Shown here: positions 1 to 64,000 of the stretch, one piece after another
How the letters are laid out: every line of letters begins with the position of its first letter
Position numbering within the stretch: the first letter of the stretch is position 1
From: Bugula neritina
Lineage: Eukaryota > Animalia > Bryozoa
Direction of reading: 5' to 3'
DNA: 64,000 nucleotides
Assembly: GCA_964035545.1 (NCBI GenBank)
Contig: OZ037769.1
Coordinates: 1,240,001-1,304,000, forward strand
Translations under genes and position numbers: made by a program
Notes under the pieces: model-generated
The model's database searches: none
What the model was told of the DNA's origin: nothing
The model's input: only the letters and a program-made list of their open reading frames with translations

Positions 1-192
1 TGGTTTATACGATGTGTCATGCCTTAAATAATCTCTGACTCAATTGACAGTCTCTTGGGAGTTGCTTTTTGAGTCTGTTCACTTTTACCTATAGCCCATA
101 GCAAATAGCTAAGTTCTACCAGCTGGTAGGTAATCCTAATGCTTGCAGGGTGCTTAGTCAGTCACTTCAGGTTTCCTTTTTTATTATTAAAG

Positions 193-3100
193 GCACCAGA
201 GATTTCAAACTGTGGAAGTATAACAGGATATGATGTAAGATATCCAACAACTGAATCTACACCTACACAAGTCAGTAGTACCAGTACTAGCATACTGACA
301 GATGGTGATGTGGAGATAACTTTCTCCGTTAGAGCTAAGAATAATGATAACCTCTACTCAGACTATGAGACAATTGTGTTTACATCTGATAAATTAGGTG
401 AGAATATATGACTATGTTCAATCTATTAACAAGGAAATATGTTTGTACAGTAAATGATGTTTATAGTGCAAAATTTGTTGCAGCTTAAAGACAAAATTTT
501 TAAAATGTTTTTATTTGAAAGGTCCAATTTGGAGCGGTACTCCCCAGCTTCTTATCCACCCTTCTAGTAGTGAGTGTGTCTCACTATCCTGGACTCTACC
601 AGATTATTCTAATGGTAATATACAGAAGTATGAGGTGAGATATTCTCATTCTATATAGAATCTAAGTTGAAACATATTTTTGTGATTTTGTAATTTTTAG
701 CTAAATAATAAAAAATAGTTTTCAGTTCTTATTGAAATGTTTCTAGATCAAGTGTACAGGTCAAGCAGCGTGGACAGAAGTTGAGTCATCTAAACTGGAA
801 ACACTTGTCTGTGGATTTTTTCCAAACACAGAAGTAGAGTGTATAATGAGAGCATGGAATGAACAGACATTCAGTGATGTCATTACATCAGATAAAGTTA
901 GGACTTACTGTTCAGGTAAATTTCAATGACATTAACAATTTATTATGCGTATTAAAATCTTGGGTGTTGCATTTATTACCTAATTTAGCCAAAAACAATT
1001 TTTTGTATTTTAACTGTAACTGTAACCATAGAATTATTATTAAAATAAGGAAGCGAAAATTATAAATTCTATTAAAGTTTACTACATGGGAAAACCACCA
1101 AGTTTAAAGAAATGTTAAAAATTGCTATTTTTAGCTCCTTTAAAACCAACAGCCGTTCAACTAGCAGGAATGACACCTACACAAGTTTTGACGGGTGGTG
1201 AAATTAAGCTAAGATATTCCATACAGTGGACTGTAAGTATGGTTTGAAGAAATATTAAACAAATATTTGGTTTATTCGCTGTGTCATGCATTAAATAATC
1301 TCTGACTTATTTGACAGTCTCTTGGGAGTTGCTTTTTTGAGTCTGTTCACTTTTACCTATAGCACATAGCCAATAGCTAAGTTCTACCAGCTGGTAGGTA
1401 ATCCCAACGCTTGTAGGGTAATTAGTCAGTCACTCCAGATTTCCTTTTTTATTATTAAAGGCACCAGAGATTTCAAACTGTGAAAGTATAACAGGATATG
1501 ATGTAAGATATCCAACAACTGAATCTACTCCTACACAAGTCAGTAGTACCAGTACTAGCATACTGACAGGTGGTGATGTGGAGATAACTTTCTCTGTTAG
1601 AGCTAAGAATAATGATGACCTCTACTCAGACTATGAGACATTTGTGTTTACATCTCCTAAATTAGGTGAGATTATATGACTATGTTCAATCTATTAACAA
1701 TAAACTATTTTTGTATAGTAAATGATGTTTATATTTCAGAATTTTTTGCAGCTTAAAAACAAAATTTGTCAAATTGTTTTATTCAAAAGGTCCAATTTGG
1801 AGCGGTACTCCCCAGCTTCTTATCCACCCTTCTAGCAGTGAGTGTGTTTCTCTATCCTGGACTCTACCAGATTATTCTAATGGTGATATACAAAAGTATG
1901 AGGTGAGATAATCTCATTCTATATAGATTTTGTGTTAAACTTTTTTTTTGTAATTATGTATTATTCAGCTGCAGCTGAATAATACATAATTACAAAAACG
2001 AAGTTTTCAGTTCTCATTGAAATGTTTCTAGATCGAGTGTACGGGTCAAGCAGACTGGACAGAAGTTGAGTCATCTAAACTGGGCACACTTGTCTGTGGA
2101 TATTCTCCAAACACAGAAGCAGAGTGTACATTGAGAGCATGGAATGAACAGACATTCAGTGATGTCATTACATCAGATAAAGTTAGGACTTACTGTTCAG
2201 GTAAATTTCAATGACATTAACAAATGATTATGTGTATTGAAACTTTAGGTGTTGCATTTATTACCTAATTTAGCCAAAAACAAAATAGTTTCATTCTAAC
2301 TGTAACTGTAAGCATGGGATTATTTTTAAAATAAAAAACCAAATTATAAATTCTATTAAAGTTGACTACATGGGAAAAGAACCAAGTTTAAAGAAATGTT
2401 TAAAAATTGCTATATTTAGCTCCTTTGAAAGCAACAGCCATTCAACTAGCAGGAATGACACCTACACAAGTTTTGACGGGTGGTGAAATTAAGCTAAGAT
2501 ATTCCATACAGTGGACTGTAAGTATGGTTTGAATAAATATTAAACAAATATTTGGTTTATTCCCTGTGTCATGCATTAAATAACCTCTGACTCAATTGGC
2601 AGTCTCTGAGGAGTTGCTTTTTTGAGTCTGTTCACTTTTTACCTATAGCCCATAGCTAATGACCAAGTTGTATCAGCTGGTAGGTAATCCCAATGCTTGT
2701 ATATAGAATACTTAGTCAGTCACTTCAGGTTTCTTTTTTATTATTAAAGGCACCAGATATTTCAAACTGTGAAAGTATAACAGGATATGATGTAAGATAT
2801 CCAACAACTGAATCGACACCTACACAAGTCAGTAGTACCAGTACTAGCATACTGACAGATGGTGATGTGGAGATAACTTTCTCTGTTAGAGCTAAGAATA
2901 ATGATGACCTCTACTCAGACTATGAGACATTTGTGTTTACATCTCCTAAATTAGGTGAGATTATATGACTATGTTCAATCTATTAACAATAAACTATTTT
3001 TGTATAGTAAATGATGTTTATATTTCAGAATTTGTTGCAGCTTAAAAACAAAATTTGTCAAATTGTTTTATTCAAAAGGTCCAATTTGGAGCGGTACTCC

Positions 3101-3475
3101 CCAGCTTCTTATCCACCCTTCTAGTAGTGAGTGTGTTTCTCTATCCTGGACTCTACCAGATTATTCTAATGGTGATATACAAAAGTATGAGGTGAGATAT
3201 TCTCATTCTATATAGAGTTTGTGTTAAACATTTTTTTTGTAGGCTAATTCTGTGTTATTCAGCTGACTAATAAAAGAGTTTTCAGTTCTTATTGAAATGT
3301 TTCTAGATCAAGTGTACAGGTCAAACAGACTGGACAGAAGTTGAGTCATCTAAACTAGACACACTTGTCTGTGGACATTCTCCAGACACAGAAGTAGAGT
3401 GTACAGTGAGAGCATGGAATGAACAGACATTCAGTGATATCATTACATCGGATAAAGTCAAGACCTACTGCTCAG
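193..3475 (+). repeat. About 1.27-1.29 kb tandem repeat unit encoding two FN3 domains (three copies visible)
   Basis: Near-identical exon and intron blocks starting at 193, 1461 and 2750. Confidence 0.92.
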
Positions 3476-6400
3476 GTACAGTTCTTATAGGACATTGAAA
3501 AATATTATGTATATTAAAATCTTGTGTTGCATTTCTCACTAAATTTGGCTGAAAACAATTTTTTATCTAATTTCATCATAAGTATAAGACATTTTTACTG
3601 AAAAAATGTAGCAATTTCAGAACATACACTTATATAGCTTCTGCAGCTTATTTAGGCAACGTGTAGACTATTTTTAATGCTTATTAGCTTGTTAGGATCC
3701 TTGCTAAGAAGCCTAATTTTTGTCTCTAAAGAATTCACATTTATCTTTAGCTCTTCTATAAGCCAAGCACTTACTATTAGTAATAATTAAATAATAATTG
3801 ATAATAAATAAAACGAATTTAGCTAGTACGTCTCTCTACCAACTATATTAACTCGTTTTTAACATAATTAATGTTATCAATGATTAAAGGTAACTTCAAC
3901 CAATATGAGTGATTCTGAAACCATCAGTGTATTTTTGAAAATAAAATAGTTTTAATAATAGATTTTAATGGAGCAAGCATTTTATCAGATGTAAGTCTAA
4001 TTTTTTTTACAGGTTCTACATCTCCAAGAAATATTCAGTTTAAAGATGAAGGTGTAAAATTAGAGAGTGACAGAAGAAGAAGAGAATACCTCATTACTTG
4101 GCAGGTCTGTGTGCTATCCAGCTTATCAAATAGCAATGAAATAACTGATATAAGTATTCTTTCAAGTAAAGTAACTTAATTAGTTTACAATAAAATGTGT
4201 TCTATTACTGATGATGGAGAAATATTTGCGCAAAGCTTTTTTTCCATTGTACCTTATAGCTGCTGCAGTTTTAACCAATGAAAACCCATTCTCATTTTAC
4301 TGTTTCAATCTTATTCTAATAAGATTCCATATTTGTTTTTTTTTGTACTTTTTTGCATAACAGGCCCCATCTACAACAAACTGTGACAGTATAGCAGAGT
4401 ATGAGATAAGATTTCCAACACCCTCTTCTGATATAATAACAACAAATTCTACAAATATGACAGTGTTTACCGAAAGTGATGTGGTGGTCACTTTCTGGGT
4501 TAGAGCTGTGAATAATGCTGGAAATATATCTGAACCTCGCATTAGAAATCTTACTACTGCTTTTTTCAGTAAGTCATTCTATCAAATCTATGCAAAATGC
4601 ACATCACTCTGAATAAGCCTTCAGTCACTATTTTATGCAACCAAGGCTGAAAAACAAACCAAGATTTAAATTATATGTTGTCATGTTCAAGCGTTTTTAA
4701 CATCAACACATAAAGTTTTTAGTATTTTAAATTTGTAATTCATTTAATGTAATTGGCAGTTGTTAAAATTTCCAAATTTTCATGTTTTGCTTTTTTCTCT
4801 GTTACTGCTAAAAAGTTTTTTGGCAGCTTATATCGCAATTGCTGTAAAAAAAATCTAATTTAATTTTACTGATAAAATTTGCAAGGTAAACAATAATGTC
4901 ACTGCAAGACTATCAAAAAACTGGTTTTAAAATTTTTCACAACTGCTTTATAACGTATAAAATACATATGTAATACATGCCCGTGTGTGAGTGATGGTAC
5001 GGCTGTGTGTGTATGTGTAGGTGCGTATGCCTATGTGTGTAATTCCATTATAATAAGAGTTTATATAATAATCAATACAAATGCATTCTCTATTATTTTA
5101 GCTCAAGATGAGCAGAGAGATGCAATCAGAGAGCTACATCTAGACTCAATGAGCTCTTACTGCGAGTTTAACCCCGCCGATGATCTCTCTCGTATCAAAC
5201 TTCTATCTGAAGCAGAAGATTTAGTAGAGAAGTCAGTTGGCTGGACAATACAGGTAGATTGTATTGATGGAGTACTGAGGAAGTTTTCATCAGAAGATGG
5301 TTTTACTGCTACATGTAATCCTACGATTGTTACCAATGATGATGGGTACGAAATACTAAAGTTTTATTGGGATCTCTCTCCTTTGCACGAGAATTGTGGT
5401 AATGGTAAGTGGTATTGAGATCTAGTTAGCACTATATTGTTTGTCTCCTTATAATTGTTGACTTTGGTAAAATGTCATTGGGGGAATTAATAAGGCTAAA
5501 TTTACTAAACATATGCTTTCTGTTTCTTGGATAATTCCTCTTCTTAGACTTCAATTCAATAACATCTAAGTTTGGCGGTTTTACATTGCATAAAAATGTA
5601 ATAAATAATTGCTTGGACTCTTGTTTTGTGTAGTTTTATTGCTCAAATATATCATTGGCGAGAGTGGTAGTTTTACAGAACCGAGCATTAGAAATTGCAC
5701 TCAATCCTTATTAAATTAGATGTAATAATATGAATAAATGAAGCACTCAAAGAGTTTTTGAAAATCTCTTTTATCTTGTGTTGATTGTGAAAGTTGTATG
5801 TTGATGTAGAGCCAGTTTGCACTCTAGTCAGTACTACCTACGACTACCCAGTCTTGGTAAATACATCTAATGAAGCGGAACTCGAGGATGAGATTCATAT
5901 GGAGCAAAGTGACGGACGAGTCCAACTCACTCGGCTACGCTTCTACCCAGTAGGCACAATGCAAGCGTACAATATTACAGATGATGCTTGTGGTAATGAT
6001 TCGCTCACTCTTTCTGCAAACTCAACAACATGGTCGATATGTGAGGCACCAGACAACCTTGAACTTCTCCTAGATAGTGATAGACCCGATGAGATGAGAA
6101 GATTCTTTTGGTTCTTCAACTATGGCCTTTGGTCCCAGCCACCTCCAGAATGCGGTAGAGTTTTCTGATACCAACTAGTGAGAAGCACCAGAAATTAGTG
6201 ATGAGATGAATATAAATGTTGTGATTATTATTTGAACTTCTGTTATTCAGCTCAAGAGCTCAAACCTCTAGTCTACTCAGACATAATGTTTAAAGTATTT
6301 TGCAAAAGCATGCAATTTAAGAAGATGTGAATAGCTGAAAAAAGAAGTCCAATTAATCTTTTCATTATGAATTAAAATTACTTTCATATAGTGTAGATGT

Positions 6401-9400
6401 TATGTTCTTGGTTCACGTCCCATTTTCCTGGTATATGTAATGGTGGAAACTTTTTTAATACTTTTAAACATGCAAAGATAAAAAAGTGGAAGATGACATT
6501 GGTAGTTAACCTTGGCGCTAAACAATGTTTCTCAAATGCCTATCAAGAGTTCTTCTACCTCTAAGGAGAACTATATGTCCTGGCAACGATTTACAGATAA
6601 TTTTATTTATATTTTATATCATCCTTTAGCTTTAGTGTTATTTTTAAAAACTTTAACCCATTAGTGCTAAGAACTTTGGTAGCAAAGTTAAGAAAACTAA
6701 GTTGTCGTACCGCTAGCATACTATACTGTAGCCTTTTGATTGTAACTTGTCTGTTCACTTTGATGTCTAGTGGTAAAGAGATGCTCAACTCCTAACAGAG
6801 CATTACTCGGTTTCTCTGACAATGATGTCTTCAGTAGTGAGCAATACTTCTACCAGTTGGGTGAGACTGTAAATGTGTCGTGTGCAGATGGTGAGAGTCA
6901 AACTAACCAGAAAGTAGACAGCGAGACGATTACCTGCCAGTAAGTAACCTGCTGCCGTTTCATTCTAATACTTTATTGGTTTACAACTTTCAACGCTGAG
7001 TTATTGTGTCAAAAAGAATTGATATATAATAGTATTAGACTGTAAAAAAAAAGGTTTATATTATTATATAAAACATACCTAGTCAATAACAGCAGTAGTA
7101 CCAATAACAATAGTCAATACCAACAGCAGCAGCAGCAACAGTAGTAGTAGCAGTATTAGCAGCAGCAGTAGCCACATAGACCACCATTGTCTTTTTCCAA
7201 TAACCTTTGTGTAGCCAAATTAAACTTCACCTCTTTTTTTAATTATTCCATTATTATTCTGCAATTGTGGCATTTTAGCAACTTTTCTCATGCTTATATT
7301 ATAATCAAATTTTGTCACAGATAAGCTTCAAAACTAAAAACTCACAACAGATGCTACAAGTCTGCAGGTCTGAATGGCCTAACTGATGCAAATTTATTCT
7401 GTACATAGTAGCATAAAGATGCATCTTTAATTTCATCAGTTTGATGTCTGAGCTTTCTTTGTTTAAGGCTGGATGATGATAAAAATGCTGTATTCCATAG
7501 AGACTCTGATTCTGCTCTGAGGCTACATTTTTGTAGTGAGTGAATTTATTTAATTTAATTATTTTCTAACCTATACTACTTATGTAACAGTCTCTCTTTA
7601 TCAATTTTGAACTACATAATAAAGCTAACTTTACAATCTGTCTCTGCAATTTTAAATGCTGCAGTAAACACATTTAAAAAGTAGTAGCACCAATTTGTAT
7701 GAATGGTTTTTACCTTGCTTTGGGTACACAAGATTAGCCAATCATGTTGCTGTTTTTTCAAACATTCAATTACTTTGGCTGTTTATTATTTTTCAAAGTT
7801 TCTCATAACAATAAATGATAATCTGCGTAAATATATAATGTTACCTGACAATTGTGAACCTACTATAATGAGTACTCAACACTCTTATCTAACAGGCGTT
7901 AAGACGTGTACCTTGCCATCTCTGAGTACTCTCGGTTTTGGAGACTACGCTGAGCTGGTTGAGTTTGATGAACTGTATAGCCTGTGGGAAACTGTAGTTG
8001 TAAGATGTCAGGATGGGAGCGCGCAGAGCCACCCTGATGTTGATACTGAAACTTTGACATGCGTGTAAGTTATAACGAGCTAGCTCAAGGTAAATATATA
8101 ATATAAACATCCCTTTCTGTTTTGCTACTATTTGGTTTCACAGATATAGGTAGAAATATAGAAAGGAAATACATAACAATTATATAGTATAATCACTATC
8201 TGGTTACCCCAAACTTATTGTAATGCTCAAGTAAAGTAGAACACATTTAGTAGCAAAATTTGCATAGTTCTGCAATTGTCTTTATGAAATGATAGATTGC
8301 GTAACTTAGCAATTTTGCTTTAAAGCAACCATCACAAGCATAAAGTGTAAAACATTCAACATAAATATCCCATGCCCTGTGAAGTGTGAATACAGTACGG
8401 TTTTAGTCTGTTTGCAATGTCAACCTGTTTGGGTTATAAAAATGATTGTTGTAACAGTGACTTAGGAGAAGAGAATTATGGATTTCAAAGAGAAGTAAAT
8501 TCTTCCTTGCAAATGGAAGAATGCCAACGTAAGTTGTATGAGTTAACTTACTTCAAACTATATTCTTGTAATTTACATTCTATATAGCATAAAAAATTAT
8601 GCAATAAGGTGAAGAATACTTTTAACCATATTATTGACTTATAAAAAAAGAATTTAAGTTTTTCACATTTCTTGCATTACTTCAATGCGAAAAAAATTGG
8701 TTAGACAAGATATTTATGTCTATGGAGCAAACAAACTAAAAAGCATATTGGACAGCTTATTGTTGTAAACTGGGAGCCTTATGTTAAAGTTGGCAAAATG
8801 TATTGAAAGACTAATAAAGTATTTCTACCATTATTTTGCTCATTTTCAAAGTAATACAGATAGCTTATTTCAAAGTCAATCACAAAATCATTAGACCTGT
8901 CAACAAGTGTTGATTGTGTGTCATGAGACGCGTCAACAGGTGCTCCTTGCCATCAACAAAAAAATATTCTAAAAAATTGTTGTTTTTCCTAATATTTAGC
9001 TTGTTTCTTTTAGCTATAAAATGTCCCATACCTGAAAACATTGCCATGAATGTGAGTGAAGCAGCCCTTCTAGGCACTAAGGCTATAGTTAGTTGCCCTG
9101 ACATAGACTTGGAGTACGTGAGTGAATGTGTGAAGTCAACAGATGACTCCGTGGAAGGAGTTTGGATCCCAACCCCCACCTGCCGTAAGTTCCTTTTGAT
9201 TTAGCTTTTTTTGACTCAGCTTTATATTTGTTTTCCAGTCAAAAGAAAAAGTTTCTCCAGTAAATTTTCTTTATAATATAATAAAATAGTCATGTGTTTC
9301 ATTCAATAGACAAATTACAATAATGTGGTATCTACCACTTTGCAGAAGGTTTTTATGTTCAAGAAAATGCACACTTTGTCTACTCAACAATATATGCTCA

Positions 9401-12400
9401 TCAACTTTACTTGCAGGCTCCAAGACATGTTGGCATTTTATGGCTGACTCAACTCTTTACGAGTATGAATTACAATATGGCCGCCATATAATTGGTGAGC
9501 CAAGACCGGTGCCACATAATGACACACTTACATTTGTATGTCCGCCAGGAACTGTGGGATACATGCGAAATGAGCTCTCATATCGATGTACTGTGTAAGT
9601 ATGTTTCCTTAGTGTAGGTGAAGCTGCAGTTATCTCTCTCTGTCATTTAGTAACTATTCTTTTGTATCACAATATAGAATCCATAGATTGTAATATATAT
9701 TTTATAGTATGTATTATAAACTCAACATAATATATTATGTGCTACAACAAATAATATATGTGATGGTGTGTAGTGTGAACCCTACATTAGTTTAGTGTTA
9801 TCATTTCACTTACAGGGGACCTGATGGGTTAGGTCACTTTGAAGCTCTGGAGCCTGACGTTAAACCCGACTGTCGAGGTATGGAATTATTATAATTTGTG
9901 TTTCTCTGTAAGCTATAATGTTGCAGTACTTTAGGCTATCACAAAACTAGGCTTAGATGTTGGGAACACAGTAAAGTCAGCAATGGATCATTGTACGTTG
10001 AATTTGGTAATCAGATCGGAGCAAATAACTCTCTCATCTTCATTAGACTGTTCCAGTCTTTACTACGTATCTGCTATGTTATATGCTCCATGTATCACGT
10101 CTGCATTGTATGCTCCATCTATTTGGCCTGAATTGTATACTATAGATATAAGATGCCCAAGAAATGACACCAGAACCGGGTCAGTTATGGACATCACCTA
10201 CCCGTACTACGAGAGACGCTGTGCTGAAGATGGCGACTGTAAGCTAGGCATGATCACTTCTCTCAACTGTTCTCAGAGTGAAACTGGATTCAAGCCTCTC
10301 TCTCAGTGTGTTGCACCTGAAAACGCCACGACCTTAGCAACTGATGCGGATGAGTTAGAGTTGGCTGTTGTGTCTGGCATTTGGTATCCACCTCCAGCGT
10401 GTGGTGAGAGTTTTTAATCTCTATTATTTTTATTATTTTGTATTTTATTTAGCAAAAATTATTTTACTTATTTACCAGGTGTATGAGCTGTTAATATCCA
10501 TCTCATAGAATACTTTTATTGTTTTTGTAATTTGAACATTGCATGTGATCTTTTGGCTAACTTAACTATGTATAGCCAGTGTAGTAGTGGTAAAAGCATT
10601 TCAATTAACCTCCTGTGATGATTGCAGACAGGGGTTGCTCACCGCCAGTCAACGTGTCTGGTGGAATGGATTGTAAAACGGGCAGAAGGTTTGACCGAGG
10701 AGAATGGAATTTCCTCGATGAGCTTGTCGTGACGTGTGTTTGTAAACCAGGATATGTAAGAGGTGAGGAGAGTAAACATTCTTGGAATCTAGAGTAACCA
10801 TAGCAACGCTAGCAACTTTTGTATAGCGCTTTGTAGTCATAGTAATGCTCGTAGTCATAGTAACATCAGTATAGCTATAGTAAACCTTATAAACGTAACA
10901 ACGCTGGCTACCATGGCTAATTTAGGCATCTCTGCTTAAACAAAACTTTTATTTTTCTTGCAATATGTCTGGTAAGTTTGAAATAAATGGTTTAGCAATA
11001 AAATTACTTTCTGGGCTTTTTGAAATTTTGATAATGAACCCTTTTCTTGGCTTAGAAAATTGCACATTATTATCACAGTTTGGGTAAGCAATTTATATTG
11101 GCATGCATTTAGGAATTTGTATTAGCATTAGTGAACAGTTTTGTTAGCTTTAATTCCTGTACATGTTTTTATCAGATGATGGGAGCTTGCCTGAAGCCAC
11201 CTGTAATGGACCAAACAACACATGGACCCCTACTAAGCCCTGTCACGGTAAAGCTTGCTAAATCTATGTATAACTGAATACAGTCTAAGTTTTTAAAGCT
11301 CTCAGCAAAATTAGTGAATATACTTCACAAAAACATTTATACAACACTGATGAGTTCAGGTGTGCTATTACCACTCCTGAAACAATTTTTATTTCTTCAA
11401 GTTATATAGCATAATATTGCAATTTAATTTAAATAAAAAATGTTCTTATAATGCAAATTCATTACTCCGCCATTCATTGCAATTATTTGTTGACCAGTGT
11501 CTAGAAAATATTTGCTGTAGTTTTTGCATTCAGCTACATGTATCATTTATACCCCAATGAATTTTTAACTTTAGTTGACTGTGGTCTAACACCGACACTC
11601 CCCCACGCTATTCAGGAAGTAACATACTATACAGATTACGCTCTCATGTACATTTCCTGTGAAGAAGGATATCAGCTATTTCCTGTTCGAGATGAACTTT
11701 CCCCGCCTGCTATTTCTCAATGTCACCATGGAAGTAAACGTTGGCTTAACCTGCATCTATATGAATGCAAAGGTGAAGTAATTTCACATTGATTGTCTTC
11801 AAAATGTACACTAGAGTCTTCATCAGTTGATATATATAGTTGTATCATTGTAAGAATATTGACTTTACCCAATATCACTGATTGCTATTACAGCTATTGA
11901 TGGATGTAAAGCCACTGAGATCACATCTAAGCACACTGATATTCATCTGCTCCCTGAAAAAGACATGTTCAATGATGTTGAAGTTGCCATAGCTACGTGT
12001 ACTAGGGGGTATTTGGAAAGCAAAGCTTGTAAGTATGTCATAGCCTTGTCTTCACTACAACCTCTGCAATTTGACAAGTATTCTGTGTAATAACAACATA
12101 AGTGATTATATAAATACTTACACATATTACTTACATTATATAATATCCTATGACTGTCTTTTATGTTATCCTACCTAAACAGCTAGTGTGATTTTTTCAT
12201 GTTCTAATGATAAAAAAATATTAGCTTTGAATTGCTCAAATTGGTGACGTTTTTTGCTTGAATATTCTTCTAAGTTTTAAAATGCTTTCATCTTTATTGA
12301 TCTGGATATTTGCTATTTGGGGAGTTGTAAAGGCACACCCACTTTTGACAATTGGCTGTAGGTTTCAGAATTTGCTATGATATGGTCATTTCCTTGTCCT

Positions 12401-13351
12401 TCACCTCAACACTATAAGTCTATAACATATCATGTAGACACTGCCATGTATGTTATCTTGCAGTGTATGAAGTTCTAAGATGTAAAACTGTTTGGGAAGA
12501 AGTACCTAATAACAAAACATGGCAGCCCATAGCCACTACCCTCGGAGAGCCAGAAGATCTTAGTGCATGGCCTTTCTTTCCCAATGTCACTATGAAGTTT
12601 GTCAGATTCGAATGGGATTTGTCTTACCTCAGAGGAAATCTCTCTTGCATCAGTAAGTAATGATTATGAATTTTATATGCTATAACTATATGTATACAGG
12701 ATGTAGCAGAAACATAAGGTGAGGGCCCATTAGATGAGTTGCCCAATTTGGTATTGCTAAAAAATTTGCACAGTTCAAAAATGTACTGTTGTGCGCAGAT
12801 GTTTGGTAGACGTCATGCAAGCAAAATGCATGTTTGATTTTGCTACCTAAATAGCTGTTCACTTTTAAAGTATTGGGTTTTTGTTTTAACTCTGTAGCAA
12901 TCAAATATTTTTTCTTTCTGTAGTTATATTTAAAGTTGTCTCATCACTGCAAAGTGCAGAGGGTGCAGCTATAGTGACAAATGTCTTTAAGTGAACAATA
13001 AACTCAAACAAAGATGTTGTCAGCTAGTAAATTTCTACTTTTTCAGACATTGTGACCTTACGTAAAAATGTGCTTGGAGCTATAATTTAGCAAAAGATGT
13101 CTATAAAATTATCACTTAGCATGTTTTAAATTAAATAAACAGTCATTTGGGTTCTAAATGTTTTTACAATGTTATATTAAAGATGCATATTTCAATTATA
13201 TATACGCTGTAGTTAAGAATATATGCAATGAATGCATGTAAACGTTATACAGAAGATATCTATTTAGTTAAGAGTTACAATATAATTTGATATATGATTG
13301 ACATTTTCAGCTGACGGACAAAACTTTGGCACATGGGAGATAACTAACTAA
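193..13351 (+). CDS. G1 (5'-truncated by window): secreted-class gene, at least 6.5 FN3 domains + about 10 CCP/sushi-like modules, no TM
   Basis: Spliced exons with AG/GT ends and continuous frame. FN3 exons: 193-397, 522-634, 747-915, 1135-1232, 1461-1665, 1790-1902, 2032-2200, 2420-2517, 2750-2954, 3079-3191, 3307-3475, 4013-4104, 4364-4568 (motifs LSWTLP..NG.IQKYE, VRAKN/VRAWN/VRAVN). Cys/Trp modules: 5102-5404, 5810-6154, 6771-6939, 7468-7535, 7896-8064, 8458-8528, 9014-9184, 9417-9594, 9816-9877, 10146-10403, 10628-10762, 11176-11247, 11575-11772, 11894-12028, 12464-12652. Terminal exon from 13311 (TDGQNFGTWEITN*), TAA 13349-13351. Confidence 0.85.
1945..1998. repeat. Perfect 54-bp palindrome in an FN3 intron (second copy 38633-38686 with 1 mismatch)
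   Basis: tttttgtaattatgtattattcagctg|cagctgaataatacataattacaaaaa. Confidence 0.95.
7088..7172. repeat. Degenerate (CAG/TAG/CAA)n trinucleotide repeat in an intron (copy at about 23606-23692)
   Basis: cagcagcagcagcaacagtagtagtagcag. Confidence 0.85.
10795..10920. repeat. Degenerate catag(c/t)aac minisatellite in an intron (copy at about 27320-27445)
   Basis: Repeated catagcaac/catagtaa units. Confidence 0.6.
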
Positions 13352-13595
13352 CTTCATTATCAAGAACTCTCTATAGAGTGGAAACAGTTCAGATTACCTG
13401 GACACACTTGTGTTAGATGTCTGGTCTGGTCTTTAATGCGTGCTTTACTCAGTCTTCACAATCAACTGTGTATTGTCAGTGTGTGAACATACTATTCTAG
13501 CTGTTTCAAAAATAAGCTGTAAATGTTTTGAATCTATATACTGCTTTACTTGTTGTGTACTGTATGCATATCTGTTGTTTGTTTTGACTGGTTAA

Positions 13596-13601
13596 AATAA
13601 A
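13596..13601 (+). terminator. Putative polyadenylation signal of G1 (G2: 30119-30124; G3 candidate: 44534-44539)
   Basis: AATAAA about 250 bp after the stop, followed by GT-rich sequence, conserved in G1 and G2. Confidence 0.55.
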
Positions 13602-13989
13602 GTTTGTGTATATCATAAATGGGTTGATAGGTATGATCTACATGTAGTTGTATAAAGATAAGAACACAATTCAAGTAGAGCAATAATATTAAAGAGCAGC
13701 AGAGGCATAGTGGGTGGAGCTTAGGCCTAGTATACTACCTACTATATGTCTTATAAGCTTTCCTCTAATGGTACTGATAGGAATGGCACATAATGTGATA
13801 TTATATCTGGCTACTGCTCAGTCTGTTTGATATAGTTCTGTTCAATTTTCTCTATAGTGTATGCTCAAACTAAACAGAAAAGCTATTATGAGAATTATAT
13901 ATAATGCCCATTGCGTTGTATCACATTGTAATGCAAAGCCAAAGAACCACTTAACTAAAACTATCTTAGAAAAGAGTTTCAAGCAAATC

Positions 13990-14457
13990 AAGTTTACCAT
14001 TGACAAGGAAGTTGTTATAATTTGAAACATGACTTGTATATTACTTTAGCTTGATTCCAAATATAACTTTAGCCTAATTTCTGCTCATGTGACTGTAGAT
14101 CTAACTACTTCTCAGTCTATTTAAATTTTGTGTTCTCTTTTTTAACTAATGAATGCTCAAACTGAATAGAAAGCTTTGTATTAGCAAAAGCAATAAAAAG
14201 CTGACAAAAGATCTATAGAACAAATCTATTATTATAGAAACTCAACAATGAACAGGGAAGTTGTTTTAAACTAAACTTCTATTGTGAGTGAAACTCTAAT
14301 ATGTTCTACATAGCACTTCAGTAACATATGTATGTGAAGGTAGAATAGGTTAAGAAACAGCCTAGAGTAAAGTTTTGAAAAAGATTATTCATATTGTATT
14401 GAGTGAAAGAAGACAATATATTAGTTAGAGTATCTATGGAGGTCAACTAAGCAGAAG
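13990..14457 (+). promoter_or_regulatory. Putative promoter/5' region conserved upstream of G2-G5; two GGAAGT (ETS-like) motifs and a TCATGTGAC (M-box/E-box) motif
   Basis: GGAAGT at 14007-14012 and 14256-14261; TCATGTGAC at 14085-14093; conserved upstream of ATGs 30981, 45675 and 58411. Confidence 0.45.
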
Positions 14458-17400
14458 ATGATGTTGACTGGAATTTTGTTGTGTCTACTAGTTATACCAG
14501 TTCTAGTAGTCAACTCTTACTCTCCAGGTATGTGTAGTGTAAGTAGCAAGAGTTAATACAGTATACTTTTCTAAAACTAATGCTGAAAACACTTCTCGGG
14601 AAAACAGTAAACAATGTTTATGGTGATTATGTCTGTAGGTTTTTCTTTTTTACCAGAGTTGTAAAAATGTGGCAACTTTACCTAAACATACAGTTTTATT
14701 AGAAAGCAAAGTAGAATATCAAAAGGAATCCCATCAACTAAATCTGGAGATTTCAGAGTTTTATTACATACTAAAATCAGTATATGGGTACAATGACTAT
14801 AATTCCTTAGTTCTTTTATCAGTGTACAGCCTTAATATGAAATAAAAAATACGTAAAATAGAGAATGACTATTGTATGCTACTACATCTGAGCAGAAGCT
14901 GTTGAGTTGGTGCAGTAACTAAGTTATATATACAGAATATAATACAGTCTGACAATTCACAAATTTTTCTACTTATAACGCAAACAGTGAACCTAGCCAA
15001 AGAGAGGGCCACGCAGGCAAGCACCGTCTTTGGTAATCGTTATTCTGCACACAAGGCAGTAGATGGAGACACTGACACATTTTTCTACAGTGCTGAGAAA
15101 CCTGATGATTGGTGGAGAGTGGATCTTGATGATGTAATACTTGTTAGAAGAATAGTCATTGACACTGGTGCTAGTAAGTGTTGATCTCTGAAGGCAAATA
15201 AAACATTTTCCAAGTTAATACAAGTAATACCAGTAACCATCATTGTCAGCTCATATTGCTTTAATTGTTTTATAGGGCCTTCTGCTACCATTATATACAT
15301 TTATATGAAAATGAAATAAGTTGTGTATTTAAATTGAGGTAATGTCTATAAGCTTTTACTGCAAGTGTGAAAACTATACTAACTTGGCTGTTTAATGGTT
15401 AGACACTGAGATAAAGATTGACTATACAAGTGAATTATCATTATATTACATAGTGGTTCACAATGCTATATACTGTATAAAGTACACAGGCTCATAAGTT
15501 GTGTTGAATGCTTAGTTTATGATGACAACATATTGTGAATGAGGCAGTATAATTAAAATTAGTATAGAGCTAATTAGGTTTCTGCAAACACTATAGTGTT
15601 TTGGTAAAAAAATAGAGAAAATAAAATATAAACTCTAGTTAAACATGCATCTTTGTACTTGGATTATTGAACATATAATATGTTCAATAATGCAAGTATA
15701 AAAAGATGCATGTTTAACTACAGTGTGATATGTTGTCTTCAAAATAGTGTGAAATATCATGCCATTGTATACAATGGCATGATATTTCACACTATTTTGA
15801 AGACAACATATCACACTGTACATCATAAAAAGGTAAAAAAACACAATAATCCAATGCATACAATATTTGTACGCAATTGTAAACAATAATTTTGTCTAAC
15901 TTTTCTATTTTTAGCTTCAGGATTCACCAATGTCTTTATTCTATCAACATGTTTGAATAAACCCACCGATGTACCTCACCCAGAGAGTTCAGACTGGAGA
16001 GTTCTACAGTCTGGAGTAACACGCACAAGTCAATCTGCTTCTACCTTGTTCAAATTTGACTTTGGTATAGATGAGAATGTAGAAGCTAGACAGATTGCTC
16101 TCTATAGTGCTACTGGTGGGTTACAGGTCGCTGAAGTACAGGTCTATGATGCAGGTGAGTGAGCAATCTGCTGAATATCAATTTACTGCCCAGAAATTTA
16201 CTACAATTTTTTCTATCGATATGGAGGTGGTTTTTAGTTGAAAAACTAGAACGCTGCTTAAGTATTTGTATAATAACCTTAAATTTTATCAGGTTTCAGT
16301 GTGTGTTAACATATGTAATGTAGAAATTAAATAATATAATTTTCAACTGAAATTTATATATTATTATTGAATGTAATGTAGCTTGTTGAATTGACAACAC
16401 ATATACCATACAAATTATACACCATTTTAATTAATACACTATAATATAATAAATTTACATCCAGTTTATCTACATTTTAGATGTGAATAAAATATAGTAT
16501 TTGATCTAGGGTACCGTTTCTTCCATGCTATAGCCTTAATTCTTAATTATATATGATAGAACCATTATAGTTAAATATCACCTGTTCTTAATAAAAACTC
16601 TAAATCACGTGAAATACATTCATACACACCTATATCAGACTCTCCATCAACTGCATGGTTAGTTTATTAGTCTGCCAGTATAACTCACTTACAGATTACT
16701 CTTACTACTGTATCACTTACCAAAGCATGGTCACCTTATTCTCTAAACATAGGGAGAGGAAAACCCACCAAATCGAACAATTTATACACTAAATTTAATG
16801 AGTGCATAATAAATGAACAAATATTTGTAAAGTGGTATTTTTAGAAATGCTTAAATATAATATTTTTCAGTGAATATAGCTGAAGGAAGATATACACACA
16901 GCAAGACTCAGTATAACATATACAGAGGCAGTGGGAAAGCAGTGGATGTAAACCCTAGGACATCTTATAGAAGTAAAGACAAACCTGATCAGTGGTGGAG
17001 AGTGGAGTTGGATGAGACTGTATATGTTAGAATACTAGCTATCCGTAATAAAGGTTGTGAGTATAATATTTGTGTTAATAATCTACAAAACAGCTTATTT
17101 GCTACTTAATCAAAACTTGTATTAGAGAGTTGAAATCATTGCCCAACTAGTTTAGGGTACATTTTAGCATAAGGTAGAGGCATTTTTTAAAAAAACAAAG
17201 ATTATCAGCAGAAAAGTGATAGAATGACATTTGTCAAACTACTTTAAATATTTAGGATTAGGTTTTACTAAATTTAGTTGAGAAAATTTAGGTTTCCTTC
17301 TTTAAACATAATGTAAATAGCTTTATCTTCTACTATTTTCACTCTAAATACCCATAAGAATCTTGGAAAATAGCATACAACTTTGTTACAAACAATTTAA

Positions 17401-20400
17401 CTATTCAATAAAAATCCCCTTTGTTATATTCAGTTCAATTCAATAATTCAATAAAAATCCCATTTGTTTTACTTAAGCTGAGAGGTTTAAAGACGTATCA
17501 ATCCTCTCATCAACACACTCCGCCATAACAGAAGATCCAACACCTACAAGTTCAGAATGGACTCTGGTCATGTCTGGGATATCACGAGAATCAGATATAA
17601 GCTCTACAGAACTTACATATAATTTTGATATAAGAAATGAGTTACAAACTAGACACATTGCTCTCTACAGCTCTAATAGTATTGGACTGAGCATGCTAGA
17701 GGTTCAGATATTTGTATATGGTAAGTGGTTTGTTAGTATGGTTTAGTTTATAGCAGCTCAGCCAGTTTGTATTGTATTGTTTGTATTATATATAGATATA
17801 TATATATATATATCTATATATATATCTATATATATATACATATATATATTTAATTTTAGACTTGGTGCTTACATGGCAAGACTCCTCAGCTGTTCTGACA
17901 GCAACCAAAAATTCATGTGTGACTCTCACATGGAAGCGGCCAGAGGCAGAATTTGGTGAAATATCTAATTATAGAGTTAGTATTTATTACTTGTACTTAC
18001 TATACTTACTATATAAATTTATTATTTTGAAATAAGTAAAGGTTAGTTAAATTGATCATTGAATAACTGAAAGTTTATTAAAATATCTGAATATATGAGT
18101 ATATGAATAATTTGCTTTACGGCAATTCTCTTATTTCTTATCGAATAATATATGAATAATATAAGACTTTGGCTTTTGAGCTTTGATTGCATGTTCTGCA
18201 ATGTTTTATAAACTCAGTTATAAGCTATGCCCTTAAACATAACTGACCACCAAATTGTAGGTTTTGCTTGGTTTTTGTGTTTATAGTATCACCCCAATCA
18301 TTTCTTGTGTGAATAATTTCAATGTTAAAGTTTATTAAAATATATGAAAATCTATGTTTAGTACAAGTGTACTTCACAAGATGACTGGACTATCACAGAG
18401 AACACTGACTTACAGACACAGATATGTGGATATCCTCTTTCTACAGATGTACAGTGTGAGCTGGAAGCATGGAGCAGTCATAACTACAGTTCAATTACCA
18501 CCTCTGTCGTTCAACCCCGTTGTACAGGTATATAGCCTGACATAGAAGTCATTTAGGCAATCCGTTTTTCTATGTAATATAGGTCTGATTATTAAAATAA
18601 TTTGCTTATATTATCTGACATTATTATTGCAATGACCGTATAGTGAAATTAACTATTCAAACTTTCCAAAATTTTCGTCATACTAAAAGAATGTTTTATA
18701 TAAATAATGTCAACATAACTACTTATTTCAGTTCCTATTAGAATATACCTGAGTTTGTTACAAACATGCTTCAAATAATTTAATTAGAAGCCATAATTTA
18801 TTTCAGCTCCTTCAAAGCCAACAGCAGTTAAATTAACAAGTGCCACACCAAATAGAATGGTGAGAGATGGTAAAGTTCAACTAATGTATTCTGTACAGTG
18901 GACTGTAAGTATTATTGGATAAAGTGTAATGTTAAGATTTTCGTTTGATAGTCACAAAATGACGATTTGGATACTGCCCATTCCAAAACACTTCATTTAT
19001 TATAAGAAAATGTTTTCAACATGCTCAAATTTTGTATACATACTATAGCAAACTTACATAAATATACTTGTAAAAGTAAAATAAATTATTATAGTTCAAT
19101 AATGACTTAACATATAGCTATTTTTGTCAAAACCAGTTAGAACAAATTTAGAAAACATTATAGAACAGTGTAGGAACTCTTCCATTTAGCACATATTTTT
19201 ATTTCCCTCTTTGGTCTTTTTAATGAGGTAATGATTCACAATTGTATATTTCCATTTCTTGTTTTAGGCACCCCAAAGTTCAAACTGTCAAAGTATAACA
19301 GGATATGATGTAAGATATCCAACAACTGAATCTACACCTACAAAAGTCAGTAGTACCAGTACTAGCATACTGACAGATGGTGATGTGGAGATAAATTTCT
19401 CCGTTAGAGCTAAGAATAATGATGACCTTTACTCAGACTATGAGACAATTGTGTTTACATCTGATAAATTAGGTGAAATTTACCTGCAAATTGTTTTTTT
19501 AGTGTCATGGAGTTATTTATGCATAACAAATAATTTGCCCATGTTAGTTTGTTGTGAATGGAAAACAAAACTCTTTCAAAACCTTCTCATTTGAAAGGTC
19601 CAATTTGGAATGGTACTCTCCAGCTTCTTATCCACCCTTCTAGTAGTGAGTGTGTTTCTCTATCATGGACTCTACCAGATTATTCTAATGGTGATATACA
19701 AAAGTATGAGGTGAGATATTCTCATTTTATATAGAGTTTGTGTTAAACATTTTTTTTTGTAGGCTAATTCTGTGTTATTCAGCTGACTAATAAAAGAGTT
19801 TTCAGTTCTCATTGAAATGTTTCTAGATCAAGTGTACAGGTCAAACAGACTGGACAGAAGTTGAGTCATCTAAACTAGACACACTTGTCTGTGGACATTC
19901 TCCAGACACAGAAGTAGAGTGTACAGTGAGAGCATGGAATGAACAGACATTCAGTGATATCATTACATCGGATAAAGTCAAGACCTACTGCTCAGGTACA
20001 GTTCTTATAGGACATTGAAAAATATTATGTATATTAAAATCTTGTGTTGCATTTCTCACTAAATTTGGCTGAAAACAATTTTTTATCTAATTTCATCATA
20101 AGTATAAGACATTTTTACTGAAAAAATGTAGCAATTTCAGAACATACACTTATATAGCTTCTGAAGCTTATTTAGGCAACGTGTAGACTATTTTTAATGC
20201 TTATTAGCTTGTTAGGATCCTTGCTAAGAAGCCTAATTTTTGTCTCTAAAGAATTCACATTTATCTTTAGCTCTTCTATAAGCCAAGCACTTACTATTAG
20301 TAATAATTAAATAATAATTGATAATAAATAAAACGAATCTAGCTAGTACGTCTCTCTACCAACTATATTAACTCGTTTTTAACATAATTAATGTTATCAA

Positions 20401-23400
20401 TAATTAAAGGTAACTTCAACCAATATGAGTGATTCTGAAACCATCAGTGTATTTTTGAAAATAAAATAGTTTTAATAATAGATTTTAATGGAGCAAGCAT
20501 TTTATCAGATGTAAGTCTAATTTTTTTTACAGGTTCTACATCTCCAAGAAATATTCAGTTTAAAGATGAAGGTGTAAAATTAGAGAGTGACAGAAGAAGA
20601 AGAGAATACCTCATTACTTGGCAGGTCTGTGTACTATCCAGCTTATCAAATAGCAATGAAATAACTGATATAAGTATTCTTTCAAGTAAAGTAACTTAAT
20701 TAGTTTACAATAAAATGTGTTCTATTACTGATGATAGAGAAATATTTGCGCAAAGCTTTTTTTCCATTGTACCTTATAGCTGCTGCAGTTTTAACCAATG
20801 AAAACCCATTCTCATTCTACTGTTTCAATCTTATTCTAATAAGATTCCATATTTGTTTTTTTTTGTACTTTTTTGCATAACAGGCCCCATCTACAACAAA
20901 CTGTGACAGTATAGCAGAGTATGAGATAAGATTTCCAACACCCTCTTCTGATATAATAACAAATTCTACAAATATGACAGTGTTTACCGAAAGTGATGTG
21001 GTGGTCACTTTCTGGGTTAGAGCTGTGAATAATGCTGGAAATATATCTGAACCTCGCATTAGAAATCTTACTACTGCTTTTTTCAGTAAGTCATTCTATC
21101 AAATCTATGCAAAATGCACATCACTCTGAATAAGCCTTCAGTCACTATTTTATGCAACCAAGGCTGAAAAACAAACCAAGATTTAAATTATATGTTGCCA
21201 TGTTCAAGCGTTTTTAACATCAACACATAAAGTTTTTAGTATTTTAAATTTGTAATTCATTTAATGTAATTGGCAGTTGTTAAAATTTCCAAATTTTCAT
21301 GTTTTGCTTTTTTCTCTGTTACTGCTAAAAAGTTTTTTGGCAGCTTATATCGCAATTGCTGTAAAAAAAATCTAATTTAATTTTACTGATGAAATTTGCA
21401 AGGTAAACAATAATGTCACTGCAAGACTATCAAAAAACTGGTTTTAAAATTTTTCACAACTGCTTTATAACGTATAAAATACATATGTAATACATGCCCG
21501 TGTGTGAGTGATGGTACGGTTGTGTGTGTATGTGTAGGTGCGTATGCCTATGTGTGTAATTCCATTATAATAAGAGTTTATATAATAATCAATACAAATG
21601 CATTCTCTATTATTATAGCTCAAGATGAGCAGAGAGATGCAATCAGAGAGCTTCATTTAGACTCAATGAGCTCTTACTGCGAGTTTAACCCCGCCGATGA
21701 TCTCTCTCGTATCAAACTTCTATCTGAAGCAGAAGATTTAGTAGAGAAGTCAGTTGGCTGGACAATACAGGTAGATTGTATTGATGGATTACTGAGGAAG
21801 TTTTCATCAGAAGATGGTTTTACTGCTACATGTAATCCTACGATTGTTACCAATGATGATGGGTACGAAATACTAAAGTTTTATTGGGATCTCTCTCCTT
21901 TGCACGAGAATTGTGGTAATGGTAAGTGGTATTGAGATCTAGTTAGCACTATATTGTTTGTCTCCTTATAATTGTTGACTTTGGTAAAATGTCATTGTGT
22001 GGGAATTAATAAGGCTAAATTTACTAAACATATGCTTTCTGTTTCTTGGATAATTCCTCTTCTTAGACTTCAATTCAATAACATCTAAGTTTGGCGGTTT
22101 TACATTGCATGAAAATGTAATAAATAATTGCTTGGACTCTTGTTTTGTGTAGTTTTATTGCTCAAATATATCATTGGCAAGAGTGGTAGTTTTACAGAAC
22201 CGAGCATTAGAAATTGCACTCAATCCTTATTAAATTAGATGTAATAATATGAATAAATGAAGCACTCAAAGAGTTTTTGAAAATCTCTTTTATCTTGTGT
22301 TGATTGTGAAAGTTGTATGTTGATGTAGAGCCAGTTTGCACTCTAGTCAGTACTACCTACGACTACCCAGTCTTGGTAAATACATCTAATGAAGCGGAAC
22401 TCGAGGACGAGATTCATATGGAGCAAAGTGACGGACGAGTCCAACTCACTCGGCTACGCTTCTACCCAGTAGGCACCGTGCAAGCGTACAATGTTACAGA
22501 TGATGCTTGTGGTAATGATTCACTCACTCTTTCTGCAAACTCAACAACATGGTCGGTATGCGAGGCACCAGACAACCTTGAACTTCTCCTAGATAGTGAT
22601 AGACCCGATGAGATGAGAAGATTCTTTTGGTTCTTCAACTATGGCCTTTGGTCCCAGCCACCTCCAGAATGCGGTAGAGTTTTCTGATACTGAGTAGTGA
22701 GAAGCACCAGAAATTAGTGATGAGATGAATATAAATGTTGCGATTATTATTTGAACTTCTGTTATTCAGCTCAAGAGCTCAAACCTCTAGTCTACTCAGA
22801 CATAATGTTTAAAGTATTTTGCAAAAGCATGCAATTTAAGAAGATGTGAATAGCTGAAAAAAGAAGTCCAATTAATCTTTTCATTATGAATTAAAATTAC
22901 TTTCATACAGTGTATATGGTATATTTTTGGTTCACGTCCTATTTTCCTGATATATGTAATAGTGGAAACTTTTTTAAAACTTTTAAAGATGCAAAGGTAA
23001 AAAGTGGAAGATGACATTGGTAGTTTACCTTGGCGTTAAACAATGTTTCTCAAATGCCTATCAAGAGTTCTTCTACCTCTAAGGAGAACTTTATGTCCTG
23101 GCAACGATTTACAGATAATCTCATTTATATTTTATATCATCCTTCAGCTTTGGTGCTGTTTTTAAAAACCTTAACCCATTAGTGCTAAGAACTTTGGTAG
23201 CAAAGTTAAGAAAACTAAGTTGTCGTACCGCTAGCATACTATACTGTAGCCTTATGATTGTAACTTGTCTGTTCACTTTGATATCTAGTGGTAAAGAGAT
23301 GCTCAACTCCTAACAGAGCATTACTCGGTTTCTCTGACAATGATGTCTTCAGTAGTGAGCAAGACTTCTACCAGTTGGGTGAGACTGTAAATGTGTCGTG

Positions 23401-26400
23401 TGCAGATGGTGAGAGTCAAACTAACCAGAAAGTAGACAGCGAGGCGATTACCTGCCAGTAAGTAACCTGCTGCCGTTTCATTCTAATACTTTATTGGTTT
23501 ACAACTTTCAACGCTGAGTTATTTTTTCAAAAAGAATTGATATATAATAGTATTAGACTGTAACAAAAAAAGGTTTATATTATTATATAAAACATACCTA
23601 GTCAATAACAGCAGTAGTACCAATAACAATAGTCAATACCAACAGCAGCAGCAGCAACAGTAGTAGTAGCAGTATTAGCAGCAGCAGTAGCCACATAGAC
23701 CACCATTGTCTTTTTCCAATAACCTTTGTGTAGCCAAATTAAACTTCACCTCTTTTTTTAATTATTCCATTATTATTCTGCAATTGTGACATTTTAGCAA
23801 CTTTTCTCATGCTTGTATTATGATCAAATTTTGCCACAGATAAGCTTCAAAACTAAAAACTCACAACAGATGCTACAAGTCTGCAGGTCTGAAAGGCCTA
23901 ACTGATGCAAATTTATTCTGTACATAGTAGCATAAAGATGCATCTTTAATTTCATCAGTTTGATGTCTGATCTTTCTTTGTTTAAGGCTGGATGTTGATA
24001 AAAATGCTGTATTCCATAGAGACTCTGATTCTGCTCTGAGGCTACATTTTTGTAGTGAGTGAATTTATTTAATTTAATTATTTTCTAACGTATACTGTTT
24101 ATGTAACAGTTTCTCTTTACCAATTTTGAACTACATAATAAAGCTAACTTTACAATCTGCATTCACTGCAATTTTAAATGTCGCAGTAAACACATTTACA
24201 AAGAAGTAGCACCAATTTGTATGTTTTTACCTTGCTTTGGGTACACAAGATTAGCCAATCATGTTGGTGTTTTGCAAACTTTCAATTACTTTTGCTGTCT
24301 ATTATTTTTCAAAGTTTCTCATAACAATAAATGATAATCTGCGTAAATATATAATGTTATCTGACAATTGTGAACCTACTAATGAGTACTCAACACTCTT
24401 ATCTGACAGGCGTTAAGACGTGTACCTTACCATCTCTGAGTACTCTCGGTTTTGGAGACTACGCTGAGCTGGTTGAGTTTGATGAACCGTATAGCCTGTG
24501 GGAAACTGTAGTTGTAAGATGTCAGGATAGGAGCGCGCAGAGCCACCCTGATGTTGATACTGAAACTTTGACATGCGTGTAAGTTATAAACGAGCTAACT
24601 CAAGGTAAATATATATAAACATCCCTTTCTGTTTTGCTACTATTCGGTTTCACAGTTATAGGTAGAAATATAGAAAAAAAATGCATAAAAATTATATAGT
24701 ATAATCACTATCTGGTTACCCCAAACTTATTGTAATGCTCAAGTACAGTAGAACACATTTAGTTGCAAAATTTGCATAGTTCTGCAATTGTCTTTATGAA
24801 ATGATAGATTGCGTAATTTAGCAATTTTGCTTTAGAGAAACCATCACAAGCATAAAATGTAAAACATTCAACATAAATATCCCATGCCCTGTGAAGTGTG
24901 AATATAGTACGGTTTTAGTCCGTTTGCAATGTCAATCTGTTTGAGTTATAAAAATGATTGTTGTAACAGTGACTTAGGAGAAGAGAATTATGGATTTCAA
25001 AGAGAAGTTAATTCTTCCTTGCAAATGGAAGAATGTCAACGTAAGTTGTATGAGTTAACTTACTTCAAATTATATTCTGGTAATTTACTTTCTATATAGT
25101 ATAAAAAAAATTATGTAATAAGGTGAAGAATACTTTTAACCATTACTATTGATCCACTTATAAAAAAAGAATTTAAGTTTTTCACATTTCTTGCATTACT
25201 TCAATGTGAAAAAAATTGGTTAGACAAGATATTTATGTCTATGGAGCAAACAAACTAAAAAGCATATTGAACAGCTTATTGTTGTAAACTGGGAGCCTTA
25301 TGTTAAAGTTGGTAAAAACGTATTGAAAGGCTAATAAAGTATTTCTACCATTATTTTGCTCATTTTCAAAGTAATGCAGTTAGCTTATTTCAAAGTCAAT
25401 CACAAAGTCATTAGACCTGTCAACAAGTGTTGATTGTGTGTCATGAGACGTGTCAACAGGTGCTCCTTGCCATCAACAAAAAATATTCTAAAAAATTGTT
25501 GTTTTTCCTAATATTTAGCTTGTTTTTTAGCTATAAAATGTCCCATACCTGAAAACATTGCCATTAATGTGAGTGAAGCAGCCCTTCTAGGCACTAAGGC
25601 TATAGTTAGTTGCCCTGACATAGACATGGAGTACGTGAGTGAATGTGTGAAGTCATCAGATGACTCCGTGGAAGGAGTTTGGATCCCCACCCCCACCTGC
25701 CGTAAGTTCCTCTTGATTTAGCTTTTTTTGACTCAGCTTTCTATTTGTTTTCCAATCAAAAGAAAAAGTTTCTCCAGTAAATTTTCTTTATAATATAATA
25801 AAATAGTCATGTGTTTCATTCAATAGACAAATTACAATAATGTGATATCTACCACTTTGCAGAAGGTTTTTATGTTCAAGAGTATGCACACTTTGTCTAC
25901 TCAACAATATATGCTCATCAACTGTACTTGCAGGCTCCAAGACATGTTGGCATTTTATGGCTGACTCAACTCTTTACGAGTATGAATTACAATATGGCCG
26001 CCATATAATTGGTGAGCCAAGACCGGTGCCACATAATGACACACTTACCTTTGTATGTCCGCCAGGAACTGTGGGATACATGCGAAATGAGCTCTCATAT
26101 CGATGTACTGTGTAAGTATGTTTCCTTAGTGTAGGTGAAGCTGCAGTTATCTCCCTCTGTCATTTAGTAACTATTCTTTTGTATCACAAGATAGAATCCA
26201 TAGATTGTAATATATATTTTATAGTATGTATTATAAACCCAACATATATTGCATACTACAACTTATAGTATATGTGATGGTGTGCAGTGTGAACCCTACA
26301 TTAGTTTAATGTTATCATTTCAATTACAGGGGACCTGGTGGGTTAGGTCACTTTGAAGCTCTGGAGCCTGACGTTAAACCCGACTGTCGAGGTATGGAAT

Positions 26401-29400
26401 TATTATAATTTGAGTTTCTCTGTAGGCTATAATGTTGCAGTACTTTACGCTAACACAGAACTAGGCTTGGACGTTGGGAACGCAGTAAAGTCAGCAAATG
26501 ATCATTGTACGTTGAATTTGGTAATCAGACCGGAGCAAATAACTCTCTCATCTTCATTAGACTGTTCCAGTCTTTACTACATCTGCTATGTTATATGCTC
26601 CATCTATCACGTCTGCATTGTATGCTCCATCTATTACGCCTGAACTGTATACTATAGATATAAGATGCCCAAGAAATGACACCAGAACCGGGTCAGTTAT
26701 GGACATCACCTACCCGTACTACGAGAGACGCTGTGCTGAAGATGGTGACTGTAAGCTAGGCATGATCACTTCTCTCAACTGTTCTCAGAGTGAAACTGGA
26801 TTCAAGCCTCTCTCTCAGTGTGTTGCACCTGAAAACGCCACGACCTTAGCAACTGATGCGGATGAGTTAGAGTTGGCTGTTTTGTCTGGCATTTGGTATC
26901 CAACTCCAGCGTGTGGTGAGAGTTTTTATTCTCTATTAATTTTATTATTTTGTATTTTATTTAGCAAAAAATATTTTGCTTATTTACCAGGTGTATGAGC
27001 TGTTAATATCCATCTCATAAAATACTTTTATTGTTTTTGTGATTTGAACATTTCAGAAGCATGTGATCTTTTGGCTAACGTAACTACGTATAGCCAGTGC
27101 AGTAGTGGTAAAAGCATTCCAATTATACATTAACCTTCTGTAATGATTGCAGACAGAGGTTGCTCACCACCAGTCAACGTGTCTGGTGGAATGGATTGTA
27201 AACTGGGCAGAAAGTTTGACCGAGGAGAATGGAATTTCCTCGATGACCTTGTCGTGACATGTGTTTGTAAACCAGGATATGTAAGAGGTGAGGAGAGTAA
27301 ACATTCTTGGAATCTAGAGTAACCATAGCAACGTCAGCAACTTTTGTATAGCGCTTTGTAGTTTTAGTAATGCTCGTAGTCATAGTAACATCAGCATAGC
27401 TATAGTAAAGCTTATAAACGTAACAACGCTGGCTACCATAGCTAATTTAGGCATCCCTGCTAAAACAAAACTTTTATTTTTCTTGGAACATGTCTAGTAA
27501 GTTTGAAATGAATAGTTTAGCAATAAAATTACTGTCTGGATTTTTTGAAGTTTTGATAATAAACTTTTTTCTTGGTTTAGAATTGCAATTTATTATCACA
27601 ATTGGGGTAAGCAATTCATATTGACATTCATATATAGGAATTTATATTAGCATTAGTTTTGTTAGCTTTAATTCATGTACATCTGTTTATCAGATGATGG
27701 GAGCTTGCCTGAAGCCACCTGTAATGGACCAAACAACACATGGACCCCTACTAAGCCCTGTCATGGTAAGGCTTGCTAAATCTATGTATAAATAACTAAA
27801 TACAGTCTAAGTTTTTGAAGCTCTCGGCATAAATTTAGTGAATATACTCCACAAAAATATTTATATAACACTGATAAGCTCAGGTGTGCTATTACCACCC
27901 CTGAAACAATTATTATTTTTTTAAGTTATATACCATAATATTGCAATTTAATTTAAATAAAAATGTTCTTATAATGCAAATTTATTACTCTGCCATTCAT
28001 TGCAACTATTTGTTGACCAGTGTCTAGAAAATGTTTGCTGTAGTTTTTGCATTCAGCTACTTGTATCATTTATACCCCAATGACTTTTTAACTTTAGTTG
28101 ACTGTGGTCCAACACCGACACTCCCCCACGCCATTCAGGAAATAACATATTATACAGATTACGCTCTTATGCATATTTCCTGTGAAGAAGGATATCAGCT
28201 ATTTCCTGTTCGAGATGAACTTTCCCCGCCTGCTATTTCTCAATGTCACCATGGAAGTAAACGCTGGCTTAACCTGCATCTATATGGATGCAAAGGTGAA
28301 GTAATTTCACATTGATTGTATTCAAAATGTACACTAGAGTCTTCATCAGTTGATATATATAGTTGTATCATTGCAAGAATATTGACTTTACCCAATATCA
28401 CTGATTGCTATTACAGCTATTGATGGATGTAAAGCCACTGAGATCACATCTAAGTACACTGATATTCATCTGCTCCCTGAAAAAGACATGTTCAATGATG
28501 TTGAAGTTGCCATAGCTACGTGTACTAGGGGGTATTTGGAAAGCAAAGCATGTAAGTATGTCATAGCCTTGTCTTCACTACAACCTCTGCAATTTGACAA
28601 GTATTCTGTGTAATAACAACATAAGTGATTATATAAATACTTACACATATTACTTACATTATATAATATCCTATGACTGTCTTTTATGTTATCCTACCTA
28701 AACAGCTAGTGTAATTTTTTCATGTTCTAATGATAAAAAAATATTAGCTTTGAATTGCTCAAATTGGTGATGTTTTTTGCTTGAATATTCTTCTAAGTTT
28801 TAAAATGCTTTCATCTTTATTGATCTGGATATTTGCTATTTGGGGAGTTGTAAAGGCACACCCACTTTTGACAATTGGCTGTAGGTTTCAGAATTTGCTA
28901 TGATATGGTCATTTCCTTGTCCTTCACCTCAACACTATAAGTCTATAACATATCATGTAGACACTGCCATGTATGTTATCTTGCAGTGTATGAAGTTCTA
29001 AGATGTAAAACTGTTTGGGAAGAAGTACCTAATAACAAAACATGGCAGCCCATAGCCACTACCCTCGGAGAGCCAGAAGATCTTAGTGCATGGCCTTTCT
29101 TTCCCAATGTCACTATGAAGTTTGTCAGATTCGAATGGGATTTGTCTTACCTCAAAGGAAATCTCTCTTGCATCAGTAAGTAATGATTATGAATTTTATA
29201 TGCTATAACTATATGTATACAGGATGTAGCAGAAACATAAGGTGAGGGCCCATTAGATGAGTTGCCCAATTTGGTATTGCTAAAAAATTTGCACAGTTCA
29301 AAAATGTACTGTTGTGCGCAGATGTTTGGTAGACGTCATGCAAGCAAAATGCATGTTTGATTTTGCTACCTAAATAGCTGTTCACTTTTAAAGTATTGGG

Positions 29401-29874
29401 TTTTTGTTTTAACTCTGTAGCAATCAAATATTTTTTCTTTCTGTAGTTATATTTAAAGTTGTCTCATCACTGCAAAGTGCAGAGGGTGCAGCTATAGTGA
29501 CAAATGTCTTTAAGTGAACAATAAACTCAAACAAAGATGTTGTCAGCTAGTAAATTTCTACTTTTTCAGACATTGTGACCTTACGTAAAAATGTGCTTGG
29601 AGCTATAATTTAGCAAAAGATGTCTATAAAATTATCACTTAGCATGTTTTAAATTAAATAAACAGTCATTTGGGTTCTAAATGTTTTTACAATGTTATAT
29701 TAAAGATGCATATTTCAATTATATATACGCTGTAGTTGAGAATATATGCAATGAATGCATGTAAACGTTATACAGAAGATATCTATTTAGTTAAGAGTTA
29801 CAATATAATTTAATATATGATTGACATTTTCAGCTGATGGACAAAACTTTGGCACATGGGAGATAACTAACTAA
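14458..29874 (+). CDS. G2: complete secreted-class gene, signal peptide + 2 F-type-lectin/discoidin-like domains + 4 FN3 + about 10 CCP/sushi-like modules
   Basis: ATG 14458, exon 1 14458-14527 ([23 protein letters not shown]). Lectin-like exons 14988-15173, 15915-16154, 16871-17056, 17478-17720 (NLA..ATQAST, AVDG, WWRVDL, EVQVY). FN3 exons 17860-17975, 18362-18527, 18807-18904, 19268-19472, 19598-19710, 19827-19995, 20533-20624, 20884-21085. CCP exons from 21619, colinear with G1. Stop TAA 29872-29874. Confidence 0.88.
15636..15820. repeat. Two abutting palindromes: imperfect 15636-15720 and perfect 102-bp 15719-15820
   Basis: tacagtgtgata...gccattgta|tacaatggc...tatcacactgta; explains the mirror ORFs 15635-15886(-) and 15680-15889(+). 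Confidence 0.95.
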
Positions 29875-31360
29875 CTTCATTATCAAGAACTCTCTATAGA
29901 GTGGAGACGATTCAGATTACCTGGACACACTTGTGTTAGATGTCTGGTCTGGTCTTTAATGCGTGCTTTACTCAGTCTTCACAATCAACTGTGTATTGTC
30001 AGTGTGTGAACATATTATTCTAGCTGTTTCAAAAATAAGCTGTAATTGTTTTGAATCTATATACTGCTTTACTTGTTGTGTACTGTATGCATATCTGTTG
30101 TTTGTTATGACTGGTTGAAATAAAGTTTGTGTATATCATAAATGGGTTGATAGGTACGATCTACATGTAGTTGTATAAAGATATGAACACAATTCAAGTA
30201 GAGCAATAATATTAAGGAGCAGCAATGGCATAGTGGGTGGAGCTTAGGCCTAGTATACTACCTACTATATGTCTTATAAGCTTTCCTCTAATGGTACTGA
30301 TAGGAATGGCACATAAGGTGATATTATATCTGGCTACTGCTCAGTTTGTTTGATATAGTTGTGTTCAATTCTCTCTTTAGTAAATGCTCAAACTAAACAG
30401 AAAAGCTATTATGAGAATTATATATAATGCCCATTGCGTTGTATCACATTGTAATGCAAAGCCAAAGAACCACTGAACTAAAACTATCTTAGAAAAGAGT
30501 TTCAAGCGAATCAAGTTTACCATTGACAAGGAAGTTGTTATAATTTGAAACTTGACTTGTATATTACTTTAGCTTGATTCCAAATATAACTTTAGCCTAA
30601 TTTCTGCTCATGTGACTGTAGATCTAACTACTTCTCAGTCTATTTAAATTTTGTGTTCTCTCTTTTAACTAATGAATGCTCAAACTGAATAGAAAGCCTT
30701 GTATTAGCAAAAGCAATAAAAAGCTGACAAAAGATCTATAGAACAAATCTATTATTATAGAAACTCAACAATGAACAGGGAAGTTGTTTTAAACTAAACT
30801 TCTATTGTGAGTGAAACTCTAATATGTTCTACATAGCACTTCAGTAACATATGTACGTGAAGGTAGAATAGGTTAAGAAACAGCCTAGAGTAAAGTTTTG
30901 AAATAGATTATTCATATTGTGTTGAGTGAAAGAAGACAATATATTAGTTAGAGTATCTATGAAGGTCAACTAAGCAGAAGATGATGTTGACTGGAATATT
31001 GTTGTGTCTACTAGTTATACCACTTCTAGCAGTTAACTCTTACTCTCCAGGTATGTGTGTAGTGTGAGTAGCAAGAGTTAATATAATTTTCTAAACTAAT
31101 GCTGAAAACACTTCTTTGAAAACAGTAAACTATGTTTATAGTGATTATATGGCTATATGTTTTTGTTTTTTACCAGAGTTGTAAAAATGGGCAACTTTAC
31201 ATAAACATATAGTTTTATTAGAAAGCAAAGTAGAATATTAAAAGGAATCCCATCAACCTAATCTGGAAAGTACAGAGTTTTATTACATACTAAAGTCAGT
31301 ATATGGGTACAATGACCATAATTCCTTAGTTTTTCTATCAGTGTACAATCCTAATATGAA
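19598..31360 (+). repeat. Segmental duplicate of about 3079-14850 (offset about 16.5 kb)
   Basis: Colinear, near-identical introns, exons and intergenic DNA. Confidence 0.92.
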
Positions 31361-34300
31361 ATAATAGATATGCAGCTGTTTTCATACTCACTGGATCAAA
31401 TTTCTTTTGATCTCATTCATTTATGATTAGTAAACTCTTTTTCTCCAGGTATATATCACATATAGTTCTGTACATCTATCAAATATATGAGTTTATGATC
31501 TAAATAGAAGCACATAAAGATACAGATATTTCAGGCACAGTCTCTTAGAGGAACAGTATAATCTAAAAATTGCAGTTGTTTTTCGTAGTCACTGCATGGT
31601 TCAATCTTCTTTTGATCTCATTCACTTATGATTAGTAAAATGGAGAACGATTATTGTATGCTACTATACATCTGAGCTGGAGCTGTTGAGTTGGTGCAGT
31701 AACTAATTTATATATACAGAATATAATTATACAGTATGACAGTTCACAAATTTTTCTACTTATAACTCAAACAGTGAACCTAGCCAGAGAGAGGGCCACG
31801 CAAGCAAGCACCCTCTATGGTAATGGTTATCCTGCATACTTGGCAGTAGATGGGGACACTGACACATATTTCTACAGTGCTGTGGTACCCGATGATTGGT
31901 GGAGAGTGGATCTTGATGATGTAATAATTGTTAGAAAAATAGTCATTGACACTGCCGCCAGTAAGTATTGATCTCTGAAACCAAATAAAATAGTTTTCAA
32001 GTTAATACAAGTAATACCAGTAAGCCATCATTGTCAGCTCATATTGCTTTAATTGTTTTATAGGGGTTTCAGCTAATATTATATACATTTATATGAAAGT
32101 GAAATAAATTATGTATTCAAATTGAGGCAATGTCTATAAGCTTTTACTGCAAGTGTGAAAACTATACTAACTTGGCTGTTTAATGGTCAGACACTGAGAT
32201 AATGATTGACTATACAAGTGAATTATCATTAGTATATTACATAGTATTTTACATTGCTATATACTGTATAAAGTACACAGGCTCATGAGTTGTGTTGAAT
32301 GTTTAGTTTGTGATGACAACATATTGTGAATGAGGCAGTATAATTGAAAATAGTATAAAGCAAATTGCTTCTGCTAACACTATAGTGTTTTGGTAAAACA
32401 ATTAGGGAAAATAAATTATAAACTCTAAGTAAACATGCATCTTTGTACTTGGATCATTGAACGTACAATGGCTTAATATTTCACACTATTTGAAGACAAC
32501 AGATCACACTGTATATCGTGAAATACTAAAAAAGCACAATAATCCAATGCGTACAATCTCTGTACTATTTTAAACAATAATTTCGTCCAACTTTTCTATT
32601 TTTAGCTCCAGCATTTACCAATGTCTATATTCTATCAATTTCTATGAATAATCCCACTGATGTACCTTACCCAGAGAGTTCAGACTGGAGAGTTCTACAG
32701 TCTGGAGTAACACGCACAGAAAGTGCTTTTTATACCATATTCAAATTTGACTTTGCCCTAGATGAGAATGTAGAAGCTAGACACATTGCTCTCTACAGTG
32801 CTACTGGTGGATTACAGTTCAATGAGGTAGAGGTCTATGATGCAGGTGAGTGAAGTAGTTGCTGAATGTTAATTTACTGCCCAGAAATTTCTTACACCAT
32901 TTTTTCTATCGATTTGGAGGTGGTTTTTAGTTGAAAAACTAGAACGCTGTTTAATTATTTGTATAACCTTGAATTTTATCAGGCTACAATGTGCGTTAAC
33001 ATATGTAGTGTAGAAATTTCTATGTATGTTATTTAATAGCTATTTATTGTAAGTTCTTAGTGTTTTTCTGCAAATTTTATAGATCAAAATGACTCTTAGA
33101 GTGTGCACTACAATTGCCACCCTATAGATTTTTACAGTTTTGATGTTTTGTACCCATTTTCGAGCTATTTACATAAGCAGCTAGAAAAGTGCAACTCTTG
33201 TATTTTTATGCTTCCAAAATTCCTGGCTTTTGTCAGCCACAAAAAGATGAACAGTGAACTTTGACTTTGTGCATGACATCATGATATTATAAAGCATGAT
33301 TTCCTTCCATAATTTGAAATCTGTGAGCTTTTACTATAGGTGCACACTTGAGTGCTGCGCATAGACAAAATGAGAGCTGTAAATCTTACTTCAGAATCAA
33401 AGTCTGTCGTAGTTTTTTTACATAAAGAAGGTTTTTCAATCCGAAAAATATTTGAAAAGGGTGGCATAGCAAAGACAACCGCATATCAAATTATCAAGAA
33501 GTTTATTGATTGATTGATTGATTTTATTTCTATCACTAACATGATATATGTTGTGAAAAAAAGGTGTTAAATACCGATGCCCGTGATATTAAAAATGGCA
33601 ACAGTGTAACATACATGGCTTAAAAATAGGAGTAAAAAGTCTCTGAGGCTAGAAGCTCAATTAACAAAAATTATTGTGCAAGTTTATTTAGCTTGAGTGC
33701 TGCCTGGCGTATAAAAGAATCTCTGCCCCAAGTGCTTCTGTATTTAATAATAATCCATGCAGTTTATCTAGCTTGTAGCGTACAGATTGTGCATTGGTCA
33801 GTATGATGGCTGGCAGGGGAGCTCTTGAGTTTTTTCCTATTTTTCTTGCTCTAAGTATTCCAAAGTCAAAATTTTTAACTAGAGTTTTGAATTGTCAATT
33901 TCATATATCCTTCAGATAGTCTCTGTTAATAGAGGTTTTAACTTCCAGCAGAGAATTCATGTTCATGTATGCTAGACCGTCACACCTCTTAGTTGGTATA
34001 CATGAGGGGAATATGAGTAGCACCAGTAATAACAAAAGCTTCAAAAGCTAAATAGCTATGAGTAGCACCAGTAATAACAACGGCTGCAATAGCTGCGCCA
34101 TTATGTTAGCAGAGTTGTGAGAGCTATTGAAAACACAACCTCTCTCTATGGAGACTGGCAGTGTAGCAGACCGACCTCGAAGTGAATGACCAGGAACCAG
34201 CACACCCAGAGATGACAAAGTTCTCATTAGAATCAGCAAGAAGGATTGCCACAAGACAAGTCATGAGTTGGCAAAAGAATGGTCAGAATCAACAGGAACA

Positions 34301-36757
34301 GCAGCTTCGACATCTCTGATAAGGTGAAGATCGCTGAGCCATGGCCTACGTGGCTGCAAAGCAAAAAGGAAGCCTCTACTAACCGAGAAGCAACGAAAAA
34401 GCAGGCTACTGGTGAGCCAGGGAACATGCTAGTTGGACAGTGAATGATTGGAAAAAAGCAATTTTTTCAGATGAATCCACATTTAATTTGAACAATCATG
34501 CAGGAAACTGTTTTGTTAGAAGATGTCAGTATGAGGAATATAACCCCCAATGCATAGTTCCAACAATTAGGCACCCTATCAGTGTTATGTTCTTGGGTTG
34601 CATAACATCAAAAAGTGTAGGTCGACTCAGTATTTGCTCTGGAATGATGAATGCCCAAAAATATATAGAAACCCCGGATGCTAAATTTCTTCTAACTATT
34701 AAAAACTTTTTTTCAAATAAATTTTACATATTTCAAGATGACAATGCACCATGCCATCGGGCAAAATCTGTTAAAGAGTGGATGAAAAGGCAAAGTGTCT
34801 CAATGCTTAGCTGGCCAGTACAAAGTCCCAACTTGAACCCAATAGAACATCTGTGGTCAAGAATGGCTAAAATAGTCTCCACACAGAAGCCAATAACTAA
34901 GGTGACACTCATAGAGTCCGTAATCCATGCATGGCATCATGTTGTGACTAAGGGCGAGTTGGAGAAGCTGTAGGAGTCGATGCTTTGTCGATGCCGACAT
35001 GTGATTAAGAAAAAAAACTGGCCAACAAAATATTGACACTAAAATTTAAAACACTGTGTTGTAATGCTGCTATAAGGTGTAGAACAAATCACATATGATA
35101 CTTTTTTTAATTTTAAATAAAATAGCACTATGTAATACAGTACACACAAATTGTGAGAGCATCAATTAATTCCCATATATGCATAGTAGCGCATTACTTT
35201 ATCCAAATTTGAGGAGGAAATAAAAAGTGACACTAAAATAATTTATATCACTGAGATAGGGAGATCTGAAGAACCACTTTGATAGGCACCAAACCTATGG
35301 AAATGTTTTTCTTATGTTGTAAAATTAGCTTGGAACATTGCAATACTGAAAAACAATAAAGCATTCTTAAACTTTTCCATAGCACTAAAATTTATATATT
35401 ATTGAACGTAGCTTATTGTTGAATTGGCAACACATATGTGCTAGGTACATCGTTATACATCATTCTAATTACCATAATATATTATAATGAGTTCACATCC
35501 AGTTATATATCTATCTTCTAGATGTGAGTAAAATAGTATTTGATTTAGACTACCGTTTCTTCCATGCTATAGCCTTAATTCTTAATTATATATGATAGAA
35601 TCATACCTATAAATATCACCTGTTGTTAATAGAAAATTTAAATTATGTGAAGTGCATTCATACACACCTATTAGACACTCCATCAAGTGGTTAGTTCATT
35701 AGTAGGACAGTATAATTCACTTGCTGATTACTCTTACTATACTGCATCACTTACCAAAATGGTCACCCTATTCTGTAAACATAGGGAGAGGAAAATCTAC
35801 TATATATATCAAACAATTTATAGCCTACACTACATGAATCAAGAGTGCATAGTAAATAATCAAATATTCGTAAGATGGCATTTTTTAGAACTGCTTATAT
35901 ACTTTTCAGTGAATATAGCAGAAGGAAGATATACATTCAGCAAGACTCATCATAACATATACGTGGTTAGTGGGAAAGCAGTAGATGTAAACCCTAGGTC
36001 GTTTTATAGAAGTGAAGACAAACCTGACCAGTGGTGGAGAGTTAAACTGGATGAGACTGTATATGTTAGAGTACTAGCTATTCGTAATAAAGATTGTGAG
36101 TATAATATTTTTGTTAATAATTTACAAAGCAGCTTATTTGCTACTTAATCAGAACTTAAGTATTAAAGAGTTGAAATAATTGCCCAACTATAGTTAGGGT
36201 AAATTTTAGGATAAGGTAGAGGCATATTTTAAAAAAAGAAAGATTACCATCGCAAAAGTGATAGAATGACATTTGTCGAACTACTTTAAATATTTAGAAA
36301 TCGGTTTTATTCAATTTAGTTAAGAGATTTAGGTTTCATTCTTTAAACGTAATGTAAATAGCTTTATCTTCTACTATTTTTACTCTATATAAACACCCAT
36401 AAGACTTTTGGGAAATAACATACAACTTTTTTTACGAACAATTCAATAAAATCCAATAAAATTCTTTTTTGTTTTACTTCAGCTGAGAGGTTTAAAGACG
36501 TATCAATCCTGTCATCAACACACTCCACAATAACAGAAGATCCAACACCTACAAGTTCAGAATGGACTCTGGTCATGTCTGGAATATCACGAGAATCAGA
36601 TAGAAGTTCTACAGAGCTTACATATAACTTTGATCTAACAAACGAGTTACAAACTAGACACATTGCACTCTACAGCTCTAATAGTATTGGACTGAGCATG
36701 CTAGAAGTTCAGATATTTGCATATGGTAAGTGGTTTAACGTTATATTTCATTTGTAC

Positions 36758-36849
<92 letters not shown>

Positions 36850-39800
36850 TCACAGAAGTTTATAGTCGCTATCCCTGTGAGAAACTCCTGATGGAAAGGG
36901 TTTTTGGTAAAATGGGCTGAAAGCTTATTTAATTGAAACTATCATTGAAATTAAGGGTTGACAGAAAGGGATTGCTTTATAGTTTACGGATGTTTAAACA
37001 AAACACTTTCCATTGGTTGTTTTTAGACTTGATGCTTACATGGCAAGACTCTTCAGCGATGTTGGCAGCAACCAGTAGTTCATGTTTGACTCTCACATGG
37101 ACACGACCAGATGCAGAATTTGGTGAAATATCTAATTATAGAGTTAGTATTTATATTACTTGTATTTACTATACTATCCATTCTCTTAAAACAATTCAAA
37201 GTTAGTTCAAGTTTATTAAAATACATGAGATAATTTATGTTTAGTACAAGTGTACTTCACAAGATGACTGGACTATCACAGAGAACACCGAGTTACAGAC
37301 ACAGATATGTGGATATTCCCATTCTACAGATGTACAGTGTGAGCTGGAAGCATGGAACAGTCATCAGTACAGTTCAATTACTACTTCTGTAGTTCAAACC
37401 CTCTGTCTAGGTATGGCTTGACATATAGAAGTCATTTGGGCAATTTGTTTTTTATGTAACAAAGGTCTGATTATAAGTATAATTTGATTATTTTATCTGA
37501 CATTATTATTACAATGAACGTATAGTAAAACTAGCTATTCAAACTTTTCCAGATATTTTCCTATATTAAAAGTATGTTTTATATAAATAATGTCAACATA
37601 ACTAGTTATTTCAGTCTCTATTAGAATATACGTAAGTTAGTTACATGCATGCTTTAAATAATTTAATTAAAAGCCAAATTTATTTCAGCTCCTTCAAAGC
37701 CAACAGCAGTTAAATTAACAAGCGCCACACCAGTTAGAATGGTGAGAGATGGTAAAGTTCAACTACTGTATTCTGTACAGTGGACTGTAAGTATTATTGG
37801 ATAAAGTGTAATGTTAAGATTTTCGCTTGATAGTCACAAAATGACGATTTGGATACTGCCCATTCCAAAACACTTCATTTATAAGAAAATGTTTTCAACA
37901 TGCTGAAATTTTGTATACATACTATAGCAAACTTACATAAATATATACTTGTAAAAGTAAAATAAATTATTATAGTTCAATAATGACTTAACATATAGCT
38001 ATTTTTGTCAAAACCAGTTAGAAGAAATTTAGAAAACATTATAGAACAGTGTAGGAACTCTTCCATTTAGCACATATTTTTATTTCCCTCTTTGGTCTTT
38101 TTAATGAGGTAATGATTCACAATTGTATATTTCCATTTCTTGCTTTAGACACCCCAAAGTTCAAACTGTGAAAATATAACAGGATATGATGTAAGATATC
38201 CAACAACTGAATCTACACCTACACAAGTCAGTAGTACCAGTACTAGCATACTGACAGGTGGTGATGTGGAGATAACTTTCTCTGTTAGAGCTAAGAACAA
38301 TGATCACCTTTACTCAGACTATGAGACAATTGTGTTTACATCTCCTAAATTAGGTGAGATTATATGACTATGTTCAATCTATTAACAATAAACTATTTTT
38401 GTATAGTAAATAATGTTTATATTTCAGAATTTGTTGCAGCTTAAAAACAAAATTTGTCAAATTGTTTTATTCAAAAGGTCCAATTTGGAGCTGTACTCCC
38501 CAGCTTTTTATCCACCCTTCTAGCAGTGAGTGTGTTTCTCTATCCTGGACTCTACCAGATTATTCTAATGGTGATATACAAAAGTATGAGGTGAGATATT
38601 CTCATTCTATATAGATTTTGTGTTAAACATTTTTTTTGTAATTATGTATTATTCAGCTGCAGCTGAATAATACATAATTGCAAAAACAAGTTTTCAGTTC
38701 TTATTGAAATGTTTCTAGATCAAGTGTACGGGTCAAACAGACTGGGCAGAAGTTGAGTCATCTAAACTGGACACACTTGCCTGTGGACTTTCTCCAGACA
38801 CAGAAGTAGAGTGTACAGTGAGAGCATGGAATGAACAGACATTCAGTGATGTCATTACATCGGATAAAATCAAGACTTACTGTTCAGGTATCTTTTTATA
38901 AAATACATTATTCTGGATAATCAAATTTTATTGCCTTATGTAAACATATTTCTGTAGGCAAATGATAAAAAGAGTCGAGAGACATATATTAGTTTATGAG
39001 ATTGTTTCAGGTAAAAATTGTATGATTTATAATTGTCCACTTTGTAACAGCTTCTACGTCTCCAGGAAGTATTCAGTTCAATGACAAAGGTTTAAAAACA
39101 GATAGTAGCAGAAAAAGAAGGGAATATCTCATTACTTGGCAGGTCTGTGTATATAGTTTATCAAATAATAATGTAACAGAGAACTATAATGTCGCGTATT
39201 ATATCCAATGCAAGTGTCCTTTTAAATTAAAGAAGCTATCATTTTTTCAATCAAAGAGTTTACTTACATTGTTCAAAGAAACAAAAAATTTCATTGTTTT
39301 TGTATTCAAATGCAACATGAGCATATTGATAGCTTACCTTGTTACATAACAGGCCCCATCTACAATAAACTGTGACAGTATAGCAGAGTATGAGATAAGA
39401 TTTCCAACATCCTCTTCTGATATAATAACAATGACCTCTAGAAGTATGACAGTGTATACAGAAGGTGATGTAGAGGTCAGCTTCTGGGTGAGAGCTGTGA
39501 ACAATGCTGGAAATATATCTGAACCTCGTATTAGGACTATTACTACTGCTACTTTCAGTAAGTCATTCTATGAATAAATGTATATATAACATACACATCT
39601 CTTTCAATAGGCATTTGTATTATATTTATTATATTATTGTATTTATGCAAGAAATAATTGGTTTTCTTCAAAATATATAATTTACCAGTAATATAATATG
39701 AATATGTGACTTAGTATATTAAATCCTTTTGATTAAGGCATTAACATATTTTTTTATATAAACTTCAGTTTATAAACCAAAATTTATTTATGAGTATTTT

Positions 39801-42800
39801 GAGGCCTAAGTCAACGATAGTTAATACCTAGTCACTTAGTATGCTTTTATTGATATATTCTTTAGTGTATTGCAGCCAACTGTTGCTTTAATAATTATTC
39901 CTTAAAAAATTGTTAAAATGCTATTAAAATCACTTTTACAAAAAGGTATAATACATTTATTTGCAATAGTTTCAAGCATTTTGGTTACAATTATAATTAT
40001 ATTTATAATAGGCTAAACATTCCTTACAAATCTTTCATCCTTCTGAAGTTCAAGTGCAAAGGGACTCTTTTTCAAGTAATGTATCCTCATGAAAATTACA
40101 AAATTAATTTCCTTGTGTACACAATTCTTTATCTCAAAACATTTCTAGGGCCCCAGATAGCACCAAAAGATTTCCAGTTGAAAGTTATCAACTCAAGTTG
40201 TATAAGGTTGTCATGGCAACCACCAGAATATCCTAATGGACCAATCACACAGTATGAGGTAAATATTTAAATAACAAATATATACACTGTAATTATTACA
40301 CATTTATTATAATGTTTGGTGGTGCTTGATACTTCAAAAATCAGTTGGTATATCATATACTTTAAATTTATCTCATATTTTTGTTTAGTTTAAAAAAGTC
40401 AAATTAAAGCCTAAAATTGTGACTCATTGTAGTACAAGTGTACTGGACACAGTGACTGGCTCGTTGTTGAGAAGACAACTCTTGACTCTGTAGTATGTGG
40501 ATATTCAGCCCATCAGCTGGTAGAATGTGAAATATTCGCTAAAAACAGCGAAAGAAAGAGTGATGGTGCGGAAAATAATGCAAAAACCTTTTGTGCAGGT
40601 AGTTGTCTATTGTCACTAATACCATAGCTCTGTTTGTTTGCTGTAATACATCAGGAACCTAAGTATAAATGTAGTGTAACTTCTTCTCATAACATATTTC
40701 AGCCCCAGAGTTCCACTTTGATTTGTCTCCATACATCCTAGGAGAAGCCTCTAACAACTCAGATGGTCTCGCAGAAATCAACTTGAATCTACTTAATTCC
40801 TCAGTGGTAGGTTTAATTTAAAGTAATAAGTTGATTTTTAAATTGCTTCCTATGATTAGTAACTTCATTTTTTGCAAAGTATTTTGTATGCAAACTTGAG
40901 TAAAGTCATCCAAGGAAATCTGCTACGATATACAAAAAAAAATTTAAACACTTTTGCTTAAATGCTTTTTTTATCGACTTATCATCATTCGTATTCTATG
41001 ACAAGTTAAATAAGTCTACTTTGTGTTTTAAAAGCAAAACATAACTTTAATTTTGTCTCAATTTTCACAGAACAGAATAAACTGTGCCTCACTCACAAGT
41101 CTAGAGTATAAACTCAGTGATCAAGACAACTACACAAACGCTGGAGAATTCATTTATGGACTACAACCCTACACTAACTACACTCTGTATATCAGAGCTA
41201 CTAATAATGAGCAATTTACTCAGAATCTAACTTGGACACTGCTGACCAAACAGCTGGGTAATTATTGCTTAAATTTACTAAATATCCAGACTATATTGTA
41301 TACACATATTATGTTGTGTTGAACTGGGCTCTTTTAATATTTATAAAAGATATTTATTTGTTTTCAATAATTTACCTACCAAAATGGCTTGATCTGAAAT
41401 ATTATCTTTACTATTTTAGCTCCAAGTGATTCTCCAAGAATAATCACAGACTTTGAAGCCAGCTGTGTGAATTTAACCATTTCTCCACCTGAGCATCCTA
41501 ATGGACTTTTAACACATTACTCTGTAAGTTGTAAACTAAAATGAGGGTTTGTTTAGAGCTTCAATATTTTCCAGTATTGAAATGACAATAGAACAGTAGT
41601 AATCACATTTTCAAAATGTTTTTTTTTCTATAGTATGCATGCAATGAGGTGAACATATTAGGAATAGATGAGAATCTCACCAAAGTTGTTAATAACATAT
41701 CTGTGAGTTATAATGAGAAAAAGGAAACTAAACTATCACTCTGTAACCTGACCTCAGCAACCAGAATTAGATGTACAGTAAGAGCTGTGAACAGTGCTGG
41801 AGAAAGTCCAGTGAAAGTGGTGGATGGATACACCAAACTTAAATGTAAGCAAAGCCACATTTAAACACTTTAAGCACATCAAAGATTGCAGTAGAAATAA
41901 TTTTCAGAAAAAATTTGTAGAAGCAGACTTTGAAGGATAAAATCAAAATTTGAGTTTACTTTGCTGAAAAAGCTATAATGTAAAAGAATACGCCATAAAT
42001 AAAGGAGAATATTGCATGATTTTACTATTTATCTCAACTAGCATTTCCAAATAAAGATTTTGTTCAGAGCAAACCAACTGTTCCAATTGTCAAGATATGG
42101 TTTATTACACTGTTTGAATATTTTTACTTTTTAAAATATTTAAAACAATTATTTTTAGAGATTATTTTATTTAAATTGATAAAAAAATTTCATCACAAAT
42201 GAAGTGTTAACTATAATTATATTCTAGTGAAAGAGGGAAATGATATTATAGCACAAATAGCGCCATCTTCTCTTCCTGGGGAGCTGCTTTTAATAACCAT
42301 TCCCACACCTTTTTTTGAGAATGGAGAAGTGAGGTTTGTCTAGTCTATATATAAAACACAAATTTACATGATGTGATAGTAATTGACAGGAAATGCCAGT
42401 TAAACACTCATCCAAAAATCGCAATGATTGTAATTTTTTTTCCAGCAAGTACCAAATAGTTCTCCAACAACAATCTCAGCAGAACAGAAAGAAGAGAGAT
42501 TTCTCATTAGAAAGTGACGAATGTAACTCAACTCAACTATTCCACTACTCTGTATCTCAAGAGAAAGGGTTAACATGTTACATAACAGCAGAGATAGATG
42601 TAGAGTCAGATGGTGAAACAACAGTCAATATTGGTGATGGTAAAACATATGGTGGATATGAGAATGTGGATCTGGTTCCTGGAGCAGATTACTTCTTGGT
42701 GGTTGTTATACTAGTAAAGGTAGAGGTAAGAGTTTGCTGAATGCTAAATTTCGTTGAAAAAGTTATCATATATAGATGCTTTTGAAACCGCAAACAATTT

Positions 42801-44210
42801 GCCCTCCTTCCTTACAAAGCAGAGGTAAATGTATATCTACTACATTTTATCATTCAGTACAGTGAATATTTCTGCACGGGGTTATTCAACTAAATTTTTA
42901 CCAGAAAATTAAACAAGTTTTAAATTATTGTTTTAAATTTTGACCACAATTTTATCAATTATTGTATTTTGTTCTATTTTTAGGCAGCTGAGGAGCTATT
43001 ACAATATTTCTTGCCCCTTCTTGAGTTCAAAAGTACGTATGAAGTTACGTTATCCATAAAAACTAAAAATGCTTATATGTTGCATTGCAGCAGTTTTTAC
43101 CTAAGCTTCTCTTCATGCACAAATATTATGTAGCTTTACATAATATATTTTCAAACTATTTATACTAATAATGTAACTATATTCATTGCTGTCTCATGAC
43201 AGATACTCTTTCACTGAAGTGTATAGAGCCTCCACCAGTAGCCAACTCAGATATCATAACCAGTGATACAGTCAACCTGGGTTCTGTGGTTATTTACTCT
43301 TGTAAAGTGGGGTTTACTAAAACTCAGGGAGAACAGCTGGCCTGTCAACTGGTGGGAGATAAAACTGAGTGGGTTGGAGAATTGACAGTCTGTAGAGCAG
43401 CTGACAAACCAAGTAACAAAACAGGTGCAACTAAAACCTGCGTGTTTAAGTTTTGTCTATATAATGTTTTAATTTATTTTTATGTTACTTGTTTAACTGT
43501 CAGCTCAGATTAAAATCACTCTGTTATGCTTTGATAAAACAAAAATAATTACTATCACACACCTCAATAAATTGCTCTTTTAAAAAAAAAAGTTTTCTTG
43601 CCATAAATTAAGCTACATGTAAACGTAATCACATAAAATGTCGATAAATTTAAAGCAGCCATAAATTGAACATATTGTATATTGTATATATTCACTATTC
43701 ACTATTCACTTTCAATAAAATTTAAGCACTCATGAAATGCAATCTAGAATCCTACTTTTAGGACTAATAGCTGGTTTGGTCACAGTCTCCTGTTTAGTGG
43801 TGGGTCTGGTTGTCGTGGTGGTGGTTCTGGTATGCAGAAGTCAGAGAAGTAAAGGAGCACCACCCTCAGAATTAGTGGATCTGGACACAATCAACCAATC
43901 AAAAAGAAGTGAGTATGAAGAACCAGACCTGATGTCTACAAGGACTTCTAGTAAAGTGATAGATGACACATACAGCAAGGTGGATGATGGAACCTATAGC
44001 AAGGTTGATGACAGTTATAGTAAGGTGGTTGATGACACATATAGTAAGGTGGTTGATGACACATACAGCAGACTTGATGGACCTGGGGATACCCATAATT
44101 ATGATAAGATTGAGATTTCTAACAGAAATAAAGATAACAAACCATCATCTTCTAATGTAGATGCAGCAGGTGGTGATCCTCTTTATATCAATAGACTGGG
44201 TTGTAATTAG
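30981..44210 (+). CDS. G3: complete receptor-class gene, signal peptide + 2 F-type-lectin-like + 7 FN3 + RPTP-type juxtamembrane module + sushi + TM + multi-tyrosine/ITAM tail
   Basis: ATG 30981. Lectin-like exons 31775-31960, 32606-32845, from 35910, 36483-36725. FN3 exons 37028 to about 41844. Juxtamembrane exons 42228-42333 and 42446-42725 (RKKR; [23 protein letters not shown]). Sushi exon about 43202-43423 ([17 protein letters not shown]...W..C). Last exon 43762-44210 with [27 protein letters not shown] and Tyr-rich tail. Confidence 0.9.
33019..35386 (+). mobile_element. Decayed Tc1-family (DD34E) DNA transposon in the G3 intron between lectin domains 1 and 2
   Basis: Absent from the homologous introns of G2 (about 16330) and G4 (about 47365). 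Transposase from ATG 33370 (HTH-like [16 protein letters not shown]) to WPTKY* at 35036, with [14 protein letters not shown] and [11 protein letters not shown] (34 residues between D and E). Contains stops and frameshifts. Right end ttttccatagcact resembles a Tc1 TIR; no left TIR seen. Confidence 0.9.
33507..34149 (-). mobile_element. Internally deleted non-autonomous LINE (CR1/L2/Rex1-Babar-like) nested in the Tc1 transposase
   Basis: Splits transposase KKF|(M)[10 protein letters not shown]. Minus strand encodes [22 protein letters not shown] (APE endonuclease start) joined to [21 protein letters not shown] (ORF2 end), then a 3' UTR, AATAAA and an (AATC)n tail. Possible 3-bp TAT duplication. 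Confidence 0.75.
36758..36845. repeat. (TA)n microsatellite (shorter versions at about 17786-17849, 48798-48823, 63871-63893)
   Basis: Direct sequence; same intron in four paralogs. Confidence 0.95.
43762..43835 (+). other. Transmembrane helix of G3 (G4 equivalent from 55718)
   Basis: About 24 uncharged hydrophobic residues followed by the basic stop-transfer CRSQRSK. Confidence 0.9.
43962..44111 (+). repeat. Coding minisatellite: 5 x (D)D(T/G/S)YS(K/R)(V/L) units of 21-24 bp, ending in ITAM DDTYSRL-x8-YDKI
   Basis: Repeated gatgacacata(c/t)ag(c/t)aaggtg; translation in ORF 43737-44210. Confidence 0.9.
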
Positions 44211-45674
44211 TTATTAAGTTTATTCTACTCTAACATTATAGTATTTAGTAAACTAATGTACTTTTATATGCTTATCATCTCATACCAATTCAAAAGTTTG
44301 GTTGAATACTTTTTACTAACGTCTGCAATAATATCCCTTACAAACTAAACCAACTTTTACCTGGTATATATAAATATATTTTGCATTTTGTTTGTTTTTA
44401 TTGACTATCACATGTTGCGCCATACTAATACATTTTCTCATAGTTTGTCTATCTGAAAAATATTTTCTTATTTATGTATTCTTACAATTTTTAAACCTTT
44501 CACTCACACTTTGCTTTTTTAAAGTAATCTTTTAATAAACTTAAAGTATGATGCAAGGTTTTTAATGGGTACTATTTAACAAATCACTGAATAAATTCAT
44601 AGTATTATTACTAAGTATAGTGTTTGTGAAAACAGATAAAATACCGTGATGAATAATTATGAGGTTGACCCTCTGTGTGAACAAGGTGAGGATAACTAAA
44701 AATAACTCAACTGTATGACCTATTGTGTACTGCAATGTTCTGTGTTGTATCAGGAAATTATATAGAAATGTGGAATATGATGGAATAATTTATTATACTG
44801 TAGCTGGTAGTTTTACTCTAATAATATTCATAGTATATAAACACTCATAGAGATTTTTAATGCAAATAACATTTCTCTGAACAGAAATATAAGTTAGTAC
44901 ATATCAGTCTGAAGAATGGGCAGTTCCAGAGTAGAAACAGGTTCGAAATCAATCTATTAGATGCATTATACAAGAAGAGTTTTTAATAGCTGTGGTATAA
45001 TTTCTACTCATGTGATTGTGAATATAACTCAGTCTATTCATATATTTCTGCTCTATTACACACATATACTAATGAATGATCAAACTAAATATAAAAGCTA
45101 TCTTGATTACTAATATACCCATTGAATTGTGTTACATTGTGATGTAAAGCCTAAAAACTAACTTAGAAAAGATCTCTAAGACCAGCAAATTTACTATTGA
45201 CAAGGAAGTTGTTTTAACTTGAAACTAGACTTGTATATTACTTTAGATTGACTTCAAATAGCTCTAACCTAATTTCTACTCATGTGACTGTGTGTCTAAC
45301 TACTTATCAGTCTATACAAATATTTTTGTTCTATTTTCTTTTAACTAATGAATTCTCAAACTGAATAGAAAGCCTTCTATTAGCAAAAGCAAGAAAAAGC
45401 TGACAAAAGATCTATAGAACAGATTTATATTATTATAGAAACTCAACAATGAACAGGGAAGTTGTTTTAAACTAAACTTCTTTACACAATATATTCTATT
45501 GTGAGTTAAACCCTAATATGTTCTACATAGCACTTCAGTAACACATGTATGTGAGGGTAGAATAGGTTAAGAAACAGCCTAGAGTAAATTTTTGAAGTAG
45601 ATTATTCATACTGTGTTGGGTGAAAGAAGACAATATATTAGTTACAGTATCTATGAAGGTCAACTAAGCAGAAG

Positions 45675-48600
45675 ATGATGTTGACTGGAATATTGTTGTG
45701 TCTACTAGTTATACCACTTCTAGTAGTTAACTCTTACTCTCCAGGTATGTGTTATAGTGTGAGTAGCAAGAGTTAATATAGTATAATTTTCCAAAACTAA
45801 TGCTGAAAGCACTTCTTTGAAAACAGTCAACAATGTTTATGGTGATTATGGCTGTAGGGTTTTGTTTTTTACCAGAGTTGTAAAAAAGGGGCAACTTTAA
45901 ACAAACATATAGTTTTATTAGAAAGCAAAGTAGAATATCAAAAGGAATCCCATCAACCAAATCTGGAGATTACAGAGTTTTATTACATACTAAAGTCAGT
46001 ATATGGGCAAAATGACCATAATTCTTTCGCTTTTTAATCAGTGTACAGCCTTAATATAAAATAAAAGATACCAACTGTTTTCATACTCACTGGATCAAAT
46101 TTCTTTCGATCTCATTCATTTATAAATAGTAAAATAGAGAATGACTATTGTATGCTACTAATCTGAGCAGAAGCTGTTGAGTTGGTGCAGTATCTAAGTT
46201 ATATATACAGAATATAATACAGTCTGACAATTCACAAAGTTTTCTACTTACAACTCAAACAGTGAACCTAGCCAAAGAGAGGGCCACGCAGGCAAGCACT
46301 GTCTACGGTAATTCTTATCCTGCATACTGGGCAGTAGATGGGGATACTGGCACATTTTTCTACAGTTCTGAGAAACCAGATGATTGGTGGAGAGTGGATC
46401 TTGGTGATGTAATACTTGTTAGAAGAATAGTCATTGACACTGCCGCTAGTAAGTGTTGATCTCTGAAGGCAAATAAAATGTTTTTCAAGTTAATACAAGT
46501 AATAACAGTAAGCCATCATTGTCAGCTCACATTGCTTTAATTGTTTTATAGGGGTTTCAGCTAATATTATATACATTTATATGAAAGTGAAATAAATTAT
46601 GTATTTAAATTGAGGCAATGTCTATAAGCTTTTACTGCAAGTGTGAAAACTATACTAAGTTGGCTGTTTAATGGTTAGACACTAGGATAATGGTTGACTA
46701 TATAAGTGAATTATCATTAATATATTACCAAGTGGTTTACAGTGCTTTATAAATTATAAACTCTAGTTAAACATGCATCTTTGTACTTGAATCATTGAAC
46801 ATACAATGGCGTGATATTTCACACTATTTTGAAGACAACAGATCACACGTACTGTACACTGTAAAGTGGTAAAAAGCACAATAATTCAATGCCAGCAATC
46901 TTTGTAAAATTGCACACAAAAATTACGTCCAACTTTTCTATTTTTAGCTCGAGGATTTACCAATGTCTCTATTCTATCAACTTCTAGAAATAATCCCACT
47001 GATGTACCTCACCCAGAGAGTTCAGACTGGAGAGTTCTGCAGTCTGGAGTAACACGCACAGAAATTGATCCTACCATATTCAAATTTGACTTTGCCCTAG
47101 ATGAGAATGTAGAAGCTAGACACATTGCTCTCTACAGTGCTACTGGTGGATTACAGTTATTTGAGGTAGAGGTCTATGATGCAGGTGAGTGAAGTAGTTG
47201 CTTAATATCAATTTAAGGCCCAGAAATTTACTACAAAATTTGTTCTATTGATATGGAGGTGGTTCTTAGTTGAAAAACTAAAACACTGCCTGAGTATTTG
47301 TATAATAACCTTGAATTTTATCAGGTTTCAGCTAGTGTGTTAACATATGTAATGTAGAAATTAAATAATATAATTTTTAACTAAAATTTATATATTATTG
47401 AACGTAGCTTATTGCTGAATTGACAACACATGCATATACAGTACATGTCATACATCATTCTGATTATTACCCTATAATATAATAAATTCACATCTAATTT
47501 ATCTAGATTAATCTAGACGTGAGTGAAATAGTATTTGATCTAGACTACCGTTTCTTCCATGCCATAGCCTAAATTCTCAATTATATATAATAGAACCATA
47601 CCTTCATATCACCTATTGGTAATTGAAACTCTAAATCATGTGAATTGCATTCATACATACCTATCAGACACTCCATTAACTGGTTAGTTTATTAGTAGGC
47701 CAGTATAATTCACTTACAGATTATTCTTACTATACTGTATCACTTACCAAAATGGTAACCTTATTCTGTATTAACATAGGAAGAGGAAAACCCCCTATAT
47801 ATATCAAACAATTTATAGCCTACACTACATGAATCAAGAGTGCATAGTAAATAATCAAATATTCCTAAGATGGCATTTTTTAGAACTGCTTATACATTTT
47901 TCAGTGAATATAGCAGAAGGAAGATATACATTCAGCAAGACTCATTATAACATATACGAGGTTAGTGGGAAAGCAGTAGATGTAAACCCTAGGTCGTTTT
48001 ATAAAAGTGAAGACAAACCTGACCAGTGGTGGAGAGTGGAGTTGGATGATACTGTATATGTTAGAGTACTAGCTATCCGTAATAAAGATTGTGAGTATAA
48101 TATTTGTGTTAATAATCTACAAAGCAGTTTATTTGCAACGTAATCAGGACTTGTATGAGAGTTGAAATAATTGCCCAACTAGTTTAGGGTAAATTTTAGT
48201 ATGAGGTAGAGGCATTTTGTAAAAAAAGAAAGATTACCATTGCAAAAGTGATAGAATGACATTTGTCAAACTACTTTAAATATTTAGGAATAGGTTTTAT
48301 TCAATTTAGTTAAGAAATTTAGGTTTCATTCTTTAAACATACTGTAAATAGCTTTATCATCTACTATTTTCACTTTAAATAAAATCTTGGAAAATAGCAT
48401 ACAACTTTGTTACAAACAATTCAATAATTCAATAAAAAGATCCTTTGTTCAATTCAATTCAATAATTCAATAAAAATCCCATTTGTTTTACTTAAGCTGG
48501 AAGGTTTAAAGACGTATCAATCCTGTCATCAACACACTCCTCAGTAACAGATGATCCTACACCTACAAGTTCAGAATGGACTATGGTCATGTCTGGGATA

Positions 48601-48798
48601 TCACGAGAATCAGATAGCTCTACAAAACTTGCATATAACTTTGATATAAGAAATGAGTTACAAACTAGACACATTGCTCTCTACAGCTCTAACAGTATTG
48701 GACTGAGCATACTAGAGGTTCAGATATTTGTATATGGTAAATGTTCTATTTTAGCTAGTGTATCACAACTCAGCCAGTTTGTATTGTATTGTTTGTAT

Positions 48799-48835
<37 letters not shown>

Positions 48836-51800
48836 AATTTTTATACATCTACTTCTAGACTTAGTGCTTACATGGCAAGCCTCCTCAGCTGTTCTGGTAG
48901 CAACCAGTAGTTCATGTGTGACTCTCACATGGACACGACCAGATGCAGAATTTGGTGAAATATCTAATTATAGAGTTAGTATTTATTTCTTGTATTTACT
49001 ATACTATCCATTCTCTTAAAACAATTCAACAATAGTTGAAGTTTATTAAAATACATGAATAACTATGTTTAGTACAAGTGTACTTCACAAGATGACTGGA
49101 CTATCACAGAGAACACTGAGTTACAGACACAGATATGCGGATATTCTCATTCTACAGATGTACAGTGTGAGCTGGAAGCATGGAACAGTCATCAGTACAG
49201 TTCAATTACCACCTCTGTGGTTCAAACTCTCTGTACAGGTATAGCCTGACATATAGAAGTCATTTAAGCAGTTTTTTTCTCTATGTAACATAGGTCTGCA
49301 TGATTATTAAAATAATTTGCTTATATTATCTGATATTATTGTTGCTATATTATAAGTGTGTTTTATATAAATAATGTCAACATAATTAGTTATTTCAGTT
49401 CCTATTAGAATATACCTAAGTTTGTTACATACATACTTCAAATAATTTAATTAGAAGCCAAATTTATTTCAGCTCCTTCAAAGCCAACAGCAGTTAAATT
49501 AACAAATGTCACACCAGTTAGAATGGTGAGAGATGGTAAAGTTCAACTACTGTATTCTGTACAGTGGACAGTAAGTATTATTGGATAAAGTGTAATGTCG
49601 AGATTTTTGTTTGATAGTCACAAAATGACGATTTGCACATAATATTTTGATTTTCATCATTCACATTTTTAATAAGCTAATTATTCACAATTGTATATTT
49701 CAATTTCTTGTTTTAGACACCCCAAAGTTCAAACTGTGAAAGTATAACAGGATATGATGTAAGATATCCAACAATTGAATCTACACCTACACAAGTGAGT
49801 AGTACCAGTACTAGCATACTGACAGATGGTGATGTGGAGATAATTTTCTCTGTTAGAGCTAAGAATAATGATAACCTCTACTCAGACTATGAGATACTTG
49901 TGTTCACATCTGATAAATTAGGTGAGATTTAACTGCAAATAGTGATTTTAGTGTCATCGAGTTAATTATGCATGACAAATGATTATTCTATGTGAGAGAT
50001 TGTCGTAACTTAATTGAAAACAAAGATCTTTGAAACATTTTCACATTTAAAAGGTCCAGTTTGGGATGGTACTCCCCAGCCTCTCATCCACCCTTCTAGT
50101 AGTGAGTGTGTCTCTCTATCCTGGACTCTACCAGAATATTCTAATGGTGACATACAGAAATATGAGGTGAGAGAAAACTATTTTTTTTGCAGTATATAAC
50201 TTTTTTTAATAAAATGTTTGATCCTGAAAACCACTTTTCTCAATAGGTTATCATATTAATTGCTGTACGAACAACTCATGTGATATAAAACTAAGTTACT
50301 AATTTGTTTATCGAACCTCTACCAATAATACTGAACTTAGCTACTATATAACAATCATTAAATCTGCTTTTTAGTGCAAGTGTACTAACAATAGCTTTCG
50401 TCAAAATATCTTTGGCCAATGCCAACTTTATCTAATGTTAATCTCTAAACCTGTCTCCTGTGTCCATGTATCCTCAGATAAAATGTACGGGTCAAACAGA
50501 CTGGACTGAAGTTGAGTCAACTAAACTAAACACACTTGTCTGTGGATATTCTCCAAACACAGAAGTAGAGTGTAGAGTGAGAGCATGGAATGAACAGACA
50601 TTCAGTGATGTCATTACATCGGATAAAGTCAGGACTTACTGTTCAGGTATCTTTTTATAAAATACAATATTGTGTATAATCATATTTTATTGTCTTGCTA
50701 ACTTATTTCTGTAGGCAAATGACAAAAAGAGTCAAAAGACATATATATAAGTTTATGAGACTGTTTCAGTCGAAGATTGTATGATTTATAATCGTCCACT
50801 TTATTACAGCTTCCACATTTCCAAGAAGTATTGAGTTTAATGACGAGGGTTTAAAAACAGAGAGTAGCAGAACAAGAAGGAAATATCTCATTACTTGGCA
50901 GGTCTGTGTATATAGTTGATGAAATAATAATGTAACGGAGAACTAATCTCGTCTATTTCATCCAATGCAAATGTCCTTTTAAATTAAAGAAGTTATCAAT
51001 TTTTTAATCAAAAAGTTTACTTACACTGTTCAAAGAAATAAAAAATTTATTGTTTTTGTATTCTAATGCAATATGAGCATATTGATAATTTACTTTGTTA
51101 CATAACAGGCTCCATCTACAATAAACTGTGACAGTATAGCAGAGTATGAGATAAGATTTCCAACATCCTCTTCTGATATAGTAACAATGACCTCTAGAAG
51201 TATAACAGTGTATACAGAAGGTGATGTAGAGGTCAGCTTCTGGGTGAGAGCTGTGAACAATGCTGGAAATATATCTGAACCTCGTATTAGGACTATTACT
51301 ACTGCTTCTTTCAGTAAGTCATTTTATCAAATGTATGTAATATACACACCTCTTTCAATAGGCGTTTGCATTATATTTATTTTATTATTATATTTATGCA
51401 AGAAAAAATTGGTTTTCTTTTAATTATGTCATAGAATCTACCAATAATATAATATAAATATGTGACTTAGTATTAAATCTTGTTCATTAAGGCAATAACA
51501 TATTTATTCATAGAAATTTTAGTTTATAAACCAAAGTTTTTAAATATGAGTATTTTAATGCTTAAATCAAAGATAGTTAATACCTAGCCACTTAGTGTTT
51601 TTAATTGATATATGCTTTAATGTATTGCAGCCAACTGTTGCTTTATTAATTATTTCTTAAAAAGTAGTTAAAATGCTGTCACTTTATTATTTTTACAAAG
51701 AGGTATTATACATTTATTTGTAATAGTTCCAAGCATTTTATTTGCAATTATAATTACATTAATAATAGACTAAACATTCCTTACAAATCTTTCGCCATTC

Positions 51801-54800
51801 TGAATTTCAAGTGCAAAATGACTCATTTTCAAGTGATGTATTTTTATAAAAATCACAAAATTTATTTCCTTGGGTACACAACTCTTTATCTCAAAACATT
51901 TCTAGGGCCCCAGATAACACCACGAGATTTCCAGTTGCAATTTATCAACTCGAGTTGTATAAGGTTGTCATGGCAACCACCGAAATATCCCAATGGACCA
52001 ATCACACAATATGAGGTAATCGGTTACACAACGAATACATATACATTGTAATTATTACATAATTATTATGACGTTTGGTGATGCTTCATTTTTCAAAAAT
52101 GTACTCAAAATGTTAAATTAGGATTAAATTAGATCAAATGAAGATATGAGATAAATTTAAAGAATATGTTATATTAGTATAATATACTTTAAATTTATCT
52201 CATTTTTTGTCTAAAAGAGTCATAAATTGAAACCTAAACTTGTGACTCATTGTAGTACAAGTGTACTGGACACAGTGACTGGCTCATTGTTGAGAAGGCA
52301 ACTCTTGACTCTGTAAAATGTGGATATTCAGCCAATCAGCTGGTAGAATGCGAGATATTTGCTAGAAATAGCAAAGGAAAGAGTGATAGTGCCAGAAAGG
52401 ATATAAGAATTGTCTGTGCAGGTAAACTATCTATTGTCAAATTATGACAACTTTTTTTGTTTGCGTTAAAGTATCGGAAACTTCAGTATAAATGTAGTTC
52501 AAATTAAGTCCTCAAATTATCTGGATGGAATATATGTAGTGCTATTAAGGTAAATCTATATAGACAATAATGTGATGTAACTATTCAATGATGTAGTATA
52601 ATCTCTTCTCATAACATATTTCATATTGCAGTAATACATTAGGAACCTAAGTATAAATGTAGTATAATCTCTTCTCATAACATATTTCAGCTCCAGAGTT
52701 CCCCCTTGATTTGTCTCCATACATCCTAGAAGTATCTTCCATCAACTCTGATGGTCTGGCAGAAATCAACTTGACTCTACCTAATTCCTCAGTGGTAGGT
52801 TTAATTTAAAGTACTAAATTACTTTTCAAATTGCTGCCTATGAATAGTTACTTCATTTTTTGCGAAACATTTTGTATACAAACTTGAGTAAAGTCATCCA
52901 AAGAAATCCGCTACGATATACACAAAAAAAATTAAAATACTTCTGCTTAAATGTTTTTTTATGCTTTTTTTCTCGACTTATCACCATTCGTATTCTATGA
53001 TAAGTTAAATAAGCTTACTTTGTGTTTTAAAACCAAAACATAACTTTAATTTTGTCTCAATTTTTACAGATCAGAATAAACTGTGCCTCACTCACAAGTC
53101 TAGAGTATAAACTCAGTGATCAAGACAACTACACGAATGCTGGAGAAGTTATTTATGGACTACAACCCTACACTAACTACACTCTGTATATCAGAGCTAC
53201 TAATAATGAGCAATTTACTCAGAATCTGACTTGGACACTGCTGACAAAACAGCTGGGTAATTATTGCTTAAATTACAAAATATCAAGACTATATTGTATA
53301 TATTGTGTTGAACTGGGCTCTTTTAGTATTTATAAAAAATATTTATTTGTTTTCAATAAATTATCTACCAAAATGACTTGATCTGAAATATTATCCTTAC
53401 TATTTTAGCTCCAAGTGATTCTCCTAGAATAATCACAGACTTTGAAGCCAGCTGTGTGAATTTAACCATTTCTCCACCTGAGCATCCTAATGGACTTTTA
53501 ACACATTACTCTGTAAGTTTTAAACTGAAATGAGGGTGTTAAAAGCTTTAATATTTTCCAATATTCAAGTGGCAATAAAACAGCATTAATCACGTTTTCA
53601 AAATGTCTTTTCTTCTATAGTATGCATGCAACGAGGTGAACATAGGAATAGATGAGAATCTCACCAAAGTTGTTGACAACATATCTGTGAGTTATGAGGA
53701 AAAGGAAACTAAACTATCCCTTTGTAACCTGACTTCAGCAACTAGAATTAGATGTACAGTAAGAGCTGTGAACAGTGCTGGAGAAAGTCCAGTGAAAGTG
53801 GTGGATGGATACACCAGACTTAAACGTAAGTATATGGCCACATTTAAACATTTAATCATATCAAAGTTTGCAGTAGAAAAAATTTGAGAGAAAATTTGAC
53901 GGAGCAGACTTTAAAGTATGAAGTCAAAATTTAAGTTTGTTTTGTTGAAAAACCAATGTAAAAGATCAGGAAAATATTGCATGATTTTACTTTTTCTCTC
54001 TATTAGCGTTTCCAAATGAAGATTTTATTCAGACTAAACCAAACTGTTCCAATTGTCAAGATATGGTTTATTACACTGTGTAAATATTTTTACTTTTTAA
54101 ATTTATTAATCACATAAATTAAAGCGATTATTCTTTAGAGATTATTTTATTTAAATTGTTAAAAAAAATTCATCACAAATGAAGTGTTAACTATAATTAT
54201 ATTTTAGTGAAAGAGGGAAATGATATTATAGCACAAATAGCGCCATCTTCTTTTCCTGGGGAGCCGCTTTTAATAACCATTCCCACACCTTTTTTTGAGA
54301 ATGGAAAAGTGAGGTTAGTCTAGTTTATATAATACACAAATTCACATGATGTTATAGTAATTGACAGGAAATGTCAGTTAAACACTCATCCAAAGATCGC
54401 AATGATTGTAATGTTTTTTACAGCAAGTACCAAATAGTTCTCCAACAGCAATCTCAACAGAACAGAAAGAAGAGGGATTTCTCATTAGAAGGTGACGGAT
54501 GTAACTCAACTCAACTATTCAACTACTTTGTGTCTCAAGAGAAAGGGTTAACATGTTACATAACAGCAGAGATAGATGTAGAGTCAGATGGTGATACAAC
54601 AGTCAATATTGGTGATGGTAAAACATATGGTGGGTATGAGAATGTGGATCTGGTTCCTGGAGCAGACTACTTCTTGATGGTTGTCGTACTAGTAAAGGTA
54701 GAGGTAAGAGTTTGCTGAATGCTAAATTTGTTGAAAAATTATCATGCATGTGGATGCTTTTGACAGCGCAAACAATTAGCCCTATTTCCTTGCTATAAGC

Positions 54801-56166
54801 CGAGGTAAATGTATATCTACTACATTTTATTATTTAGTACAGTGAATATTTCTGCACGGGATTATTCAACTAAATTTTTACCAGAAAATAAAAAAGCTTG
54901 AAATTATTGTTTTAAATATTGACCACAATTTTATTAATTATTGGATTTTGTTCTATTTTTAGGCAGCTGAGGATTTATTACAATATTTCTTGCCCCATGT
55001 TGAGTTCAAAAGTATGTATGAAGCTACGTTATCCATAAAAATTAAAAATGCTTATATGTTGCATTGCAGCAGTTTTTACCTAAGCTTCTCTTCATGCACA
55101 ATTATTATGTAGCATTACATAATATATTCTCAAATTATCTATACTAATAATGTAACTATATACATTGCTGTCTCATGACAGATACTCTTTCACTGAAGTG
55201 TATGGAGCCTCCACCAGTAGCCAACTCAGATCTCATAATCAGTGATACAGTCAACCTGGGTTCTGTGGTTATTTACTCTTGTAAAGTTGGGTTTACTAAA
55301 ACTCAGGGAGAGCAGCTGGTCTGTCAACTGATGGGAGATGAAGCTGAGTGGGTTGGGGAGTTGACAGTCTGTAGAGCAGCTGACAAAACAGGTAACAAAA
55401 CAGGTGCAACTATAAATCGTGCATGTTTAAATTGTGTCTATATGTTTTAATTTATTTTCATGTTATTTGTTTACCTGTCAGCTCGGGTTAAAATCACTCT
55501 GTTATGCTGTGATAAAACAAAAATAATTACTATCACGTACACACATCAATTAATTGCTTTTTTTAAGAAAAATTTTCTTAGAAAAATTCTCTTGCCGTAA
55601 AGCTACATGTAAATATAAAGCAGCCATAAATTGAGCATATATGTACAGTATATATTCACTAGAGCTTTCAATAAAATTTAAGCATTCATGAAATGCGATC
55701 TATAATGCTTCTTTTAGGACTGATAGCTGGTTTGGTCACAGTCTCTTGTCTAGTGGTGGGTCTGGTTGTGGTGGTGGTGGTTCTGGTATGCAGAAGTCAG
55801 AGAAGTACAGGAGCACCGCCCTCAGAAGTAGTGAATCTGGACACAATAAACCAATCAAAAAGAAGTGAGTATGAAGAACCAGACCTGATGTCTAAAAGGA
55901 CTTCTAGTAAAGTGATAGATGACACATACAGCAAGGTGGATGATGGAACCTATAGCAAGGTTGATGACAGTTATAGTAAGGTGGTTGATGACACATACAG
56001 TAAGGTGGTTGATGACACATACAGCAGACTTGATGGACCTGAGGACACCCATAATTATGATAAGATTGAGATTTCTAACAGAAATAAAGATAACAAACCA
56101 TCATCTTCTAATGTAGATGCAGCAAGTTGTGATCCTCTTTATATCAATAGACTGGGTTGTAATTAG
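45675..56166 (+). CDS. G4: complete receptor-class paralog of G3 (same architecture, no Tc1 in the lectin intron)
   Basis: ATG 45675. Lectin-like exons 46263-46448, 46948-47184, 47905-48090, 48498-48737. FN3, juxtamembrane (ORF 54371-54718) and sushi (ORF 55175-55450) exons colinear with G3. TM/tail exon 55718-56166. Confidence 0.9.
55918..56067 (+). repeat. Same tyrosine-motif coding repeat and ITAM in G4
   Basis: ORF 55693-56166: [50 protein letters not shown]. Confidence 0.9.
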
Positions 56167-56957
56167 TTATTAAGTTTATTGTACTTAACATTAGTATTCA
56201 GTAAATTAAAGTACTTTATATGCTTATGATGTGATGTAAAGTCTAAAGTTTGTTTGATCTACTTTTCACTATAGCATCTGCATTAACATCTCTTAAAAAC
56301 TAAACCAATTTTTACATGATATCAATGAATATATTTCACATTTTGTTTGTTTTTATTGATTATCATATGCTACACCATAGTAGTAATAATCAATGTGTTA
56401 CACCATATAGAGTTTTCTCATTAATCTAACACGGACATTCTTATTTATTTATTCTAAGAACTGTTAAACTTTTTACTCACACTTTGCTTTTTTAAAGTAA
56501 TATTTTAACAAACTTAAATTATGACACTAAGTTTTTTATGGACACTATTGAGCAAATGAATGAATTAATTCATAGTATGATTACTAAGTAGTGTTTGTGA
56601 AGTCAGATAAAATACCGTGATGAATAATTATGAGGATAACCCTCTGTGTGAACATGGTGAGGATATAACTAAAAATAACTCAACTGTATGACCTATTGTG
56701 TACTGCAGTGTTTTGTGTTGTATCAGGAAAATATATAGAAATGTGGAATCTGATGGAATAATTTATTATATTGTAGCTGGTAGTTTTACTCTAACAATAT
56801 TCTTAGTATATAAACACTCATACAAGATTCTGAATGCAAATAACATTTCTCTGAACAGAAATATAAGTTAGTAAATATCAGTATGAAGAATAGGCAGTTT
56901 CAGGGTAGAAACAGGTTTGAAATCAATCAATTTATAGATGCATTATACAAGAAAGAA

Positions 56958-57725
56958 AGGATTGCTCTATCTTGTCTAATAAATGGCCATTTAGGTCAAA
57001 CACACATAATATTGTGTTTTTCTAAGCATGCATTGACAAAAAGCATTTGACCAAAGGTAGAAAAAGTTAGTTGAAGTTGAGGGTGTAGATTGGTAACAGC
57101 CAAAACGCCGATTTTGAAATGAGCTGGGAAATGTGACATAACAGCGCCAGCATTCCTGCTGGTCACGTGACTATACAAATGAATAACTATAGAAATATGA
57201 CTGTGAGATGTGATCTTTCAGCTCGTAATTTGTATATTTATAGAAGTGCAAATGTGAATTATCTCAATCTATAGTTTTTTGACATGTTAAATAACATGTA
57301 TGTGATAACATTAGGCCATATTTTGCTTGTAAACATAGAAAAAAGCATTGCAAAAACATGCATCCTTTAGGATGAATGCCAGCGATCGATCTAAACTAGG
57401 TCAGATTGTGCAATATTACGGGCGCACCAAAGCTGACCTATATAGCGCACTGTAACTGCTTGAGCGTTATTGGTTGATGTTGCGCTCAGCAACCTTGAAT
57501 ACTAGCGTTATAGTTAGCACGTGCAGCATAGTTACTGGCGTTCACACGTCACGTATTAGGCTATTCTTTTTCATGGCTGAAAATTTTACCTCCCTCAAAA
57601 TTGGAATTTTGAAAAGCTGTTTTCTAGGCATATATCCCTTTGCAAAGTCACAATTGTTTGCATACACATTAGATTATAGTTCATAATTATAATGTGATTG
57701 TAATAAACTAAGATAGAGCAATCAT
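56958..57725. mobile_element. MITE / non-autonomous DNA transposon with Kolobok-like ends
   Basis: TIRs AGGATTGCTCTATCTT / AAGATAGAGCAATCAT (15/16 match), followed by TTAA at 57726-57729. The paralogous empty site is at about 44965-44990 (cattatacaagaagagtttttaatagc). No coding capacity. Confidence 0.8.
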
Positions 57726-60162
57726 TTAATAGCTGTGGTATAATTTCTTCTCATGTGATTGTGAATATAACTCAGTCTATTCATATATTACTGTTCTATT
57801 ACAGACATACTAATGAATGCTCAAACTAAATATAAAATATATCATGATTACTAATATGCCCATTGAGTTGTGTTATAACATTGTGATGTAAAGCCTAAAA
57901 ACTAACTTAGAAAAGATCTCTAAGACCAGCAAATTTACTATTGATAAGGAAGTTGCTTTAACTTGAAACTTGACTTGTATATTACTTTAGCTTGATTCCA
58001 AATAGCTATAGCCTAATTTCTACTCATGTGACTGTGGATCTAACTACTTCTCTGTCTATACAAATTCTTTTGTTCTATTTTCTTTTACTAATGAATTCTC
58101 AAACTGAATAGAAAGCCTTGTATTAGCAAAAGCAATAAAAAGCTGACAAAAGATCTATAGAACAGATCTATTATTATATAGAAACTCAACAATGAACAGG
58201 GAAGTTGTTTTAGACTAAACTTCTTTACACACAATATATTCTATTGTGAGTTAAACTATAATATGTTCTACATAGCACTCCAGTATTAGAGGGTAGAGTA
58301 GGTTGAAATACAGCCTAGAGTAAAATTTTAAAGTAGACTATTCATATTGTGTTGAGTGAAAGAAGACAACTTATTAGTTACAGTATCTATGAAAGTCAAC
58401 TAAGCAGAAGATGATGTTGACTAGAATATTGTTGTGTCTACTAGTTATACCACTTCTAGTAGTAAACTCTTACTCTCCAGGTATGTGTGTAGTGTGAGTA
58501 GCAAGAGTTAATACAGTATATTTTTTGTAACTAATGCTGAAAACAGTTCTTTGAAAACAATCAGCAATGTTTATGGTGATTATATGGCTGTAGGTTTTTG
58601 TTTGTTACCAGAGTTGTAAAAAAGGGGCAACTTTACAAAAACATATAGTTTTATTAGAAAGCAAAATAGAATATCAAAAGGGATCCCATAAACCAAACCT
58701 AGAGAATACAGAGTTTTATTATGTACTAAAGTCAGTATATGGGTAGAATGACTATACTTCTTTAGTTTTTCAATCAGTGTACAGCCTTAATGTAAAATAA
58801 TAGATACGCAACTGTTTTCATAATCACTAGACCAAATTTCTTTCGATCTCATTCACTTATGATAGTAAAATGGAAAAATGTTATTGTATGCTACTATATC
58901 AGTGAACCTAGCCAAAGAGAGGGCCACGCAGGCAAGCACTGCCTATGGTAATGGTGATGGGTATTCTGCAAACAAGGCAGTAGATGGGGACACTGACACA
59001 TATTTCTACAGTGCTGTGAAACCCGATGATTGGTGGAGAGTGGATTTTGATGATGTAATAATTGTTAGAAGAATAGTCATTGACACTGCAGCCAGTAAGT
59101 ATTGATCTCTGAAACCAAATAAAATTGTTTTCAAGTTAATACAAGTAATACCAGTAAGCCATCATTGTCAGCTCATATTGTTTTAATTGCTTCATAGGGG
59201 TTTCAGCTAATATTATATACATTTATATGAAATCGAAAAAAAATATGTATTTAAATTGAGGCAATGTCTATAAGCTTTTACTGCAAGTGTGAAAACTATA
59301 CTAACTTGGATGTTTAATGGTTAGACACTGAGATAATGGTTGACTATATTATAAGTGAAATATCATTAATATATAACGTAGTAGTTTACAATGCTATGTA
59401 TACTGTACGAAGTACACAGGCTCATGAGTTGTGTTGAATGCTTAGTTTGTGATGACAACATATTGTGAATGAGGCAGTATAGTTGAAAACAGTATAAAGC
59501 AAATTGCTTCTGCTAACACTATAGTGTTTTGGTAAAACAATTAGGGAAAATATATTATAAACTCTAGTTAAACATGTATCTTTGTACTTGGATCATTGAA
59601 CATGCAATGGTTTGATATTTCACACTATTTTGAAGACAACAGATCACACTGTATATCGTGAAATAGTAAAAAAGCACAATAATCCAATGCGTACAATCTC
59701 TGTATACTATTTTAAACCATAATTTCGTCCAACTTTTCTATTTTTAGCTCCAGCATTTACCGATGTCTTTATTCTATCCACTTCTATGATGGAACCCGCT
59801 GATGTACCTCACCCAGAGAGTTCAGACTGGAGAGTTCTACAGTCTGGAGTAACACGCACAGAAAGTGCTTTTTTATACCATATTCAAATTTGACTTTGCC
59901 CTAGATGAGAATGTAGAAGCTAGACACATTGCTCTCTACAGTTCTACTGGTGGACTACAGTTCAATGAGGTAGAGGTCTATGATGCAGGTGAGTGAAGTA
60001 GTTGCTGAAAATTAATTTACTGCCCAGAAATTTTTTACACCATTTTTTCTATCGATTTAGAGGTGGTTTTCAGTTGAAAAACTAGAACACTGTTTAATTA
60101 TTTGTATAATAACCTTAAATTTCATCAGGCTACAGTGTGTTAACATGTGTAATGTAGAGATT

Positions 60163-62501
60163 TTTATGTATGTTATTTACTAGCTATTTCTTGTAAGTTC
60201 TTAGTGTTTTCCTGCAAGTTTTATATATCAAAATGACCCTTAGAGTGTGCACTACAATTGCCACCCTATAGATTTCTACAGTTTTGATGTTTTCTACCCA
60301 TTTTCGGGCTATTTACATAAGCAGCTAGGGAAGTGCAACTCTTGTATTTTTATGCTTCCAAAATTCCTGGCTTTTGTCAGCCACAAAAAGATGAACAGTG
60401 AACTTTGACTTTGTGCATGACATCATGATATTATAATTAAAGCATGATTTCCTTCCATAATTTAAAATCTGTGAGCTTTTACTATAGGTGCACACTTGAG
60501 TGCTGCGCATAGACAAAAGGAGAGCAGTAAGTCTTACTTCAGAATCAAAGTCTGTCGTGGTTTTTTTACATAAAGAAGGTTTTTCAATCAGAAAAATATC
60601 TGAAAAAGGGGGCATGGCAAAGACAACCGCATATCAAATTATCAAGAAATTTATTGATTGATTGATTGATTGATTTTATTTCTATCACTAACATGATATA
60701 TATGTTGTGAAAAAAAAGTGTTAAATACTGATGCCTATGATATTAAAAATGGCAACGGTGTACTATATACATGGCTTAAAAATAGGAGTAAAAAGTCTCT
60801 GAGGCTAGAAGTTCAATTAACAAAAAGTATTGTACAAGTTTATTTAGCTTGAGTGCTGCCTGGCGTATAAAAGAATCTCTGCCCCAAGTGCTTCTGTATT
60901 TAATAATAATCTGTGCAGTTCATCTAGCTTGTAGCGTGCAGTTTGTGCATTGGTCAGTATGATGGCTGGCAGGGGAGCTCTTGAGTTTTTTCCTTTTTTT
61001 CTTGTTCTAAGTATTTCAGGGTCAACATTTTTAACTAGAGTTTTGAATTGTCAATTTCATATATCCTTCAGATAGTCTCTTTTAATAGAGGTTTTAACTT
61101 CCAGCAGAGAGTTAATGTCCATGTATGTTAGACTCGTCACACCTCTTAGGTGGTATACATGAGGGGGAATAAGAGTAGCACCAGTAATAACAACGGCTGC
61201 AATAGCTGCGCCATTATGTTAGCAGAGTTGTAAGAGCTATTGAAAACACAACCTCTCTCTATGGAGACTGGCAGTGTAGCAGACCGACCTCGAAGTGAAT
61301 GACCAAGAACTAGCACACCCAGAGATGACAAAATTCTCATTAGAATCAGCAAGAATTGGATTGCCACAAAACAAGTCGTGAGTTGGCAAAAGAATGGTCA
61401 GAATCAACAGGAACAACAGCTTGGACATCTCTGATAAGTCGAAGATTGCTGAGTCAAGGTCTATGTAACTGCAAAGCAAGAAGGAAGCCTCTACTGAGAA
61501 GCAACGAAAAAGCAGGCTACCGTGGGCCAGGGAGCATGCTAGTTGGACAATGAATGATTGGAAAAAAGTAATTTTTTCAGATGAATCCACATTTAAAATG
61601 AACAATCATGCAGGAAACTGTTTTGTTAGAAGATGCCAGTATGAGGAGTATAACCCCCAATGCATAGTTCCAACAATTAGGCACCCTATCAGTGTTATGT
61701 TCTGGGGTTGCATATAAACATCAATAAGTGTAAGTTGACTCAGTATTTGCTCTGGAATGATGAATGCCCAAAAATATATAGAAACCCTGAATGCTAAACT
61801 TCTTCCAACTATAAAAAAAAAAATTTCAAATAAAGTTTACATATTTCAAGATGACAATGCACCATGCAATCGGGCAAAAAACTGTTAAAGAGTGGATGAA
61901 AAGGCAGTGTGTCTCAATGCTTAGCTGGCCAGTACAAAGTCCCAACTTGAACCCAAAAGAAAATCTGTGTTCAAGAATGGCTAAAATAGTCTCCTCACAG
62001 AAGCCAATAACTAGGGTGACACTCATAGAGTATGTAATTCATGCATGGCATCATGTTGTGACTGAAGGCGAGTTGGAGAAGCTGTAGGAGTCGATGCTTT
62101 GTCGATACCGACATGTGATTAAGAAAAAAAACTGGCCAACAAAATATTGACACTAAAATTTAAAACATTGTGTTGTAATGCTGCTATAAGGTGTAGAACA
62201 AATCACATATGATACTTTTTTAAAATTTTAAATAAAATAGCACTATGTAATACAGTACACACAAATTGTGAGAGCATCAATTAATTCCCATATATGCATA
62301 GTAGCGCATTGCTTCATCTAAATTTTGGAAAGAAATAAAAAGTGACACTAAAATAATTTATATCACTGAGAAAAAGAGATCTGAAGAATCATTTTGATAG
62401 GCACCATGTCTATGGAATTGTTTTTCTTATGTTGTAAAATTAGCTTGGAACATTGCAATACTGAAAAACAATAACGCATTCTTAAACTTTTCCATAGCAC
62501 T
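60163..62501 (+). mobile_element. Second copy of the same Tc1 insertion at the same intron position in G5 (copied with the gene)
   Basis: Matching junctions and the same nested insert; additional frameshifts (ORF fragments 61356-61553, 61851-62087). Confidence 0.9.
60655..61262 (-). mobile_element. Second copy of the nested bipartite LINE in G5
   Basis: Homologous to 33507-34149, with a (TTGA)n tail at the left end. Confidence 0.75.
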
Positions 62502-64000
62502 AAAATTTATATATTATTGAACGTAGCTTATTGTTGAATTGGCAACACATATGTGCTAGGTACATCGTTATACATCATTCTAATTACCATAATATATTAT
62601 AATGAGTTCACATTCAGTTATATATCTATCTTCTAGATGTGAGTAAAATAGTATTTGATTTAGACTACCGTTTCTTCCATGCTATAGCCTTAATTCTTAA
62701 TTATATATGATAGAATCATACCTATAAATATCACCTGTTGTTAATAGAAAATTTAAATTATGTGAAGTGCATTCATACACACCTATTAGACACTCCATCA
62801 AGTGGTTAGTTCATTAGTAGGACAGTATAATTCACTTACAGATTATTCTTACTATACTGCATCACTTACCAAAATGGTCACCTTATTCTGTAAACATAGG
62901 GAGAGGAAAATCTACTATATATATCAAACAATTTATAGCCTACACTACATGAATCAAGAGTGCATGCATAGTAAATAATCAAATATTCGTAAGATGGCAT
63001 TTTTTAGAACTGCTTATATACTTTTCAGTGAATATAGCAGAAGGAAGATATACATTCAGCAAGACTCATCTTAACATATACGTGGTTAGTGGGAAAGCAG
63101 TAGATGTAAACCCTAGGTCGTTTTATAGAAGTGAAGACAAACCTGATCAGTGGTGGAGAGTTAAACTGAATGAGACTGTATATGTTAGAGTACTAGCTAT
63201 TCGTAATAAAGATTGTGAGTATAATATTTTTGTTAATAATTTACAAAGCAGCTTATTTGCTACTTAATCAGAACTTGTATTAAAGAGTTGAAATAATTGC
63301 CCAACTATAGTTAGGGTAAATTTTAGGATAAGGTAGAGGCATATTTTAAAAAAAGAAAGATTACCATCGCAAAAGTGATAGAATGACATTTGTCGAACTA
63401 CTTTAAATATTTAGGAATCGGTTTTATTCAATTTAGTTAAGAGATTTAGGTTTCATTCTTTAAACGTAATGTAAATAGCTTTATCTTCTACTATTTTTAC
63501 TCTAAACACCCATAAGACTTTTGGGAAATAACATACAACTTTTTTTACGAACAATTCAATAAAATCCAATAAAATTCTTTTTTGTTTTACTTCAGCTGAG
63601 AGGTTTAAAGACGTATCAATCCTGTCATCAACACACTCCACAATAACAGAAGATCCAACACCTACAAGTTCAGAATGGACTCTGGTCATGTCTGGGATAT
63701 CACGAGAATCAGATAGAAGTTCTACAGAGCTTACATATAACTTTGATCTAACAAACGAGTTACAAACTAGACACATTGCTCTCTACAGCTCTAATAGTAT
63801 TGGACTGAGCATGCTAGAAGTTCAGATATTTGCATATGGTAAGTGGTTTAACGTTATATTTCATTTGTACATATATATATATATATATATATACACTCAC
63901 AGAAGTTTATAGTCGCTATCCCTGTGAGAAACTCCTGATGGAAAGGGTTTTTGGTAAAATTGGCTGAAAGCTTATTTAATTGAAACTATCATTGAAATTA

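Follow-up and report, generated by a model that had tools for sequence, protein, structure and literature searches.

Natural-killer and myeloid recognition in vertebrates is marked by receptors that come in activating and inhibitory pairs. In KIR, Ly49 and SIRP-type clusters, tandem paralogues whose near-identical ectodomains are kept alike by gene conversion carry opposite signalling ends, and the gene array that we describe here from the bryozoan Bugula neritina resembles them in this respect. The parts are different, however. The ectodomain of KIR, Ly49 and SIRP-type receptors is Ig or C-type lectin, their inhibitory members recruit a phosphatase via an ITIM and their activating members use an adaptor, whereas the bryozoan ectodomain combines lectin and FN3 domains, its inhibitory members would carry the phosphatase itself, its ITAM genes bear their own ITAM, and a predicted soluble form is added as a third.

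Classically, receptor phosphatases of the FN3 type act in the nervous system or in adhesion. With LAR/R2A, PTPRU/PTPRK/R2B and CD45 the array shares an FN3 stalk, a single TM and a basic furin-type site in the juxtamembrane FN3 (Pfam Fn3_PTPRU), and in one of its genes (G7) D1 looks active and D2 is degenerate, as in other tandem-domain receptor phosphatases. In contrast to the Ig or MAM heads of these proteins, the array heads consist of two F-type-lectin-like domains, and five of the genes (G1, G2, G3, G4 and G6) have lost the phosphatase. Secretion of a receptor phosphatase ectodomain has a precedent in PTPRZ/phosphacan, where the forms come from one gene (PMC2132488); the array instead uses separate paralogues, the secreted one with a different C-terminal module string.

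F-type lectins such as eel agglutinin (1K12) and striped bass FBP32 (3CQO) resemble the heads. The first half of each bryozoan head domain fits the family profile, and FBP32, like the bryozoan heads, has two domains in tandem. F-type lectins are small and soluble and possess a fucose-His loop, whereas the bryozoan heads are without this loop and sit on a long receptor.

To our knowledge, there is almost no molecular immunology of Bryozoa, and colony allorecognition is known. In another colonial invertebrate, Hydractinia, the Alr family of the allorecognition complex likewise comprises clustered single-pass receptors, some with tail ITAMs, in a genome that encodes a Syk-type kinase (PMC9546547); a candidate locus for such a kinase also exists here. 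Alr ectodomains are IgSF and the inhibitory members use ITIMs, in contrast to the lectin and FN3 domains and built-in phosphatase of the array; neither a built-in phosphatase nor a secreted cysteine-rich form is described for Alr (PMC9546547), whereas the array has both ends.

Array organisation

Seven paralogous genes form a tandem array at approximately C5:1,230,400-1,346,100, and the window, a stretch of 64 kb that we analysed exon by exon, covers its central part. Self-blastn places five paralogues (G1-G5) in the window, all on the + strand (Table 1), with 96% identity between G1 and G2 over 12.1 kb and 82-94% among G3, G4 and G5. G1 starts upstream of the window, at ~-9601 (9.6 kb), and its head is doubled. 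All seven genes encode a signal peptide, a pair of F-type-lectin-like domains and a stalk of FN3 domains, and they differ in their 3' ends: cysteine-rich in G1 and G2, ITAM in G3, G4 and G6, and phosphatase in G5 and G7. The preliminary description had read this DNA as one head joined to two alternative effector ends, secreted multi-sushi and ITAM; the anatomy is real, but incomplete, as a third end, the phosphatase, is found on G5 beyond the window. The signal peptide and two lectin-like domains that it gave to G2-G5 are borne out by conserved signal exons with a GT donor and by Pfam and profile matches, and the FN3 exons of the window genes also proved real. The transposase insertion of the G3 intron occurs in G5 as well (61344-62084). 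dS within the array is ~0.05-0.25, and the array is young.

Table 1. Features of the array genes in the window (window coordinates).
Feature	Position	Strand	Details
G1, 3' part	130..12660	+	FN3 B-C unit x3 (130-3495), FN3-D (3919-4633)
G1 Cys-rich modules	~5100-12657	+	TAA stop 12658-12660
G2, complete secreted-type gene	14458..29183	+	signal exon 14458-14527
G2 lectin domain 1	14990-15172 and 15920-16153	+	
G2 lectin domain 2	16873-17052 and 17483-17719	+	
G2 FN3 A-D	17859-21085	+	
G2 Cys-rich exons c0-c9 plus c1b and c6b	21619-29180	+	TAA stop 29181-29183
G3, ITAM-type gene	30981..44210	+	signal exon 30981; lectin exons 31777-36724
Tc1/mariner-type transposase remnant (DDE_3)	34416..34970	+	G3 intron between lectin 1 and lectin 2 exons
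G3 FN3 A-G	37008-41849	+	
G3 juxtamembrane FN3	42462-42725	+	RKKR 42486-42497
G3 sushi	43220-43393	+	TM 43764-43835
G3 ITAM	44064-44111	+	YINRL 44184-44198; TAG stop 44208-44210
G4, ITAM-type gene	45675..56166	+	exon chain complete, in-frame, GT-AG
G4 signal exon	45675-45744	+	
G4 lectin exons	46263-46448, 46948-47184, 47905-48090, 48497-48736	+	
G4 FN3 A-G	48859-53825	+	seven, two exons each
G4 juxtamembrane FN3	54438-54703	+	RKKR 54464-54475
G4 sushi	55199-55391	+	
G4 TM and tail exon	55718-56163	+	TM 55720-55791, ITAM 56020-56067, YINRL 56140-56154
G5, 5' part, phosphatase-type gene	58411..64000	+	signal exon 58411, lectin exons 58905-63837

Lectin-like heads

The lectin-like domains score 32.5 bits against Pfam F5_F8_type_C (cut-off 28.2), and by profile similarity the heads fall with the F-type lectins, matching both domains of FBP32 (E 8.4e-10) and eel agglutinin (E 2.4e-5). 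The fucose-binding His of F-type lectins belongs to a His-Arg-Arg triad and sits on the loop that precedes the WWRVDL strand. In our alignment this six-residue C-T-H loop of 3CQO and 1K12 lies opposite a gap in 13/13 bryozoan head domains, and the triad Arg positions fall in the following exon. The head ligand is probably a glycan, with the absent loop as a point against.

Phosphatase and ITAM ends

Past the window, G5 continues into FN3 exons, a juxtamembrane FN3 (+69605), a TM exon (+70361) and tandem PTP exons (to ~+77000). The PTP exons of G5 and G7 match Y_phosphatase (E 1e-11 to 1e-13) and carry the DYINA-type, WPD, HCx5R and Q-loop motifs of receptor-type PTPs, with the exception that Gln replaces Arg in the P-loop of G5. 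G7 is intact (DFINA, WPD, VHC|SAGVGRTG, Q-loop); read from its sequence, the first domain looks active by motif and the second degenerate. In the second lectin-1 exon of G5 a T run differs in length by one base, and this frame shift, together with the Arg to Gln change, suggests that G5 may be decaying. G3 and G4 run to a stop behind the Tyr-rich tail and G2 to one behind the cysteine-rich modules. Reading each of them up to the next signal exon revealed no PTP exons, and these genes are best described as derivatives of the receptor-type PTP family, not as members by their domains.

Paralogues of the phosphatase form occur at three other loci. Lectin-FN3-juxtamembrane-PTPx2 genes are located at C5:1.49 Mb and C3:8.11 Mb, and at C5:0.46 Mb a sushi-TM-Tyr-tail gene of much greater age (33-55% identical) adjoins a PTP gene. 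Since the more distant paralogues outside the array have the lectin-FN3-phosphatase layout, the phosphatase receptor probably came first, as the ancestral form.

In G3, G4 and G6, FN3 E-G are followed by a juxtamembrane FN3 that bears a furin site, then by a single sushi and a TM; the tail beyond is rich in tyrosine and contains a consensus ITAM, in agreement with what was first proposed for G3 and G4. The juxtamembrane FN3 of G3 and G4 is of the PTPRU, receptor-phosphatase type (E 1e-8), and their single sushi passes the Pfam cut-off (26.5 bits vs 20.7). In all three genes the cytoplasmic tail carries YSRL-x8-YDKI, 76 residues beyond a TM of 24 residues, and this motif fits the consensus Yxx[L/I]-x(6-9)-Yxx[L/I] (PMC9546547); among shuffled tails, 1.7% contained an ITAM by the loose motif and 0.15% by the strict one. 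The ITAM is retained in contigs of a related species while repeat number varies, and a YxN site is also present in the tail. In G6 two FN3 exons are missing and another is interrupted by a stop. A search of the tail profile against 1.8 billion representatives returned four fragments from relatives and nothing more. The genome holds a candidate SH2-SH2-Tyr-kinase locus (C7:14.37 Mb), and a signalling role of the ITAM is predicted from its motif. A sushi-tail copy at C5:8.29 Mb was rejected as evidence of constraint: its sushi exon contains two stops and the copy of the related species is frame-shifted.

The cysteine-rich end and its connection to the head

G1 and G2 end in about 11 cysteine-rich modules followed by a conserved stop, with no membrane segment and a non-hydrophobic C-terminus; as first described, they are without a TM. 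The earlier count of about 10 CCP modules fared less well. The modules are cysteine-rich, and judged by eye their Cys/Trp spacing and CxxP...GxWxPxPxC ends fit sushi, but against Pfam, using whole exons and trimmed modules, the best two reach only 15.7 and 14.5 bits (cut-off 20.7) and the nine others gave no Sushi match. Two AlphaFold models reached pLDDT values of 57 and 51, which did not suffice for a fold search; PDB profile, hhalign against the validated sushi and local HMM searches gave blank or unusable output, a profile search of the own genome found self matches only, and the ESM Atlas gave no usable match. As far as these searches go, the end is an orphan cysteine-rich, loosely CCP-like module string, and a complement-regulator reading would lean on a CCP label that did not validate. 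The genes with this end are retained in a related species.

Each of G1 and G2 might instead comprise two transcription units, a truncated gene with head and FN3 A-D and an independent cysteine-rich gene. A standalone cysteine-rich gene at C5:2.57 Mb (84%-identical) has all c0-c9 exons, lacks lectin and FN3 exons in the 12 kb upstream, and shows homology to G2 that starts at the c0 exon, as this division would predict. The c0 frame of G1 and G2, on the other hand, offers neither a start codon nor a signal peptide ahead of the first module; a strong phase-1 donor after FN3-D lies ~530 nt from the phase-1 acceptor at c0, the junction is phase-compatible, and nearly all later junctions of this end are phase 1. 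For the adjacency of FN3-D and c0 in a related species, two metagenome scans were blank and the Logan contigs recovered were too short. We regard a division into two units as improbable, and under either reading the head-stalk product would be without a membrane anchor.

Selection, gene conversion and exchange of ends

dN/dS is below 1 in all parts tested, and purifying selection acts throughout: values are 0.32-0.41 for the stalk and lectin 2, 0.37 for the PTP exons, 0.26-0.32 for the cysteine-rich exons and below 1 for the sushi and tail. Lectin domain 1 is the fastest part (~0.75), which could reflect relaxation instead of diversification. The smallest dS for lectin 2 and FN3 A-D is found in the pairs G3-G5 and G4-G7 (FN3 A-D dS 0.049 and 0.089, lectin 2 dN 0.006 and 0.026, respectively), such that the nearest relative of each ITAM gene in these parts is a phosphatase gene. 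The array thus has clustered paralogues with near-identical ectodomains and opposite ends, ITAM vs PTP, as paired receptors do.

The ITAM and PTP ends use an identical phase-0 donor after the juxtamembrane exon, and the cysteine-rich end and FN3-E an identical phase-1 donor after FN3-D. Standalone copies of both the ITAM and the cysteine-rich end are found elsewhere on the same chromosome, one of them broken. These ends look like intron-phase-compatible swaps, and exon shuffling appears to be in progress in the array, given swap points in phase-matched introns and standalone copies of the ends on the same chromosome.

Overall, we consider it fairly probable that this is a young, phosphatase-derived array of seven genes which presents one ectodomain on three ends, two of them with opposed signalling. 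Its parent family is probably older and spread across the genome, and comprises receptor-type tyrosine phosphatases in which the ectodomain combines an FN3 stalk with a pair of F-type-lectin-like domains. Recombination in phase-matched introns would have joined the ectodomain to three ends within the array: an ancestral end of TM and tandem PTP domains (G5, G7), a swapped-in sushi-TM-tyrosine-rich tail with consensus ITAM and YxN site (G3, G4, G6), and, swapped in after FN3-D, the cysteine-rich string lacking a membrane anchor (G1, G2), with gene conversion keeping the heads alike. From this architecture and its evolution, which the sequence shows, we infer the signalling logic and biological role. 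The ligand of the heads would probably be a glycan. On phosphorylation, ITAM forms would attract a kinase of Syk type, whereas phosphatase forms would carry the opposing enzyme to the same ligand, and secreted forms would compete for it or tag it.

Discussion

The array could also be an adhesion or neural receptor-phosphatase family that was incidentally amplified in tandem. On this view the genes with ITAM tails and the secreted ones arose recently as chimeric by-products and serve no dedicated signalling purpose, and the ITAM would be a chance match. Its furin-site juxtamembrane FN3 and tandem PTP domains do resemble LAR/PTPRU-type adhesion phosphatases, and both the low dS and the damage in G5, G6 and the C5:8.29 Mb copy would suit recent by-products. 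We nevertheless judge this unlikely, as the sushi, tail and cysteine-rich exons all have dN/dS below 1, genes with the tail and the cysteine-rich end are retained in a related species, ITAMs are rare in shuffles, and the sushi-TM-Tyr-tail gene beside the PTP gene at C5:0.46 Mb is much older.

A system of two forms, a secreted multi-sushi opsonin and an ITAM receptor related like antibody and B-cell receptor and serving immunity or allorecognition, draws on the heads and FN3 A-D stalk common to both gene types, on an ITAM that fits the consensus and on bryozoans counting among those colonial animals that can perform allorecognition (PMC9546547), but it is quite improbable given a third, probably ancestral phosphatase end on the same ectodomain and a secreted end whose CCP identity did not validate. 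Matched soluble and signalling forms with a common head are seen in the sequence, and the ITAM consensus is kept in a related species; what the preliminary description missed was the phosphatase member. Its antibody and B-cell receptor picture is incomplete for the same reason: G5, G7 and distant paralogues at three other loci combine this ectodomain with a tyrosine phosphatase. By analogy, a paired activating and inhibitory receptor set with a soluble form is the closer comparison.

In its fullest form, our favoured reading of one ectodomain on three ends leads to a conjecture, which we put forward tentatively, that a colonial lophotrochozoan may possess a three-state germline recognition module, with an ITAM form that activates, a phosphatase form that inhibits without an ITIM and a soluble competitor or opsonin. 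With the head held uniform by gene conversion, the three together might set a threshold for the recognition of non-self colonies, symbionts or microbes; any such immune or allorecognition role is conjectural. The array provides testable reagents, among them heads made recombinantly for use on glycan arrays, peptides of the phosphorylated tail and the phosphatase domain of G7. It also bears on the question of how often paired-receptor logic has originated outside vertebrates, here apparently assembled from other parts: an F-type-lectin-like head on FN3, a built-in phosphatase and a soluble form.

A tandem array with one head and three ends

Gene models were read exon by exon from genomic DNA, with domain searches run on single exons. 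In stop-free frames, five runs of exon-like blocks lie on the plus strand of the window, which spans C5:1240001-1304000, and self-comparison shows them to be tandem paralogues, with 96% identity between G1 and G2 over 12.1 kb and 82-94% among G3, G4 and G5. Own-genome searches and flanking DNA extend the array to seven genes, G1-G7, in a genome of 216 Mb and 33% GC; only the head of G5, the last gene in the window, lies inside it, the remainder being beyond its end. A conserved signal-peptide exon with a CAG/GTATGT donor stands 5' of G2, G3, G4 and G5. Together with the Pfam matches below, these data bear out the tandem family with a common signal exon and lectin-like head proposed in the preliminary description.

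Features of the array and related loci (plain numbers, window positions; negative and + positions, the same numbering continued upstream and downstream of the window)
Feature	Position	Observation
Array G1-G7	about C5:1,230,400-1,346,100	seven genes
Head block 5' of G1	-9601 to -4280	signal exon, two lectin domains, FN3-A
FN3 B-C unit of G1	1-3564	1.27 kb, three head-to-tail copies, 88-90% identical
G1, aligned part	2737-14851	
G2, aligned part	19255-31370	
Microsatellites	17747-17956, 36705-36917, 48759-48850	(TA)n/(TATC)-type
Module c1b	23282-23458	Sushi, 15.7 bits, sub-threshold
Module c6b	27687-27761	
Tc1/mariner-type remnant, G3	34416-34970	lectin 1-lectin 2 intron
DDTYSKV-type tail repeats	43900-44210	five here, three or four in related species
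Sushi exon	55151-55447	Pfam Sushi, 26.5 bits against cut-off 20.7
Tc1/mariner-type remnant, G5	61344-62084	lectin 1-lectin 2 intron
G6 stalk lesion	+84982 to +85849	stop in FN3-E first-half exon
Adjoining sushi and phosphatase genes	C5:0.46-0.50 Mb	lectin-FN3-sushi (Sushi E 1e-9); lectin-FN3-PTPx2
Distant paralogues	C5:1.49 Mb, C3:8.11 Mb	lectin-FN3-juxtamembrane-PTPx2
Standalone Cys-rich gene	C5:2.57 Mb	intact
Isolated sushi-TM/tail copy	C5:8,288,598-8,289,517	two in-frame stops in sushi exon
Candidate kinase locus	C7:14.37 Mb	two SH2 then Tyr-kinase matches, one strand, within 6 kb

G3 and G4 were described as ending in FN3 domains, a juxtamembrane module, sushi, TM and ITAM, and this is confirmed by the exon chain of G4, by Pfam and by the tail motif. 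The exons of G4 join in frame, with canonical GT-AG borders, into a full series: a signal exon; four lectin exons, each of phase 1-1; seven stalk domains (FN3 A-G, each a phase 1-0 and a phase 0-1 exon); a juxtamembrane FN3 with RKKR; sushi; and one exon encoding a 24-residue TM with its 124-residue tail. Several stalk exons match Pfam fn3, and the juxtamembrane exon matches Fn3_PTPRU (E 1e-8) and PTP_tm. Four or five of the eight tail tyrosines lie in the DDTYSKV-type repeat, which is followed by YSRL-x8-YDKI (the ITAM) and a terminal YINRL, a YxN site. The ITAM pattern arises in 1.7% of composition-preserving tail shuffles, and its strict acidic, 6-8-spaced form in 0.15%. In G6, the third ITAM-type gene, the second-half exon of FN3-E and the exon of FN3-F are missing, and its stalk, if expressed, would be about two FN3 domains shorter.

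In G5 and G7, the juxtamembrane exon is followed by a TM exon unlike that of the ITAM genes and by Y_phosphatase exons (E 1e-11 to 1e-13) forming two domains; there are thus three alternative ends and not the two first described. Domain 1 of G7 has DFINA, KCVQYWPD, WPDQRVP, VHC/SAGVGRTG and the Q-loop, while domain 2 is degenerate (WPE, without Cys-x5-Arg). In G5 the P-loop Arg is replaced by Gln.

For G1 and G2, earlier given about 10 CCP modules, we count ~11-12 Cys-rich modules (c0-c9, c1b and c6b), with nearly all junctions in phase 1 and with additional small exons required at c2-c3 and c4-c5. Their Cys/Trp spacing is CCP-like and they end in GxWxPxPxC, but Sushi matches stay below threshold and occur only in c1b and c7 (14.5 bits), and PDB profile, hhalign, local HMM, own-genome profile and Atlas searches returned no match. 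Two AlphaFold models of these modules were too low in quality for use. 'Multi-sushi' is a reasonable guess rather than a finding. In G1 and G2, as in the standalone Cys-rich gene, the final exon closes with CISK and a stop; two related-species contigs stop at once or one residue later. No hydrophobic tail was found in this exon in any of these, and therefore the Cys-rich end has no TM or GPI signal; that G1 and G2 stop without a TM holds, given this conserved, non-hydrophobic exon. A lectin head spliced to a Cys-rich end is putative in both genes.

G1 lacks a signal exon of its own, and the triple FN3 B-C unit makes its stalk longer than that of its sister G2. Directly upstream lies a divergent head block, 46-80% identical to other heads and open in every exon. 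Because this block closes with a strong phase-1 donor compatible with the phase-1 lectin acceptor of G1, G1 probably has four lectin domains, the block included.

The lectin-like head and selection

The first head exon matches Pfam F5_F8_type_C (32.5 bits, cut-off 28.2), and a profile built from 13 first-half exons of head domains, compared with solved F-type lectins, matched both tandem domains of FBP32 (E 8e-10) and eel agglutinin (E 2e-5), so the label 'F-type-lectin/discoidin-like' was right. The six-residue loop with the fucose-binding His of these two lectins is missing in all aligned bryozoan head domains. In G5 a T run of the second lectin-1 exon differs in length by one base, either a genuine change or an error of assembly. 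In several paralogues, the intron just 3' of the second lectin domain holds a microsatellite that translates as YIYIYI and differs in length among copies.

The head was also called variable, which fits only its first lectin domain: median dN/dS from exon-wise Nei-Gojobori counts is 0.75 there (dN 0.105) against 0.41 in lectin domain 2. Values are 0.34 in FN3 A-D, 0.32 from FN3 E to the juxtamembrane exon, 0.5 in sushi, 0.26-0.32 in the Cys-rich exons and 0.37 in the PTP exons. These genes are, or recently were, constrained, and either relaxation or diversification fits the fast first lectin domain. Median dS is ~0.15-0.17 in the lectin and FN3 regions and 0.05-0.10 in sushi and tail.

Origin of the ends

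Nearest-neighbour relations shift along the genes in exon-wise dS, and the two lowest values in lectin 2 and FN3 A-D belong to ITAM/PTP gene pairs, G3-G5 and G4-G7. The remnants in G3 and G5 (Pfam DDE_3, E 1e-13) are a shared insertion, so the duplication or conversion tract joining these heads postdates it. We suggest that this similarity and the common insertion are the signature of paired receptors homogenised by conversion.

The swap points are clean. ITAM-type and PTP-type homology ends at one phase-0 donor 3' of the juxtamembrane exon, and the phase-1 donor after FN3-D precedes both the Cys-rich chain and FN3-E. Since the phosphatase end occurs in the much more distant paralogues at C5:1.49 Mb and C3:8.11 Mb (30-55% identical) and, beside a sushi-tail gene, at C5:0.46-0.50 Mb, the phosphatase receptor is the more widespread of the forms, and the one with a sushi-TM-tyrosine tail is old too; the sushi gene at C5:0.46-0.50 Mb has a TM and a Tyr-rich tail with YEEV, YESI-x12-YTGL and YENC. 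The Cys-rich end is confined to G1, G2 and the standalone gene (dN/dS 0.26 against G2). Both swapped ends also stand alone elsewhere on chromosome C5. The isolated sushi-tail copy, in which the ITAM spacing is still visible and whose related-species counterpart has a frame shift, is a dead partial duplicate.

Relatives, signalling and known systems

Database relatives of the tail and Cys-rich exons are limited to short genomic contigs, from a JGI metagenome (contigs labelled AY690838) and Logan runs SRR4020080-84; AY690838 is the Bugula neritina mitochondrial genome accession (PMC2678162). They share ~81-86% DNA identity with the present genome, non-coding DNA included, which places the window in a bugulid bryozoan with kinship to that source, and they contain both array-type and standalone Cys-rich genes. 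The ITAM and YINRL 3' of the tail repeats are unchanged in them, with YSKV repeat numbers ranging from three to five.

The C7 candidate locus is compatible with a Syk/ZAP-70-type kinase, and candidate Src-type SH2-plus-kinase loci were matched too. On dozens of small contigs (C15, C33, C37, C44, C66, C101, C105 ... C314) kinase domains are matched over their full length and contain 5-13 in-frame TAA/TAG codons but almost no TGA, suggesting DNA of an associated eukaryote with TAA/TAG as sense codons (a ciliate-type code).

Overall, the anatomy of the preliminary description stands, its CCP label is not validated, and its interpretation as matched soluble and signalling forms is supported in part, having left the phosphatase end out of account. 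In the literature searched, we found no description of receptor phosphatases with a lectin head, nor of ITAM receptors from bryozoans. Vertebrate paired receptors are the nearest functional analogue, as is the Hydractinia Alr cluster. Alr tails carry ITAM and ITIM (PMC9546547). Based on its gene structure, we propose that the array belongs among paired receptors and receptor phosphatases, as a variant.

Follow-up and report, generated by a model that had tools for sequence, protein, structure and literature searches.

The first lectin-like domain (D1) of a tandem family of predicted membrane receptors in the bryozoan Bugula neritina combines a nearly invariant framework with short variable patches. 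Site models place part of its codons in a class with omega above 1, a result that withstands controls for recombination, with the tree-free dN/dS ratio of the loops standing at about 1. The variation of the loops is probably under selection for diversity. The reading preferred here, to which we give a probability of roughly 0.6, is that the loops have been diversified by selection on some of their residues, by insertions and deletions and by the exchange of patches between copies, on a conserved receptor scaffold of the F-type lectin fold.

The window, that is, the whole stretch of 64,000 nucleotides that was analysed, is AT-rich eukaryotic DNA in which open reading frames are short and introns are clear. 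A genome search found seven D1 copies in tandem on contig C5 of the assembly. Four of the seven (G2 to G5) lie inside the window, with G1 just upstream of it and G6 and G7 downstream. A search of the window's own assembly also found more than 20 more distant family members on contigs C5, C3 and C8. That the copies are uncollapsed haplotypes was considered and rejected, because neighbouring D1 copies are 11-20 kb apart on one contig and their introns diverge by 6-17%. The diversity data come from one genome (seven paralogues) and one unrelated metagenome contig (L030), which carries an eighth D1 copy with an intron divergence of about 20%. The framework of this eighth copy is the same as in the genome copies and its patches differ again; the metagenome scan confirmed no further copies or alleles. 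The features in the window that bear on the argument are as follows.

14458..14527, + strand: signal-peptide exon of G2, with ATG at 14458 and the phase-1 donor CAG/GTATGT at 14528
14988..15173, + strand: D1 exon 1 of G2, phase 1 to phase 1, from splice sites, Pfam and PDB matches
15017-15055, + strand: loop L1 (patch 1) of G2, in D1 exon 1
15062-15109, + strand: loop L2 (patch 2) of G2, in D1 exon 1
15161-15173, + strand: start of loop L3 of G2, in D1 exon 1
15174..15914, + strand: D1 intron of G2 (GT..AG), inside loop L3, which served as the neutral yardstick
15915..16154, + strand: D1 exon 2 of G2, from splice sites, with secondary structure mapped from the model of P0040:152-292
16016-16048, + strand: loop L4 (patch 3) of G2, in D1 exon 2
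16109-16132, + strand: loop L5 (patch 4) of G2, in D1 exon 2
16871..17725, + strand: second lectin-like domain (D2) of G2, exons 16871-17056 and 17478 to about 17725
31775..32845, + strand: D1 of G3, exons 31775-31960 and 32606-32845
46263..47184, + strand: D1 of G4, exons 46263-46448 and 46948-47184
54365..56163, + strand: 3' part of G4, with a PTPRU-type Fn3 exon, a Sushi exon and an exon for the transmembrane segment and tyrosine-repeat tail
58903..59988, + strand: D1 of G5, exons 58903-59094 and 59748-59988

In G2, D1 is encoded by two exons, each phase 1 in and out, that are split by a 741-bp intron; position 14988 is just after an AG acceptor and 16154 is just before a GT donor. Both D1 acceptors and both donors are intact in all seven copies. 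Exon 1 holds, in order, strand 1, L1, L2, the WWRVDL hairpin, strand 4 and the start of L3. Exon 2 continues with the remainder of L3 (to 15931), strand 5, a long bottom loop, strand 6, L4, strands 7-8, L5 and the last strand. The second domain of G2 is 40% identical to D1 and was used as an internal control.

The remaining exons suggest the kind of protein to which D1 belongs. The signal-peptide exon of G2, which has counterparts at G3 (30981) and G4 (45675), connects in frame with D1 exon 1, so D1 would be N-terminal and membrane-distal if no small exon lies between. G4 is a complete copy in which D1 and D2 are followed by FN3-like exons, a PTPRU-type membrane-proximal Fn3 exon that contains an RKKR site, a Sushi exon, the transmembrane segment and the tail. 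The Pfam matches in its 3' part are both over the cutoff (Fn3_PTPRU, 1.1e-8; Sushi, 8.5e-6), and its 3' end encodes a hydrophobic stretch and then a tail with tyrosine repeats. By this exon anatomy, the family is predicted to be one of type I membrane receptors with a signal peptide, two domains of the F-type lectin fold, FN3 domains, a PTPRU-type module, Sushi, a transmembrane segment and a tyrosine-motif tail. A search of public protein sets with the profile of exon 1 turned up no full-length spliced member of the family, and the close relatives were exon-sized open reading frames only (P0008, P0017, P0022 and P0047). One copy in the window may be broken: an extra T in the T-run at 59869-59874 disrupts the frame of G5 within patch 3, and this may be a true lesion or a homopolymer assembly error. 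The omission of G5 from patches 3 and 4 in the preliminary description of this DNA fits this shift of frame.

The fold of D1 was assigned from searches run exon by exon; the joined codon alignments were used for the selection analysis. Exon 1 passed the curated gathering threshold of Pfam F5_F8_type_C (31.9 bits, cutoff 28.2) and scored 31.0 with the NedA-like F5_F8_type_C_2 model (cutoff 27.8). Its best PDB matches were striped-bass FBP32 (4.3e-6), eel agglutinin (7e-3) and then chitosan-binding CBM32 modules. Exon 2 searched alone against the PDB gave no meaningful match. As a structural proxy for D1, the closest full-domain relative was modelled (P0040:152-292, about 30% identical), with a pLDDT of 94 and a pTM of 0.89. 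In Foldseek, the best matches of this model were F-type lectin domains (SpX, lectinolysin, eel agglutinin and FBP32) with a TM-score of about 0.8, ahead of CBM32, and a profile of the closest full-domain relatives matched FBP32 (3.8e-52) and eel agglutinin (1.2e-23). The matches of exon 1 and the model of the relative together give strong indirect support to a predicted beta-sandwich of the F-type-lectin/CBM32 type. The cation motif h2DGx is present as A-V-D-G-D, which is invariant across all D1 copies, and is lacking in D2, which has A-V-D-V-N/D at this place.

The preliminary description had reported an invariant framework interrupted by four short variable patches in G2, G3, G4 and G5, and all of these motifs and patches were located by tblastn and alignment. 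The two-codon insertion that it noted for G5 in patch 1 was confirmed, and G1 and G6, outside the window, carry it as well. The seven copies also vary at residues 74-77, in the loop that spans the exon junction and in a tract behind the WWRV motif that is specific to G1 and G7. Residue numbers of eel agglutinin were taken from Vasta and colleagues (PMC5712786) and placed on the HMMER alignment of exon 1, which recovers Lys16, Leu23, Glu26, His27, Asn35, Asp38, Phe45, Tyr46, His52 and Asp64. By this alignment, two of the patches match loops of the Anguilla lectin residue by residue: patch 1 falls on the eel CDR1 (Leu23 to Asn35), with the two-codon indel at its apex, and patch 2 falls on the eel CDR2. 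Patch 2 retains the aromatics Phe45 and Tyr46 and is without six residues, Cys50 and His52 among them. The exon-junction loop L3 corresponds to the eel Arg79-Asp81-Arg86 loop and has Gly or Ala here, with no arginine.

In G2 domain numbering, the five loops run from 10 to 22 (L1), 25 to 40 (L2), 58 to 67 (L3), 96 to 106 (L4) and 127 to 134 (L5). They are judged to lie at the top, binding end of the barrel, from the strand order of the model and because both termini of the F-type lectin barrel leave at the bottom (PMC5712786). The term same face accordingly denotes strand parity on the secondary structure of a 30%-identical relative, together with the literature, and not a measured surface. In the loops so defined, 31 of 60 columns are variable, compared with 27 of 83 elsewhere (Fisher p 0.017).

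The sugar-binding motif of F-type lectins is H-X24-R-X-D-X4-(R/K) (PMC5712786, PMC12221842), and none of the eight D1 copies carries it. In all eight, the position of the triad His is Tyr or falls inside the six-residue deletion. The first Arg is replaced by Gly or Ala, and the region of the second Arg is shortened and without a basic residue; Cys50 and the Cys82-Cys83 pair are also absent from D1. The loss of the triad, as read from these alignments, argues against canonical fucose binding by D1. Since Tyr, Gly or Ala and a deletion stand where His, Arg and Arg would be, D1 could have a ligand other than fucose, either a different glycan or a protein.

Selection was assessed with a codeml-like likelihood program that was written for this analysis (Goldman-Yang, F3x4) and is not PAML. 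The nesting of the models was consistent, with M7, M8a and M1a in agreement and M8 and M2a in agreement. The seven copies differ by 0.13-0.14 at silent sites and, pairwise, by 0.055-0.167 in the intron. Whole-domain dN/dS is 0.83-0.88 for D1 and 0.41 (M0 omega) for D2. For D1 of the seven copies, near-neutrality was rejected (M1a vs M2a, 2dlnL 26.2, p 2e-6), and about 27% of codons were assigned an omega of 3.3; M7 vs M8 gave 26.4, and M8a vs M8 likewise gave about 26. Site models of D1 put 17-27% of codons in the selected class, at omega about 3.3-4. The same comparison gave no signal in D2 (M1a vs M2a, 2dlnL 0.17, p 0.92).

The signal in D1 was followed through a series of controls. Giving each exon its own tree and rate yielded 2dlnL 34.5 (M1a vs M2a), and giving each of six segments its own tree and rate yielded 19.6. 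The value was 21.2 without the G1/G7 tract, 17.7 without gap columns plus or minus 2, 12.3 without both, and 10.1 (p 0.0065) when the tract, the apex of L1 and the whole of L4 were removed. The full D1 alignment with the eighth copy added gave 34.1. When only the 60 top-loop codons were analysed with their own branch lengths, 2dlnL was 17.4 (p 1.7e-4), with 34% of loop codons at omega 3.5; bottom loops and strands tested on their own trees were not significant. Simulations under the fitted near-neutral model gave values of at most 1.6 in four runs without recombination. Of ten runs under extreme recombination, nine did not exceed 3.2 and one reached 13.2, so that the observed 26-34 stands above all 14 null simulations.

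Where the selected sites lie was read from naive empirical Bayes posteriors on seven to eight sequences, under site models that presume one rate for all synonymous changes and steps of a single nucleotide. A posterior above 0.9 was reached at 23 sites, 16 of which fall in the top loops as assigned by strand parity on the relative (Fisher p 0.004). [quoted passage not shown] The other seven sites lie outside the top loops, in a bottom hairpin, at one bottom-loop residue and at three strand positions. The pattern of variation exceeds what chance would give: top loops and strands have nonsynonymous divergences of 0.183 and 0.061, and synonymous divergence differs far less (0.186 vs 0.117).

Tree-free measures are more reserved. 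Pairwise dN in the top loops is 1.27 times the domain-wide dS, with a bootstrap interval of 0.78-2.15 on 60 codons, and the loop-wide pairwise dN/dS in the structure-defined loops is about 1.0-1.3, not significantly above 1. Minimum-change counts give ratios of 0.83-0.90, below 1. Only L1 (0.233) and L4 (0.364) have a pairwise dN clearly above the silent and intron rates, and in L4 the alignment is ambiguous and indel-rich, with several multi-nucleotide changes of two or three bases. A comparison of patches with framework (dN/dS 1.92 vs 0.26) was set aside as circular because the patches had been picked for their variability. The earlier proposal of diversifying selection on a ligand-binding face therefore stands in part. 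Site models with recombination control recover the class at omega about 3.3-4 (2dlnL 19.6 with six segment trees), and most selected sites fall in binding-end loops. The seven sites elsewhere, the tree-free ratios and the one recombination null in ten at 13.2 count against it, as does the missing triad, and the binding face itself is predicted from the fold.

The copies are also mosaics. The four-gamete test was failed by 42% of informative site pairs, and a PHI-like permutation test showed higher compatibility between adjacent sites than after shuffling (p 0.0005). A 17-bp stretch with seven base changes, each of them nonsynonymous, is common to G1 and G7, and this tract substitutes the Asp equivalent to the one in the eel Asp64 salt bridge; contrary to this sharing, introns place G1 with G2 and G7 with G4. 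Patch 4 is common to G2 and G7 and patch 3 to G3 and G5. An outside donor for the G1/G7 tract was found in none of 22 other family loci. The four-gamete and PHI-like signals, together with patches shared across intron clades, suggest that short gene conversion, or the sorting of old variants, contributes to the distribution of patches. Recombinant mosaic copies of this kind can inflate site-model tests.

How else could such loops arise? A serious rival, improbable in our view but with an appreciable chance, is relaxed constraint: the loops would be tolerant and drift near-neutrally, and conversion would homogenise the framework with its silent sites, so that the loops merely look hypervariable. 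A loop-wide pairwise dN/dS of 0.99 against the loops' own dS is what this account expects, and the minimum-change ratios of 0.83-0.90, a dS in loops about 1.6 times that in strands, demonstrably active gene conversion, the recombination-null run at 13.2 and the frameshift in G5 all speak for it. The difference in dS between the loops and the rest, however, rests on few sites and may be due to chance. Near-neutrality is rejected even within the loops on their own branch lengths (2dlnL 17.4, with 34% of codons at omega 3.5), and the rejection holds when each of six segments has a tree and a rate scaler of its own (19.6). Relaxed constraint also has to account for observed statistics of 26-34 that top all 14 null simulations and for a D2 that, in the same genes and with homologous loops, gives no such signal. 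A technical artefact is unlikely. It would have a single-step codon model misread misaligned indel-rich loops, multi-nucleotide events or patches from distant members. Patch 3 can indeed be aligned in several ways, with AGT and GCT codons that recur in different copies out of register, and the seven changes in 17 bp of the G1/G7 tract, all nonsynonymous, drive the omega of their segment to its bound. Significance nevertheless persists after columns are removed (p 2.6e-5 to 0.0065), the 22 other family loci offer no donor for the tract, and the patches recur in an independent contig.

The nature of the ligand leaves room for another account, which we hold to be possible at a low probability: the variable end would be a protein-protein surface, either homophilic or facing a partner receptor, and lectin activity would be lost altogether. 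The absence of the fucose triad from eight of eight copies and of Cys50 and the Cys82-Cys83 pair is in keeping with this, and F-type lectin domains with a replaced triad are said in reviews to be able to lose sugar binding, as in Drosophila furrowed (PMC12221842). Against it, CBM32 relatives use the same end for other sugars without the triad.

On the preferred reading, that of selection, indels and patch exchange on a conserved scaffold, D1 would be the most distal domain of type I membrane receptors whose genes form a tandem family. The core of the beta-sandwich and the calcium-site motif would be kept constant between copies, and the loops at the barrel end where F-type lectins bind sugar would vary from copy to copy. 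Variation would arise by three routes. Selection would favour amino-acid replacements at some of the loop residues, in-frame indels would alter L4 and the apex of L1, and conversion over short tracts would carry ready-made patch variants between copies and leave mosaics. The likely outcome would be a germline set of receptors with differing ligand specificities on one shared scaffold. We infer that the genes are expressed, that ligands are bound at the variable end, which is placed by the predicted fold, and that the variation changes specificity.

Bryozoans are colonial animals that fuse with or reject their neighbours, and they host specific bacterial symbionts. Tandem receptors with variable binding-end loops are concrete candidates for bryozoan recognition genes. 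In the literature searched, no description of bryozoan genes for self/non-self or immune recognition, or of such receptor genes, was found. A tentative and rather doubtful extension is that the array is a germline, combinatorially shuffled recognition repertoire, directed at self and non-self colonies or at symbionts and pathogens. Tip variants of the F-type lectin fold would be swapped by conversion and wired to tyrosine-motif outputs, with a phosphatase in sister clusters. If true, Bryozoa would thereby gain their first described system of molecular recognition.

A possible functional parallel is offered by the Ly49 and KIR receptors of vertebrate NK cells, which form tandem clusters with a variable ligand face on a conserved scaffold, gene conversion between neighbours and tyrosine-motif signalling, and whose ligands are known. 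Their folds (C-type lectin-like or Ig) are unrelated to that of the bryozoan D1, and the likeness would be one of function. Related by the predicted fold are the bacterial CBM32/CBM47 modules, such as the Paenibacillus chitosan-binding modules DD1 and DD2 (DD modules align with D1 exon 1 without gaps), S. pneumoniae SpX and lectinolysin. They have the beta-sandwich that is predicted for D1 and bind ligands at the same loop end, and SpX and lectinolysin are the best matches of the modelled relative, but they are sugar-binding modules of enzymes or toxins and not of animal receptor families. Among animal proteins, Drosophila furrowed (CG9095) is a transmembrane protein with Sushi repeats and an F-type lectin domain with a non-canonical triad (PMC12221842). 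It resembles the bryozoan family in joining such a domain with Sushi on a membrane protein, but it is a single conserved gene for which neither a tandem family nor hypervariable loops are reported in the literature examined.

Variable F-type lectins are well known from the eel, where the isoforms of Anguilla anguilla agglutinin and A. japonica eFL-1 to 7 are 68-78% identical and vary mainly in CDR1 and CDR2 round the binding cleft (PMC5712786). The fold family, as predicted for D1, and the presence of several germline forms are common to both systems, and patches 1-2 align with CDR1 and CDR2. The eel proteins are soluble serum lectins of one domain in which His52 and the Arg loop are strictly conserved, whereas the bryozoan copies are predicted N-terminal domains of receptors in which the triad is absent and three further loops vary. 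In sperm bindin of the Pacific oyster, F-type lectin repeats show positive selection on the binding face together with recombination, and the triad is replaced in some isoforms (PMC5712786, PMC12221842). Recombination is shared with D1, and so, probably, is positive selection, with most selected sites of D1 in loops assigned to the binding end. Bindin, however, is a secreted acrosomal protein of single-copy genes whose diversity consists of alleles and alternative splicing of repeats, and the bryozoan diversity sits among tandem paralogous receptor genes. CDR1/CDR2 variability in eels, selection with recombination in oyster bindin and membrane proteins with non-canonical F-type lectin domains are thus well described. 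What appears to be new is the architecture of the receptor, a triad that has been lost completely, diversity that sits among tandem paralogues subject to conversion, and the phylum. With eel serum lectins and oyster bindin as the first two, D1 would be the third independent case of the F-type lectin scaffold serving as a variable recognition module, and it differs from the earlier two in placing that module, without the fucose triad, on a predicted signalling membrane receptor.

The second lectin-like domain (D2) of the tandem receptor genes G1-G7, which serves as the internal control for the outermost F-type-lectin-fold domain (D1), is under purifying selection (omega 0.41; window 16871-17725 and paralogues). 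D2 has lost the calcium motif, with A-V-D-V-N in its place, and its few variable positions are situated at the loops homologous to the variable patches of D1.

The receptor family is large and dispersed in the B. neritina genome. In the same assembly, D1 exon 1 has over 20 additional matches, with 35-47% identity, which are clustered at the following positions:

C5 (the contig carrying G1-G7), about 0.47-0.51 Mb: further D1 exon 1 matches
C3, 7.1-8.1 Mb: further D1 exon 1 matches
C8, 9.19 Mb: further D1 exon 1 matches

In an independent metagenome contig of 2205 bp (L030; JGI 3300002729), a related gene is represented by its D1 and the beginning of its D2. Its framework is identical, its patches are new and its introns are about 20% diverged; the contig probably represents either a sibling species or, alternatively, a distant paralogue.

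Variation in D1 also includes a tract outside the window that is common to G1 and G7 (L007:1630-1656 and L006:1624-1650, respectively), in which D-L-D-D-V-I is replaced by W-L-Y/F-K-V-T. The tract lies in the bottom hairpin of the barrel and removes the aspartate equivalent to Asp64 of eel agglutinin, a salt-bridge residue. A search of the other family loci retrieved revealed no donor of this tract. In patch 3 of G5, a run of six T (window 59869-59874) replaces the five T of G3, and the extra T breaks the D1 reading frame. The extra T marks G5 as a young pseudogene or else reflects a homopolymer assembly error.

The 3' end of G2 was also examined. Downstream of its FN3 exons, window 21471-29180 contains cysteine-rich ORFs that are weakly Sushi-like, and no counterparts to the PTPRU-Fn3, Sushi and transmembrane-tail exons of G3 and G4 were found in this interval. 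The 3' end of G2 may differ from that of G3 and G4, or the interval may belong to another gene.

Two features adjoin the lectin-domain exons of G2:

window 15913-15920: two in-frame AG acceptors, 6 nt apart, at the beginning of D1 exon 2
window 17787-17849: (TA)n microsatellite of about 31 copies, directly 3' of D2 exon 2

The tandem arrangement of acceptors is kept in six of the seven copies (G6 lacks it), and alternative use of the acceptors would drop two residues from the top loop L3. The intron that splits D1 (window 15174-15914) is itself placed in L3. The F-lectin domains of striped bass are interrupted at a different position, a bottom turn close to residues Glu123-Cys124 of eel agglutinin (PMC5712786). 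The microsatellite, recognised as YIYIYI in read-through translations of the paralogues, occurs behind the same exon in 6/7 paralogues checked, with only a short remnant in G1. In oyster bindin, microsatellites likewise flank the F-lectin exons, where they are thought to promote recombination.

Follow-up and report, generated by a model that had tools for sequence, protein, structure and literature searches.

The last exon of G3, a cell-surface receptor gene of the bryozoan Bugula neritina, encodes a membrane anchor and an inner tail whose tyrosines form a row of short motifs: YEEP, five tandem DDxYS(K/R)(V/L) units, YSRL-x8-YDKI and YIN. Judged from its sequence, the tail is a real, lineage-specific variant of the ITAM-like tails of invertebrate receptors, with a putative role in signalling. 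It is probably a phosphotyrosine scaffold of some kind. Our preferred though tentative reading is more specific, namely that the exon supplies the anchor and signalling tail of a type I receptor, that the tail is a disordered phosphotyrosine scaffold, and that its distal pair is of the ITAM type.

Structure of the terminal exon

The relevant features of the window (the whole stretch of 64,000 nucleotides analysed) are these:

35000..42706, + strand: ectodomain-coding part of G3 with lectin-like, FN3 and Fn3_PTPRU exons, collinear with neighbouring gene G5 (Pfam Fn3_PTPRU E 6.5e-10)
43202..43424, + strand: Sushi (CCP) exon, directly 5´ of the tail exon (Pfam Sushi E 3.9e-05, above cut-off)
43762..44210, + strand: terminal coding exon of G3 (acceptor AG 43760-43761, phase 1, stop TAA 44208-44210)
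43764..43835, + strand: transmembrane (TM) helix of 24 uncharged residues by translation, followed by RSQRSK (AlphaFold2 helix over residues 2-30, pLDDT <=81)
43836..44207, + strand: predicted cytoplasmic tail of 124 residues with eight Tyr, probably disordered (pLDDT <50 from residue 34 to the end)
43908..43925, + strand: SEYEEP site, Tyr codon 43914-43916 (family form EYEEV/EYEDI)
43962..44075, + strand: five tandem DDxYS(K/R)(V/L) units of 7-8 residues each (Tandem Repeats Finder periods 24 and 45), the last of which, YSRL, doubles as the first ITAM-like half
44064..44111, + strand: ITAM-like pair YSRL-x8-YDKI, a match to the strict regular expression YxxL/I-x6-8-YxxL/I
44184..44192, + strand: C-terminal YIN (YxN, a Grb2-type pattern); YxN near the C-terminus recurs as YQN and YEN in the other two subfamilies
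55718..56166, + strand: twin terminal exon of gene G4 (repeats 55918-56031, ITAM-like pair 56020-56067, YIN 56140-56148)

All searches were run per exon. The terminal exon is open in frame 3 (43764-44207), and the Sushi exon upstream of it ends in the donor G|GT at 43424/43425. The junction at the start of the terminal exon (..NKT-G-LIAG..) is shared with the GenBank model KAF6017473.1 (..KTG|FIAGLV..). On its + strand, the window has no TM-like exons other than those of G3 and G4. A cytoplasmic position of the tail is predicted from domain types and charge, since extracellular-type FN3 and Sushi exons are joined to the helix across this junction and basic residues follow the helix. The low AlphaFold2 confidence along the tail is consistent with disorder.

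Between G3 and G4 the exon is 96.7% identical at the nucleotide level and aligns without gaps, whereas the flanks are gapped and reach 88% and 79%. Against the copies compared, the G3 exon is free of frame-breaking indels; the sole indel is an in-frame gap of 45 bp in the repeat array relative to KAF6017473.1 and L015. The exon is clearly under more conservation than the intron and the 3´ flank, and the sequence-only reading of the tail as coding is borne out. Taken as a whole, the tail is under no more than moderate constraint, with dN/dS of 0.24-0.57 in comparisons with G4 and a Virginia-lineage copy, and of 0.85 with the near-identical L006, a value that derives from 12 changes only. By our estimate, the Tyr columns are not significantly more conserved than other columns at shallow divergence.

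There are exactly eight tyrosines in the tail, in the contexts first listed, and all eight are found in G4 (55720-56163) as had been claimed, which says little given 96.7% identity between the exons. The likening of YEEP to a Nck/Crk-type site is not supported: the family form is EYEEV, a Src-SH2-type motif. Among known domains, Pfam DAP10 (PF07213) scores 17.5 bits on the exon against a cut-off of 22.9 and its match spans the hydrophobic helix only; YIN is common to the YINM of DAP10, but the Met is missing in the Bugula tail. Matches to Cadherin_C_2 and DUF families are also below cut-off and caused by the helix. Sulfation of the acidic tyrosine units was rejected on account of the cytoplasmic side predicted for the tail, and an ITSM/ITIM reading of the units on account of Asp at -2 and Thr at -1.

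Tandem tyrosine units and the ITAM-like pair

Tandem Repeats Finder places the array at 43962-44070 with a period of 24, 4.7 copies, 77% matches and a score of 127, and reports periods of 45 and 69 as well. The array had been called a minisatellite; it is a tandem repeat, but the term is generous for a short, degenerate, in-frame coding repeat of five units. Unit number differs within the species complex, with five in this tail and three or four in GenBank and metagenome copies, and one further five-unit copy has lost the Tyr from two units. The proposal that valence shifts by slippage is thus upheld as regards variation in number across copies (3, 4 or 5) but not as regards slippage, for 4/4 copies in the assembly have five. 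Neighbouring repeat tyrosines are 3-4 residues apart, a spacing too tight for a tandem-SH2 bite. YSKV suits an ITAM half-site no better than it does a Csk-type site (YSSV of Cbp/PAG) or a YxxΦ sorting signal. The pattern Yxx[LIV] fits 6/8 tail tyrosines; when the residues of the tail were shuffled 100,000 times, six or more such motifs occurred in 0.02% of cases, a figure that overstates independence because the units are copies of one another.

A metagenome scan for further tail copies returned no relatives, a blank result of little weight, and a profile of the tail run against the 1.84 billion proteins of a representative library gave only Bugula-type matches at E <1e-7. Weaker matches in the library comprised unrelated repeats of low complexity (P0005-P0009) and bivalve proteins with the repeat motif alone in common, and matches in the own genome (L010 to L014) were non-coding minisatellites, not tails.

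The strict ITAM pattern arose in 0.9% of the 100,000 shuffled tails, and in 0.4% when the repeats were collapsed to one unit. It is retained in 12/13 subfamily sequences, among them two pseudogenes (L008 and P0015) and one truncated copy (P0017), and divergence within the subfamily is shallow; it is lost in P0018 (GenBank EB796_015805), which has YSRP. In about 14 deeper paralogs both ITAM tyrosines are kept, with M, T, P or V at the +3 positions and a spacing of 8 or 10. The label "canonical ITAM" is therefore apt for the strict match within a small subfamily, but not for EB796_015805 or for the deeper paralogs, where the motif is degenerate. By exon and TM criteria the tail falls outside the classical vertebrate ITAM subunits (PMC4536121), as the whole motif and the TM helix, which has no charged residue, lie on a single exon. 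The first ITAM half is itself the last repeat unit. That the distal pair truly functions as an ITAM is, on the motif evidence, possible rather than probable.

Paralogs and the phosphatase-type neighbour

The tail module, a Sushi exon followed by a TM/tail exon, is common to at least 15 genes in three subfamilies, and in 3/3 of these the Sushi exon lies 200-500 bp 5´ of the TM/tail exon. The deeper paralogs, roughly 27% identical and each behind a Sushi exon, retain EYEEV, Y(D/E)K(V/I) and YxN, and the bipartite skeleton Tyr-x8-HxY(D/E)K(V/I) recurs among them. L009-type paralogs carry YESM..YEKV in 2/4 cases, while a cluster on chromosome 1 has YETT or YEIP as first halves and x10 spacing. Decay is also seen: L046 has a frameshift, and L047 a premature stop and two Tyr-less units. 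L008 is a pseudogene, its Sushi exon interrupted by two stops and its SEYEEP tyrosine gone (SEHRDP). At 71% identity, with five units and a dS of ~0.48, it was considered as evidence of deep conservation and set aside in view of these stops and of an ortholog that has a frameshift and a coding identity equal to that of its flanks.

The ectodomain is common to G3, G4 and the neighbouring gene G5 at 83-98% nucleotide identity. Blastn blocks between G3 and G5 are 97.6%, 91.4% and 82.8% identical, and homology stops at 42706, just 5´ of the Sushi exon. Beyond this point G5 ends instead in two PTP domains (PTP exons C5:1312689-1315477). A PTP catalytic domain is absent from G3 and G4, which both end at the tail-exon stop, and PTP exons are confined to neighbours such as G5. 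G3 and G4 can thus be compared with receptor phosphatases of the Fn3_PTPRU/PTP_tm type, with which G3 shares ectodomain exons up to 42706, but where those have a phosphatase TM and catalytic exons, G3 and G4 carry Sushi, TM and tyrosine tail. Genes of the two types, tail and phosphatase, alternate, and their ectodomains are almost base-for-base alike. That near-identical ectodomains are joined to phosphatase domains in G5 places the family in phosphotyrosine signalling, and G3/G4 versus G5 looks like a paired-receptor layout.

Possible function of the tail

In the reading that we prefer, ligand-driven clustering of an ectodomain composed of lectin-like domains, FN3 repeats, a receptor-phosphatase-type membrane-proximal Fn3 and Sushi would lead a Src-type kinase to phosphorylate the acidic-flanked tyrosines. 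The distal YSRL-x8-YDKI may then engage, in ITAM fashion, the tandem SH2 domains of a Shark/Syk-type kinase, and a Grb2-type adaptor may dock at the C-terminal YIN. The upstream DDxYSKV units would add single-SH2 sites, their number (3 to 5) setting valence and presumably changing as units are added or lost in frame. Plausible genes for the SH2 readers that had been proposed (Syk- and SHP-type proteins and Csk) are present in the genome. A Shark-type gene (C7:14371225-14378329) encodes SH2, ankyrin, SH2 and a kinase nearest SYK/ZAP-70, with FLVR/FLIR arginine motifs present and the SH2 domains divided among exons; a Csk gene has an SH2 exon at C4:21875138 nearest CSK (E 2e-26) and a kinase exon 2 kb downstream; Fes and a SHP-type phosphatase are also encoded.

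We count as precedents for an ITAM-bearing scaffold the oyster receptor CgIgR, the Draper-Shark system and the ITAMs of Hydractinia Alr. CgIgR of Crassostrea gigas carries DYTEL-x8-YEKL and is reported to bind CgSyk (PMC6994640). Like the Bugula protein it is a lophotrochozoan single-pass receptor with the motif in its own tail, in the form acidic-x-x-Y-x-x-L, x8, Y-(D/E)-K-(L/I) (PMC6994640), but it has an Ig-domain ectodomain and a single motif and is without tandem tyrosine units; sequence homology was not detected. As cited in PMC9546547, Drosophila Draper is likewise an invertebrate receptor whose own-tail ITAM is read by the SH2-ankyrin-SH2 kinase Shark, a type of kinase that B. neritina encodes; it differs in its EGF-repeat ectodomain, longer spacer, extra NPxY site and want of a repeat array. 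In Hydractinia, also a colonial invertebrate, the Alr receptor genes have been duplicated and lie in clusters, ITAM/ITIM patterns in them were found in silico, and Syk and Shark genes are present (PMC9546547), but the Alr genes are cnidarian, have Ig-like ectodomains and tails too diverse to align, and are not described with phosphatase-type twins (PMC9546547). Vertebrate FcRγ, DAP12, CD3 and CD79 share the consensus D/E-x-x-Y-x-x-L/I, spacer, Y-x-x-L/I; their ITAMs, however, are always divided between two exons and belong to small adaptors whose TM carries an acidic residue (PMC4536121). In Bugula the motif shares one exon with an uncharged TM, on the ligand-binding chain itself, and the spacer is 8 rather than 7.

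A doubtful but credible alternative is that the scaffold is real and its ITAM match incidental, the tail offering single-SH2 docking in the manner of Cbp/PAG1 or SCIMP, with a Src-type kinase at YEE, Csk at the YS(K/R)V/L repeats and Grb2 at YIN, and tuning Src-family kinase activity, possibly against or together with the phosphatase-type paralogs. Cbp/PAG pairs YEEI/V Src-SH2 sites with one YSSV Csk site (PMC3492796), and the family has EYEEV/EYEDI as its first site and YSKV in the repeats; the genome has Csk, and the deeper paralogs conserve single-tyrosine motifs only, without the L/I pair. A language-model atlas gave no lead that reached 0.9; those to SCIMP and vaccinia A36R, which scored 0.81, point the same way, weakly. 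Against this, almost every subfamily member keeps the exact x8 spacing and L/I at +3, YEEP rather than YEEV/I stands in the copies of the window, and the putative match of YSKV to Csk draws on a single known site and on peptide-library data. A check of the Csk-docking pattern found the five YS(K/R)(V/L) units, YEEP in G3/G4 and EYEEV in paralogs, without sequence homology to PAG. The likeness, a disordered tail with YEE(I/V)-, YS-x-V- and YxN-type tyrosines, is at motif level only, and Cbp/PAG1 and SCIMP differ in having almost no ectodomain, in palmitoylation and in having one Csk site versus five (PMC3492796).

YxxΦ and acidic-cluster sorting signals are established, and YxRL is a classical endocytic signal. 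It is unlikely that the tyrosines stay unphosphorylated and that YSKV, YSRL and YDKI act as YxxΦ signals for AP-2-type adaptors, directing internalisation or endosomal routing of a lectin-like receptor, with S-x-x-D casein-kinase-2-type sites amid acidic residues and higher adaptor avidity with more units. The Yxx[LIV] fits, a Ser with Asp at +3 in each unit, the similarity of YSRL to YxRL and the lectin-like exons of the ectodomain agree with sorting; yet the most widely conserved motifs (EYEE-V/P and YxN) are, EYEEV excepted, poor YxxΦ signals, AP-2 has no need of the acidic residues at -1 to -3, which are typical of kinase substrates, and the genes sit amid, and swap ectodomains with, tyrosine phosphatase genes. 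Quite improbable is a tail without specific role, a fast-evolving low-complexity appendage in a birth-and-death family whose matches stem from duplication of one Tyr unit. The dead or decaying copies L008, L046 and L047, the only moderately low dN/dS and the unexceptional Tyr columns would suit it, but the exon is indel-free and conserved above intron and 3´ flank, and the Tyr skeleton persists in paralogs only ~27% identical. Skipping or internal splicing of the exon in the mature mRNA is very improbable: the AUGUSTUS model EB796_015805 (P0018) does join an Fn3 exon to a point just past the TM helix, yet it translates the entire tail, KAF6017473.1 takes in the full exon, and the frame is open from acceptor to stop in three cluster copies and several copies of another lineage.

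ITAM-like tails are already known on invertebrate receptors of flies, oysters and hydroids; for Bryozoa, to our knowledge a phylum without described immune receptors, nothing comparable was found in the literature searched. What is unusual here is that the first ITAM half-site has been amplified to give a short coding repeat, with copies differing in the number of units, and that one tail module is found in so many genes, in alternation with phosphatase-type genes. As a fairly unlikely extension, the genes could be lineage-specific paired receptors built on receptor-phosphatase ectodomains, with one ligand, opposite signs and a gain tuned by unit number, a candidate device for non-self recognition or allorecognition in a colonial animal. 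If the tyrosines are sorting signals, the significance would be modest. If they are phosphorylated, the tails would offer a simple natural system for relating the number of docking sites to receptor output, and would show a route to activating and opposing receptor pairs outside the vertebrates.

The tail exon of G3 and its topology

G3, the receptor gene under study, ends in an exon encoding an uncharged hydrophobic helix (24 residues), a basic RSQRSK and a tail of 124 residues. The tail contains exactly eight tyrosines, in the order SEYEEP, five tandem units, HNYDKI and PLYIN. Translation, repeat and pattern checks confirmed all that the sequence-only reading had stated of the sequence, including its coordinates and the twin exon in G4.

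Features of the tail region (window coordinates)
43202-43424, + strand: Sushi exon upstream of the G3 tail exon (Pfam), donor G/GT
43762-44210, + strand: terminal exon of G3, with a polypyrimidine tract and AG (43760-43761) upstream and a TAA stop at 44208-44210
43962-44075, + strand: five tandem units DDxYS(K/R)(V/L), 7-8 residues each
44064-44111, + strand: strict ITAM pattern YSRL-x8-YDKI, the last unit plus the following tyrosine
55718-56166: twin exon of G4

Tandem Repeats Finder (TRF) reports the array with a period of 24, 4.7 copies and 77% matches. Shuffling the residues of the tail yields the ITAM pattern in 0.9% of cases, and in 0.4% once the repeats are reduced to a single unit. Between adjacent units lie 3-4 residues, too few for one tandem-SH2 protein to bridge; units two apart are separated by 11-12 residues.

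The junction of Sushi and tail exons reads ..NKT-G-LIAG.., and the GenBank model KAF6017473.1 is spliced at the same place. Searches, run on single exons rather than on the joined spliced protein, placed FN3 and lectin-like exons upstream of the Sushi exon, together with a membrane-proximal Fn3_PTPRU domain (receptor-phosphatase type, E 6.5e-10) with an RKKR site. Because extracellular domain types lie N-terminal and basic residues follow the helix, we infer that the tail is cytoplasmic. AlphaFold2 predicts a helix at residues 2-30 with pLDDT <50 for the remainder, consistent with a disordered tail. A + strand search for TM-like exons found none for G1 or G2 (window 1-28315). In the window this exon type is limited to G3 and G4, so the products of G1 and G2 may be secreted, or the two genes may be incomplete or have another organisation.

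The closest database proteins are KAF6017473.1, KAF6028137.1 and EB796_015805, all hypothetical proteins of B. neritina. They belong to the Virginia draft genome, for which the AUGUSTUS annotation drew on transcriptome hints (PMC7576161). The model of EB796_015805 (P0018) splices the Fn3_PTPRU exon to just past the TM helix, so that the modelled protein has the tail but no TM segment. This is probably a mis-model; alternatively, an internal acceptor may lie behind it.

Repeat number, constraint and deeper paralogs

Each of the four copies in this genome carries five units. Elsewhere, three are found in the Virginia proteins and in three metagenome-derived copies, four in the protein P0002, and five, as in the window copies and the tail copy L008, in P0015 and P0017. 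The last (L047) has lost the tyrosine from two units and stops prematurely after YEKI. For the metagenome-derived copies in general (JGI samples 3300002729 and 3300003318), origin is inferred from similarity alone. The difference between five and three is exactly two units (45 bp), a length that is itself among the periods TRF gives. Since counts vary across the species complex (3, 4, 5), the proposed change of valence is supported as a history of unit gain or loss, and the forms may represent alleles, paralogs or differences between lineages; slippage was not seen among the four paralogs of this assembly. Uncharacterised bivalve proteins (P0010, P0020, P0024, P0027; Pinctada imbricata FSP39_000677) contain as many as a dozen DDPY(S/N)KVK units, which have the short motif of the bryozoan repeat in otherwise unrelated sequence; DDxY(S/N)KV may be a recurrent lophotrochozoan docking motif.

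The G3 and G4 exons are 96.7% identical with zero gaps, against 88% in the upstream intron and 79% in the 3' flank, both with many gaps. L015, which represents another B. neritina lineage, matches the exon at 90% identity and the flanks at 82%, and the sole indel in the exon is an in-frame 45 bp. Tail dN/dS is 0.24-0.57 (against G4 and the other-lineage copy) and 0.85 against the near-identical L006, where just 12 changes separate the copies; at the shallow divergence of these within-subfamily comparisons, this suggests moderate constraint, as expected were short motifs alone important. L008 (C5:8289074), a fourth, diverged copy, is 71% identical and was considered as evidence of deep conservation. 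Its Sushi exon has two in-frame stops, and its counterpart in another lineage, L046 (a JGI contig), carries a frameshift of 2 bp and shows equal similarity in the flanks and in what was once coding sequence. L008 is a pseudogene, and its kept tyrosines are therefore no evidence of selection.

The strict pattern with x8 spacing is present in 12 of the 13 subfamily sequences (three of the 12 being pseudogenes or truncated), the exception being EB796_015805 with YSRP. A genome search with the distant tail L009 recovered two further subfamilies, one on chromosome 5 (four genes) and the other on chromosome 1 (about ten), each gene with a Sushi exon 200-500 bp upstream of the TM/tail exon and at least four also with an Fn3_PTPRU-like exon and a basic cleavage-type site before the Sushi exon. 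These tails are ~27% identical yet have a common skeleton: a membrane-near EYEE(V/I), a Tyr followed after 8-10 residues by (H)xY(D/E)K(V/I), and YxN near the C-terminus. Its retention at such divergence argues that the two-tyrosine module is old. The first half-site is here YESI, YESM, YETT or YEIP and the final +3 residue V; no subfamily but the window's attains the ITAM-defining L/I pair (L009 does so too, final V aside). The five units look like an amplified first half-site.

Phosphatase-type neighbours

Phosphatase-type features (C1 etc. are assembly sequences; C5 holds the window)
Window 58869-64000 and beyond (C5:1298869-1317000; L037, L038): G5, receptor tyrosine phosphatase with an ectodomain common to G3 and G4
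C1:3.96-4.23 Mb, C6:8.02-8.43 Mb, C5:0.49-2.31 Mb, C3:7.6-8.1 Mb: tyrosine-phosphatase expansions

G5, the next gene, aligns collinearly with G3 and G4, at 83-98% nucleotide identity across exons and introns, and the homology stops with the Fn3_PTPRU exon (at 42706 in G3 and 54684 in G4). From there on G5 continues with a TM exon of its own and two phosphatase domains, and G3 and G4 with the Sushi exon and tyrosine tail. A third tail gene (C5:1328554) is likewise followed by phosphatase exons (C5:1342656-1344666), and the subfamily on chromosome 5 (2.22-2.25 Mb) is also flanked by phosphatase genes. Such a combination of near-identical ectodomains with differing cytoplasmic modules characterises paired receptors, which argues that the tail takes part in phosphotyrosine signalling.

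The 5' part of G3 (35000-36780) is 97.6% identical to G5 (62114-63893), falling to 91% and then 83%, whereas G4 is 83-89% identical to G5 throughout, which suggests that a tail-type and a phosphatase-type gene recently underwent gene conversion or recombination. Tc1/mariner-type transposase remnants between the receptor genes, at 34440-34973 (upstream of G3) and 61344-62084 (G5 5' region), may mark duplication units. The first catalytic domain of G5 reads HCSAGVGQTG, with Gln at the position of the Arg that is invariant in the C(X)5R phosphatase signature; the Arg is present in the cluster's next phosphatase gene (C5:1342937) and in a sample of 13 other PTP exons from further parts of the genome, and G5 may be catalytically impaired. 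Tyrosine-phosphatase exons form large tandem expansions on C1, C6, C5 and C3, with at least 149 matches, of which many stand in regular arrays.

Candidate readers and interpretation of the tail

The genome has at least 46 SH2 exon matches. One gene (C7:14371225-14378329), in which two SH2 exons flank three ankyrin-repeat exons and are followed by kinase exons, all on one strand, has by its domain order the architecture of Shark. SYK and ZAP-70 are the nearest matches of its kinase, and the FLVR/FLIR arginine is retained in each of the SH2 domains. Genes for Csk (SH2 closest to CSK, E 2e-26), Fes/Fer and an SHP-type phosphatase (tandem SH2, then phosphatase exons) are present, and Grb2 and Src orthologues are assumed, as in animals generally. 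Full-length, intronless kinase and phosphatase domain matches on small contigs such as C10, C33, C66, C133, C176 and C201 have many in-frame TAA and TAG with TGA nearly absent; this looks like DNA of an organism reading TAA/TAG as sense, e.g. a colony-dwelling ciliate, among the unplaced scaffolds.

We tentatively favour a self-contained receptor tail, in which clustering would lead to tyrosine phosphorylation. The distal pair would offer Shark/Syk an ITAM-type site, YIN would be a site of Grb2 type, and the repeated units would provide additional docking. Shark is the fly partner of Draper's ITAM (PMC9546547). A close rival, also possible but somewhat less so, is a phosphorylated tail without an ITAM that would regulate Src-type kinases in the manner of PAG or SCIMP. 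It would fit the family's EYEEV, a classical Src-SH2 motif, the likeness of YSKV to YSSV, the single Csk site of Cbp/PAG (PMC3492796), and language-model leads to SCIMP and vaccinia A36R, which are weak and fall under the reliable score. It is unlikely that the tyrosines are YxxΦ sorting signals in an acidic, CK2-type context, and less likely still that the tail is a product of a birth-and-death family and has no specific role. That the exon is untranslated or spliced differently we consider highly improbable.

The motif had been called a canonical ITAM. YSRL-x8-YDKI does match the strict pattern, but the match is limited to the window's subfamily, and G3 does not share the gene structure of classical vertebrate ITAM subunits, with their two-exon ITAM and acidic TM residue (PMC4536121). 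The motif is an analogue like Draper or oyster CgIgR, not a homologue. Receptors with established or proposed in-tail ITAM patterns occur in Drosophila and Hydractinia (PMC9546547) and in oyster (PMC6994640), and the G3 tail is a further lineage-specific case rather than a new kind. What is new is the half-site amplified into repeat units, the receptor-phosphatase-type ectodomain with a Sushi-TM-tail module common to at least 15 genes, and the alternation of tail-type genes with phosphatase twins.
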